A stretch of DNA of 64,000 nucleotides, taken from positions 537,387 through 601,386 of the forward strand of contig NMRA01000169.1 in the NCBI GenBank assembly GCA_002633005.1. The letters run 5' to 3'. The translations under genes and the position numbers were made by a program. This DNA is from Phoronis australis. Its lineage: Eukaryota; Animalia; Phoronida. Under the pieces are notes generated by a model. That model was given only the letters and a program-made list of their open reading frames with translations. It was not told the origin of the DNA and searched no databases. Below are positions 1 to 64,000 of the stretch, in pieces. The stretch's first letter is position 1; each line of letters starts with the position of its first letter.

Positions 1-731
1 GCATATACTTTGTATATACATTGTATATTTCTTCCTGCTTTGAAAAAAGAGCCCCCACTGTGAGCCTTCTGAGGCTTATTGTATTCAATACAGTGTGCAA
101 GTCCAAACTTGAGAGGTTCCTATGGGCAGTGGGCGTCCAAATGATACATTGGGGTCCTTGCCAGGGCCTCCATGGATGCCCAGGACATAAGCTGCATAAA
201 GGCCTGTCTGAAAAGTGTTACTAATTAGTTGATCTAAACAGCAACTTGGAACATATCGGTTTATGACCGCAAAACGGATTTTTGGAATTGCTGGGCAAAA
301 TACATCTAGACTTCTTGAAGTTATTAGCTCTGACTAGAGCTTTAAAAGAACAAAATTTGCTGTGTTTTTGTGATTTTGTAGCAAATCGACAATTCTCTCG
401 GTTTTCTGCCAGACATTCCTCGAAATCAACGCCAGTGTATTTATCATTTGAATATATGCTTACTGTAAAATACTCTTGGGGTTTAGTGGCAATAGTGTTT
501 GGTTGCTACTACAGAACACTAGGTTAAATTCTGTGAGAATGTCCATTCAAGGGTTGATAAGTGTAGACTCATGAATAAGTTGGAACAAAATCTGACCATT
601 GGTTGGGCCTTGCATGCCTCAAAGAGTATAAGGTTTTGTCAAACTTGCGGCAAACTTAAGCAATGTCTTCACACATTCCGCTGTCTCCCATTCAATGCAT
701 GGAAATTAATGGGAAAGCTTAACTCACACAC

Positions 732-1094
732 TCAGTCATCGCAACTCCTCAAAATAGATGGATTAAAGTGTGGAGTTGCGCAACCCCGCTGCAGTGGGAA
801 CTGTTGATTCCAGCTGGAGTAATTGCCTGAGGCCGCGACGTCAGTCGTACAAGACTCGATGAGACTGTCGTCATTCCCGTTGCTCACGTGCTCTCGATAG
901 TTGCGCATAAGGAAATAAACTTTGTTAAAGACGTGACTAGACTTTTTGTTAGTGAGCTTGATACTGGTACATTCGTAATTTCGAAACAGTCTCCTTTCTT
1001 CTGGTGTGCAGGTATGAAGTAACAAAACAAGAGACATAACAAATAAACAAAAACAGTAGCTATATGCCGTGACTTCATGTCACATCATCAGGCA
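732..1094 (-). mobile_element. Probable Penelope-like retroelement (PLE) 5'/pLTR remnant: degenerate hammerhead motif followed by an ORF start
   Basis: Minus strand 1094-1065 reads TGC-CTGATGA-T-GTGAC-ATGAA-GTCAC-G-GCA (hammerhead core box, perfect 5-bp stem II, short stem I; the GAAA...NUH half is missing). The ATG at 1037 opens MSLVLLLHTCTPEERRLFRNYECTSIKLTNKKSSHVFNKV, which resembles from memory the N-terminus of PLE ORFs. Not verified by search. Confidence 0.5.
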
Positions 1095-2634
1095 ATGAGT
1101 GGAATGAACGTATACAGAGCTAAATAAACAGTGAAATACACGTGACAGCATACAAGTAGAGAGTGTGAATGCAATACACGGTAATCTAGTCGTGTCTTCA
1201 ACGAGTTTGTGTAAATGAAGGGCCACTACCGGACTATACTGATAAAGAAATTACAGAACAACAGTCTGATTGAGAATAACTCTGATCTGTCTGGCACTGT
1301 TCATCTTAAATAGTGGTCTTATTAATCGGGAATTCATTAGTTTGAGAGTACGATTCATGTACTCCATCTGGTGATTAATCCAGAGAACTAACGGAAAGTC
1401 CGATGTCGCCAGGCAATGGGAAATTTGAGTGGAGTTGTGCGGGTTGCAATAGACCAGAGTTCCTCCTAAGTTACCTGGTGCTATTATGATCGGACTATTT
1501 ACGTGGATTTATTTACAAAGTTGATAACTATAAAAACAAGTGTAGTAAAAATGCATTATATAGATATCATTCCTTGACTGGAATTCGTTAATGGTCTTGA
1601 TGAAAATGTCTAAAGATAATGCCTTCATTTCGACGAGTTTGCACCTGGATTTCTGTAGCCAAGCTTAATATGTGGAATTAATTGTAATTTTTCCATTGAT
1701 AGCAAAGCACTTTGACTGTCGCACTGAAATTAATTATCCTTCATTATTCAAAATTGAGCCAATTTGACAAAGGGTATTACTATTCACTATCTGTGCATGA
1801 TTTGTCTATCAGTACGTCTGTCGATCAATTCTCAATCGTCTGCAATTGTTTTGTTGTTAGCTAAAAAATAGTGCTTAAATGCTCGAAACATTTGCTTTAT
1901 TTTCACCAAGTGTGTAATACAGAGATTCATCTGTCAAGGGTCATCCTTAAAATAGGAACATATTTTGTAAATTACAGTCCTCCGTTTATTTACGTTTTCA
2001 CTAACACATCATAAAAATGAGGTTCAATTCCATTCAACTGTAGTGGCCATTTTGTTGGTATACCACCATAAATTTAAAAATTATGTTGAAAATTACGCGT
2101 TTCGTTCTATTTATTTTGGAAACGTGTGATCTCTTTTTGTTGGAAGAGCATCATTTGGGAATTATTGGCCTGCGATTATGAAATTTTTCATTGAAAAGAA
2201 TATATTTAATGCTTAGCCAGAGATGGTATTAGATTTTTGTAAGTTATTTTGTAAGACTGTACATGTGTGACTATGCTGAATATTTATCATTTCAATTGAT
2301 AAGTCATCTTTTTTCTGATAGCTTTCGTAAAAACCGAGTACTAATCTATAAAAGCGCCATCTTTTTATGAACCACACAGGTGTTAGACAAAACGACAAAT
2401 TCTATCACCTTTTGTGATTATAGATAATCACTATAATTGGAACAATATTTATAAGAACAAAAATGGTCTGTTACTACGATTTATGATTACCGTTTTGTAG
2501 TGAAATATTTTTGGGAACCCGTGCACTTAACTGCCCTTGATGATGTTCTCCCTGTGCCTGTATATGTTTTCATAACTCCAATGATAGTATGTAATGAAGA
2601 ATCTATGATGGGATATTAAGATTATGTTGGACCC

Positions 2635-2930
2635 GTGAAAAATGCCTGAATTTGGTTAAATTTGGATCACGTCTCTGAAATGACTGATCGGATTCGGACA
2701 CTCTCGGGTACTATGATGTATGCACTGCTCTCCAAAACCGTTTTAGGAATTGTTTTTAATTTGCTCCATTTTTGCAAGAGGGGTTAACAAAAGTTAGGTC
2801 TTGTGTGATTTTTATGAAGAAGAAATAAAAATTTGTATAAAGTTAAACACAATGGTTTAGGAAACTGAGATTGATTTCATTTTGAACACTTGCATCAAAT
2901 ATTTTGCTATCAATGTTCTTTTTTTCCTTC
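2635..2930. repeat. Dispersed interspersed repeat, diverged copy (related to 12170-12500)
   Basis: Colinear similarity: tttggttaaatttggatcac...gaaatgactgatcggattc...tgcactgctctccaaaac...ccatttttgcaagagg versus tttggttatttttggagca...gaaatggctgatcagattc...tgcagtgttctccaacac...ccacttttgcatgagg. Boundaries approximate. Confidence 0.6.
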
Positions 2931-3628
2931 ATTTGATTAAAAATTTTGTCATGTGACACATTTAATGGCTGATTGATGTCAAGTTGAAAATCAAATTCTT
3001 CAAATTTTCTTCTCTCTGGAAATATATAGTTTTGCCAAGTTAAAATCTATAGTTTTGTATACATTTGACTAAGTGCACAGACTGGTCGATAAGGTCTTGC
3101 ATAACCCTTAATAAGCTTTTAAAGTTGCACTTAATCTGTTTCCTCTTCTGCATGCAATGCTACTATGCTTCCTTCTGGCTCTTTGGCAAAAGTAAAGATA
3201 CAGTAATCAATTTCACTATGTGTTTTACTTGTTTATTATTTAAGTAGGTGACCAGCCGGTTATCTCAAGGGGTACTGTCAGCATCGATAACCTATGTGAA
3301 AGGTTGTCGTCAAATGATCCTTGATGGAAAGTTTTTTGATCTGCTTAAAAATTGCTCAGATACTGTCCAGCACTCCGTGCATACACAATACATGTTCTGT
3401 TGGCTACCAGTTATCCATACAGTTGAAAATGGATGAGATATAACGCTGTGTAAAATGCTCATTGTTTGGGGCAGATATTGTGGTACTTTGACCAGTGCAT
3501 TGGAGTCGTTTTTTGATCTTGAGAAGATATTTATATATACCGTTATATATTGGAGTATAGATAGGAAGGGTGCTATTTCCTACTGTTGATTGCCATCTTA
3601 ATATGTACGCGTTGTCCGACTGACCACC

Positions 3629-4502
3629 ATGACTATGGATATTCCGTGTAGTGATACCGAGTCGAGTAGCGAGACAGAGGTTGCTGGTGGTGATGATGGA
3701 CAATCGCTAGCCAAGGTCCTGTTCTCCAGGAACAATCTTACGAGGATTGGCAGTCTCAATGTGTGTGGTTTTAAAGCAAAAGCGGTGGACATGGGGTTAC
3801 GACCCCGCGTGAGGCGTAAATTAAAAAGTTACAGTCTTAAGCGCAGTAACAGCACTAGTAGTAATAGCAGCACTGGGTCTATCGACAGCATTCGAGGGTT
3901 TGGTTGCCGTTTAGATATGGGATCACAGAAACCGGCCCTGGCATTGAGTGGTAGTTTTGATTTTCCGAACTGCGTCATCGAAAAAAGTGAATGGCGAACA
4001 CGAAAGATTAGTCTGCCAGTGATGCGATCTGATTTGGTGTCGTCATCGCCGGACGGAACATTTGTTCGCAAGCGAAAGATCAGCACTCCATTTTCGGTGC
4101 TACGCTCTCAGAGTCTTGACATGAATTATGGTGAAAAATTGTCGAATCCTGTCAAAGGCCTGTCGGTACGAAAAATATCGCGGGGACAAAATTTTGACTT
4201 CAAACTTTGTGGAAAATCTTCGAATTCCACAACCAAAGGATCAATACCTTTTCGTAAGATATCACTGGGTTTGAATTTTGATTCAAAATCAAGCGCGAAG
4301 TCCATCCAGTCAGTGATTGTGAAACCTTTTCGCAAGATATCCCAAGCCATGAGGGAGCGCCAGAACAGTGCCTCCACGTTTAGTGATGTTAGTGAAAATG
4401 AAGAAAATGCAGATGACCTTGTTCAATGTAAGACGAAGGTTTATAGCTTCACTGGGCGTAGGATGTCTCTCCCAACTATAATTCGTACTTCGAAGAGGGA
4501 AG
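3629..4502 (+). CDS. Long first coding exon (291 aa + 1 nt), Ser/Arg/Lys-rich; probable alternative N-terminal exon of the Ras-GAP gene
   Basis: By far the longest ORF (3629-4519). ATG in an ACCACC-ATG Kozak context with an in-frame TAA at 3599-3601. Donor AAG|GTAAAT at 4502/4503 leaves phase 1 (G), which joins the AG at the start of exon 38899 to give GAG (Glu) in frame. Repeated RKIS/RRxS motifs. Confidence 0.7.
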
Positions 4503-5700
4503 GTAAATTCAAGTTTTAGACATCTGCTTTTGGAAGAGGCATTATTGAGCAACTATGTCTGTATCAAGATTGGTAAAGATTTTTTTAAAATTGATGAAAT
4601 TTTCTGTGACCTGTAAGTTCACAAGTGCAGCTATTTTGCAAACTCTACTGATAGCTTTCTGAGTGGGAACTTAGTCAGGAAAATACATGCAGCAAGTTTG
4701 GAAATATGTAGAAATATATCTTTTTCAGCAAGGCGTGGAAATATGTTGCGAACAATTTGTCCCGTCAGTTGCTGTGGGCCCTGGTTGCCGAGATATTGCT
4801 CCCGCAACAGGTTATCTCGAAAAATTTCAGTTATCCAGTTGGGGTTCGTATCTCGATGTAGGAAATTTGCTCAAGTCAGTACTAGACTATATCAAGAGGT
4901 TGGCTTGCTATTTTTATGACTATAGCAGCATAAAAAGGCCATACTTGTCAATTAACGATCTAATCTGGCCAGGATCTCCAGGCCGATAACAAATTCTTCC
5001 ACAACTATCTCGCATAATGTTTTATTTACTGCCGCTAATGTAGCGAAAGGCTGAGTGTTTTCAAGTGAGGAATTCGTGAAAGAGGATTCAGACATAAAGC
5101 TGTGCTTGATAATGTCATGTCATGTTGTGAAATAAATTGGAAAGCATAATCAGTATGTGCTATGGATAGGACGATGCGGTGTCTAAGGAAATGAGGGGAG
5201 GGAATTTAAATGTGAGGGGTGTCGGTAAAAATCTTAATAACTTCGGACAAGAATTATTTTGTAAAGTACGCTCGTTTTATATTTCAAGGCATCCTAACAT
5301 TGTTGTCAATTCCCACATTTTTCGAGCTCGGTGAACCTTTCATTTGGTTGGTTTTATGAAAATTAGAAAATAAAATTTTACTTGGCTGCCCTATTGCGTC
5401 CCAAATTGGTGAGATAATACGGTAAGCAAGACTATTGATGGCTGAGACACGGCATGGTGTGCAGTATTGTGAAATTGTCCCTGCATAACTTGTGATTCTT
5501 ATATTGCTTTGTTTAATGCCCTGCAGTTTTTGGATTTGTACATATATGTGTTGTATGTTTTGGGTTCTGCAGTAAATATATATCAATTTGAAAAAATATT
5601 GTTTGGAAATGGAATCGGTCTTGAAATGTTGTGACTAATTTCGAACAAAAATTGCCAAAATTTTCCCGTTTTTTCATTTTTAAGGTTTCAGAATGTTGAC

Positions 5701-5780
5701 TGATGGTAGCTGCATGGTACAGATGGTAACTACATGGTATTGATAGTAGCTACATGGTACAGATGGTAGCTACATGGCAC
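5701..5780. repeat. Minisatellite, 20-bp unit x4
   Basis: (t/a)gatggtagctacatggtac repeated four times with a few substitutions. Confidence 0.9.
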
Positions 5781-6714
5781 ATAACTTCAATGGGATGAAG
5801 CATTCATTTGGTGCTAGACATCTTTTTATAAAAAATATGAAAAGACATTTTCACTCATCTAGCATATTATTTCATGTATTGATGAAGTTTTACGTTACAT
5901 AATTTTCCATAATCTTTATTTAACATGCAGTGTAGAATCATTCATGCCCAACTGTTTTATGGTACTACACATTAAACATCTTTAGCAGAATTCCATTGAA
6001 AAATTAAGACTCACCTAACAGTCTGAGAATTCACCAGTGCAGTACTAAGTCTGTCATTGTCGGTCTTCATTTCATGATCTCTCAGATTTGATATGAGAGG
6101 CTTAGATGTTTTCACTTGGTTCAAGTGTCTTGGATTTTGATGGCTTAGAGTGTTCTAATGATCAGACAGTGTCGGCCTGTCCAGCTGTAGTCTGCATTAG
6201 TCTGGCGGATACATCCGAGTAGAGGTGATTAAGATCACTTTTCCTTGGTTTTGTGCGTGTGATTTGGGAAGGAGAAAAGTTAGCGAAGTGCTATCTCGAA
6301 GCAATTTCAGTATCAAGGTGTGTATATGTATGTGTGTGAAGTACAATGTACTGTCACTGAGGAGTAGGTGAATTGTTCAAGTTTTGAACCTTGTAAAGGA
6401 GTAGGTCTTGTTGTCACAAATGTGAGAAAGATTTGTTTTGCTCTGAGAATGAACTGTCTCGTTTATGACCCTTTTCCACTAAGTGGAGGCTTTGGTGTTA
6501 GGGGAGCATCAGTTGGTGGACACACTTAAATTCATCCTTTGATTGGAAGTTAAAAGCAAAAGTTTTCTTTCCAGAAAACATGCTGATTGAACACTGAAGC
6601 TTACTTTGCAGAAATTGAACAAGATCTAATGGCCAAGTGTCAACGCATTGCTGCTGTAGGACTATTTTACTTTTGTTTTATCCAACTTATCTAGAGATGT
6701 CGTTAACATTAACA

Positions 6715-7372
6715 TTAAGGCACCTCTAGTACTGGATATAACTCGATGAGAAAGGGTCTGAAGGATATCTTAAACCTTATTAAGTGGCCTCCATTCTAAC
6801 TTGTATATCAAAAAACTAAGCTTTATCAACTAGTAAAAGTATATATTTTCTGAAAGAAAAAGATCGGGGAATATAAAATTTGTTTTGTATTTCTGCACCT
6901 TTTTAAGTTAGAATTTCGTTTTTAAGAAAGGCACATTCACAGCAAAATAACCCCTTGGTCGATTTTAATGAAACCTTTTTAAATGAAAACTTCACCAGTT
7001 ACTTCAAAAACAGTGGTAGGAATTTTCGATTAGTCTTTTCGTTTGGTTTCTATGCAAACAACTCGCAAAACGTAAGGTATTTTTGTAAAAACAGAAGTCA
7101 TATTCATCTTTGTTACATTTATGCAAAAACTAGGCTTTTATATCAAAAAATCCTAACAGAGTTTTTGACATTGATGAACAAATATTAAGATTGGAAGTTT
7201 CAGTGAAATCCATACAGCCGTTTTCGAGAACTCTTTTTCCTAAGTTCAAATTAAATCGATTTGCGAAAGCTGAGAAAAAGTCTAGTTTACTGGGACAAGT
7301 GAAAATCTCAGTCTTCGGTTAATTATTCAATGAAAACTTGTTTTCGGTCAATATAACCTATACATGCCTTAA
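6715..7372. mobile_element. Non-autonomous DNA transposon with TTAA flanks (Kolobok-like)
   Basis: TTAA-GGCA at 6715-6722 and TGCC-TTAA at 7365-7372; the interior is homologous to 34540-34900. TTAA target duplication with purine-purine termini is described for Kolobok elements. TIRs are short and diverged. Confidence 0.5.
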
Positions 7373-10300
7373 CCATGTTAGCTATTTCAGCATTCACTCG
7401 CAATGTCAAATGAATTTGCAATGCGTAAGTACTTTTAATTATCACTAAAACGATCATTCTTTTTACTCCCCCCAGATGGAATCAACTGTTGACATACTTA
7501 AAAGTAGGTCAACAGTTCATTGTTGTACACAATACGTGCTGTGTCAGATTGATATGAAACCAAGTTGGAAATGGATAACAGAAATCGAGTCGGTGGTTAA
7601 AACATGTTGTTAGCATGAGATCGAAACAGTGAAATGTAAAATTACTTATCCAATTAAGGAATTTGGGTGATAATTTATCTCTTCATAACTTGCTGTGTTC
7701 GTGACCAAAGAGGCGTGAGGTGACTCGGAGCACTCTCAGCTGTCGTATGCATGTAGACGCATAGCTCCCTCAGGATCAAAACTAAGTTTTGTCTTTGTTT
7801 TCCCTGGCAGCCATTCTATCGAGAAGGAAGATAAGGTCTTTTGCTAGACATACCGTTATGTGAAATATTGTAAAAATGGCCAATTTTTGTGGATAAGGTT
7901 TGAGATATCCCTAAGTCTGAGGTCAAATGTTGAGAAAACATTTGATGATTCCTACAGTTCATGACAGAAGTAATCGGATGGAATTTTAGTTCTCCATCAT
8001 GACGACTAATTTTGTTAGTGGCAAAAGTGAGTGGTAGTAACTGATATCGAGGCAAAATTTTAAGTGATATACTATTTTGCCAACACTTTTGGTATGTACT
8101 GTAATTTACGAATTCAGTGAAAAAGCAGATGTCAGCTTATGTAAAAACAGTTCCTGGACTGAAGATAGGAAAAATACACCGTGGTTCACCGCTTATAGAC
8201 CATGTGCGGCGTAGCACTCAAAAAAGTGGGGAGGCAGCCCCCTATGGTGTGCCGCCCCTGAAAAATCATTGTTATTGTAAAATTCATCCAATTTGAAAAT
8301 ATTTTGCAATAGGTGTGTAGCACCAAATGTATGTTTTAAGTTAAGCTCTTTACTGTTTGAGAATTCACCTTAACATTGAATCCTTTGAAAACATTTGAAT
8401 CCTTTGAAAAATGAAGCACAGGGTTTTGTAATCTTTTGTCCAAAATTGTTGAGATTTTGTTGTAGTTTAGTAAGATCGATATGGAATTAGTTTTCTCTTG
8501 TGAATATTTTTTTGTGCAGGTCTTAGTGTGAATGTTTTCATTTTTCGTGTCTCGTTACAAATCGAACAAATTTTCAAAAGTTTGAATTCTTCCGCATTGA
8601 GTATGCTGAAGACAAGATTGCCATAGTTCTTTTTACATCTATCAGTCATATGGGCATTTTTTTCAAATGATTTATTCACCTTTGTCATTATTCTAACATT
8701 GAATTATCTAGTATTAAAATCTGTAAAAGGAAGCAATAATTTGTACAAGTACGGATGTATAAATTAGAGGAATCACCACTTTATTGAATGTAATTGAATC
8801 GATAGTTGACAAGCCCAGCAACTTGCTTTCAATTTCCAATCAGCATATCTTCCTTGGCTGATTTCAGTGAACTTCTGTTTGGAAACGAAATCAGCCAATC
8901 AGATCTCACCATTTCTTGGCATCAGGTGAAACAGATGCCAGGCAGACGACCATGGGCTACAGTGACACCTTGCAGCCTGCTGAGACATCAATGATCATTG
9001 TTATATTGAGTTCCCATGGCCATGTTACACAAAACAATAATTTTAGACTCCACAGTCTGGCATTGTTTAGGGCACTCATCTGGTGTCTTTGATACAATAA
9101 ATGCCATATGCCTTTGTGCCTGGGTTTATCCTAGTAGTTGGTTTGTTAGGACAATTATGTTTGATAGCTATCATTGAAGTCTGTTCAGTTCATTGCAGTG
9201 TGAGGGATTCTTCTGGAAACTGGATTTCAGCTTATTTCGTGAGAGAATGGATATTTGGAGATTTTAGGCCTTGATGATACTACTGTTGACGGTAACCTTA
9301 TGTTTGCATTTAACAAGTTATGTTGTAGGTATAATTTGTTGGTGGCATGATACTGATTTGTGCTAATTGTTCGTAGAACACAACAAAAATATGCACACAA
9401 AATGACTCCAGAAGCTGAGTTCACTGTCAGAGTAGTGTCCCCTGATGACCGATAACGAAGGCAAATTAACAGGATTGTTAAATGTATAAACCATTCTGTA
9501 ATTAGAATTTTGCTGTTGTAAAAGTCATCACATTTTATTTTTGGTGTTGACATAATTAGCTGTCATTCTGTGAAAGCAGTAGTTTGTCTGATTACTTTCG
9601 TCCTGTACCGCAAGTGTCAGTCCTTTTGAGAAAATTATATGAAATGATCATCGCATATCAGTCAGGTGTTCAATAAATTCTGCCTGCAAGGGAATGCTCT
9701 GCCAAACTGTGCTGTTGATTGTCTAACTAGGTTTTGGTTTTTCATTGTTTTACAAGGTACGTCTAAGCTCAGATAACTGTAGTTGGCAACTATTTTTTCA
9801 AACCCAAAAATGATGATGCTGTTCTGCAAAGCACTAGTCAAGATTAGTGATTAGTGCTAAGACTCTAAGTAATTCCATCTTGGAATTATAAGAAAAAATG
9901 ACTGTCCGTCTGGACAGGCTTACGAAATTTTGACCTAACATTTTTTGTGTACTTTCCGAGCCTGATACTGAATACATTCATGAATGGTTGTTTCATTTGT
10001 TTTACCTGAGTTGTGTGAAATCGCCAAAATTATCCACTGGACTAGGGACCTCAAAGATGTTCCACACAAGTGCCACTGTATCCACCTTATCTTACTTATG
10101 AAACACGTCTGCTTTGAGGATTCACGTCTGCTCGAAGGGGAAACGTTCATTCTTTTCTAGTCCACAGGTTATGTATCCAGTTTTGATCCCCACTGTCACT
10201 TATCTACGCACTGGAGCCAGTGGTTGTACGTCTGCTGGGAACATGTTGTTGCTCCGATAACGCTGACTGGGCGTCTTCTGCGCTATTGTTAGTCTGGTCT

Positions 10301-11035
10301 GCAGGATTCTACCCTGGTGCCTCCTGGTGGCTGATAAACCTGTCTAGCCAAGAATATAGAGTGAAGTTGCATGCTGTGAAATCTGTTGTTGATGGAGCTT
10401 GATGTCGCCATCTGGCTGAAGGTTGAGCCAGTGGTTGTTTTGGCTTTTGTATAAATCAGTTTTTCCTGATAGCATGTGGTATTGGTTAAATTTGAGTGGT
10501 CTTCGAAGACCACATGACTTCTGATCAGTTGTTGTTGAATCTCATTACCAACAATAATTTGCTACCGAAAATATATTGGACAGGTTTGGGGTGGCAAGAG
10601 GGTACCGAAAAGAAAAATCGCCGTATTTAGGTTTTACATGGAAGTTTATTGTCCAAAAGTTGTGGTTAAACCCCCTCTTACAATAGGAAACAATCACCTT
10701 TTTGCTCCTTTGACTTTACATGTGCCCCCAACTAAATGCCTGCATAGACAGCAACAAAACCTCTTTAACCTCCCTCATGCCTGTTATCATCAGCTGCTTG
10801 CCAAAGTCACCATGTGGTCTGCCAGATAATGCCTGTCTGTCCTTTGGCATTGTCCATCATGGCCTTACTCTCAAGTAGAGTTTTCCTATTGGATAATTGT
10901 TCTCAAGACAAGAAGCGTGCATTGTTCATTTGCACCAGTTCATGTTTGTTGGCGTTTCTCCACTGTTGGTTGGTAAATTTCAATTCATCGTTTTGTGCAT
11001 CAAGTGTTGGCTCTGTGATACCGCATTGCAAATTC

Positions 11036-11078
11036 TTTGTTTTGTTTTGTTTTGTTTTGTTTTGTTTTGTTTTGTTTT
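11036..11078. repeat. (TTTTG)n microsatellite, about 8 units
   Basis: Direct reading. Confidence 0.95.
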
Positions 11079-12169
11079 AATTGATAATGTTGAATAGTAT
11101 AGTTCACTGTCGTGTAATCCACATAGCTTATTCTGCATTGAAATGTCCTGGCAGAATTGTTTATGGGAAGACAGACTATGTGTTGTGCAACAATGTTGCC
11201 AAATTGAACCTCTCGTTGGTATTGCTTCATTGCTTTATGTGGTCTGCAGGTGGTAGAATATTAGAATGTTCCAAAGTGATGCTGAATACAATTCTCTCAT
11301 TCTCCAGAAGATGCTACATGGTCTGCCTAAGTTGTGCATCATCAAGTGAGATAGAACTCAACTGATTTCACATTTTCTTTGCGCCATGTGTTCTGTAGAG
11401 GATTTCTCTGTCAATTGGCAAATATTTGAAATAACATTGAAGCTAATGATCCCAGTGGTCACTGAAGCATGAAGGTCTACTCCTATGGAGGGATAAAGTA
11501 CTATTAAAGTCGAGACTGTAGTCGACTCAACCCAATACTTACTACAGTCAATAGAAGGTAAGACTGTCTTCTTAATGTACCTGTCACACCGACATAGCTC
11601 TTAGTACGATCTCAAAACAGGATAAAAAATGAGTGAGGACCTCGAAGTGTTATACAACCCATCAGTACCAAGTGGGGGGGTGGTACGGCATTAGAGGCAT
11701 GTTTTGGACCAAAAATGATCGTTTCCTCTCGTGCCCAGATCGTTTCATCAATATGTTAAGATGGACACGGACGATCTGAGATCAAATTTAGTGCAACAGG
11801 GCTATTAGCTTGAGCTTCTGTCGTCTTTTCTGTGTGCTATGTTTCAAAAATGTTTTAAAAGTGAAGTTAGGTGTTTTGGAGAGAGATTTTTTGTTGTTTT
11901 AAAGCTGATGTTTTAGTTCAGGCTGTCGGTTGATTTGCTTGTTATGACATTTATTAATCATTTCTTTATTATGTAATGAATTAATGCTGTTAGTTGGTAC
12001 TCTAAATCTGTATTCTAAATCCTCACTGTAGGATTCATAATCACTGAAAAGTATCCAGTAAAACTTCTTAATCGACACTTTTGATATCAATATGGCGACA
12101 AAGTGGTACTTCTTCCCATTTGTTTTTACTTGGTTACCAGGCAACATATCAGCTTATGGTTTGTAGAAA

Positions 12170-12500
12170 ACTTGAAAAAAATCCAGATTTGGTTATTTTT
12201 GGAGCATTGTATCTCAGAAATGGCTGATCAGATTCATATGAAACTTTTAGATTCCATTCTTTGTGCAGTGTTCTCCAACACGTTGTTTAGTATTGGTTTA
12301 GACCTTTCCACTTTTGCATGAGGAATCGACTGAAAAATAGGACTTTCATGATTTTATGAAGACATTCAAAATTTGCATAAAACAAAAACAAGATGATAAT
12401 TTGGAAAACTGTAACAGGCTTTTGAGATTTCATCTTGGATATTTGTATAGAACTTACAAAGATAAAGCATTTGTTTCATGCTACTTTAAGAAAATTGAAA
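12170..12500. repeat. Dispersed interspersed repeat, diverged copy (related to 2635-2930)
   Basis: Same colinear blocks as at 2635-2930; boundaries approximate. Confidence 0.6.
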
Positions 12501-13462
12501 TTTTTTACTTAGCTTCATATTATGTACTAAATGGCTGAGAGTTTACTATAGTAAGCCTTGAAAAGTTGGAAAGCGATAGTTTTAGCAGCGATCTATGTCC
12601 CAAATTGAAAAATTATATTTACCGTTGTCATTCAAACCTATTAGTCTGCCTCTATGTGAAACCTTAAGATACCTGTGTAAATTGACCAAGAATTTGAGGA
12701 AGGCGCCTTGGCTATTATGTGAAGTGGAACCAGGTGTTATTTTCAAAACACGTCCATCGACATTTCAGTAGCACACTCCTGAAATGTGTGATCTAGTCTA
12801 TGTCCATGCACCTATGGTGAAGGCGATGTGGGTGGAGAATGGGCCTACTTTTGTATGGCAAGTTACGACCAGTTTGTGTGAAAGATGAGGCATAGCTATG
12901 CGGTGCAAGAACGTTACCATGGGTAGGCTCATCCTCAAATCAAGTTGTGAAAACACATCGTGCATGACTGCTCGCTGACCCCTATGCACGATAGATTTGG
13001 GTAGAATCTTGACAAAATCGTTCATTTTTGTGAAAGTTATGAAAAAGTGCAAATGAAATGTGGGAAAATGTAGGAAAAGGTTCCAAAAATGTTCAGAAAA
13101 TTAAATTAAAATTGTGTTCTGATAGTTGGCTAATATACTGTAGATTTTTCTTAGCTTCTTTGAAATCTGCTGTGGCCTTAAGTAATCATTCCCCTGGAAG
13201 GCCCTGCAAGTCCTGTTCAAAAGACGCCAGTTTTCTTCTGTTTAATTCTTGCTGTTCAAGTTGCCCATGTGCCCAGAAAAGTTGCCCATGTGACTATGTT
13301 TCATCTCTCTTATGTTCAAAAAAGTAACTTCAAATGCAGTCAATTACTTCCTGACAGTAGTACATGCCAAAAATAACCAGACAAGATGACACGGAATTCT
13401 ACGTAGTGACAGCTGAGTACAAGAGGAATTCCCCGCCGCATTCATCATTCTAGAATGACCTG

Positions 13463-13610
13463 CAGTAGCAGGGGTGGGGGGGGGGTTGTTTGATGACTAG
13501 GCTTGTACCATATTCCCTATTGGCAAATAAATTCACTTTAGTAGCAGGGGGTAGGTTGTTATATGACTTGGCTTGTAGGGTATTCCCTATTGGCAAATAC
13601 CTGCACTTCA
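13463..13610. repeat. Local tandem duplication, about 75 bp x2
   Basis: agtagcagggg...ggttgtt...atgact(a/t)ggcttgta...tattccctattggcaaata...cactt occurs twice in succession. Confidence 0.8.
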
Positions 13611-14107
13611 TCTAACAGTCTCTGTGACAGATGTGGAATAACTGAAGTGTGTTGACATGTCGGCAGACTGTCTGGAGTATTTTGTGGTAGTAACATCTTG
13701 AAGAGTGTCATGACATCTGCTGCAAAATGTCTGATGAAACAGTGTAATGTTGTCACCAATAGGGGGCAGTACTGATACATGCATGCACCCTGCAGGTGTG
13801 CTCACTCAATACATATTCATTTTGTAGCATCATATTTTACTAACATTTTTATTCTGTTTCATTTCACTGTTATTGCACTCAAAAGCTATTTTTGTGTTAA
13901 GATTATATTTGGCATTGACTTTGTTTATCGAGCACCAATGGGAATTGCAGTTCAGCCTTGTAAAAACATTTCTGCGGTGCCAACAGGATACTTGATTCAT
14001 CATTTTTCAGACCGCTGCTTTAACATATTCGAACCAGGTGCTTATGGTTAATAGTAGAAAGACTGAGTATGGTCACCTTCAAGGAATCTGTACATGAGCT
14101 AAACATG

Positions 14108-14188
14108 CACACGCACACACAAACACACACACACCCACACACACCCACTCACTCACACACACACANACACACACACACACACACACAC
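14108..14188. repeat. (CA)n microsatellite containing an assembly n at 14166
   Basis: Direct reading. Confidence 0.95.
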
Positions 14189-15844
14189 CCAATTACACTA
14201 TGTTGGTAATCCTGGTAATCACCTCCTAATGCACATCAGCTCTTGTTGAGATATTGAGTAGCCAGAGTGTCTGAACAGTTTAGTCTGTGTATATATTTAT
14301 AGGCAGTAGATACACCTGGAATTTTGCAAGCCTGTTCAGTTGATTAATTCACTTGGGTGCAGAGAAGGTTGTGCTACCGCGCGCCATGTGGATATACTGT
14401 ACACTATATCGATTCAGTTGCAAGACGCGCAAGCGGGCATCTTATTTGTTGGAAATCTGCCTGTATCAACTCCATGACGACGGTCTGGTGATAATTCAAA
14501 GTTAACACGCATTTTCGGATGGGCACTCGTTTTTGTACTGAAGTTTGAAGCATTCATGATTCTGCACCAAGATAATACATGTGTGGATTCTAGTGTGAGA
14601 AACTGTCTGTTAGAAATCCTACGGATGTCGACTCTTTAAAAATTCTCGGGTCGTAATTTCAGAGATTACTGCACGTTTTCGGTTGAAAAGTTATCTTGTG
14701 GTATCAAACATCGAAGTATGCGTGGATGTCATCGACAAGTGCACTTCTGTGGTTGTGTTTTCTATCTCCCACTTAAAGTGTCAGTGCAAGTGTTTTTTAC
14801 CTGTGTTCTCAGCTGAGACAGATTTTCCGGATTTCATTTCGTTGTGTTGGTGGGCGTATTAATTGGCTGTGGTTGCTAACGAATAAAACACTGTCTCAGC
14901 CACCTGAGCTCTGGTCTCCCACCAGTGTCAATTTTCTGTTCTGGCAACTTTCGCTATAAAACGTATTTCAAGCTTCTTCTGAGGTGTGTAGGTGTTAGGA
15001 ATAGAATGTGTATTCCCTAAGGGGAGCATGTGTATGTATTCAAGTGACCACAGAGTCCCCTGTTGGTGAGATTTGGCATTAGAGCTATTGGAACTTGTTG
15101 GTGTCTGGCTTCAGCAGAGTGGAACAGCAGACTGGGATGTTTATACACGCTTGACTGGTTTCTTGTAATTGGAGTTACCTTTCTGGATATTGTAAACTGT
15201 AGTGATTAGTCCATGTGGTGAACATGAGGTGGTGAATGGTTCAACAAAATTTGAAGGAAGACACTTGACTTGTTTCACTTGGGCTGATACTCCGTGATGT
15301 AATTTCAAATATTTCACATTACTAACGTACCTGCCTGGCTTTGAATAGTGATTTTTTGTGTGAAGATTTATACAACCAGTCTCAACTACTATTGTTAGTT
15401 GAAAGCCAGGGGATTAGGATCTGCAAAGTGGTGAATGTCAGCTGTAATATTCTGGTTGTCAATGGAATGATCAAAAAGCACATTGGTGTCTACTGACGTT
15501 TTGTAGCCTGATTCTAGCATTATGCACTTCTTCGTAACTTTGATTTGTTTTAGAGTGAATTTTTATGTAACTCTTCTTGTTTCACACTAACTGAACCAGC
15601 GAGGCTGTGAATTTACCATTTTGTTTGGTGGTGTACTTTTCATTTAACATTAACAGTCCCTTGAGTATCCCCAGTAACTGAGTCTCACCACAAGTATGGC
15701 AGCTGGTTGAATGAACAAATTACCCTGGAGTGCTTGCCCATGGCTAGCTAATGACCCCATCACCACCACAGAGTGTGTGGCTGGTTTTCTAATCAAGTTG
15801 CTCTGCATCCACCAGAGTGCAGGTTGAGTCTGAGCACAGCGGTG

Positions 15845-15870
15845 CCTCAGTGAGTCAGTCTCTGTTTTGA
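15845..15870 (+). promoter_or_regulatory. AP-1 site with overlapping TCAGT initiator-like motifs upstream of candidate first exon 16220
   Basis: ctcagTGAGTCAgtc, with TGAGTCA at 15851-15857. Motif match only. Confidence 0.3.
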
Positions 15871-16219
15871 TGGCGGTAAACCATTGACCATGGCTTTCCT
15901 GCACTGAATCTTCCTGATTCTTGAACGCGCACTTGACATTTGGTAATTGATTCGCGGAACTTGACGTTATTGCAGCGAGGGATTCCTTGAAGAGGGTTTG
16001 AGATAGTTGCATCATATTTGGAGCAGTATTGAAGTTGTTGTTCAACATTTTTGTTTTGTGTATTTGACTCTAGGCTCAGTTTTTGGCCTTAGGCAATATG
16101 CAGTGTTTTGGCGGAGTTTTGTCGACTTGACTTTCTAAGAAAGGAATCCGTTTGTCTAAGTGGTTGGCTGGAGTTGAACTGACTTGTGAAATAACATTGA
16201 CATTTGGACTTACGAAATC

Positions 16220-16259
16220 ATGAAGATGAAACTGTCTGTGTTCAGGCCAAGGTTGAGAG
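16220..16259 (+). CDS. Candidate alternative first exon, coding part (MKMKLSVFRPRLR+G)
   Basis: aatcATG context; near-consensus donor GAG|GTGAGT at 16259/16260; phase 1 matches exon 38899. Confidence 0.55.
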
Positions 16260-18577
16260 GTGAGTCTTGTGAGAAGAGAACATGTACTATGAAGAGTCTG
16301 TGTACCTGGGTATTAAGTGCTAACAAAACGGTGCACTCAGAGACAATCATTTAGATGTAAAAACATGTGTCTTTAGCGACAAATAATTATCATTAGTTTG
16401 TAATAAAAAATTAAATTATGCCACGATAATTTATTAATTAATTCAGTATTTAACTTAAAATTTCATGATCATTTTGATGTGGGTGTACTCCAACATCATT
16501 GATAGGTCACATTTTGAGCAAGAAATATGCCAAAGTAATTTTGTGCTGAATGACCCAATAGTTGGGTACATTGTGCTATCAAAAATGAACACTAACAGTT
16601 AAAAAACTTCTTAAAATATCTTGCAGTAAGGCCATTTTTGTAAATTATGATGACGGAGTGAGAGGTGATTATTGGCAAAAAAATGCATGCCTTCTCTACT
16701 GCAGTGAGGTTTCAACATCCAACCAGGACTTCATACAATACGACAACTATCTACTTATTAGCACAGCAATAATTTCCGAAATTGTCATTTTCCATTTTTC
16801 AATGGCTGATTACCTTCTTGTAAATACTAAATGTTTAACAAAAGCTGTTTTGTGATATCTGCACACCCTGCAAACCATGATTATCATAGACTTGAATGTT
16901 CTTAATCTTTAATTTATAGAGAAATTTAGCTTAACAGAATTTCACGTGTCATTCAGATTTTTTTGCAAAGTAAGTGAAAAATTACCATATTTCAAAAATG
17001 GGTTTTTCAATTTCTCAGGACATCCAAGATCAATGATGTGTGGCTGTTTTTCATGTCCCCCCCAAGTCAAATTGCTGTTATAGTGTGTTATGTTACTGTG
17101 GAAACTGTGTGTATCTTACATCTCATTTTTTTATTCTGGACAAGCCAATGATCTCCCCGAGCTGATGTTAGCAAGTTAAAACAGCCGCCAATGTTTACTT
17201 GCATTATTTGAAGCCGAAATTGAATTTTATCAATTGTGAAGTTTGGGATATGGGCAATTTTGACATTTATCTTACCATTTCTCAAACATGGGGCTATGTT
17301 TTGAATCTCAAAATAAACTTGGTAGTTTATAAAATTGTTGAAAATAGTTGTCTTAAATTTGCGACGGACGGTGTTGCTCATTTCTAAAATTTGGTTTACC
17401 TCCGTCCTTGAACAAAATAATTACTTTTTCACTGTCCTAAACAGGAGAATTTTTACGTTTTTCAAATATCCACTTCCTGGAACACCACAAATAGTCTCCC
17501 CACTGCTACTAAACCCAGTGACAACTAGTTCCAGAAGTAACCAGTTCTACCTAGCTAGTACTGGGGACAGCCTTGCGTTTCGAAAACTAGGTCATACGAA
17601 ATGTTTTTCTACCTCAACAAAAGAGGAGAGCTCAAGCTAGGTTGCGGGTATTGGTCCTTACATGTATTGGTCCTTACATTATGCACCATCAACTCAATCT
17701 CTCTGATTGCCTTGTTACATTCCTTAGGGCATGTTTGTATGTATTATGCTTTCCTTTCTTGTGACTGTTAATTACACAATTGGGTATTTTGCTGTCTGCT
17801 AGATTAGTGCCATTTGGTGTAATTTCCAGTCAGATGTAGGTAATATACAGAAAACTGCAATGAGTAATCACTGAGCTTGAAAGCCTGCAGCCCAAGTAAT
17901 GATAGATATTGCTTTTGTTTGAGGTTTTAACCTGTGTGCTGTTATTTCGTTTGCTTTGTTTTTGTGCTGAACTTGTAATTAAGATTTTAAAACTGTTGAG
18001 ATCGAGAAATTGAAACTGAACTATAAAAAAGATCAAGAAATAGATAGGAAGCTAGGGGTAACAGTTTGCTAAATTAAACATTCCAAATAGTCTTGAGGTT
18101 AGTCTTGTGTCGTCACGTTCCTGCAATCTAAAAAGTTTTTTTTACAGTATTCACTTTCTTAGTTGAAATCTCTGAGGTTGAAACTTGTTGAGTTGACTAA
18201 CCTCTGTTGCACAATTTCGTGTTTTAAAAAAACTGTAGAGAATACATAAAGTTTGTCATTTTGTTGTTATTGTTATTATTCTGTCTGTTATAAATTAATC
18301 TCGTTATTTTGTTGTTATTCTGTGCATGCGTAATCAATTAACCTGAGTCTAACAACTTTGTGGCAGTTCTAAGTATCCTATAAACAGATGTACACCCTGT
18401 TGGATAAAGTACATATCAGTGCTGCATTTCCTACCAATAACACCAGTCCAGTATAGAAAAAAAGAGCAGAACATAGTGTTACCAAGCAGCATCAGCGTGA
18501 CTTTAATGTAACATATTCATATCGCTGAGGTGGCCACCCCGTGCCCTTTTTGAAAGGGTCAGCCTTCGTCACTATGT

Positions 18578-18585
18578 TGACGTCA
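18578..18585. promoter_or_regulatory. Full palindromic CRE (TGACGTCA) in a small cluster of bZIP-like and CCAAT motifs
   Basis: TGACGTCA at 18578-18585, followed by ATGACG, TTACGTG and ATTGG within about 40 bp. Motif match only. Confidence 0.25.
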
Positions 18586-19000
18586 TTTATATGACGAATT
18601 ACGTGTCAGAAGTGATTGGAGTCGGCTAGTCCCTGGTAGGAACTAGTCTAGTGTTTTTCGAGCTGTGCAGGAAATTTAAATAAGCCAACTTGTACAATCT
18701 ACTGGGTTGGCCGTTCAATGGTCAAGTAGATCCTCATTAACTCTAATTGCTCACTGTAGTAGACAAGGGTGAATGAACTGCTTTCTTAAAGGCATAAAGC
18801 CCCAGGGATTGCGTACTGGTAAATCCATCTAGTGTATTTTCTTAACAGGACATGATAGGTTTTTGGATCGAAAATGTATTTTTTGAGGTTATAATTTGTT
18901 GGGATAGTTTAATTGAATGTATTAGCTTTGATCAGAACTACAAAACAACAAAATTCATTGTTTTTTGGGATTTTATTATAGATCGCTAATTCTCGGCATG

Positions 19001-19125
19001 GTCTGGATAGGTCAGTGGTCAGAGTGACCGACTACTTTAGTGTTTGGGAGACGAGTTCGATTCCCCTGGTCAGAACAGTCGAATGTTTCAGACTGGCTGT
19101 AAAAGCTTGGGATGTAGCCAGTACT
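19001..19125 (+). mobile_element. tRNA-derived SINE head or tRNA pseudogene
   Basis: Pol III A-box-like TAGGTCAGTGG (19008-19018) and B-box-like GAGTTCGATTCCC (19053-19065) at tRNA-like spacing; ends gtctg...cagaac partly complementary; no intact cloverleaf. 3' boundary uncertain. Confidence 0.6.
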
Positions 19126-22100
19126 TTTCACGTAGAGAATGGTTATCTTTAGGTACTTTTTAGAGCCGTTTTCTTGGGCATTTCAATCCCCATTTTGGTC
19201 CCTGTTTTTAATCATCATTTCAGCACGCCAAGTAAAATCTCAACTTTTAATCGTCATTTTGTTACCCACTAAAAATTGCCAAGTAAAATGTGATAGCTAC
19301 AATGAATCTTTGGGGGTACCTGCAAATGGCACAGGTGGGTCATCAAAGACATAACATTTGGACCATTTGCCTTGAAGTACAAAACAAGATGTGGCCAGAG
19401 GGGCACTGAAATCTCCTGACAAACAACAAACCCCCTTACCCCTTACTTGCTAAGAAAAGGTGAGGGAGGGGAGGGGGTGGGGTTCACATATAAATGCTGC
19501 TTCTCGGTGTAAACAAATAATCCATCTGGTGATGTATTGATGAATATGAAGTGTGTTGTCATACACTACTCTGTGAGTTAATGCATAGCTCACACAGGGC
19601 GACCATTAGATAATTGTTTATGAAACACTGGGCATATTTCCACTTGTTTCAACAAAGCCCATGCCTAATATAAATATTACATGTTAATTTCCATCAGCGA
19701 AAAATTATGCTCGACTTTATTTATGTGGCTTCGAATCCTGTGAGGTCTCTCTTTTAATACTCTAAAACTTCCATCCACTTATTTATGCCTTATTTCATTA
19801 AGCAACAAACTGTGTGCAGTAAACTCTGGTCAAACACTTGTCTTGTTTGAATAAACTGACGCATTAGGGGAGAAACTTGATATCTACATAATTATCCCAT
19901 TATGGGCCAGTGTATAAGGTTTGTTTGTCTTTATGTCAGGACAAATTTAATAAACTCTTGTTTTATTGTAATCAGTTTCATGTGTCTGGGTATGCAATAT
20001 GAGACTGCGTCACTACTGGGTCAGCTAGTTTTGGCAAATTATTGGTTACAGTTAGACTTCAAATTTGGATTTTTCATTTGAAATGCTTCCTGCACTGTGT
20101 GTGTTAGTGATCGAACACCAACACCTCGTTGATGCGCAGAAGTTTAATAAGAAGGCAGATGAAGGCGGTCTGAACAGAGGACAGTTTAAACACTTAGAAC
20201 GCTGTTCACAAAGGCATCCAATCAACCATTGAAATGCAAAATGCTATTCTTTTCTCTAGACGGAGCCATCTTTAGACACCCCCAATGACCGTATATAAGG
20301 ACAGTCTTTCACAGAATTGCTCATGGCATCTATTTGTGAAAAAAATATGTGTGGTAGAATCCTAAAACTTTCCCCAGTTTTGTTGGAAATGAACACCAAA
20401 GCTGTAATGTAAAGTAATTTTTTTACTTTTAAGTCCTTCCTGTGGGGACAATCATAACTTCAGTGTTGCGTATCGACTCTCTTGGCGTCAATATGCATGC
20501 AACCAACTGTATTGATACACACCAGGAAATAATACTCATTTCCAAATATACGTCATGTTGTATATTTGGATTTGACTCGTGGTCTCTAAACACCTATTTT
20601 TGAATAGAAGCTCTTGGCCTCTGTTAACTGCGTTGAAGATTTGGCGAAAACTGCAAATGTCAGCAATTTTGCACAAGATATTCTTCTTGAGAAATATTTG
20701 CCAATTAGAAACTGATGACACTTATTTATTCTGCTGTTGTGCATGGTTCCAGGGCACAGATCTAATCTCTGAAACTCATATCCAGTAAACTTTCAAAAGG
20801 TCCAGTGTGATTGGTTAAATTTGGTGTCTAAGTCTGTGAGTCTGATTAGACCTTGGGCCCTGGTCAGATTCCCACATTGCCTAAACTTACAAGAATTTTC
20901 ACATCATCTGTCTCCACTCATTAAATCATGATATATTTATCCCATGTTTTCATTTGCTGTTGGACTTCACTGTGTAGTTGAAAGACAAATACAAGATCAG
21001 TCTCCTCACCAAACACTTGCCATTAAGTGCTGTTGACTTAACCACATGACATTGATGCTGTCCAGTCGTCTGCTTCAGGCTTACAACATCTCCTCCCATT
21101 ATGTCCAACTGTGAACACAAACAGAATGCTGATTGGTTCATTGGTTGTGACACTATTCTTAATTGTCTGTTTATGTGTTCTGTAGATATTTATTTTGGAA
21201 AACTGCTGTTTTCTAATTTCTTTTGCCTTTTGAAATTTTATCTGTTTTTTCATTGTTTTGACACACGTGTGCACAACTGCAAATTCTAGACATAAAGGAT
21301 GTTCTTGGACAAATTGACCTTCAGTATGACAATTGCATTGTCGCCTATAGTTGAAAGATTCAGGTCCTTGTAACCTTTCTTTTCAAACATCAGTTGTGTT
21401 TATTTTGCTATTGCTCTTAGAGTCATTTTGGTGCAGTTCTGTCATAGTGGGAACACAAATTATCGCTGATGTCCCGGTCAACAATAACAACAGTACCTGC
21501 TGTGTTTAAAATATGAATTTTTTGTTTAAATATTTACCATCCAACTTTGATTACTCACTGTTTTGAAATTTGTTCCTTAGTCAAGTCGAAGTGATATCAG
21601 AGTTTGAAAAGAAGTGACAGTGTATTACTTCTTGAGATGATGGCTGTAGGTCTCAAGTTGGCAAGTTATGGCAAACGTGGTCTCAAAGATTATGACCTTT
21701 CAATTCTTTGCCAGCCATTTTCTATAGTAGTTACCATGATACAGTGTTTTGAACAATTGAATATATTTGTTAGAAGCTGTTGAAAAATATACATTTTTCT
21801 GAACTATTTTTTCCCAAAATTAGTCAGATTTTATTGCAGTGATGCACACTGAAAAATGTCTCCCAGTCGTTCACTAGGGATGGTTAAATAGACGAGTAGT
21901 TTTATAGGTCAAAGATAGGAGATTGCGAATATCTCAGAAAAGAGTTTATACAAAGAGATAGCATGCATGTGTACTGTTGTTTATAATTACTACCATTGTA
22001 TAACTCACCTGGGGGAGTTTCTTCTAGTTCATTTCTCATCAACAGGGGAAGTTGTCCTTGTTTACGTTTCAGTGGACTGTTTCCTTCATTGTTAACCCTG

Positions 22101-25100
22101 TTGAGGCAGGTTTTGTTTGAACATAATGTCACTATTGTTCCATAGTGTGATATGTGCGATTCATTCATAGAGTTCATAAGACTCCTCCTGATGGTTTTCC
22201 CTTTCTTTCAATTGAAATTGTAAGTATGCGAATGTTTCATTTTATTGCAGTTTTTAGTTAGAATGTATTAGGAAAAAAATTACTTTTGTGTTTTGGTTAC
22301 AATTTTCACATTTATCTATTTCTTTGTTTCTTCGTTTTTTAAATTTTAAGTGTAATGCAAGTGTAAAGTCTGCACTAAGTTATGAAAATACAAGCTTGTG
22401 TTTGCATTCCGTTTTTTACAAACATTTTTTGGGAGGAACTGATAAAAATCCTTGAAGTTCGCTAAGTAGGAAAGATTGTACACTCACAAAAATAAAGTAA
22501 TTGTCAAAAAAGGTTGATGAATTGTGTTAAAATGATGAAAAATAACACCAAATCATTTTAAAATTAGTGGAAATTTTTATATTAAAAATTTCGACGACTT
22601 TCAACAAGAAGAAATATCCTCGACTTTTTTTAAAACAAAATAAGTACAAAATAATTTCTTTATTCTGTTTTAAGGGAAGTAATAAGTCGTCATTTTTCAC
22701 TTTTAAGGAAATATGTTTTTGATGTACTTGGCTTGTGGTTAGTGGTAAAACTTTGTTTATGTAAATAGGTCGAATCATAAAAATGCAAATCTCCGCCTGT
22801 CTTCATCCCACCTTTGCAAATTAGGAAATGTGGTAAAATATTTATGCCTATTATACGCTTGACCACACATCATATTTGATCCGCTACATTTTGTGCCTTG
22901 ACAATGCATTTAGCGTCAATGTAGCAATCAAGGTTCTCTGGGCATTTAAATCATGCCCACACTTGTTAGACAATACTAGACTCAGAGCTGAAGGTTCGTC
23001 AGAAATGTTTTCACAAGTTTGTGAAGGCACCATGTAAACCTGTTCATGCCTTCATGCTATTTTGTTTGGGGTGTCCCTGGAAAATTAGGATATCCACCCA
23101 TTTAGAGAGGACCCATTTGTTTTGGACTTCGATAAAAATACTAACCCAGTCGTAGAGTTTTGTTCAAGTATGGTAGGTCTTATAGCCATTCTCTAGTATT
23201 TCCCACACAAATAATTAATATTTACCTAAATGGTCATTTTTTGTTTTTCAAAAGCTGCTTCCTTTTTTTGAAATAACAGGATTTTAGTCAAACATGAGGC
23301 AAATCCTATGCTAATATTTGGGGTTTTGTTACCCCACCGCCTAAGTCAGACAGTGACAAACCCATCCTAATGCATTTGCAAGGGCTAGTGGGTTTGCCGC
23401 AATTCTGAAGAAAATCTATTCACTAATTTCTCTTATAATACATCGATTTTAAAAATTCAAAGACTGCTACTATTTACTTTTCAATTTTAAAAAGTAATGT
23501 TGACCCCTTGCTTTACTTATTGTTCGTTTTTTACTTTGAAACTCCTACACGAAACAGGCGTGTTGGTTTACGACCACAATTATCTAATCCACCATATTCA
23601 ACCTAGCCCATGACAAGTGACTAGCTAACTTCAATCAGTGACAACGCCATCAAGCCTTTGATATGCCGAAATCTTCGGGGTAAACAGTGCATGCTTTCTC
23701 GGCCACTCGCGTGCAAATCCTGTTAGCGTAAAATTTGCCTAATGAATGTTGTTTTATGACATCTACACACTACAATACATGCTTGTAATAAATGTTCTTA
23801 ATTATTAAGAAATTTTACAAAATAGAATTTCACTTGTTGACTATATTGTATGGTAAACAAGTAAAGAGTCCATAGTTTCATAAACCTAACTGTATCGTCA
23901 CAATTGTTGCCCTGCTTTAATACCTAATATTAAGCTTATTTCTGTTGGTTTTGTTGTCGGAAAAGTAATCATTTTGTAGAATTTTGAATTGTGATCCTTT
24001 TGTAGGCTACCCAATCAAAAAGGCACCCTTTCTTAGGAAATTCTGTCCAATAAGACACTGAGGGTTGGGAAACTGGTCATGAAAAAGTCATTGATGTTGG
24101 TATTAGTGTAAATTGGTTGGCTGATTGTGGGATAGTCTCATATGGAAATATAAATCTGTGTTCACTCCAACTAAACCTGGCTGTAACTCTTTCCATTGTT
24201 GTGAATGTTATGTAATTGCTACTTTCAAGTAACAGTTAAAACTGTTTTAACACTGGTTTTGGTTGCTAGTTATCAGTGTTATGCTTTCTGATGCATACCA
24301 GTTAGTGCTTTGGTGAGCTCTTGTTTCCAAAGAGATTTGATAGCAGCGCCACCTACAGAGTCATAACTTTTACAACTGCCTTTGCTTGTTTTGTAGATGT
24401 TTTGTAAAACCACTTGGCAAAGTTTCTTTGCTACTTTACAAGAAGGTAATCAGCCATTGCAAAATGGAAAATTACAATTTTGGCATTAATTTTGCGTGAA
24501 GAATTGCAAAATCTCTCTGTAGTCTTAGTCTCTCTGACATCAAACTCACAACTCATTTTTGTATTGTATGTTACTTTTTTGTGAATTCAATAGTAAGTGT
24601 CTTTAAATTTCTTCGTGAAAACATTGTTTATATTGTTTATGCAGCTGATAGTCTGCTGTTCGAGTAAGCTCTTACTAAATCTCCATATTGAAAATCACAG
24701 ACTTGAGTTTGATCAGGACATTTCAAGTTTGAACTCATGTTTGTAGCTACAAGACTGCTAAAACAAAACATGCCTCACAGGTTAAATCATTTTTATGGGA
24801 GTCACTTGTGCTTGCGAACCCAGACAATAAAATTTGATTACTGTTTCCTCTTCGTCAGGTGGAGACTCGTCAAATTAAGTGTTTTTTAATATTTGGTTGA
24901 TGGATAATTTCACAGTTTCTCACTAGCGAGGAATTTTTAATAACTCGGGATATCAATCGTCTCTCTGTCAATCGCTTGCGTTTCCTTGTGTCTACCTTTG
25001 TAAGTTGATTTACACCTACCGTAGCTATTGTCAGATTGTCAATCTTGTTCATTTCCAATGAAGCCCAGGTGTGACTTACCTGTCTGTGTGATGTAATGCC

Positions 25101-25972
25101 TGTCATGTGACTGCACTACAAATCATGCTCACACAGACATACCAGACTGTCTTCAGGTGTTTTGCAGCATGTTAATTTTGTTGATGGTGTCCACCACAAT
25201 AGTTTTAATGATGAAGTACACTATTTATGACCCACTCAGGAATTGAAAATTCGGAAATGTATCACAGCAGTTTATAATGTATTTCTACGACGTAGACATT
25301 TACAATTTGATAAAAAAGTGTCTTAAGTTTGGGCTCCAAAAAGAACACTTTTCCTCAGTGATATTTGTCACAGTTAGACATGACAGTTATCGCTATTCTT
25401 TGTACTCAAACTTTACACAGTTGCCAAATGTCCCGTTTTCTAAAGCTCACTACACTGTTAAAAATGTTCAGAATTTGTGGTGTTTGTTGACTGATGACTG
25501 TACAATATAAAATGTGCAAATAATGAGGTAATTTTCATTGTTTTTATGTTTGTTGAAATAGATTTTGCTGTGCAGCAGTTTGATAACCAGTTTTCTCCAT
25601 TGAGTAAGAGTAATCAAACTGCTTCTCTAAATGGGGGAACTCGTGTATGTGACTCTTGTCTGAAAAAAAATGCGTCCTTCATGTTTTCGGAGCGCCATAT
25701 TGTAAAATCTTTGTTGACCCAAGCGTCAAGTTAAAATTTATTGAAGCTGGTGTGAAAGACTCAGTTTACTCGTAGTTTTCATCCACGCTCTTCTGCTACT
25801 GGAGTTAATTTGGTTGGAGTCTTATGTGTAATAATGGTATTTATTGATTTCTATTCCTTGTGCAATAATCATTTTGTTTTGGTGTATAATGTTCTATAAT
25901 TTTGAGACACACTTTAGCGTTTGAATATTCATCATTAGTCTGAGGTAGCTGCTTTACAGATTACAATAAAAA

Positions 25973-26156
25973 ATAGCAATGAGTGTGCGACTGGCTATAT
26001 AGCAATGAGTGTGCGACTGGCTGTATAGCAATGAGTGTGCGACTGGCTATATAGCAATGAGTGTGCGACTGGCTGCATAGCGACGAGTGTGCGACTGGCT
26101 GCATAGCGACAAGTGTGCGACTGGCTGCATAGCGACGAGTGTGCGACTGGCTATAT
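25973..26156. repeat. Minisatellite, 26-bp unit x7
   Basis: atagcaatgagtgtgcgactggctat and variants at exact 26-bp spacing (core at 25981, 26007, 26033, 26059, 26085, 26111, 26137). Confidence 0.95.
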
Positions 26157-26384
26157 CTAGAGTACCACTGTACTCATAAATCACTAACATCCTTCATTAA
26201 CCTCTTCCATGAAATCCATCTGTGGGTGTGATTGGCTCTTTCGGGAATACAGTCGCGTAAATCGGCAATTGTATCGACTCAACCCTGATGTTTAAAGGTA
26301 ACCTAACTTAGTACGTATCTGAACTTGAAGATGTACAAATAGTGGTAGGGTCTTCCCTGGTGAAGTGAAGTAGATTACTAGACA

Positions 26385-26780
26385 ATTGAACTGTGTTATT
26401 CTCAGCTCTCCAACAAACAGTGGTAAAAATTTTACCTTTTTTCTGGCAAGTTACAGTGTCTCGAGTTAATAGAATTTGGTAGATTTCTAGACTGCTGAAA
26501 TGTGTTTTTCTCAATTCTCAAAGAATATTAACCTTTTTCTGACAAGTTTCATTGTCTCGAATTTAAATAGAATTTGATAAATTTCTAGATGGCTAAACTT
26601 TTGTTTTTTTCACAGTTCTCGAACAAACAGTGGTAAAAATTTTACTTTTTTCTGGCAAGTTTCAGCAACTCAAATTCATAGAACTTGGTATATTTCGAGA
26701 CTGCTCAAGTACGTTTTTCTCAGTTCTCAAACAAAGTCGTAAAAATTCAATCTTTTCTTATAAGTTTCAGCATCTGGAAT
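26385..26780. repeat. Diverged tandem repeat, about 100-110 bp unit, 3-4 copies
   Basis: Recurring ttctcagttctc...aaacagtggtaaaaattt...tttttctggcaagtttca...atagaatttggta.atttctagactgct blocks. Confidence 0.8.
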
Positions 26781-27108
26781 GATTGGACAGTTGCCCTAAA
26801 GTTAAATTGTTGAATTGGACCACTGAGGCAAAAATATTTATTGTATATCTAGGTACTTCAAGCATTCTCCAGCTTTTGATTGTCTGTCATCACTCCTGTA
26901 CTGTATAAGCCCATTAGTATAGTCATTGAAAATCACTCTCATTGTATGTCTGACATCACAATGTAGTTTAATACTGTGTTTAGTGCTGAGTTGCTGATCC
27001 AATTACTTATTGCTATGATCAAGTAAGTCAAGGTTTACCATTGTTTGTGCCCTCCATATTTGAGATTCCTTGATTCAGTTTGCTTGGTTTTTCAAAGGGG
27101 GGTTCGGG

Positions 27109-27142
27109 ATGCAAGAGGACATGAAATTTCTGATTATTAAAC
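27109..27142 (+). CDS. Weak candidate alternative first exon (MQEDMKFLIIK+C)
   Basis: TCAGTT initiator-like motif about 35 nt upstream; donor AAC|GTATGT; phase 1 (C+AG = Gln). Confidence 0.25.
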
Positions 27143-28878
27143 GTATGTGAAAAATGCTTGAAACTTTGGTTTAAACTTTCACGTTGGGTCTCGATCGCCA
27201 TGTGACTGGGAAATTGAATCGGTGTTGTATGGGTGCTCTGCTTAAACTGAAACTAACTTGGTTGAAAATTTGTCTTATCAATACTTGGTCAATGCGTTTT
27301 GCTGTTACTTTAGTGTTTGCGTTGAAAAAGTTGGGTTTTTCATTGAGGGAAATTGGTTACTTCCCTCCCCTGTTCAGTGCATGGACTGTTCCGTCCAGAA
27401 GCTGTTTTCTTGAACCAATCAGACATCAATATGGTTAATCCAATCAGCAGTCCCCCTGTCTTACATAATCCCCTAACTGTATCCTCCATCATTCATACTG
27501 GGTCAATATTTACTGAAGTCAATCCCTTCAGGGCTGATATACTTAATGGATAAATCTCAAAACCTTCATTCATTCAGTTTTACTGTACCTATGGTATTGG
27601 AGTGGATGTACTACTATATGGACAGACTGAATAACCACACATTTTTAGAATAGCATTTGATTGAAGACATGCACTCTGACTGTGTCTCCTTGGAATATAC
27701 CATCTGTTCAGTCTAGCTAAGTTATGATAGCATGTTGAAAAGTCATCCAGTAACTTGGTGTTGTATGGATTAGTGAGGATGTCTGGGAGTTATCCCTATG
27801 TATTTTAGCACTTCCTGAGAGGCTTTCTCTTCGCAAGGCCATAGTTCTGTTTTCTTGGCATGCTTCAAGACATGAGTGTAAAGACATAATCTTTTTCAGT
27901 GACAAGTAAGTACAATATGTTTTCCATGTAAAAGCAGTTTCTCTAATGTTAGCAGAGTCTCAGAGTTTGGTTTATTGGAGTGACAATTGGCAATGGTGCT
28001 TCTGTTTGTAGTTAACAGAGCAAAAAACAATCAACTAGCAATGATGAATCAGTAAAAAGCAAAGATTAATTAAACATGGTTTGGGGAGTGGATGCGGATG
28101 TGTTTTCTAAAATGAGATTTCTTATTACGATAATTATTATTCAACTTGGGACAGTGCTTATTTGTTTATTTATATTTGTAAACATACCAATTTCGACCAC
28201 GAAGCTGCCTCTGTTGGAAAATGACACTTTAAGACCATTGCCAGTTTTTGATTTATTAAGAAAAATACCCAGCTTCAGTACCAAAATTTGTGAAAGTACA
28301 TGCTGCATCAGGGAGTCTTCTTGTCACAAGTGGGCGAATTCCTGAATATTACTTATTTTCCTGGCCATGGTGCAATTTGGATGTCGGGGATTGATTTTTA
28401 CTCGACAAGTACTGCAAAGTATTTAAAAAGTTCTTTTGAACATTCAAAGAAAATGTCTGTTCATCATTGGGAGATTTTTTGCATAAATCTGATTTCAGAT
28501 TGTTATGTTTTGAATCAGCATCATAGCATGCATCTATCGTAACAGTAACGGCCAGTTTGAAAGAATTTGAATTTAAATGTGTTGCATTTAAAGTTGGCTT
28601 TGGACTAGCAATCTTAATATGGGCAGTCATTCGAGGCAGTATAAATAAATGAATGGTGAGTGTGTACTCACAGTGCTGGTTAGTGCCCTCCTCTAGATAT
28701 CAGTACATTAACATTCATTTGAGTCAGCTACCTGTTCTGTCCCGGGGGTCTGTTATTCGTACTTAAAATCAAACTAGAAATTATTTTTGACATTTTATGT
28801 TCTACTTTTGTGCAAGATGAGGATGATCGAGTACTTGATAGTTGATGCACATGAGTTTGTAGTCCAAGTTTGCACTCG

Positions 28879-28993
28879 ATGACCCCTAGATTTGAGCTAC
28901 AAACTAGTGAAAATTTGAGATTTCGAAGGACTCGAACTTCTAGCCTTAATGCTGGGTTCATTGAGTGCAAACTAATATTAGACAGTTATCCTG
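28879..28993 (+). CDS. Candidate alternative first exon (MTPRFELQTSENLRFRRTRTSSLNAGFIECKLILDSYP+G)
   Basis: 38 open codons after an in-frame TGA at 28852; donor CTG|GTAAGG at 28993/28994; phase 1 matches exon 38899; carries the same kind of basophilic Ser motif (RRTRTSS) as the other exons. Confidence 0.5.
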
Positions 28994-31900
28994 GTAAGGC
29001 ATATGTGCTCAAGTGTAGAATAATAGACACTTAACTTGAGTTTGCACAAAACTAGAATAGGAAATAGCAAAAATGAGTAAGATTTTAAGAAAAAGATTGG
29101 ACCCCGTCCCCAACTGGTCATTCCTGGTCATGTTTTAGCATTGACATCATTGAGTTGTAACATATTTGTCTGCGATACTACCAGTGCTCGAGTGGAGAGG
29201 CATCTAGGCTCCCTTACGTCACCTGACGGCTTTTATGAAATGATACAAATATTGGTTTGTGGTTCATGTCATTTGTGATTTTTCTAATGATTACGTAGTT
29301 GATAGGTGTCACAGAGCATCTGCAGGAATGTTTCTCTGTAGGGGTCACTGCTTGTCAAACTTTTCACTAATTAAAGTAAAATGTGTTGATAGTCTTATTC
29401 TGTAGATTTGGTATACATTTAGGATTTGAAATAAGTATTTTGTCATTACGAAAAATGTAAAATATGCTTTTTGAAATCATAAAATTTCATTCATTTGGTA
29501 AATTGAAATTGTTTTTAAAGTCCATATGAATCTTTTACCACTTTCTAGTAATTATGGGCTCCAAATTGTAAAAGGACCTTAACTAAATTAACAATTTTTA
29601 CCATATACCCGTCATTATGTAAGCTGCAGAAGCGTTAAAAATTATGGATTTGTTAAGTCATTTGTAAATGTATGCAAGTATGGTCTACTGCTCAAAATGA
29701 GGATTTTTAAGAGAAAATCATTTTTACGTGTTTTGGAATTTCCCATGTATTGTACCTGTAGCCTTCCTGGCCTCCATTCTTTGAATGAAGCCTGACAATG
29801 GCGGATGCTTTACTTGTGTTTGTCACTGCGAGATCTTACAAGAAATTGGTTATAAATTCCAACTTTAAAACTTATGTGTGCCATACCTGCTTACAGATAC
29901 CAATAAGTGCTTCATTTCGCCAATGCTTTGATAGATCAAGGGAAATTCAACATTCTTGAATACAACGTGAAATCAATTTATGAAATTATGGAAATAAACA
30001 GGTCTCAGAGTTGGCATTTTTCATTGATGATCTCTGAGTGTCTGACCTCCATAAATATCTGATTTATTAGTTTAACAAAATGCTTTAAATTACTGCATGA
30101 GTCAGTGATCATGTTCCTACATGCCACAAGGAATGCCAGACTGGTCCTGTCCATACAAGTAGTTATTGAATGATGTGCGTGAGGTAGTCAAGTTACCACA
30201 CTGCTCCCACTGAACGGTGATGCTCAAAATGTTTGCTTTTAAGCGTACAAGCTGGGCTTGCCGTCCACCCTTGAATTATACAACGGAGACTTCCTTAAAA
30301 TTGCCAGTTGTCTCTGAATGTTTCCTTTCATCAGAATTCTAACTCTTAAAAGGTACGCAATTGGTTACAGCCAGTTTCAGGGGTCCCGCATTTGGAGAAT
30401 CAGTTTTCTTCACTGAATAGCGGACATGAAAATGGTTCTCATAATGCAAGAGACTTGTGGCTATTGCTGAATGTTGTCCGATGTCACTGTTGTTCCCTGG
30501 GTGTTTCAGTGAACTTCTGTTTGTTGAAGTACCCACCTCCCCCTGACTTCTCAAAAATTTTAAGCACAAATGTTCCTGCTTAATACCCAACATCTGATTT
30601 TTTTAGTTCCCCAATTTATGCGCCGTGGGCGATAATCTCAGTGGAGGTGAATTGTGTTATCTCAGTGTACTGTAGTATTTTATTGACATGTCTGGTTAAA
30701 AAATGTTATTTTTTTTAAATTATTTTTACTAAACTTTTCATTTTTATTCTTGAAAATCATAAAAGTCCATAAAAATCCTATTTTTATAGCCCTCAATTCA
30801 TGGAGAATTTCAAAACCACTTCCAAACAGCCTTGAAAACTGTGTATAAAACATAGTATCTGAATCCGATTGGCTATTTGTGGGAAATTATTTTCTAAAGA
30901 TAGCCAAATTTGAACATTTTTCGATAGAGTCCTGGATAAATTCAATGTGATGGTCAGTCAGTCTGGCCATAGACTCCTCTTACAGGCTCATCAAAGCATT
31001 GCTTTACAACAGTGGTCACTTGAGACAGGAGTACCAGGTGTCCTGTCATGAATACTCTTTGAGTTTGTAATGTCTCAATGACCATCCAAGTCTCCTCATG
31101 AAAGTACATACCTCCATGTTTATCAATTCCAGGGTGTGATTATCAGTTAAAATCTCTTTAAAACTACCAAAACCAACTTAGCATGTAGACCACTTAACCA
31201 TTATGAAATTGATCTCCAATTGTTCCCGAGTGAAATACAGTAACAGTGATTTCAGGACATGAAGAGGACTGACAGTTTTGTGTTGCCTGAGAGCGGCTGT
31301 ACCTGTAGGCTTGACACAAAGGCATGTCATTTTTGCCGGAGTAAGGTCTCCAGGAATAACAAACTAACAGTTCTTTGCAAGACCAAAAATCACTTCTCAC
31401 GTGAACAAGGGACCAATTTTATAGCAGCAAGTGGTCTAGGATAAAAATTCACTTTTTGACTGAAGGCCTCACTTGTATGGTTTTGATAAGCTCAGTCAAT
31501 AAGGAAAATGTGTGACTATAGAAATCAAATATTTTTTACATTTTAGTTGTTTACTTGCCTTGCTGGTCCATGAAACTTACTGGCAGATAAGAAATACACA
31601 AATCCACTTGCCTTGTTGATTTCCTCTCAGGAATTACGTGATTAACTTATTTTCTCGGTGATGTCTAAACCCTAGCCATTTTGGTTTTTGCCTGAGGAAA
31701 TAGTCAAAAAATCAAAAAATCTACAGGCTTTCTTTTTTTCCAAAAATATGTACTTTTACCATTTTAAAACCATTTTTTCTGGAGGCAGATCCAACCACAA
31801 ATCACATTATTGAAATGTATGTTCTCCCATCAAAAAGGTAGATATGCCATCAGATTTGAAGTCATGTGAAAGGAAGTCAAAACAGTCATGATGTGATAAC

Positions 31901-33402
31901 ATGTGGAACTTTTTTCAGACTCAGACATATGATGAGCTATCACGTGAAACTTTCAGACTGCACATTTATGTCCTGCCAATTTTTGACATACTTGTATAAA
32001 ATGTGGTTGTTTCCTCAATCTCAGATCATGGTGCCCTAGTCAGGAATGTATTGTCTCAAATCTGCAGGTGAATTTATCAGCTGAGTGGCAATAAAACTGC
32101 ATTCCTTCACCTCAAACTACAACCCCTTAGGAGTAACTGTTTTAAACTGTTATAACTGTTGATGTTTATGTCATTTATAAAGCAGGATGCCAACCTCCAT
32201 TTTATACAGTAAATGGCCCACACATTTGATTACACCTGTGGTCCATGACAATTGCGTTGTGTGGAAGTGACATGGCCTTATTTAGGTATCGAATTAAATA
32301 TGAACTATTTTACAAAAGTAGCAATTACATCAAAGGTATACCAAACTGATTATAGCACTCTGAACATAATCCAATACAATGGTGTTCAAAGGTTGTGTAG
32401 TGTCAGGATTTAAGGATTCTATTATTTGATTTCAATTTTTTTTATTTAGGAAAAATGTCATATATTCAAAGAGCATTACTTAGTAATCAGTTTCGATTGA
32501 TAAATTTGTTTTCGTCAATGATTTTTTGTAAACTACGAAGGAGAAAGTGTTTTTTGATTAGTGGAGCAGTCTGCCTTCTTTCCGCATGATTTCCAACAGT
32601 GACTCCTGGTGTCCAAATATTGACTTAGTCTTTAAAATCACCCATAATAACTGACTTTTAATACTCTGTAAATCCATACAATTTAAGGCTTCATGGAGTA
32701 GTGTATACAATATTAGATTACCTGTCTGTCAGCCTGTTGTGTTGGATGTATTCACAGTGGTCACATTCAACTCTAGGGGGCTGTGTTTTGGTAGGAATTC
32801 CCTAACTGGCATTTCTGAGTTTTCCCCTTGAGCTCTTGTCATTTGTGGAGGCCTGAAAACTTTGAAGTTGGCATCTGTGGTGACTTTTGTAAATAATCGA
32901 GGTAACTGTAGATTTTGTGCGGTGTATGTGTTGATTTCATTGTATAAAGCTAGGATTCAACATAAGTTTTGTACTCTGATTCAAAACTAAGCCATTGTCA
33001 ATATGGCGTGTGTTTTGTGGGGTTTGGAATGTGATTTAAAAATGAAAAGAACATTGCAGTTTTTAGAAACTGTTTTAGTAATAATTTTGTTATTTAAAAA
33101 GTTTGTGAGATATTAGTTATTAGAAATAGCTTGCTCTCAAATTGGTTATGTAACTCTTGTTATTCAAAAATAATTATCAATGTCATCATTTATATTTCAA
33201 AGGCTGATTTAACCATATTGCAAGTAATTGGAACTTTGCCAAATGTTGTTTTATGACATGTACACAGTACAGGACATGCTATGGACTTCAGAGTTTAATA
33301 ATCGTCATTTTGGTCAAGAATTTTGTGAAACTTCAGTCTACTCATGCGGTATGCAAAGCAGGTGGAAATTTACTTTAGTTCATGAAATTTTCATTCAACA
33401 TA

Positions 33403-33839
33403 TACCGGGATTTTCCGTAGATAAGCCCACCCGATGAAACGCTCATGGGCGTTTATTGAGAAAAAATTATGGGCATTTATTTGGTGTTACAACTTCTGGT
33501 GTTGATTGTCCAGATAGTGGGGCGTTTATTCTGCAAATTTCCTCATAAAAGCCTGATCAGAATCATCTTTTAGTGACAAGTTCAATTTTGTGGTGTATTT
33601 ATCATTTCTAAAAAACGAACAAAGTGTTGGTGAACTATGCATTAAGTAACATAGAATTTAGAAACACAGTTTTAAGTAAAACATGTCAGGAAACCTCTAA
33701 ATCAAAATTATGACTTTCCCTTGACACGTCCCCCTTTTCCAAATAAACGCCCGGGGCGTTTAATGGGTGTTACTAAAATGCCTGAAATTTTTCATTTCCG
33801 AATACATGCCCATGGGCTCATCTAGGTAAAACCCCAGTA
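33403..33839. mobile_element. MITE with about 26-bp imperfect TIRs and TA ends (Tc1/mariner-type)
   Basis: Left taccgggattttccgtagataagccc versus reverse complement of the right end tactggggttttacctagatgagccc; subterminal palindromes aaacgctcatgggcgttt and aaacgcccggggcgttt. Confidence 0.7.
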
Positions 33840-34539
33840 ACATTAGCATTTCAGTAGTGCAACATTGTGTTAAACATTCAGTTTTCAAGTTCGTGTTTAA
33901 ACCTGTGCCTTCTGCCAAAAACAACTTTTGTTTAAGGCCATTAATATTTATAAAATTGTCTCATCTGATCACTTACTCAGATTAGAAATGATGTCTGTGA
34001 TTGAAGAGATCTGACATGTCGCCATTTGCTTCTCATTGGGGGTTAAACTGTGTTCATGCAGTTGTGGAATTTTTATAACAGGGCTGGTGAGAAGACGGAT
34101 CAGAAGGTTAAAATGAACATTTAAAAGATGTTCTATCTGCCATCTTGCAAGTAATTAGCATGCCACTATTGTGCAGAATGCACATTAATATTTTGGCCAA
34201 TCATGTGAGAGCATTTTTTCATGCAACGGATCAGCTGCCCAGTCAGATGACAGCACTGACAGATAAAAGTGGGAGGGGCTGAAGTGAGTGGCAGCCTGGG
34301 CATGTTGCAATGAATGGCAAATTGAAATGTTTCGTGCTGTGGAAGAGCTTTTTGGCGATGACCAGGGGGAGCCATGAACCCATCGTGCCTGCCCACACCT
34401 CAGTGGAAGGCAGTTCTGAATTCGTAGGAACACTATTAGTTTCAGTGGCAGTCATGCCGGCAGGACAATTCCAGACGATTTGTTTCAAACAATTTATTTC
34501 AATTGAAACAAAGTAAAAACCAGGAAGACATTGCTTTGG

Positions 34540-34900
34540 AAGAGGCTTAAGATTATCTAGGACTTTAATAAACGACCTTAACTCAAGTTAAATATCGAAA
34601 AAAAAACATGCTTTGTCAACCATTAAAAGTATAAATTTTCGGAAAGGAGAAAGATGGAGGATTCTAAAAATGTGATTCTTACTACTGTGTCTACTATTGT
34701 CACATGACTACATTTTTAAGTCAAGTTTTCATTATGCAAGAAAGGTACATTCATAGGAAAAGAACCCCCAGCCGATTTTACTAAAACTTTATGAATGAAA
34801 ACTTTCCGTCACGTCTCAAAAATGCGGTTAAGAATTTTTGATTATTCACTTAGTTTGGGTTTTATGCCAAATTAAGGTGCAATACACAAGGTATTTTTGT
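34540..34900. mobile_element. Truncated second copy of the 6715-7372 element family
   Basis: Shared blocks, e.g. taaaagtata.attttc.gaaag, aagaaagg(c/t)acattca, cgatttta.t.aaac.ttt.t.aatgaaaactt, aaggtatttttgt. Confidence 0.7.
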
Positions 34901-37661
34901 TGTATGAAGAGCTTGTCAATAAGTGTGTCTTGTGTAGACCTATTAATCAACATAAGTGTCACTTGTGAATTTACAGCTGTCTATCAAATCCCCTGGCTGT
35001 GTGTAGTGTAAAATGTTGTTTCAAGGGAGGTTGGTATCTGTAATTTTACTGAAATAGGGTTGGTAGAATGCATTTTACTCCAGATTTTCCTAGAAATTTG
35101 ATAGCCCCCCAGCTTGTTTGCGAGTCGGCTCACCTACAACTACCAGACAACATGTCATGGAAATCAATGAAATTTCGTGGGTCTGCTTCAAAATTTTCAG
35201 CAAAGGGACGTCTGCAAGAGATAAGGAAATGGGAGACGTTATCAAAAGCAGGAATATTCGCTTGGCGTTGCTTTTGGTGCTCAGTATTACAAGACAACCC
35301 AATGCTTTTTCTTTTGAAAATACTGCATTTGGTTACATGAAAAGGTAGTATGACTAGCACTAGTTTTGCCTTTCAAATGAAATGAAGTGTCCGTAACTTC
35401 CAACCAGTTGGAATGTCTGAAAGTTCCTTTGTTCCAGAAACTTAACAGGGATCATTTCAGAAAAATGTGGTTATGGGTGAATTGACCGTTGCCCTGAAGT
35501 CATTGGGCCAATCTGGAGCACCTATGAGCCGTGTTAATATTTGTCCTTTTTCACTTCCAATTTTAATGGGCCTGTTGGCCTGAGCTAAGCAATCATAGTG
35601 CGTCAATTCAATTATTTGTGCTCCAGTGACGCTAGGGCGCTCCTAATATTGTCCTGCCTGAACCCAATAATTGTAATGTGATGTCCTGAATCTCAGTCTT
35701 GTTATCTAAGAGTATGGGGGTAGGTGACTTCTTCAGCTGTCCTGCAAATTGATGTCTTTCCTATGGTCATTTGTCAGACATTGTTCAATGACCCTTGGTC
35801 AGTGGTAAGATAGCCTGTTTCAAGAGACACTTGAGAGTACCTCTTGAACAGAACGATTATCACCCACACCAATCCTAGAGATAGCCATCCATTGTACACA
35901 GCTTTGGGTTCTGAATCTAAGTTTGAGTTAAACATTTTCAAGTGGTTATGTATTACATGTCTTATCTGACATTTATTGGCTGACTGTTAAGTGCTGCCTT
36001 GTGATTTGCCTACTGCAAACTAGACTTGAAAGCTTCCCTAATGCATTTCTGGTTGCTAATTTACTGGTGATCTAATCCTTTTCTTAAGAGTGAACAGAAT
36101 ACCATAGTATTATATTGTTGATCATCAATGCCATGGTAAATCTTCACTTATACCACTAAAAAGTAACTGCCAAAATTGTCTTGTTCACAATATTCAAGTG
36201 TTGATTACCATGTTGCCACAAGTTGTTATATCACAGCTTCACACTGCAAACACTGCTTATAGTAGACTAAAATGTTATTCAGCCTTATTTTTGCTGAGAA
36301 ATTTGGCAAAGTAGGTTTTCATATGTCAGCTTGAATCGTGTGCTGAACAGGGAAGAATAACCTGTGAGTGAGAAGAGATAATTATGGTCATGGTGTAGTT
36401 TTGAAGGCTTTCAAGCCTAATATGACATGGCTTATACCACTTTGTGCCAGTGCCATTTGTGGCATGGTTTTGCATGTTCAATTAGTTTGATTAATGGATT
36501 GCTTCCAATTGGGTCTGCCCATGAGGCATATTAATGTCTGTAGAGTACACATAAGTAATGAAGTGGTCGTCAATTATTTATCATCGTTACTCACGTTTGG
36601 AGGAAATTTTTGTTTTGATGTTTTCACCTGATGTATCTTCATTCTTTGTAGGTGGTTAGGTTAATTAATGGATTAGCCCCGAAGTAATTAATAATGAAGT
36701 ATTTGTTACCTGTAGCAATTAAGTGATTAGGAATTCATGTGTTCCTTCATTTGAATTTTTCCAATAACGAGCTGCAGGTCACATTTGTGACCTGGAGTTT
36801 GGAAATGTGAGATGAGATTTTGCTTTAGTCGCACAGCACACGTGCTACTTGGAAATCTGATCTGAACCTTGTGAGTGACCTGCAGTCTAGAAATGCCACT
36901 TGTCGAATTTGTCACAGCGGGGAGGGCTGCAAGCTGTGTAAGGGTCCCGATCACTGCTAACATATTGACCAAGTGGACGGACTGTGGACTTGGACAGACT
37001 TGTAAGTCTGTTCTTAGCATTGGCATTCTTGATATTGGAGTTCCTTCTCAAGGAGCTTGGCTGTTTGTCCTCATTTTTCTTTTGTATCAATAACCTGTTT
37101 GATGTTATCAGAATTACTGTTAAGGTATTAACTAATCCCTGTAGTGGGATAGGCAAGGCTTGCTTAGAATTCCTTTGCATTGACAATAGTTCAGCACAGT
37201 TATGGAATATAGCAGTAATGTGTTTGAATAGTCTGTTTAATTTGTTTTGAGTTGGTTTTGTTTTGTTTCTGTTATATGCCTGGGTTTGTTGTCAGGCCTC
37301 AGGGTAGTTGACTGGTCAATGCCTGGGGCAATATTGGTTGAGCAATGTGTATTTACAAACTGAAATCTCAGAGATTGGAGTCTGCAATGATATAACTTCA
37401 TTGTTACAGTCATTTATGACCAATGATGGAATCTCTCATGGTGGGTCAAGTCAATATTCTGGCAAGTGCTTTGGCTTTGAAGTGTATTGGAGCACACACA
37501 AGGCAGGCGACTGGGAGTTGTTATGACAAGGCTGTGTTGCTTTATTTTGACTGACGGAATTATTATCGTTTTTTGTTTGGGGTCCTACATACAGTTAGAG
37601 CCCGGCTTGCCAGGCAGTTGTTATTATGGTATTGTGTAATTAATCCAGTTGTCTTCAGAAC

Positions 37662-37683
37662 ATGGAGACCTCATTCTCAATAG
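37662..37683 (+). CDS. Candidate alternative first exon (METSFSI+G)
   Basis: Strong Kozak aacATGg; donor TAG|GTAGGT at 37683/37684; phase 1 matches exon 38899, 1.2 kb downstream. Confidence 0.35.
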
Positions 37684-38898
37684 GTAGGTGACCACAAGAT
37701 TTGGTACCAGTAGGCTGGTGGTGTCTTGTGTTTTTGGAAGTTATGTTTGCAACGTTTGAAAAGTTTTTTATCTTTACCTTAAACTGAGTCATGCATCACA
37801 TCCGGCCGTCTTGTCTCCTCACTTGATTTGTTGAAGGTAAATCTGGTTGTTTTCTCCTTGGTATGTCTAACATTCTGTTGTTTAATAGATCAGTTACCTT
37901 GGTGCTTATCATACTGTAAAAAATCTTGTTTGTGACACAGTATGGAGTGGAGAGGTGAACTTTTGATTTTGTAAAATGTCTCAACAAAAATAACTTTCTT
38001 TTCATGAAAACATGCCTTGCTTTTAACATGGTTTGTATGGTGCAGCTATTGCCAAACAACATTTGGTAAATTTTGAGCATTTGCAATATTGTGGTAAGCC
38101 TTTGGATAATAAAAATATGGCAAATTTCAAAATCATTTTTGTCCCAAGTTGAAGAATTTCTACCGTAATACCATGTTGACCATAATTTTATGAAATATGT
38201 TTTGGGATTTTGAGAGGTGATAGCTTGTGGGAACGGATTAAATTTTCTTGCAACAGGCACTTTTCTAGCGTTGCCATTTTGAATTAAATTCGTCACCCAT
38301 TGTAATTGGTCCATCAACGCTTTCCCTTTGGCTCATGGTTGGTGGTCCTTATGAGTAACTTGCCAACCAATAGTTATTACTGGCAATAACTTTTGAGTGT
38401 AAATATACTGAATACTGGACCAAATAAACATTAGAATAGAAGCACTTGCTATGATCTCAGTACGAACTCCATGGGCGGCATTGCTTTTAAGTCATGTTTT
38501 TAACCAAAGTTTCCTGTTTAAGCCTTGTCCCCAACCTGTCACCAAATTCTTCGGACAGCGTTAAATATCCCTACAAGGCCTTCTTAAAGGAGTTAAAACT
38601 CCACATCGAAGTACATGTGCAACAAATATGACTGACTGCTAATTCGGTAATAGTCACTTAAAGAGAACCTGCATTTTGAAGACCTGTTTTCTCCACTGAA
38701 TAATGGACACTGTACTGGTTTTCAAAATTCAAACCTCTGTATGTGACTTACTGTCAGCTATCATCTTCATCCGCTTGAGTTCAGCTTTCTTTGCCATTTT
38801 CACCTCAAGTGGGCTGCGGCCCCACTATTGCCAATTGGCTGTTTATTGCTATTGCCATTATGACCTTGACCTTTATTCATGTGTCTGTTTCTTTCCAG

Positions 38899-39011
38899 AG
38901 CCTTCCTATGAGCGAACCATAGAGCAACAGCAACGACGCGGCAGCTTGCCCTTGGCCGTGCCTGTTGCCAGTGTTGATGACAGTGTCGACGGGACATCAA
39001 ACAAAATCATG
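38899..39011 (+). CDS. Shared internal exon of a SynGAP/DAB2IP/RASAL2-family Ras-GAP ((E)PSYERTIEQQQRRGSLPLAVPVASVDDSVDGTSNKIM)
   Basis: Acceptor tgtttctttccAG at 38897-38898; donor ATG|GTGAGT at 39011/39012; phase 1 to 0; GC-richer than its flanks. SYE...RRGS.P resembles from memory the N-terminal block of invertebrate family members. Confidence 0.85.
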
Positions 39012-40780
39012 GTGAGTACTGCTTGCTGTTTGGAGGCGTTGTTCTCACGGGAGTGGCCATTTTACTACCCCGTGTGATTTGCGATAAAATTTCTTAGAAT
39101 GCTGTCATTGATTGCACATGTATTCCACTGTGGTGAGCTTCGCTTTGACATTATCTGGTTAAGTAAGTAAATGGTAGTGGTATAAGGCTGTGTTCTAGAG
39201 TGGGATAGAAAACGAATAATTCGCTATTTAAAAACCAACATGCAAAATGTATGCTATCTGCTAGAACTGGTGCTCTGTGCCTTGCAAAGCTTGTTGGTAC
39301 ATTGTCTGTAAAGCAGTTTATGGTTGGATATCTTGTCTTGGCAACATTTGTGGAAATGCCGTTTGACCCGGAAGTAAATTGATCCGGTTCGTTTTGTTCC
39401 GGTATTGAAGTCGTCATTTGAACCTTCTTTGGTGCACCATATGTCCAGGTGGTAGTTGACGTGAGTGACTGAATGTTCGCTAAAAAATGTGGTTGAAACC
39501 TTTTTGAGTTGCTGTGTTATGCTACCAGCAGATTTTTTATATGAGGGGTTCTTATTTTTTGTCACATTCCCATTTGAAGCGATGGCCAGTTGAAGGTCTG
39601 AAAGTAGAATTTTTGACTGTTGTGTGACCATCTCTTTTTAGTAGAAGTATTAAAGAGGTAAGGTGCGTTCATAGGAAACAATGGTGCCTTTAACATGACG
39701 GACATCAAATTGATTGATAGCTTGTAGTTGACGGTAATTTTTGACTTTGGGACTTGGAATATGGCGTATTTATAGCAACTAGTAGAAGCTCTGAATTGAA
39801 CTAAAACAAATTTTCACTGTCCCAAATTGAAGACATTTTGCCTTAAGACATCATTCTGCTGGCTTCAGCTGCATAACCCTATAATACTGTACATTTTACA
39901 GACTCAAAAAATACCAAGTCATCAGTCAAAGAACTTGACGCCTAATCTAGTACAACTGCAACAAATTTCCCTGTCATAAATACCTCTGGACTGATTATAT
40001 TTATCCCAACAACCCATAGAGATAGATAACCCCTACCTACTGAATAGAGCCCCATGCCAGTAGGGGGTTGTTCATATTTGATTAGCTCCTGAAACACCTG
40101 TGTTTATTACTCCCAAATCAGGTGTATACAAGATTTGAGTTGCTGTTTTGGTGTCAATCTTCTCTGTGGCTAACTACAGCTGTTTATTTGTTGCCCATAA
40201 ATTCGGATAAATTGCTCTTAAACACGTATTTTTTGCAATCCGCAGTTCAGTTACATACTGGTTGTTACATACCCTGTGAGGTTATTTTTTAGTTTCCAAG
40301 CTATTTTTGGTTAATGCTAAATTTCTGTTTCCAGAAATCCTAGTCAGACAACATGTACTTGTAAAATAATGGAATTAGTCCAATCACTTCCTTCAGGGGG
40401 AAAACTTTGAATTTGTTAAGAGAACATGCAGATTTCTTAATTCTTAATTTTTTGGCATTCTTCGACAATTTTAGATGCCATTAGTTTTAATTTTCAATCT
40501 CCATATCGTCTTTATGTCAGAATTGTCGTAACTAGCTGTCATGGTCCTTATTTTGTGTGAGAAATAATTGATTCTTTACTGCTTGAAGTTGAGCTTTTGT
40601 TTCTATCCAATGGTTTTTATTAGGGAAGGAAATTTTGTTTCCTTTTTAATTTAATTAGATAAAGAAATTGTGGCGTCTACAGGTCGTAAATGATAACAAT
40701 TGAATTGTGGGATCATAACAAGAATGCCATCAAATTATCGTTTCCCAGAATGTACAGTCATGACTTCAAGGGAAATATAA

Positions 40781-40878
40781 TACAAGACAAAAGTAATCAA
40801 ACAAAATACAGCACAAGACAAAAGTAATCTGACAAAATATAGTGCAAGTACAAGACGAAAGTAATCAGACAAAATATC
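40781..40878. repeat. Short tandem repeat, about 31-37 bp x3
   Basis: acaagac(a/g)aaagtaatc..acaaaata occurs three times. Confidence 0.8.
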
Positions 40879-41984
40879 GTTCCCCCTGTCATGACATCTA
40901 ATTCAGTTAACTGAAAAACTGACTGGTCATGAAGTCATGATGGAAAACTGCTGTCGCTGAATTTCTCTTCTGCCCACCCGCCATGTTTGGTTAATTCTGG
41001 GTCATTTTGTCCGAGTGCTTTTTGTCTCTTATTGTATGCTGAAATTCCTTTGATTCCATCGTTAGCTTGAACTCATGTATGAATTTTTTACTATTTTTAA
41101 TTTAATGAAAAGTACAATGAGTTGTTAAATTTCTTTCACAAGCATACTCACGCTCACTCATGGGCCCTCCGTAGACTTGCATACTTATTGGTGGATTAGC
41201 AAGTAAAAGATTCCTATGAGTCCTCCTATTGTTAAGATTACATTGTTCTCAGTTTTTGTGTTTTGAAGTATTCAAAAATTTCTGGTTCTTTTTGAGTTTT
41301 TGTCAGAAGATTAAAGATTTATTGATGTCCGGCGATACAAATGATGGTAAAATACTTAACCAATGAAATGATATTTACCAAAAATTAAATGTATCAATTT
41401 ACTCTTCAATTAAATGAAAACTTTACCAACTTCCTTGTTACTTAATCATCAAAGAAATATGATTACTGTTGACTCAGAAACAGCAGAGGTCAGCAGCATC
41501 TCTGCCCTTGTTCACCCAGCACCTCCTTAACTAGTGAACTTGTCAATAATCATGTTGAATAGGCTCTGATATCTTGTGATAAGCTTGGTATCATCTGCTA
41601 AGCCATTGTGGTGATTATCAGTCGCCACCTCTTCGCTCGTTAAACGCTAATTATATCAGTGAGGTGACATGGTTGTGTGGCAGGATATCTGTGAGAGACA
41701 CTCATTCACACATGTACTCACACGGACGGACGGACGCAGTGCAGGATTTACCCGGGTCTCGTGACGTCTGGCATTGTACCAGTCTGATATGTGTACAGAC
41801 AACATCCATTCTGAACCACGTCTGTCCCATTTTTGAATCCTGTGTCGTTGGACTCATCCCTGGCGAAGTCCTTTGTTGACAGAATCCTTGCCGTAAAGAC
41901 AAGTCTGGACTGAACTGTTTTCTTCATCATTGTCACCGTTGTTGGTGTTGTTGTTCTTGTTGAGTCGTCGGTTTTGCAAGGATA

Positions 41985-42080
41985 ATGGCATATGAAATGC
42001 AAGAGCTATCGGATACTGCATCCATATTGTCTGCCAAGTCGAGCTCTCGTTGGCAGTTTGTACGCCTTCTTTGTTGCCAG
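41985..42080 (+). CDS. Candidate alternative first exon (MAYEMQELSDTASILSAKSSSRWQFVRLLCCQ)
   Basis: ataATGg Kozak context; exactly 32 codons to donor CAG|GTAAAG at 42080/42081; phase 0 matches exon 56358; preceded by a CpG-richer, promoter/UTR-like stretch (about 41620-41980). Confidence 0.55.
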
Positions 42081-42780
42081 GTAAAGAAACTGTAATGCAG
42101 TTTATTTGTTCTTAAGGAGTTTTTGGCTTCACTTTGCATGATATTTGCTTGAAGTAAAATATCACCAATTCGGTCAAAATAGCATCGATATTTTTCATTT
42201 TCAAAGTTTTCTATCAGTTGTGACTTTGCGCAGTTTCTCAAAAAAAAAATTATGTGAATGTAGCTATGGTAGTCATCTTAAAAATGATAAAGCATTTATT
42301 ATTTTGACAAACAATTATAACATTTTGGTATTCACCACGTCTAGTTTCTGTACTGGAAACTCCACTTGAAAATTGAGCAACTTTGTGTCAGACTTCGGTT
42401 AACTAAGGAAATTTGTACTGGAATCATGTAACGTGATTGTTCAGTTTTTGAGTCTCAGTCGACACCCAAGTTAGATAAAACCCATGACCCACCAGTGATG
42501 AATTAGCAAAGTTGTTTTCTCATCTCCTTGTTACCTAGACTTTGTTTATGGAATTTTTTGGGGGGTTACTACATACTTGTAAATACTTAGGGAATTTCTC
42601 TAAGGTTTGTCTTTCTTGAAGTTATGTTCAGTTATTATTTTTTGAAAGATTACAGTCTGCACAAGATCTTTGATGATGCAAAATTTTGTTTTGCAAAACT
42701 CACCGCATTGAATATGATTTTGTGACTGGTTTTAAATTAATAAATTGTTATTGGGAAGTAAAGTTTTTCATTTATTTGCC

Positions 42781-42852
42781 ATGGTGACCCCTAGAGTTAT
42801 GGTGACCCTTAGAGTTATGGTGACCCCTAGAGTTATGGTGACCCCTGGAGTT
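42781..42852. repeat. Minisatellite, 18-bp unit x4
   Basis: atggtgacccctagagtt four times with two substitutions. Confidence 0.95.
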
Positions 42853-42995
42853 GATTGTTGAAGTTCTTCATGTATTTTCCAAAAACTAAATCAAATCGAT
42901 GCTGGACTGTCGTGCAGTTACCGACAGATAAGAGTATAAAATAGAAAAAATTGTAAAAATGAAACCACGAGCATGAGTACTACCATATATTGTAA

Positions 42996-43153
42996 TATTC
43001 CCCACGTTTCGAGCGATGCGCTTTTTATCAAGGGTATGGCATAGACTGCCAAATGGGTGGATAAGGTCACTTGTTCGATTTTATATATCCATCTGTTCGG
43101 CAGTCTGTGTCATTCCCGCGATAAAGAGCGATTTGCTCGAAACGTGGGGAATA
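42996..43153. mobile_element. Inverted repeat (about 65-70 bp arms); each arm carries a degenerate minimal type I hammerhead-like motif; probable Penelope-like element end
   Basis: Plus 43112-43152: ATTCCC-GCGATAA-A-GAGC-GATTT-GCTC-GAAAC-GT-G-GGGAAT. Minus 43037-42997: ATACCC-TTGATAA-A-AAGC-GCATC-GCTC-GAAAC-GT-G-GGGAAT. AATAAA follows the plus-strand copy. Weaker symmetry extends to about 42935-43250. Confidence 0.6.
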
Positions 43154-44553
43154 CTTTAATAAATTTTAGAACCGATGCTCGTCGCTTTATTTTTACTAAT
43201 TTTACTTCTTTGTTTCCAAAAAACTCACCGTCGTTTTTTCTATTTTCTATTGAATAATGTACTTTGCCAACTGTTGTATTTATTACAGATATCTGGTGTA
43301 TTTCCTACCTCATAAATGTAAATGTACTATCAAAGACTATTAATGTTGGTGACCTGTTTGGTAATAAGTTCTTGGAATCGTCTCCCTCGTGTAGTGCACA
43401 TCCCTGTTAAACGCTAGTGTAAAATACACAATATCTGCATAAACTGTCCTATGGGCCTTGTCACACTGAGGTCATTTCTCATTTCGTTTCTCAAGACTTT
43501 TGACACAGCATGCTAAAACTGATTGGGAACCATGGGAGGCACTTGTTATACTCTGTGTAAGAGCCGCGTATCCGGTGAAATTCTTGTTTTTGTTCGAAGT
43601 TATCTGTTCTACCCAACCCCAGCTCGTTACATCAGGATTTTAGGATGGATTCGGACATTTTGAGGTGGGATTTAGTGTGATGCATCCCTGATGCATTGAC
43701 AGCTCAATTTCTTAATCCTCGTCAAAATTGCTGCCGCTATCCACAGTCTACATAATAGTTCTAGGCTGGCATTGTTTGATGCAGTCAGAGTAGGGTGCAA
43801 GAGATTGGTAGCGCCCTCTTTTGATTACGTGTAAAGAAAAGGCATATCTAGTCACTAGCACGGATGTTCAATAAGGGTTCCACGTAACTGTGACTATAAG
43901 CTGTTTAGGTGGCTGGTTGTTTCGCTAGCACCACCACGGGAGTTTTCTACTTAACTCTGAGTCTATGGCTCCCTATTCATAACTGCAGGTTGACTGAAAC
44001 ATCTATCAGTTCCCTGTGCTCGATAATATCAAGTAGCAAGTTGGTATGCTCATGTTCAAACAGGATATGGTTCAAATTCTGGTTTACAGATGGCAAAGTG
44101 GTAATATTTCCTAATCATAATTTACAAGCAAGAACAGTAAAATCTCACGGACAAGCGTAACTGTCAAATTGCCATTTTTCATTTTTCAACAGTTTCTGGC
44201 ATTGTTAATACCTACATTTTTAAAATCCTGAACATGAAAATGCGATTAGTGTGGTGCTGCATATGTTTCAGGGAAAAATTTCACTTGTCTGCGAGATTGT
44301 GCCATAAATGAGAGTATCGGTGTAATGTGCATATCTGTTGAGGGTGATGTTACTATTTATTGGGTTACATCCAGGCAACCAGTACATTATGTGGAACTAC
44401 ACTTCCTGTCCATTGTGGTTTAAATTTAAGTATATTTCGTTTTTTGTTTCATTTCTTTAAAAAAATTGTCATACACTACTTATAGGATTTTGATTTGTGG
44501 TTCTTCTTTATAAATTGGATACGATGCATATTATCCCTTAATTCAACAGTGCA

Positions 44554-44631
44554 GCCTCAGCCACTGGCCTCACCCACTGGCCTCATCCACCGGCCTCATC
44601 CACCGGCCTCACCCATCCGCCTCACCCACCG
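44554..44631. repeat. Minisatellite, 13-bp unit x6
   Basis: gcctca(c/t/g)cca(c/t)(t/c)(g/c) six times. Confidence 0.9.
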
Positions 44632-47462
44632 AGCGTACTCGGGAAATACTCCCCTTTCGTATGATTTTACGTGATCTCGCGTTTTGCTTTAGTTTCTGGT
44701 GCACTGGACAACCTTAGACTGGTGCAACTGTTTACTCATTGTTTACAATGTGAAAATCACACTTCCTTGGTAGAATTCTTTTAGTCAAGTGACCATCTGC
44801 CCCTGCTGACAGTGCAACTGGAGTTGACTAGTGATGTCATCACATGAACTTTTGCCACTGGTTGCTTGTCTTGTGACACTTTCACAACCCTGTAAGAATT
44901 GTCCTTGTTGTTCATGTTATTGTTTTGTGTTGTGATATCAATGTCCCTGATATCTTTGACTGATCATGCTATCAAAGCAAGTGCATTTTAGTTGGGTAGT
45001 TAGTTTCAAGTGTTATGAAAGGTTGGTGCAATACTTGAAGTGTATAATAAACATTACAGTAAGCACCATCACCACTGTGACCCACAACAACACTCACAAT
45101 TTCGTCAACAGCTGCATTAACAATTATTCTCTATAATCATATTTTACATGCCAATTGCATGTGACAGGATTTGTAAGCCATGTTTATTGTGTGTGCAAAG
45201 CACTTTATGATTTCAAGCAACATTAAAACTCTTCTTTTTCAATTTGCCACCATTTGTCTCTTACCCTTCAAGTGTCGCTCGTGCGCCATTATCAGAAAAA
45301 TTTGATTGAGTCTTGTTTTTCATTGCTTTTTTATCAATGCATTTCCATCTAATTGCTATCAACGAGAACTATTGTCAACAAATTATCAGTAATAGCTCAT
45401 TTGAATTAGGTTCCAACCTGGACATACTTACTGTTCATATGACTTTTTGCAGACTTACATCCAGTTTCCAAGAAGTCATGGTACCATTTGGCAGTGTCTG
45501 TAACGCGATACTCAAGCGGAACGGTTATTTCGAATTTTTGTAATACAGCAGCTGTTTACTGTGTTTCTTCCGAGAAGCCATCCCGTCTTCTCCCGGATAT
45601 TTGATTTTGACTTTGATGCACCAACAACGTGCAGTTTTGAATGGTGTGTAGGCGGGAGAATGGTAAATTAATTGGATATGGTAGGAGTTAAGACACCATC
45701 TGGGAAGGGCTTTTGACTGGATTCAGTGACTTGCAAGGTTTAGAGTGATTGATGGTTGTTATGTCTTTTCTGGAGACATTTTGACTGTTTTCTGGTCATT
45801 GTCTACAGTCTTACTTGTTGTTGGATTTTGAAAGAATGGATATGTTATGTTAGTTGGCCTAGGATAGTTGGATTTTCGTCAGCTGATTTCTCGGTCTTCT
45901 AGAAAGATCTGCATGATCACAGTAGAAGAAGCAGTTGGGTTTTGTGGAACTAGGCATAAGGATCGATTTAATCTTCATTAGGATTGTAAAGACCCTCCTC
46001 TGCACTGTATTAGTGGAACTGTTGTCCTTGAACCTTGTTTGACTGTTGTGTGGATGATTCTGTAGCCAGTTCCATTCCATGTGTCTCCTGGGGCCAACTC
46101 TTCTCAGATGTCATTCAGTTCAGTCGACAACAACATGGAGAAGATTCCTCGCGATTAACCCTTGTGGAACCATTAAAGAAAGCTTGACAAACAACAAGTT
46201 CACGTTTGTCCCTCGTCAGTCTGGAGATGTTCAAGACATCATTTAGAGACGTTTACTTTACCTCTGTGTAATAAGAAGTATTAAGAGCCGGGACATACAT
46301 GTGGACTTTGATTCATACATGTTCGGCAGTTAAGTGCGAGAGTGGTTTTGTTTTGGTGTGAATAGGTTTGCGTGATAACTGTCTGACATATGCATCAACA
46401 GTTAATATAAGTTTTCCATTCCGGTTTCCTATCTTCTCTACATGGCTTCCTGGGAGAGGAAGAACATGTACCTTTTAGTTTGAAAGGTGTCAACATCTGA
46501 ATGGACAATTAGCGCAATTGTTATGTAAGGCATTGATTACGTTGATAGACTGCCTTGTGGGCGTGGTCATCTGTGAGACCTTCGCTGATGGACCACAACA
46601 TAGTGTGGGAGTAATATGAGAGATACTTGATGTCTCAGTCCTCTTCATGCCACAGGTTGTCAATCTGTTTTTATGGAATCGGAAAGTCTGGAACAGGCAA
46701 TTTTTTCCTGAAAACACTGTATACTTATTTCCAGGATTTGAGAGATTACGATAGCGTTATTTATGAATCTGCCTAAAACTGTTCATGTATTGTTGACAAA
46801 TCCACTGGTCTTTGTAAGCAGTTAGTTGACTGGAAGCAACCCAGTTGGTTTTTTTTTAGTCTTGACATAAACCATACTGACTATTCTGACAGTTTTAGTG
46901 TACACACTGTGTGTTGACAGCCTTTTCTGCCAGTTTGTACACTGAGATATCCTCCCAGATTTTTTGCTGGTTCCATTTAGTGCTAGTCTAAACTAATGTT
47001 GGCGAACATGGCTTTCAACTGGAATACCAACTTGAGATGCTATCTGTCTCATTTGCCTCCAGTCAGCTGGTTTTAGAAATGGTTTCTGCAACCAGGGTTC
47101 TTTTGTAGAAGGCGGGAGATGAGTTTTACATGTCTGCAAGTGGAATGGAAACTTGTGAATGACTGCAATTTAGGATTTGTGTGAGAACATATGGTATTGG
47201 GTTTAGAGGAGTCACTTCTGATGACAGCTGCGCTGACTGTTTTGCTGCTAATTTTGCTCAAAAGCATCGTCATCAAAGCCTCATTAGCCGCTGTATCCAT
47301 ATTTGTGAGACATATGAAGGTTTCTATTCATTTGACCAGAAACTTACTCCAGTGGAATACACACAGTGGATTTCTTGAAATTGACTGTTTTTTTAAAATG
47401 CTGATGTAAGCTCTTTTGCTGTTGGGAGTTTGTTCTGAGGCCTGCTGCTACACTGGGTGTTT

Positions 47463-47513
47463 ATGATGGAGGCTGTCGTGCATCAGGTGATGGTGTGTGA
47501 GTACATGTTGAAG
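47463..47513 (+). CDS. Candidate alternative first exon (MMEAVVHQVMVCEYMLK)
   Basis: 17 codons ending at a strong donor AAG|GTAAGA (47513/47514); phase 0 matches exon 56358; in-frame TGA upstream. Confidence 0.35.
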
Positions 47514-49163
47514 GTAAGACAATGTGTTTGGACATTTCAGTTCATGTAAAGCTAAACAGGTTAGGCACCTCACCCCTACAGTGGAATGAGTATCCTGATT
47601 GACTGATTGGCCAGTCAGGATACAATGGTATCATTATTAGTTTGACAGTGGCAAACCAATGTTTACATAGTCCAGCTCTCAGTATTGTCTGCTTTCATCT
47701 GATGCTCCTGTAATCCAGCAATTATGTTGTAAACAACCCACCTGACCCTAACTGATATTTAAAAATACTAAATTTGCAAACACTTTCAACAAATGTTGTG
47801 AAGCAAATGTGTTTTGTATGAAATACTTTCACCTAAGAACTTCGAATGGACAAAAACTGCTACTCTCAGAGAAATTAGACTTAATTTTCTCCTGTTGTGT
47901 ACCAACACAAAAGGCTTGCTTGACAAGCTTAATAGAGCGTGATTCTAGATAAGATCATGATAGTGGAAATTTCTTGATTTTTAGTCTACAGAATGGTACA
48001 TAATGGTTGTGACTGATGGAGTTTTCACTGCTAGTGAAGTTGGTTGTTTTCTGTTAATTCGATGTATTATATTTTTTACTATTTTTGATTGATTTTGAAT
48101 TGCTGGACATGATTTTACAATTAGTTTTCACGTTTTGAAGTTTTACAGCAAGCACATCTTCTTAATTCACAAAATAAACGTTGACGAACCCAGGCAGACA
48201 TACCACTTGGGCTTTTCTTGGATCAACGATTTAATTTTACCTCGATTACTGTTAGATAGTGTAAGAGCATGCTACTTTGGGGATTTTTTCAACCTTGTTC
48301 AAGGATTATATCGCGTTCAAACATTTTTGGTTCAATTTTGATTTTAACAGTCTTACCTGCCATTCACGGGTCATTCGACTTTAAATGATCTTTTTGTGAG
48401 CTGTGTGTTCTGTGATAGCTTAACAATTCCACAGCCAAGTTTTTTTCGTTCTGCAGTTCACAGTGCCAAATAGATTTTGAGGATAGGTATCTCAAAGTGG
48501 GTGAAATCACTAAAAAGGCTATTTGTCAGTGGATTGTTATTTCCAGGTTAAAATGTACACACATTGTTTTATGGTATTCTAAAATTATGATGTCATGCGT
48601 TGGGGGCAGGTATTTGCCAGGTAGAGTATTCAAGATTTTAGATGCAAAAATAATGTCGGGGGCCCTTGCTCACCTGAGGGAAAGTTGCCTGTGCCTTCTG
48701 AGAGGGGATTTTTTTGTTGGGGGGGGGGGGGGATTCCCCGCCACCCTTCATCAGCAAATGCCTCAAATCTGAATCCCTTGGACCTGCTAGGTGAATTTCA
48801 CGTGATTTTGAAATATTTTTCATAGATGTATCACTGGCCCTGACAATCAATGGTCAATGAAGAGTTTTGGTTGAAATTCACACCAGCTGGCTTTGGTGCT
48901 TGTCTCGTCTCATGCATGCTGTTTCAAATGCGGATCCTGAATCAGAATCGTTTTGAATTTGAGTGAATAAACCTCATTGATGGAGAGTTAAGAGGTCATT
49001 ACTTCAATAGCAATTTTACAAGTAAGCGATGAGCCGAAATTTCTTCATAAATTTGAGAGAATTCGACAAACCAGACTTTCGTTCAGGATTTGATATCACT
49101 ATTCCTGTCTCCTGCCAAAGTCATCTCGCATGAAGTCTAAGATTAATTATGTCAATAATGGGA

Positions 49164-51101
49164 AAGTACCCAACTCGCCATTTGCCGCTCAGTCAGTGAC
49201 ACTAACTCACTGAAAGGCAGCGTGGCAATGAAACAGTTTGTGTAACTAGAGAAGGGCTCTGTTAATATTAAACTTTACTTGGTAAACCAATGAAACATGG
49301 ACAATCTGACCTTGTTTTGAATTAATAATAAACTGGGCAATTCCAGCAGTGTGAGGTAGTAAAATGGCCTCTGTTCTAAGTTTTGTCTCTCTTGCAACAA
49401 CAGTAACATCCAAACTATTTGTCTTTCATTGCTCACAGGTTTGCATACGCATTTGAATCCATGTGCAACAAATGTGTTTTCTCAGGTGTATTACTGTGTC
49501 TACTATCTATGCTTGTAATTACACCAATCCTAACACTGTAGCATTGCGCCCTCGCCTGTTTTATGATCTATGCAACACGGCAGGGGCCCTGGGGCTAAAT
49601 TTTTACAAATGAATTGACTTCTGCTTAAATTTCCAGCTCTGGAGGGACCTGTCTGATATTACTGTCTGCAGTCTACTGTCTGCAACCCGTAATTTTTAGT
49701 AGAGAACAGGTACCTCTGTAATCGTTTGCCTACAACTAGTAATAACAGGGATGAGATATAGTGTTTAGTAGAAAGGTATCATTGTATCTGTTTTCGTATT
49801 TTACGTTCAATATTTCTTGTGAATTATTTTTAGTTGTGTAATGTGATCCAATCATGGTATTGACTGGAATATCCAGTTTGTTTCACCTGCCTGTGGTGTA
49901 GTGGTGTGACATACTGTTCTAGATTGTGGAAATGAATTTCTAGTGTCAGGATAGGCAGTTTGCTTTGGGTATTGTTATATCTTTTGTTGGACACTTGTTG
50001 AAAATTGAAAAAACCCTGAATTTCAGGCACAGATGAAATTGTTGATATTGAACAATTGTTGTCTTTAAACTTAAGCAATGGTAGATATGCTTTTGTATGT
50101 AATATCTCCTTGTCTTTGGTTATTTTTTTTTNAAGTACCCAACTCGCCATTTGCGGCTCAGTCAGTGACACTAACTCACTGAAAGGCAGCGTGGCAATGA
50201 AACAGTTTGTGTAACTAGAGAAGGGCTCTGTTAATATTAAACTTTACTTGGTAAACCAATGAAACATGGACAATCTGACCTTGTTTTGAATTAATAATAA
50301 ACTGGGCAATTCCAGCAGTGTGAAGTAGTAAAATGGCCTCTGTTCTTCTAAGTTTTGTCTCTCTTGCAACAACAGTAACATCCAAACTATTTGTCTTTCA
50401 TTGCTCACAGGTTTGCATACGCATTTGAATCCATGTGCAACAAATGTGTTTTCTCAGGTGTATTACTGTGTCTACTATCTATGCATGTAATTACCCCAAT
50501 CCTAACTGTAGCATTGCACCCCCGCCTGTTTTGTGATCTATGCAACACGGCAGGGGCCCTGGGGCTAAATTTTTACAAATGAATTGACTTCTGCTTAAAT
50601 TTCCAGCTCTGGAGGGACCTGTCTGATATTACTGTCTGCAGTCTACTGTCTGCAACCTGTAATTTTTAGTAGAGAACAGGTACCTCTGTAATCGTTTGCC
50701 TACAACTTGTAATAACAGGGATGAGATATAGTGTTTAGTAGAAAGGTATCAATGTATCTGTTTTCGTATTTTACGTTCAATATTTCTTGTGAATTATTTT
50801 TAGTTGTGTAATGTGATCTAATCATGGTATTGACTGGAATATCCAGTTTGTTTCACCTGCCTGTGGTGTAGTGGTGTGACATACTGTTCTAGATTGTGGA
50901 AATGAATTTCTAGTGTCAGGATAGGCAGTTTGCTTTGGGTATTGTTATATCTTTTGTTGGACACTTGTTGAAAATTGAAAAAATCCTGAATTTCAGGCAC
51001 AGATGAAATTGTTGATATTGAACAATTGTTGTCTTTAAACTTAAGCAATGGTAGATATGCTTTTGTATGTAATATCCCCTTGTCTTTGGTTATTTTTTTT
51101 T
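49164..51101. repeat. About 970-bp near-identical tandem pair split by a single n (probable assembly/haplotype overlap)
   Basis: 49164-50131 and 50133-51101 are near-identical with scattered SNPs and small indels; the n at 50132 sits exactly at the junction. Confidence 0.9.
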
Positions 51102-51660
51102 GAAAATTCACCCTTTCTCACAGATTTCTTTGTTCCGTTTTGGTATTTCTCAAATTTATAAACTTTTACAATATCAGTTAAGTGTGTTAAATTTGAAACA
51201 CAAGTGGATTGCAGAATTTTCTAACATATCAGTCTCCATGTAAAAGATAGTAAATGATCAGAAAGATGTAATTCATCGTTAGCATGACTTGTTATTGTAT
51301 CGTATAAGTTACAACTGCCATCTCGTGAAACAGTAGGCAGCTGTAAAAAATGGCAATTTGTGCTTGTTCTTGTGCTAACTCTTTTTTATTGGTGGCTGAT
51401 GTAAGTCCTTTATTGGGTGACTAGAATGGTCATATCTCTCAGCACTCACTGATGCTCAGTGATTTGGATTGAACATTCTGTTACTAGATCCAATGTGTTC
51501 TGGACCTTGATTTTGTTTGATATAGTTGTAATGGGGACCTAACGGCCTGCTATCCTTTGGATTCTAGGCTTGTGATGAGCTATGTGTGGTCTTGTTGAAA
51601 ACAGAAGTCAAATCCTGGAATTTAATTACTTGAGTTAGCCAGGTTGCCTCTGAGATTGCC

Positions 51661-51851
51661 TCCGTCTCTCACGGGACTTCAGCTTCGCTAGTGGTGTTAC
51701 TATCATTCTGGCCAACAGGTGGCGTTTTGACCAGAAGACGCTAGGTGTGACTGTGTCTTGACCTCGATGCCGCGTCATCTAGTTAAAATGCCACCTATTG
51801 GCTAGAACGATAGTAACACCACTAGCCAAGCTAAAGTCCGTGAGAGACGGA
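51661..51851. mobile_element. Palindromic MITE/foldback element, about 80-bp arms and 30-bp spacer
   Basis: 51661-51741 is the imperfect reverse complement of 51772-51851 (tccgtctctcacgg...ccgtgagagacgga). Confidence 0.8.
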
Positions 51852-53622
51852 CGCAGCGTTGCTATAGTTTTTTTATATTTTGATACCTCAACTCTACGTC
51901 TAAAAACTTTCATGCTTTTATCCCTCTTGTAGATGATGATGCTGGGATTGTTGTCTTATAAGGCAAAGTCAAGTGTTACTGGGTTGCCATGTCCACTGTA
52001 AAGATCCCAGCCCCTCCTGGGTGTAGGCAAAAAATAAAGATGTTTTGAACAATTTGTGTACATATTTATTTTGCTTCTTTCTCCTAATGTCTTAGCTGAC
52101 CGCCATGCCTTGGCTAATGTTCCCATCCTGGGTGTAGTCAAATAGTAAACAGACGTATTTCCGATGTTTTGTAAACAATGTTATCTAGCTTCACATTCCA
52201 AATCCTCTTGATCCTGCTTGGGAGGACAAAATTTTTTCAGTGCCAAATGTCTTGGTTATAGTTTTGTTTTCTTCATAACAGGAATATGGTACATTATACT
52301 TTTACTGCAAAATCTCAACAATGTAGGACACACTATGACTGAGAAGTGAAATTTTATTTTCTCATTTCCCTGAAAGATACCAAGCACCAAATTATTGCTT
52401 TCTCATGTTGAAGTTCACCATCAAATAATGTTTTGAAAAACATTTGGCATTCTCAACATTGTAAGAAGCCTTTCAAAAATGAGAAAATGTTAATTTTTGT
52501 CCAAAATTGGTGAAAATTCACTGTAATTCGTAGCCAGCTTCAAAAGTACTGGTTGTGCTTTTAATTTAAATACTGTTATTAAAATTAATTCTAAAATATT
52601 CAAAAAGCAGAAACATAGGTTGTTGAATATAGGACATACAGTGTATTACTCTGTTACACTAGCATACTCCCATGGTGTTTAAAATGGGAATCAAGGGGTG
52701 GACATTAAGTCCTGCATGGATATTGAAAATGAAGGTTAGTGATGGGTGTTGGTGTATTAAGTATGTCAGGATGGTAATGCTTTAATGTTGAGACTCTTGT
52801 TCAAGAGTTTAATAAAACAAGGGAGGGTATGGATATTTTCCAGCCTGAATGAGACACCGAGGTATAACCAGAAGTACCGTATGTCTTGACTACTACTCAA
52901 AGATAATCATTATTCATAGGTAGCTGAAATTCGCTTAAGACAGGCATTCACAAAGACCTACTAACTTTCATATAAATTGTTTGGAATTACCTTGGACTGT
53001 GGGGGGTGGGCATTTTTCCAGACATGTTCTTGTTGAGAAATATTCATAAGGTACATCACATTGTTGTGAACTGTGGTTGACATGGTATTATCATGAAGTT
53101 CACTAGGACAGCTAACAGACTCTCTATGTCATTGCCCCTAGTTATACAGCAATACCACAAACTGCTTATTAATGAATTTGCTTTCATTAGCCATGAAAGT
53201 GCCTCCTGGCACCCGTAGTAAAAACAAACAAGTTTTTTTATAGAGGATGACTGGACTATTTACACCATTAAGCCTCAAGGGATGCTGGAGATATGGTAGA
53301 CTAGTTAATGGAAATTCAACTTCCTGATATCGCTTTTGTTTTTATTTCTTGTGTTCTTGTAAATACCCTTTTCTGAGTATGCCAATATTGGGGGAGCTGC
53401 ATGTTTTGACTTATAAAAGTGACCATTGTGCTTCTTGTTTATCTCTTTGTTAAAGTCTGTCTGTAGTCATTTCCTTCCATGAGAAGCTCCTTTTCTTCAT
53501 TGGTCAGTTACAATGATCAGTGAACCTGGTGCTAGGGGTGAGTGGTGTCTGACCCAGGTGTAGTCCCCCTATTGTCTCTTGGAATACACCATTGGTGTGA
53601 CCATTGTCCAGTTGAGAAAAAT

Positions 53623-54832
53623 CACATGTCATGTCAAATCAACCTGCCACAGACATCATATATTTACATAGCTTGTGTACTCCTTTTGCTATGTTTAAAG
53701 GCTAACTGGCCACCTGCAAATGTACAAAATTCTCCAATTCAAAACAACAGTTGCATACCAGCTGTACTGTACAAGTCTAGACAGTGAAGCTCAGTTTTCT
53801 TGTAGTTTAGTTCTGTTGTAAATTTTGGGAAAGGTATATTGCTTAAGTAGGTGAAGAATTTTTATATTAATATATTTTGCGAAAATGGGCCATCGCGGAT
53901 TGTTCAGCGACACTTAAATCTCACTGTATTCACCCAAAACATCATAAGCTTTTGTCAGCCATATTTGCTGCCTCGTTTTCATGCCATTAGAGTTCCACGT
54001 GTTCGTTGATGTCGTCTGTTTTTCTCGGAGGCAATACTCTGTTCGTCCTTTCAATGCTAACAAACTATGTGCTGTGAGCGGCAACTCTGACATAAGAATG
54101 TTTGATAACTGGACAAGTGATGTGTGATGGGAAGTTCTTCGCCTTCCCATCAATGAGAGACAAGAAAATGCGAAGTGAGTGGGTAAAACAAGTTCGTCAG
54201 GTTAATTTTGAACCGAACAGAAANCGCACATGTCATGTCAAATCAACCTGCCACAGACATCATATATTTACATAGCTTGTGTACTCCTTTTGCTATGTTT
54301 AAAGGCTAACTCGGCTGGCCACCTGCAAATGTACAAAATTCTCCAATTCAAAACAACAGTTGCATACCAGCTGTACTGTACAAGTCTAGACAGTGAAGCT
54401 CAGTTTTCTTGTAGTGTAGTTCTGTTGTAAATTTTGGGAAAGGTACATTGCTTAAGTAGGTGAAGAATTTTTATATTAATATATTTTGCGAAAATGGGCC
54501 ATCGCGGATTGTTCAGCGACACTTAAATCTCACTGTATTCACCCAAAACATCATAAGCTTTTGTCAGCCATATTTGCTGCCTCGTTTTCATGCCATTGGA
54601 GTTCCATGTGTTCGTTAATGTCGTCTGTTTTTCTCGGAGGCAATACTCTGTTCGTCCTTTCAATGCTAACAAAGTATGTGCTGTGAGTTGCAACTCTGAC
54701 ATAAGAATGTTTGATAACTGGACAAGTGATGTGTGATGGGAAGTTCTTCACCTTCCCATCAATGAGAGACAAGAAAATGCGAAGTGAGTGGGTAAAACAA
54801 GTTCGTCAGGTTAATTTTGAACCGAACAGAAA
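53623..54832. repeat. About 600-bp near-identical tandem pair split by a single n (probable assembly/haplotype overlap)
   Basis: 53623-54223 versus 54227-54832; n at 54224. Confidence 0.9.
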
Positions 54833-54860
54833 TCCCTTTCTTGAGGATACCCATTCAGTT
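54670..54860 (+). pseudogene. Degenerate THAP zinc-finger coding fragment (DNA-transposon derived); second copy at about 54060-54223
   Basis: CAVS(G/C)N in one frame, then FFTFPSMRDKKMRSEWVKQVRQVNFEPNRN in another, fitting the THAP pattern C-x2-4-C...F.FP...R..W...V...NF.P; the terminal C-x2-H-F is absent and a frameshift/stop is present. Confidence 0.6.
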
Positions 54861-56068
54861 CCGCTTCTTTATGAACGCTTGAATTCAGGAATATTTCCAC
54901 TGGTATACACTTAGCCAGTCTCTGATTTGATCTGCGAAAATGTTCCTGATTTCTACAATGAGGTCACGTGTTTTCTTATTTCTGGGCCAAAGGAGAGTGC
55001 TATCGCCATGTAATCCGGGTGGCCGTATTCAAGGCAGTGTGCCCTATTGTAGTTTTGAAAAAGAAATTTTGCACAAAATTTGTTTGGCTTCGTTGAAAAT
55101 TAGCCAGAAACTTTTGCTTCGATATTTCATTTATTTTCACCATGGAAAATTATGTCATTTTTAAGGCTGATGCTTTTGCGCTACAGAGTAAATGACTTCG
55201 TTCTGACAGTAAAAAATGTTCGCAACTTCGTTCATCATCGCCATGTTTTATTATGATCTTGTTTTGTCTGAATTTTAGGTTATTATAAATGTTTTGTTCA
55301 ACGTTTCAAGTTCAATTTCGAGTAATAGTTCACAGACCCTGAAATCTGTGTGAGCTAGGATCTTCTCCAGGTGGCAAATGACGTCCTGGTAATTTTAAAA
55401 CTCTTCAGGGTCTGATCTGGCTTCCTAATTTCAAGGTTTTGAAATGTGCTCTTTAGGCTTATTTTTGTTGAGATTTTGATAATGGTTAATGGGTATGAAT
55501 GAAACGGTGGCATTTCACATGTTTCGGAACCTCAGGGAATTTAGAAAGTCAAATGGCAAACACATCCATCATAAGTGCGTCTCTGAGAAATTTCACTGGT
55601 GTGCTTGGTTAAACAGGTAATGCTGTAGTGAGATTGTTGTGACTGGGTGGTAAGTAGTAATCAGGTGTTCAATTAGTCATTAAGTGGTCTGACGCATAGT
55701 GTACCTTGTGTACGTACTTTGCTTCCTGAGGGAGATATTTTAAAAGGATATTATCGTTTTTGCAGCGGAAAAACACAATTTTGGGATGATTGTTGAATGA
55801 GAGTGACTTCTTGAAGTTGTTGGCTTCACCGGAGCTTTAAAATTACTAAATCAGTTGTGTTTGTGATTTTCGTCATTGAGTGCCAGACATTTGCTGGTAT
55901 CCAGGCTGGTGTTTTTACCATTTAGTGGTAAATACACGTAGAAATACTTTGTTATTTAGTGCCTGGGATTTGGCACAGCGTTATAGCACTTGGCTACTAT
56001 TGCAGAGTTGGATCGGTTCAATTCCATACCAATTTCTGTAAAATTACTTTTCTTGCAAGGAAATCAGA

Positions 56069-56095
56069 ATGTCCCTTACAGGTTACAAATGGCAG
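56069..56095 (+). CDS. Weak candidate alternative first exon (MSLTGYKWQ)
   Basis: agaATG, 9 codons, donor CAG|GTAGGC, phase 0, 262 nt upstream of exon 56358. Confidence 0.2.
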
Positions 56096-56357
56096 GTAGG
56101 CTACGTAATTGAAAAAATCTTGATTTCTCAACATACCGCTTGTTTTGCCTTGTTTTTCATGTTTTCAGTTTGGTCGTTTTCCAAATGTCCGGCAGATTGG
56201 TTCACATCTGTCGACGGAGTGGTGACAGTAGCAGTGGTGCCTCTGTAGGCAGATAGGTGGCAGCTGCAGTCTTATGTCTCATGTGACCACTGGCTCCCCA
56301 TTGGTTGGTGAAAGCTTCCATTTGTTGTTACCTCAGGTGTCTCTCTGTTGTTTGCAG

Positions 56358-56461
56358 AACTTCTTCTCTAAGAAGACCACCAAGACAGGCATCAAACGCA
56401 CCAAGAGCAATAGTAAATTGGACAAGATCGTCCGCAAGCAGACGGCAGTTGATCCAAATGA
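56358..56461 (+). CDS. RASAL2: Internal exon of a SynGAP/DAB2IP/RASAL2(nGAP)-family Ras GTPase-activating protein (NFFSKKTTKTGIKRTKSNSKLDKIVRKQTAVDPN+GA)
   Basis: Acceptor ctctctgttgtttgcAG at 56356-56357; donor TGA|GTGAGT at 56461/56462; phase 0 to 2. FFSK...IKRTKS.SKLD matches the family motif I recall from vertebrate RASAL2 (GFFSKRLKGSIKRTKSQSKLDR) just before the PH domain. The symbol denotes the closest remembered match; the gene is probably a co-ortholog of RASAL2/DAB2IP/SYNGAP1. Confidence 0.85.
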
Positions 56462-56558
56462 GTGAGTTACAACTTCTACTAGTAATTTGACTGACTGAGA
56501 AAAGTTTTGCATATTAAAATTAGTTAACTGTGTCTTAATATTTTTATGACTTTAATTC

Positions 56559-56646
56559 GGGTCAAGCATAGGCGGTCAGTGGAATCCGTGTCAAGCAGGG
56601 GGCGGTCAGTGGACTCCGGGACAACCATGGGGGGTCTATGGATTCC
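56559..56646. repeat. Diverged tandem repeat, about 29 bp x3, G-rich
   Basis: g.gtcaagca..ggcggtcagtgga.tcc twice plus a degenerate third copy. Confidence 0.7.
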
Positions 56647-56853
56647 TGGTGCCAAAAGTCACTAGCGGCCATTTTAAAATCTGGAATTCAAAATTTCCTC
56701 GTGAAATCATCAGTGGTTGCTCTTGCACTCAAGAAATTATGGCAATTTCATCAGTTAAACTGTCGTGTATTGACCTTTTGCAAATATTTTGGTCCTGGCA
56801 CGTAAGTTAATATGTTTTAAAATGCAAAACCAAGTTTTGAGCATATTTTAGCA

Positions 56854-58866
56854 TCTAGATTCTATTTCAACACAGAATGATTAATTTTGTTGGCTGCATT
56901 ACATGGTGTTTATCATAAATGACCTTCAGTCACTGATAACACAGTGAACTATGTCATTTTTGGTCATTCTGTAACTATCTCATCACCCTTGTTATTATCC
57001 AGGCCTCACTTTCTGAGCAAATAGACATTGAAGTACCAGAATATTCAAATAGCCATTGTTTCAACCTCCATCAATTGTACATAACAAATAAAAAATTCGT
57101 AAATTTGATCATTGCCCATATTGTAATGGTGGGTCCTTTTGGTTTGTCAGTAGTCTTGTCAGTTCTCATCATTCCAAATGCTAAGCTACAATCTCGATTG
57201 ACCTATGGCTCTTTCTGTGCTTGCAAGACTCTTGCCAATATGTTTACTGCTTCTAGCCCATAGTTCATGGTTTGCTTGCTGCTGCCCTCTATTGGGCAGC
57301 TCCGTTATTAATCGAGTCTTGCCAGACTGCAGTGAGGCTCATGCAATTTTGACTTCTTGTTAAACATGAAGTTTGGGTTTTTAATGTGACCATGTGTATT
57401 AATTGGTTCTCTTGTAAAATATTTTGCCAACTTTCATGCTTCGCGAAAAGTTTTTAAAGATAATTGCTGCCTTTTGTGGGGCTTTTGCTGATCTTTATGT
57501 TTACATTGTTTATTGGTTAGGATGTTCACAAAGGATAGCATCATGTATTTGGGGGCATCAATCCCAGAATTTTGAATTTGAAGGTGAAAATGAGACACTG
57601 CATCCATTTGGATTTCGCAACAATAAGTCATTACCCAGTTGCTATTTAAAGGAATCTACTACCGATTTAAATGTCCTGCTTCTCAACATGATACAAACTT
57701 TGACGTCTCCCATGTTGGTGTATGCTGTTTTTTTTGTTGTTGTTCCTTTGTTGTTACTGCTCCTTTGTTGTTGTTGTCATTGTTGTCTGCATGCAGCCTT
57801 GTTGTTTTCTCCCCTGCAGTCCCCATAGTGACAGGTTGCTAAGCAACATGAAACGAANTCTAGACTCTATTTCAACACAGAATGATTAATTTTGTTGGCT
57901 GCATTAGGTGGTGTTTATCATAAATGACCTTCAGCCACTGATAACACAGTAAACTATGTCATTTTTGGTCATTCTGTAACTATCTCATCACCCTTGTTAT
58001 TATCCAGGCCTCACTTTCTGAGCAAATAACAAGAATAGACATTGAAGTACCAGAATATTCAAATAGCCATTGTTTCAACCTCCATCAATTGTACATAACA
58101 AATAAAAAATTCGTAAATTTGATCATTGCCCATATTGTAATGGTGGGTCCTTTTGGTTTGTCAGTAGTCTTGTCAGTTCTCATCATTCCAAATGCTAAGC
58201 TGCAATCTCGATTGACCTATGGCTCTTTCTATGCTTGCAAGACTCTTGCCAATATGTTTACAGCTTCTAGCCCATAGTTCATGGTTTGCTTGCTGCTGCC
58301 CCCTATTGGGCAGCTCCGTTATTAATCGAGTCTTGCCAGACTGCAGTGAGGCTCATGCAATTTTGACTTGTTAAACATGGAGTTTGGGTTTTTAATGTGA
58401 CCATGTATGTTAATTGGTTCTCTTGTAAAATATTTTGCCAACTTTCATGCTTTGCGAAAAGTTTTTACAGATAATTGCTGCCTTTTGTAGAGCTTTTGCT
58501 CATATTTAGGTTTACATTTTTTATTGGTTAGGATGTTCACAAAAGATAGTATCATGTTTTTGCGGGCATCAATCCCAGAATTTTGAATTTGAAGGTGAAA
58601 ATGAGACACTGCATCCATTTGGATTTCGCAACAATAAGTCATCACCCAGTTGCTATTTAAAGGAATCTACTACCGATTTAAATGTCCTGCTTCTCAACAT
58701 GATACAAACTTTGACATCTCCCATGTTGGTGTATGCTGTTTTTTGTTGTTGTTCCTTTGTTGTTACTGCTCCTTTGTTGTTGTTGTCATTGTTGTCTGCA
58801 TGCAGCCTTGTTGTTTTCTCCCCTGCAGTCCCCATAGTGACAGGTTGCTAAGCAACATGAAACGAA
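56854..58866. repeat. About 1-kb near-identical tandem pair split by a single n (probable assembly/haplotype overlap); includes a truncated duplicate of the 58829 exon at 57820-57857
   Basis: 56854-57857 versus 57859-58866; n at 57858; SNPs and a 9-bp indel distinguish the copies. Confidence 0.9.
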
Positions 58867-58924
58867 GTCTGAGCCTTGGTCGGCTCAACAAAACTAAGAC
58901 AGACAAAGACTCCAATGACAATGT
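58829..58924 (+). CDS. Internal 96-nt symmetric (phase 2-2) exon of the Ras-GAP gene ((D)PHSDRLLSNMKRSLSLGRLNKTKTDKDSNDN+GT)
   Basis: Acceptor ttgttttctcccctgcAG at 58827-58828; donor TGT|GTAAGT at 58924/58925; GA from the previous exon plus T gives GAT and keeps the frame open. Confidence 0.75.
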
Positions 58925-61900
58925 GTAAGTTGTCGACAATTTTGTTCACTTTTTCACTATTGCCTGCTCACTGGTTCTTGGCTTGCTACATAATTGGTTG
59001 TTTTTTTCACATTTCATTTTTGTGTCTTCATTTGTTTACTTATGCATTTTCACTTTATTTCTAGTTGATGATAATAATCAACTTTATTTATAGAGGACAA
59101 AATCCAATACAATACAACTTAAAATATGCTTTAGCCAAATGCTAATATACAGTTGGGCTGTGTTTGTTACAGAAGTTTTGCACTTCTCAGTTCACACGCC
59201 CTTAACAGCAGATTTTACAAAATTGAAAAAACATTTCTATCCAAAACTCTAAAAAGTACCTCAATTTAACATTAAATTTCTAAGCTGTGTTGTTACTAGT
59301 TTTATTTACATCATTTTTTGCTTCAGTTGTATGTTTTATCTAATCTTGATCGTCTCTTAGGGTATTTTATCATCAGTTTTGTTGTCTTATATGTATACAA
59401 ATCAAACCGGTTTTTGCAAACTTGTCTAAACTAGTTCAAAACATTCCATTGTTTTCATGAATTGTTCTGCTCTGCACTTGGATGAACAAAGGTTTGGGTT
59501 TCCTAACAGAGTGCAGCACCAGTCTAAGTAACTTTTCAACTTTCAACTAAATTGTGTCTGTCATTTGATATTGCTATCGCAAACCTTAGTTAGCAGCATT
59601 AGTTGTTTGGTTTTGTACAGGAACTTATTTGATTTCGTGTTTCTGCTGTTCTGTTAGTCCAGGATGGGTTTGTTTCTATGACAACATTATGCATTGTACA
59701 GGGTCACGTGTCATTGTCAAAAGTGGAGGAAAGATAACGAAAAACTGTGGTGAGAACAACGCGTTCGGGCAGTAACCCTGTAGACTCTAACAAATGGCCA
59801 TTTTACAAAGACGTTTACTTTTAAATTGCTTCTAAGAAATTTTAATGCGTCTGTTTCAGGCTTTACAAAAAAAATTTAAAATGACAGTCATTGATAAGAA
59901 ACTATTTGTACACTAAGCAAGAACTGATTTTCGTTCTTTGTACTTTGTAAAATGGGCTTATGATTATAAACTTGATGACCCCTTGAAACCAAATTCTGTA
60001 CCTATCAGTAGGATATATCAATTATTCGCCTGACTCACAGAAGTTGTTTTTTATATTTTTTAATTAATTCCCACTATCGTGTCCACAAACGTCAATGTCA
60101 TTGTTCAGTGTTTTCTGAAAATGTATCGCAATCAAAGTAGGACGTTTTGGTTTCAGTGGGTCAATATTGACTTTTGGTAGTTAGAGAGCAGGGTAAATAT
60201 ATGAGGATATCGCGTGTTGCAAAAATCGACGTTTTACGCGTGTCAATTTTTATAAGCACAAACTAATTCCCTGCTCTTTCATCCTCTACCCAGAGTCCAT
60301 AGCGACATTTGTAGTACGTTTAGCCTCTTTTTCAGTCCTGTGCCTCTGATTATAGCTAATTAACATTTCATTATTTCAGAATTAATTACCTGTGTCGACT
60401 GTGTTGTATTAACAGAAAATCGGAATGAAAGTCCTTCAAAACCTAGGTCTCTGTAATGCAAGTTACATTAAAAATTATCGGGAACTTGAAAATAACTAGG
60501 TGGCACTAGGGAACCGTCCCACCTGCGAAAATCTATGCATTCAGATTGGATATTTATTCCACGAAGATTAGGAACGGATATTAAAAAGAGAACCATTTGT
60601 ACACTAGCGTCACCTACTGAGTGTCTGGTAGCTTACATGTAGTACCGATTCTACTTATTTTGATGCCTGCCGTAATTTTGTCCAAAGCTTTTCTGATTAC
60701 AGTTGGTACTCGGGAAATTTCTCAAAAAAAGTTGATGAGTTTTGATTATTGCAATAAAATTGTTGAGTGCGAGTTATTTGTTCCAGTGTTGTTGATTTTT
60801 GTGTATCGAATGTCACAAAACCTAAAAATTGCAGCCCTGCCTGAAATTATTCAATTTGGATAAACGATTGCAGCTGAAATTGATGTTTTCCATTTGTGAA
60901 AATTTCCCACTCAGTACCAGTAGATACTGGATATTTCATCAAATGTTGATTGGACTTTACAAACCATAGAGCAAATTTTCCTTCAATTTATTGTTGTTGA
61001 GAAATTTCCTTGAAATAATTTCACTCTTCTGCCTCATGGGATTCTCAAGTATAGAAATTTATTACAAATCGTCTAAATGAGAAGTCTCGAGTTTCTAATC
61101 CCTCTCGTCATATGGAAGTTGATGTTGTTATGACAGAAACTCTTGTTATAGAAGCCTAGTGTAGTACTAAATGTAGTGTGTTTGTGCTTAGTTTAGGGCT
61201 CGTGCCATAGGTGGCAGTTTTGTGGCTGTGAGGTGATTGAAATGTACTGTGTTTAGTGGATTTCTGTCACCTGGAGTTTTGTGTGTTGTTTTCTCAAGGT
61301 GTGTATGTTTGTGATTTTAATTTTAGTAATAATGTATCGCTTTTGTTGTTCCTTATTTGTTTGTGATTGATACATTTGCATTGTTTGAGAAGTTCAATAT
61401 TTCGCTGAAAGGGAGACTTGCACAAAAAATTTGAAACCCATGTTAGCAAACATCGTTCTGTGGTGAAAAAAGGTGGAGAAAGGTGTCTCTTATTGCCATA
61501 TGTATGAGAAACTTGTATTTAATGCTAAGGGAACCTTCTTATGCATTTTCAATCTCCTTAACCATGTACACCAAACTTTTAGGGACATGACCTTCCTAAA
61601 AGTGCTACTTACGATTGAGGCCCGGTGCTAATTAATTAATGATGTAATTAATGATGTACATTTGAATTTTTTCTCTGTTCTTAAACGAACCAGTTTACCA
61701 GGTGTTAACCTGGTAATTAGCCACAGGTATTCATTGTGTACCGACAGGGTCGGGTAACCTTGGTATTTCAACTAAGGTAATCAGCCCTTGGGGAAATAGC
61801 TCAACGTTTGGGAAGCTGGGCGATGTACATTTGGCTATTTTAAGAATCTGACAACAGATTATGACCAGTAGAATGATTGGAAGTACAACTGCATGACTGG

Positions 61901-64000
61901 ACGCATGCCTATATTCTCAAAATGACCAGTGGCTGTTTTGCAAGAGAATCGGGGCTTTGGGTAACTAATAATCTGTAAGTGAAATCTTGTTTCAGTCATT
62001 GATCTTCTGAGTGAGTTCAGAGGAGTTTAGCTACCCCCCCCCTCGGTACTGTTGTGATATCAATAAAACCACAGCTCTGCTACTGCACTTAGCCATAAAG
62101 AATGGAATTCCTACCACATTTGAAATAAAACTGATTTATACACTTGCTAAGATATTTTGCAATCTGTATAGAAATTGATTTTGTGGTTTATTCAATCACT
62201 TTCAAGCCATGGTGAATTAAATTCCTTTCCCCCTCCAGTTTTATGTCAGCTAATGTTGACCAATTAAAATGACTCCTTCATTGATAAGATTGCAATCTCC
62301 ATTTCTCCAATTTCTTCAGCCTCCAGTTCAATGCTGGTTCCATCGGTTGCCATAGCTTCAGTTGCCCCATGCTGTTATGCCAGTGAGTTGAATTGATCAG
62401 TATCAATGGCATTGGAACTAATGTCTTTATGAATGCCAGTATGACTATAGTGAATATATTCGCATTAAAATTCCATGTACTTTACATTCAATGCACGGTT
62501 GGGTTCTTGCAATCAGTCGTCTTCATTCTGTTGGCAGTTGGAAGTACTGTTTGCTCAGCCATGATCCAATCTAATCCACTTCAGTGTTGACATGTTAAGA
62601 AGTTGTTCAAAGCCACTCTCAGCTATAACGTGGGTTTTCTCAAGTTGGTACAAATAATTATATCAGAATATGTTTGATTAGAGCGTGCATTTGATAATAT
62701 TTTTCCATTTTTTGCCAATCCCATGGCTGGCAGCTTGTGATGAAACCCACTGTTCTTCACAAATAACATCCAACCCTTGTGACTTATGTGGATTGTTCCA
62801 TCCTGTCACCCCTGTGGTGCTGGCACAAATGGACCGGTCGAATCTCAAGTTCTGTGCAGCATGATAAGAGATTCAACACAACTTCACAAGAACTAACCAA
62901 GTTCGCTTTTCGTAAGAGTTGAGATTTCTTGGCTGCACCATCGTGACTCATTCGAGAGACATGACCGCAGGTAAACTAAGATGATGCATGAAAAAACCGT
63001 TGATTTTGTTTTAAATCTGATTATGCACTGTAGCTTGGTAATATTCTATGCTTCTCAGGTATTTTAATGTCTTTTTGGTCACCCTTCTCTTATCTTGGAT
63101 TTGTGAGTTTTCATTGACTGACACTGACAGTTCTTAGAATTGACAGGAATTTCCTCTTTCCAGTGTTGACCCATTAAAGAACACAAAGGTTAGGCAAAGT
63201 TCACTTCAGTAAAAAATGAGGTTCATTTCTATTTACCCAGTCATACACATGTTGTAATTGTCATTATGGTCACCTGACATATTTGTGCTTGGGTTACTCA
63301 GTGTTATTCAAAAGTAATACTCAGGCTGAGCTCAGATATAGGGCTGAGTCATCCTGTGATTATGGATGTTTATATTTGTTGTTTTTGAGTCACAGTGTGA
63401 TAGACGTTTGTTATTGTCAGTGGGATCAAGTGGTCTGTGGGTGTGTGATTTAGTGAATTTACTGTGGAAGCTGACTAAAGTTACCAGTTATTTGGCATAC
63501 AAACATATTTACTAGACGGATTTTACTTGGGCAGGAATTTGTGTCTAAAAAGCCTGTGATGTTGGTTAGGAATCAGGCCTTGTGAATCGGATTGCATATT
63601 GCGAAGGAGTCCATGATGAGGAATCCTGCGGAGTCTGTGTTGAATTTTCCCTCCATTTTGCCGCAAGCCACGGATAAGAATCTCGTGAAATGGTCGAAAA
63701 TACTGCTAAGATCATGGTTAGTGAGAAAATCTAGTTTGTACTCATCGCTGTTCACCTTTGGGTTTATCAAGTTGGGAATTTTGTTTTTCGTCATAATATG
63801 AGTGAGTTTTGGTAACTTGATATTACTCGGCCAATGTTGTTCATTTCTCAAGAGCTACTTGTCACCATTCAGAGAGTTATTGAGTTTTTATGCGTCAATT
63901 GTGTTGCATACCTCAAATGTTTGTGATCCAATTGTATGCAATATGTACCAGTGGTACTCAGATACGCTACTCGATAAGCTGTTGATTGGCTGAAACAATA

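What the first reader, a model, noticed from the sequence alone, without database searches (positions are those of the whole stretch)
3629..56461. Array of up to eight phase-matched alternative first exons feeding one SynGAP/DAB2IP/RASAL2-like Ras-GAP
Seen: five ATG-initiated segments upstream of the phase-1 acceptor at 38899 end in a GT donor in phase 1 (4502, 16259, 27142, 28993, 37683). Three segments upstream of the phase-0 acceptor at 56358 end in phase 0 (42080, 47513, 56095). The predicted N-termini differ greatly: a 291-aa phospho-motif tail, a short basic peptide, an RxRxxS peptide and a di-cysteine peptide. Established: vertebrate SYNGAP1 uses alternative promoters to make N-terminal isoforms. 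Inference: a larger variable-N-terminus/constant-GAP cassette in an invertebrate, tuning localisation and kinase input by promoter choice. Caveat: I selected candidates by eye on phase, so some, especially the short ones, will be chance matches in about 50 kb of intron.
Basis: partly seen in the sequence, partly recalled or inferred. Interest (0 to 1): 0.8.

Follow-up and report, generated by a model that had tools for sequence, protein, structure and literature searches.

The report
RasGAP gene with several first exons
This is the front end of a likely SynGAP/DAB2IP-family Ras regulator gene in an animal that probably starts from several promoters, with roughly five of the eight proposed first exons likely real though none is yet seen spliced to the shared exons, an arrangement already known for this family in mice and nematodes.

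Summary
All eight ATG-to-GT segments exist with the stated phases. RNA reads confirm the shared backbone junction 39011→56358 (7 reads). Exon 56358 matches the start of Pfam PH_RASGAP (E 1.4e-4, below the curated cut-off). The GAP domain is not in the window.

No junction from any candidate donor was listed. Coverage was very low, a junction needed 3 reads, and four donors lay outside the laid stretches. Phase matching alone is weak evidence: 10 seen vs 5.2 expected upstream, 3 vs 2.6 in the second intron.

Other signals favour a subset. The 291-aa exon is a 305-codon open frame with a Kozak start, a TATA-like box and a CpG peak. Leaders of the eight are depleted of upstream ATGs (p about 0.002, post hoc). 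A sense RNA block lies upstream of donor 47513. My estimate: 4502, 16259, 42080 and 47513 probable; 56095 and 28993 about even; 27142 and 37683 doubtful.

The arrangement is known: mouse SynGAP A/B/C, and C. elegans gap-2 with nine mRNAs from alternative starts and splicing. New member of a known kind.

The parts
3629..4502 (+). Probable coding first exon, 291 aa, phase-1 donor; five RKIS motifs and one RRMS motif (my probability about 0.8 that it feeds this gene)
   Evidence: 305-codon open frame, chance expectation 7.5e-5; donor lies 17 nt before the frame's end at 4519; ACCACCATG start; TATATAT at 3532 and 3544; CpG o/e 1.05-1.3 vs 0.48 for the window; no relatives found; not covered by either RNA lay
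16220..16259 (+). Probable first exon coding end, 13-aa basic peptide, phase 1 (about 0.75)
   Evidence: Strongest donor among those scored (7.75); fewest upstream ATGs of 37 segments; GC step at the top of 161 null donors, though that step overlaps a minus-strand frame with a weak fibrinogen-domain hit; not covered by either RNA lay
27109..27142 (+). Doubtful candidate, 11 aa, phase 1 (about 0.3)
   Evidence: Donor score 0.63, about 25 expected by chance; no GC step; leader ATG-poor, 3.7th percentile; does not fit the two-read start pattern
28879..28993 (+). Undecided candidate, 38 aa with an RxRxxS motif, phase 1 (about 0.5)
   Evidence: Donor 6.06, chance expectation 0.25; TATAAAT at 28640; no upstream-ATG depletion and a pyrimidine at -3
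37662..37683 (+). Doubtful candidate, 7 aa, phase 1 (about 0.35)
   Evidence: Chance expectation 1.7; sense depth 0, 0, 0.01 in bin 37300-37966 in three runs; 1 kb upstream free of AAAA runs
38899..39011 (+). Shared internal exon, phase 1 in, phase 0 out, with an RRGS motif
   Evidence: Read depth confined to the exon; spliced to 56358
41985..42080 (+). Probable first exon coding end, 32 aa with a CC motif, phase 0 (about 0.75)
   Evidence: Chance expectation 0.22; GC step at the top of 161 nulls; leader ATG-poor, 2.4th percentile; X4 contig on 41677-41833 and X3 sense depth 0.97 in 41969-42635, close to intronic background
45971..47304 (+). Sense-strand RNA block (bin limits; weaker from 45304), likely a long leader of the 47513 exon
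   Evidence: Depth 1.2-1.65 in X1 and X2 with no antisense reads; 0 in 44637-45303
47463..47513 (+). Probable first exon coding end, 17 aa, phase 0 (about 0.7)
   Evidence: Donor 6.8, chance expectation 0.11; RNA block upstream; no junction listed; no upstream-ATG depletion
56069..56095 (+). Undecided candidate, 9 aa, phase 0 (about 0.55)
   Evidence: Donor 5.97, chance expectation 0.28; leader ATG-poor, 1.2th percentile; no GC step; sense depth 0/0.45/0.32 upstream, within background
56358..56461 (+). Shared exon encoding the start of the PH-like domain
   Evidence: PF25321 positions 8-32 of 127, E 1.4e-4, 22.6 bits; junction reads from 39011
58829..58924 (+).
   Evidence: Acceptor and donor present, frame open from 56358; not covered by either RNA lay

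Best explanation
The window holds the 5' part of a likely SynGAP/DAB2IP/RASAL2-family RasGAP gene whose exon 38899-39011 splices to exon 56358, and which probably uses about five alternative promoters, each predicted to give a first exon with its own start codon. Upstream first exons (4502 and 16259, perhaps 28993) would splice in phase 1 to exon 38899. Internal ones (42080 and 47513, perhaps 56095) would skip that exon and splice in phase 0 straight to the PH-domain exon. Promoter choice would set where the protein is made and which unrelated N-terminus it carries: a long basic-serine tail of likely kinase sites, a basic peptide, a possible palmitoylation (CC) peptide, or almost none. Shown: the sequence anatomy and the backbone junction. 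Inferred: promoters, first-exon splicing and any function of the N-termini.
For: Backbone junction in 7 reads. PH_RASGAP match. 305-codon frame with Kozak start, TATA-like box and CpG peak. Phase-1 excess upstream, 10 vs 5.2. GC steps at 16259 and 42080. X2 has about 830 bases of sense reads in the bin holding exon 56358 but 0 reads on exon 38899, plus a sense block at 46-47.3 kb, which fits an internal start. First-bin depth fits two X1 reads entering 38899 from an exon ending in (not C)AG, as 4502 and 16259 do. Family precedent.
Against: No junction from 37683, 42080, 47513 or 56095 was listed, and no loose end was listed before 38899 (threshold 3 reads; 18-19% of each run read). Donors 4502, 16259, 27142 and 28993 were in neither lay. 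The phase excess is significant at only one of three thresholds, and not in the second intron. The ATG-depletion test was post hoc, one of about five features examined, and p reached 0.053 with the smaller null. The two reads may be mates of one molecule, and 23 other AG-ending GT sites upstream of 37300 (24 listed, two of them 4502 and 16259, so 22 others) or an exon beyond the window fit as well. Intronic sense background reaches 0.6-0.9 summed depth, so signals at 42080 and 56095 are not clear. No relative was found for conservation.
Confidence: 0.62

Rival explanations
1. Ordinary gene with only one to three starts (for example the 291-aa exon, one internal promoter near 45.5 kb, or an exon upstream of the window). 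The short candidates are chance ATG-donor matches, and the intronic RNA is unspliced precursor or a separate non-coding transcript.
For: About 5 phase-1 and 2.6 phase-0 segments are expected by chance. No candidate junction was listed. Single intronic reads occur (39059-39209 region). Bin 37300-37966 is silent.
Against: Upstream-ATG depletion ranks 16259, 56095, 42080 and 4502 as the lowest four of 37 segments, and the unlisted controls lack it. GC steps fall exactly at two donors.
Confidence: 0.22
2. All eight, or more (for example 19334 or 11345), are real first exons used in different tissues or stages.
For: All 8 are frame-compatible. 6 of 8 have a purine at -3 vs 49% in the null. The matrix also scores the shared exons' donors 56461 and 58924 low, so the weak score of 27142 is not fatal. 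19334 has a strong donor and a 65-aa frame with 0 null hits.
Against: The total excess over chance is about 5 at best. 28993, 37683 and 47513 lack leader ATG depletion; 27142 and 56095 lack a GC step.
Confidence: 0.1
3. The 291-aa frame is a separate gene or an orphan single-exon ORF (stop at 4517-4519) and does not splice to the RasGAP.
For: 34 kb from the acceptor; no Pfam match or relatives; the frame has its own stop 5 codons past the donor.
Against: A phase-1 donor sits at the very end of the frame. No other acceptor-bearing gene was found in the long ORFs scanned. Its end fits the read-start pattern.
Confidence: 0.06

Closest known systems
C. elegans gap-2 (DAB2IP/SynGAP family)
   Same: Invertebrate family member with nine mRNAs from alternative transcription starts and splicing, tissue-specific promoters and isoform-dependent kinase sites (PMC3771449 passages). 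Its g/j first exon is restricted to ADE neurons, and natural variants in it change behaviour (PMC11168454 passages and section 9).
   Different: There the isoforms are shown by RACE and reporters; here they are predicted. Homology of first exons was not tested. The primary 1998 paper was not read.
Mouse Syngap1 N-terminal isoforms A, B, C
   Same: Distinct start sites over 10 kb apart give distinct N-termini ahead of the PH domain (PMC3621422 section 5 and passages).
   Different: Three promoters there, up to eight proposed here. No 291-aa repeat-motif tail is described in the parts read.
Human RASAL2 and DAB2IP alternative first exons
   Same: Recalled, from no call: short and long first exons join an RRxS-motif exon ahead of the basic PH-start exon, the same two-exon order as here.
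Multiple variable first exon genes (PCDH, UGT1, plectin, NOS1, GR)
   Same: Variable first exons splice to constant exons (PMC1885805 passages).
   Different: PCDH and UGT1 variable exons are large paralogous duplicates. The candidates here are unrelated to each other and feed two different acceptors.

Membership tests
SynGAP/DAB2IP/RASAL2 RasGAPs | PH_RASGAP (PF25321) domain | tested here: inconclusive
   Only hit of the exon: 26 residues on positions 8-32 of 127, E 1.4e-4, 22.6 bits vs cut-off 27; the rest of the domain is outside the window
SynGAP/DAB2IP/RASAL2 RasGAPs | C2 and RasGAP domains downstream | not testable with these tools
   No genome held; no further convincing exon after 58924
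SynGAP-type alternative-promoter N-termini | First exons in frame with the shared exons | tested here: met
   8 of 8 open through the shared exons
SynGAP-type alternative-promoter N-termini | Each first exon spliced to a shared exon in RNA | tested here: inconclusive
SynGAP-type alternative-promoter N-termini | Separate transcription start site for each | not testable with these tools
   No CAGE or RACE data; no start piles at this depth
PCDH/UGT1-type variable-exon cluster | Variable exons are paralogous duplicates | tested here: not met
   Best peptide cross-match E 0.22; no DNA match between candidates at E 1e-8

The most novel reading that the evidence does not exclude
A two-tier array of eight or more promoters gives this RasGAP a menu of unrelated N-termini. 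One is a lineage-specific 291-aa tail with five exact RKIS repeats acting as a multisite cAMP/PKA switch on Ras inactivation. The inner tier deletes the shared RRGS site and swaps in lipid-anchoring or minimal ends.
Probability: 0.12. Interest if true: 0.5.

Novelty: new member of a known kind. Interest (0 to 1): 0.25.

Why it matters
If right, it adds a further animal lineage in which this RasGAP family diversifies its N-terminus by promoter choice, suggesting the habit is old and general, and it improves the gene model. The only feature that looks unusual is the 291-aa tail with five RKIS motifs (at most 2 in 10,000 shuffles), a testable candidate for kinase control of a RasGAP. It opens no long-standing question.

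Tried and rejected
No whole genome is held, so the GAP domain and genome-wide repeat status could not be checked.

Searches for relatives gave nothing: protein collection for the PH-start exon and the 291-aa exon, cluster representatives, solved structures, ESM Atlas, exact look-up, metagenome loci. These blanks are weak, and conservation remains untested.

The run search listed no RNA holder by index; runs were added by species label. X4 laid nothing on either shared exon, so it is uninformative there.

CpG peaks mark only the 291-aa exon clearly. A duplicated-exon reading of 57820 was rejected as an assembly overlap. A paralogous variable-exon cluster was rejected. Rfam: 0 matches. Pfam on 17 of the longer frames: one sub-threshold hit.

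Literature searches found no paper on RASAL2/DAB2IP first exons or on this family's N-termini in other invertebrates. PMC314283 is not held. No supplements were read; the gap-2 isoform figure could not be seen.
Full report
Observation. All eight donors are GT and both acceptors are CAG after a pyrimidine tract. Each segment is an open frame from an ATG in the phase stated: 291, 13, 11, 38 and 7 aa in phase 1, and 32, 17 and 9 aa in phase 0.

Gene identity. Of six translated segments scanned, only exon 56358 hit Pfam: PH_RASGAP, positions 8-32 of 127, E 1.4e-4, 22.6 bits against a cut-off of 27. This supports the family call but does not pass the membership threshold, since only 26 residues are present. 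C2 and GAP domains are not in the window and no genome is held. All searches for relatives were blank.

RNA. Three raw RNA runs added by species label, each read to 18-19%, and one contig set were laid on 37300-57299 and 38712-39311. The junction 39011->56358 (GT..AG) appears in 5 reads of X1, 0 of X2 and 2 of X3. These reads fix the sense direction. No junction from 37683, 42080, 47513 or 56095 was listed, but listing needs 3 reads in a run. The four upstream donors were in neither stretch.

Indirect RNA signals. In one search, X1 depth in 38892-38911 is 1.5, or 30 bases, which most simply means two reads starting at 38897. That is where reads from an exon ending in (not C)AG would start: 4502, 16259 or 37683, but not 27142 or 28993. 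37683 is unlikely because its bin is empty. This is inference from two reads that may be one molecule; one search lists 24 such sites upstream of 37300, and an exon beyond the window would fit too. Among the 18 of 30 bins without antisense signal, summed sense depth is 2.6 and 3.3 at 45971-47304, 3.0 in the bin of exon 56358, and 0 at 44637-45303. X2 has reads in the block and in the 56358 bin but none on exon 38899, which fits an internal promoter near 45.5 kb ending at donor 47513. Unspliced precursor or a separate transcript is not excluded. Signals near 42080 (1.03) and 56095 (0.77) are no higher than plain intronic bins (0.6, 0.9).

Chance. With a generic donor matrix from recalled frequencies, 31 upstream donors score >=4, and 2, 10 and 2 carry an ATG frame of >=7 aa in phases 0, 1 and 2. 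Expected in phase 1 is 5.2 (p=0.024; 0.15 and 0.064 at the other two thresholds; uncorrected). The second intron shows 3 vs 2.6 in phase 0. Per-candidate chance expectations are 0 (4502), 0.25 (16259), 25 (27142), 0.25 (28993), 1.7 (37683), 0.22 (42080), 0.11 (47513) and 0.28 (56095). The matrix also scores two shared-exon donors near 1, so a low score is not decisive.

Independent sequence signals, examined post hoc. The 300 nt before the eight ATGs hold fewer ATGs than matched controls: o/e 0.56 vs 0.93 for 678 first-in-frame ATGs, p=0.0017. Across five lengths p is 0.002-0.035, and 0.003-0.053 against a second null of 144. The four lowest of 37 donor-ATG segments are 16259, 56095, 42080 and 4502. 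The six unlisted segments show no depletion. GC drops across donors 16259 and 42080 more than at nearly all of 161 null donors, but not at 27142 or 56095; group p is 0.16, 0.039 and 0.012 at three lengths. The 16259 step overlaps a minus-strand frame with a weak fibrinogen-domain hit, which could explain it. The 291-aa exon is the clearest: a 305-codon frame (chance 7.5e-5) with the donor at its end, a good start context, TATA-like boxes about 90 nt upstream, a CpG peak, and six [RK][RK]xS motifs vs 1.9 in shuffles (p=0.009), five of them RKIS. That these resemble PKA sites is recalled knowledge.

Mechanism. Most likely (0.62) about five alternative promoters each supply a first exon. Upstream ones join exon 38899 in phase 1; internal ones skip it and join the PH-start exon in phase 0. 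Isoforms would differ in expression site, N-terminal motifs and presence of the RRGS exon. Shown: anatomy and backbone junction. Inferred: everything about promoters and function. Rivals: one to three starts with chance matches (0.22), all eight or more real (0.10), 291-aa frame a separate gene (0.06).

Comparison. Mouse Syngap1 uses distinct start sites for N-termini A, B and C (PMC3621422, section 5 and passages). C. elegans gap-2 makes nine mRNAs through alternative starts and splicing, with tissue-specific promoters and isoform-dependent kinase sites (review PMC3771449, passages). Its g/j first exon is ADE-neuron specific and carries behaviour-changing variants (PMC11168454, passages and section 9). 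The candidates are not paralogous, so this is not a PCDH/UGT1-type cluster (PMC1885805 passages). Three earlier scan findings describe similar arrays in other genes with mixed outcomes; these are unchecked notes.

Verdict. A real multi-promoter RasGAP 5' end is likely, the count of eight is unproven and probably too high, and the arrangement is known for this family, including in an invertebrate. New member of a known kind; interest 0.25.

Noticed in passing
window 49164-51104, 53615-54832, 56854-58870: Three single-N gaps are each flanked by 0.6-1 kb near-identical copies (96-98%), likely overlapping haplotypes left by the assembler. One creates a false partial copy of exon 58829 at 57820-57858.
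   Followed up: yes
window 15650-16069 (minus strand): 139-codon frame with a sub-threshold Fibrinogen_C match (E 0.0019, 18.5 bits vs 22): chance or a decayed fibrinogen-related fragment. Neighbouring frames and solved structures gave no support.
   Followed up: partly
window 19139-19334 and 11087-11345: Unlisted phase-1 segments of 65 aa (donor 6.7) and 86 aa (donor 3.8). Both are T-rich and hydrophobic; they could be further first exons or chance.
   Followed up: partly
window 4617-4919: A second short + strand frame just after the 291-aa exon also holds a CC pair and an RKIS motif; no Pfam match.
   Followed up: no
window 38700-38898: The frame of exon 38899 stays open for 67 codons upstream into the intron, with an ATG at 38703; no reads lie on 38712-38891.
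   Followed up: partly
window 25947-26182, 26359-26780, 44541-44644, 42781-42852: Minisatellites with units of 26, about 105, 13 and 18 nt.
   Followed up: no
window 38021-38098, 38671-38704, 40775-40880, 47630-47950: Short dispersed repeats that draw many reads from transcripts elsewhere, on both strands.
   Followed up: no
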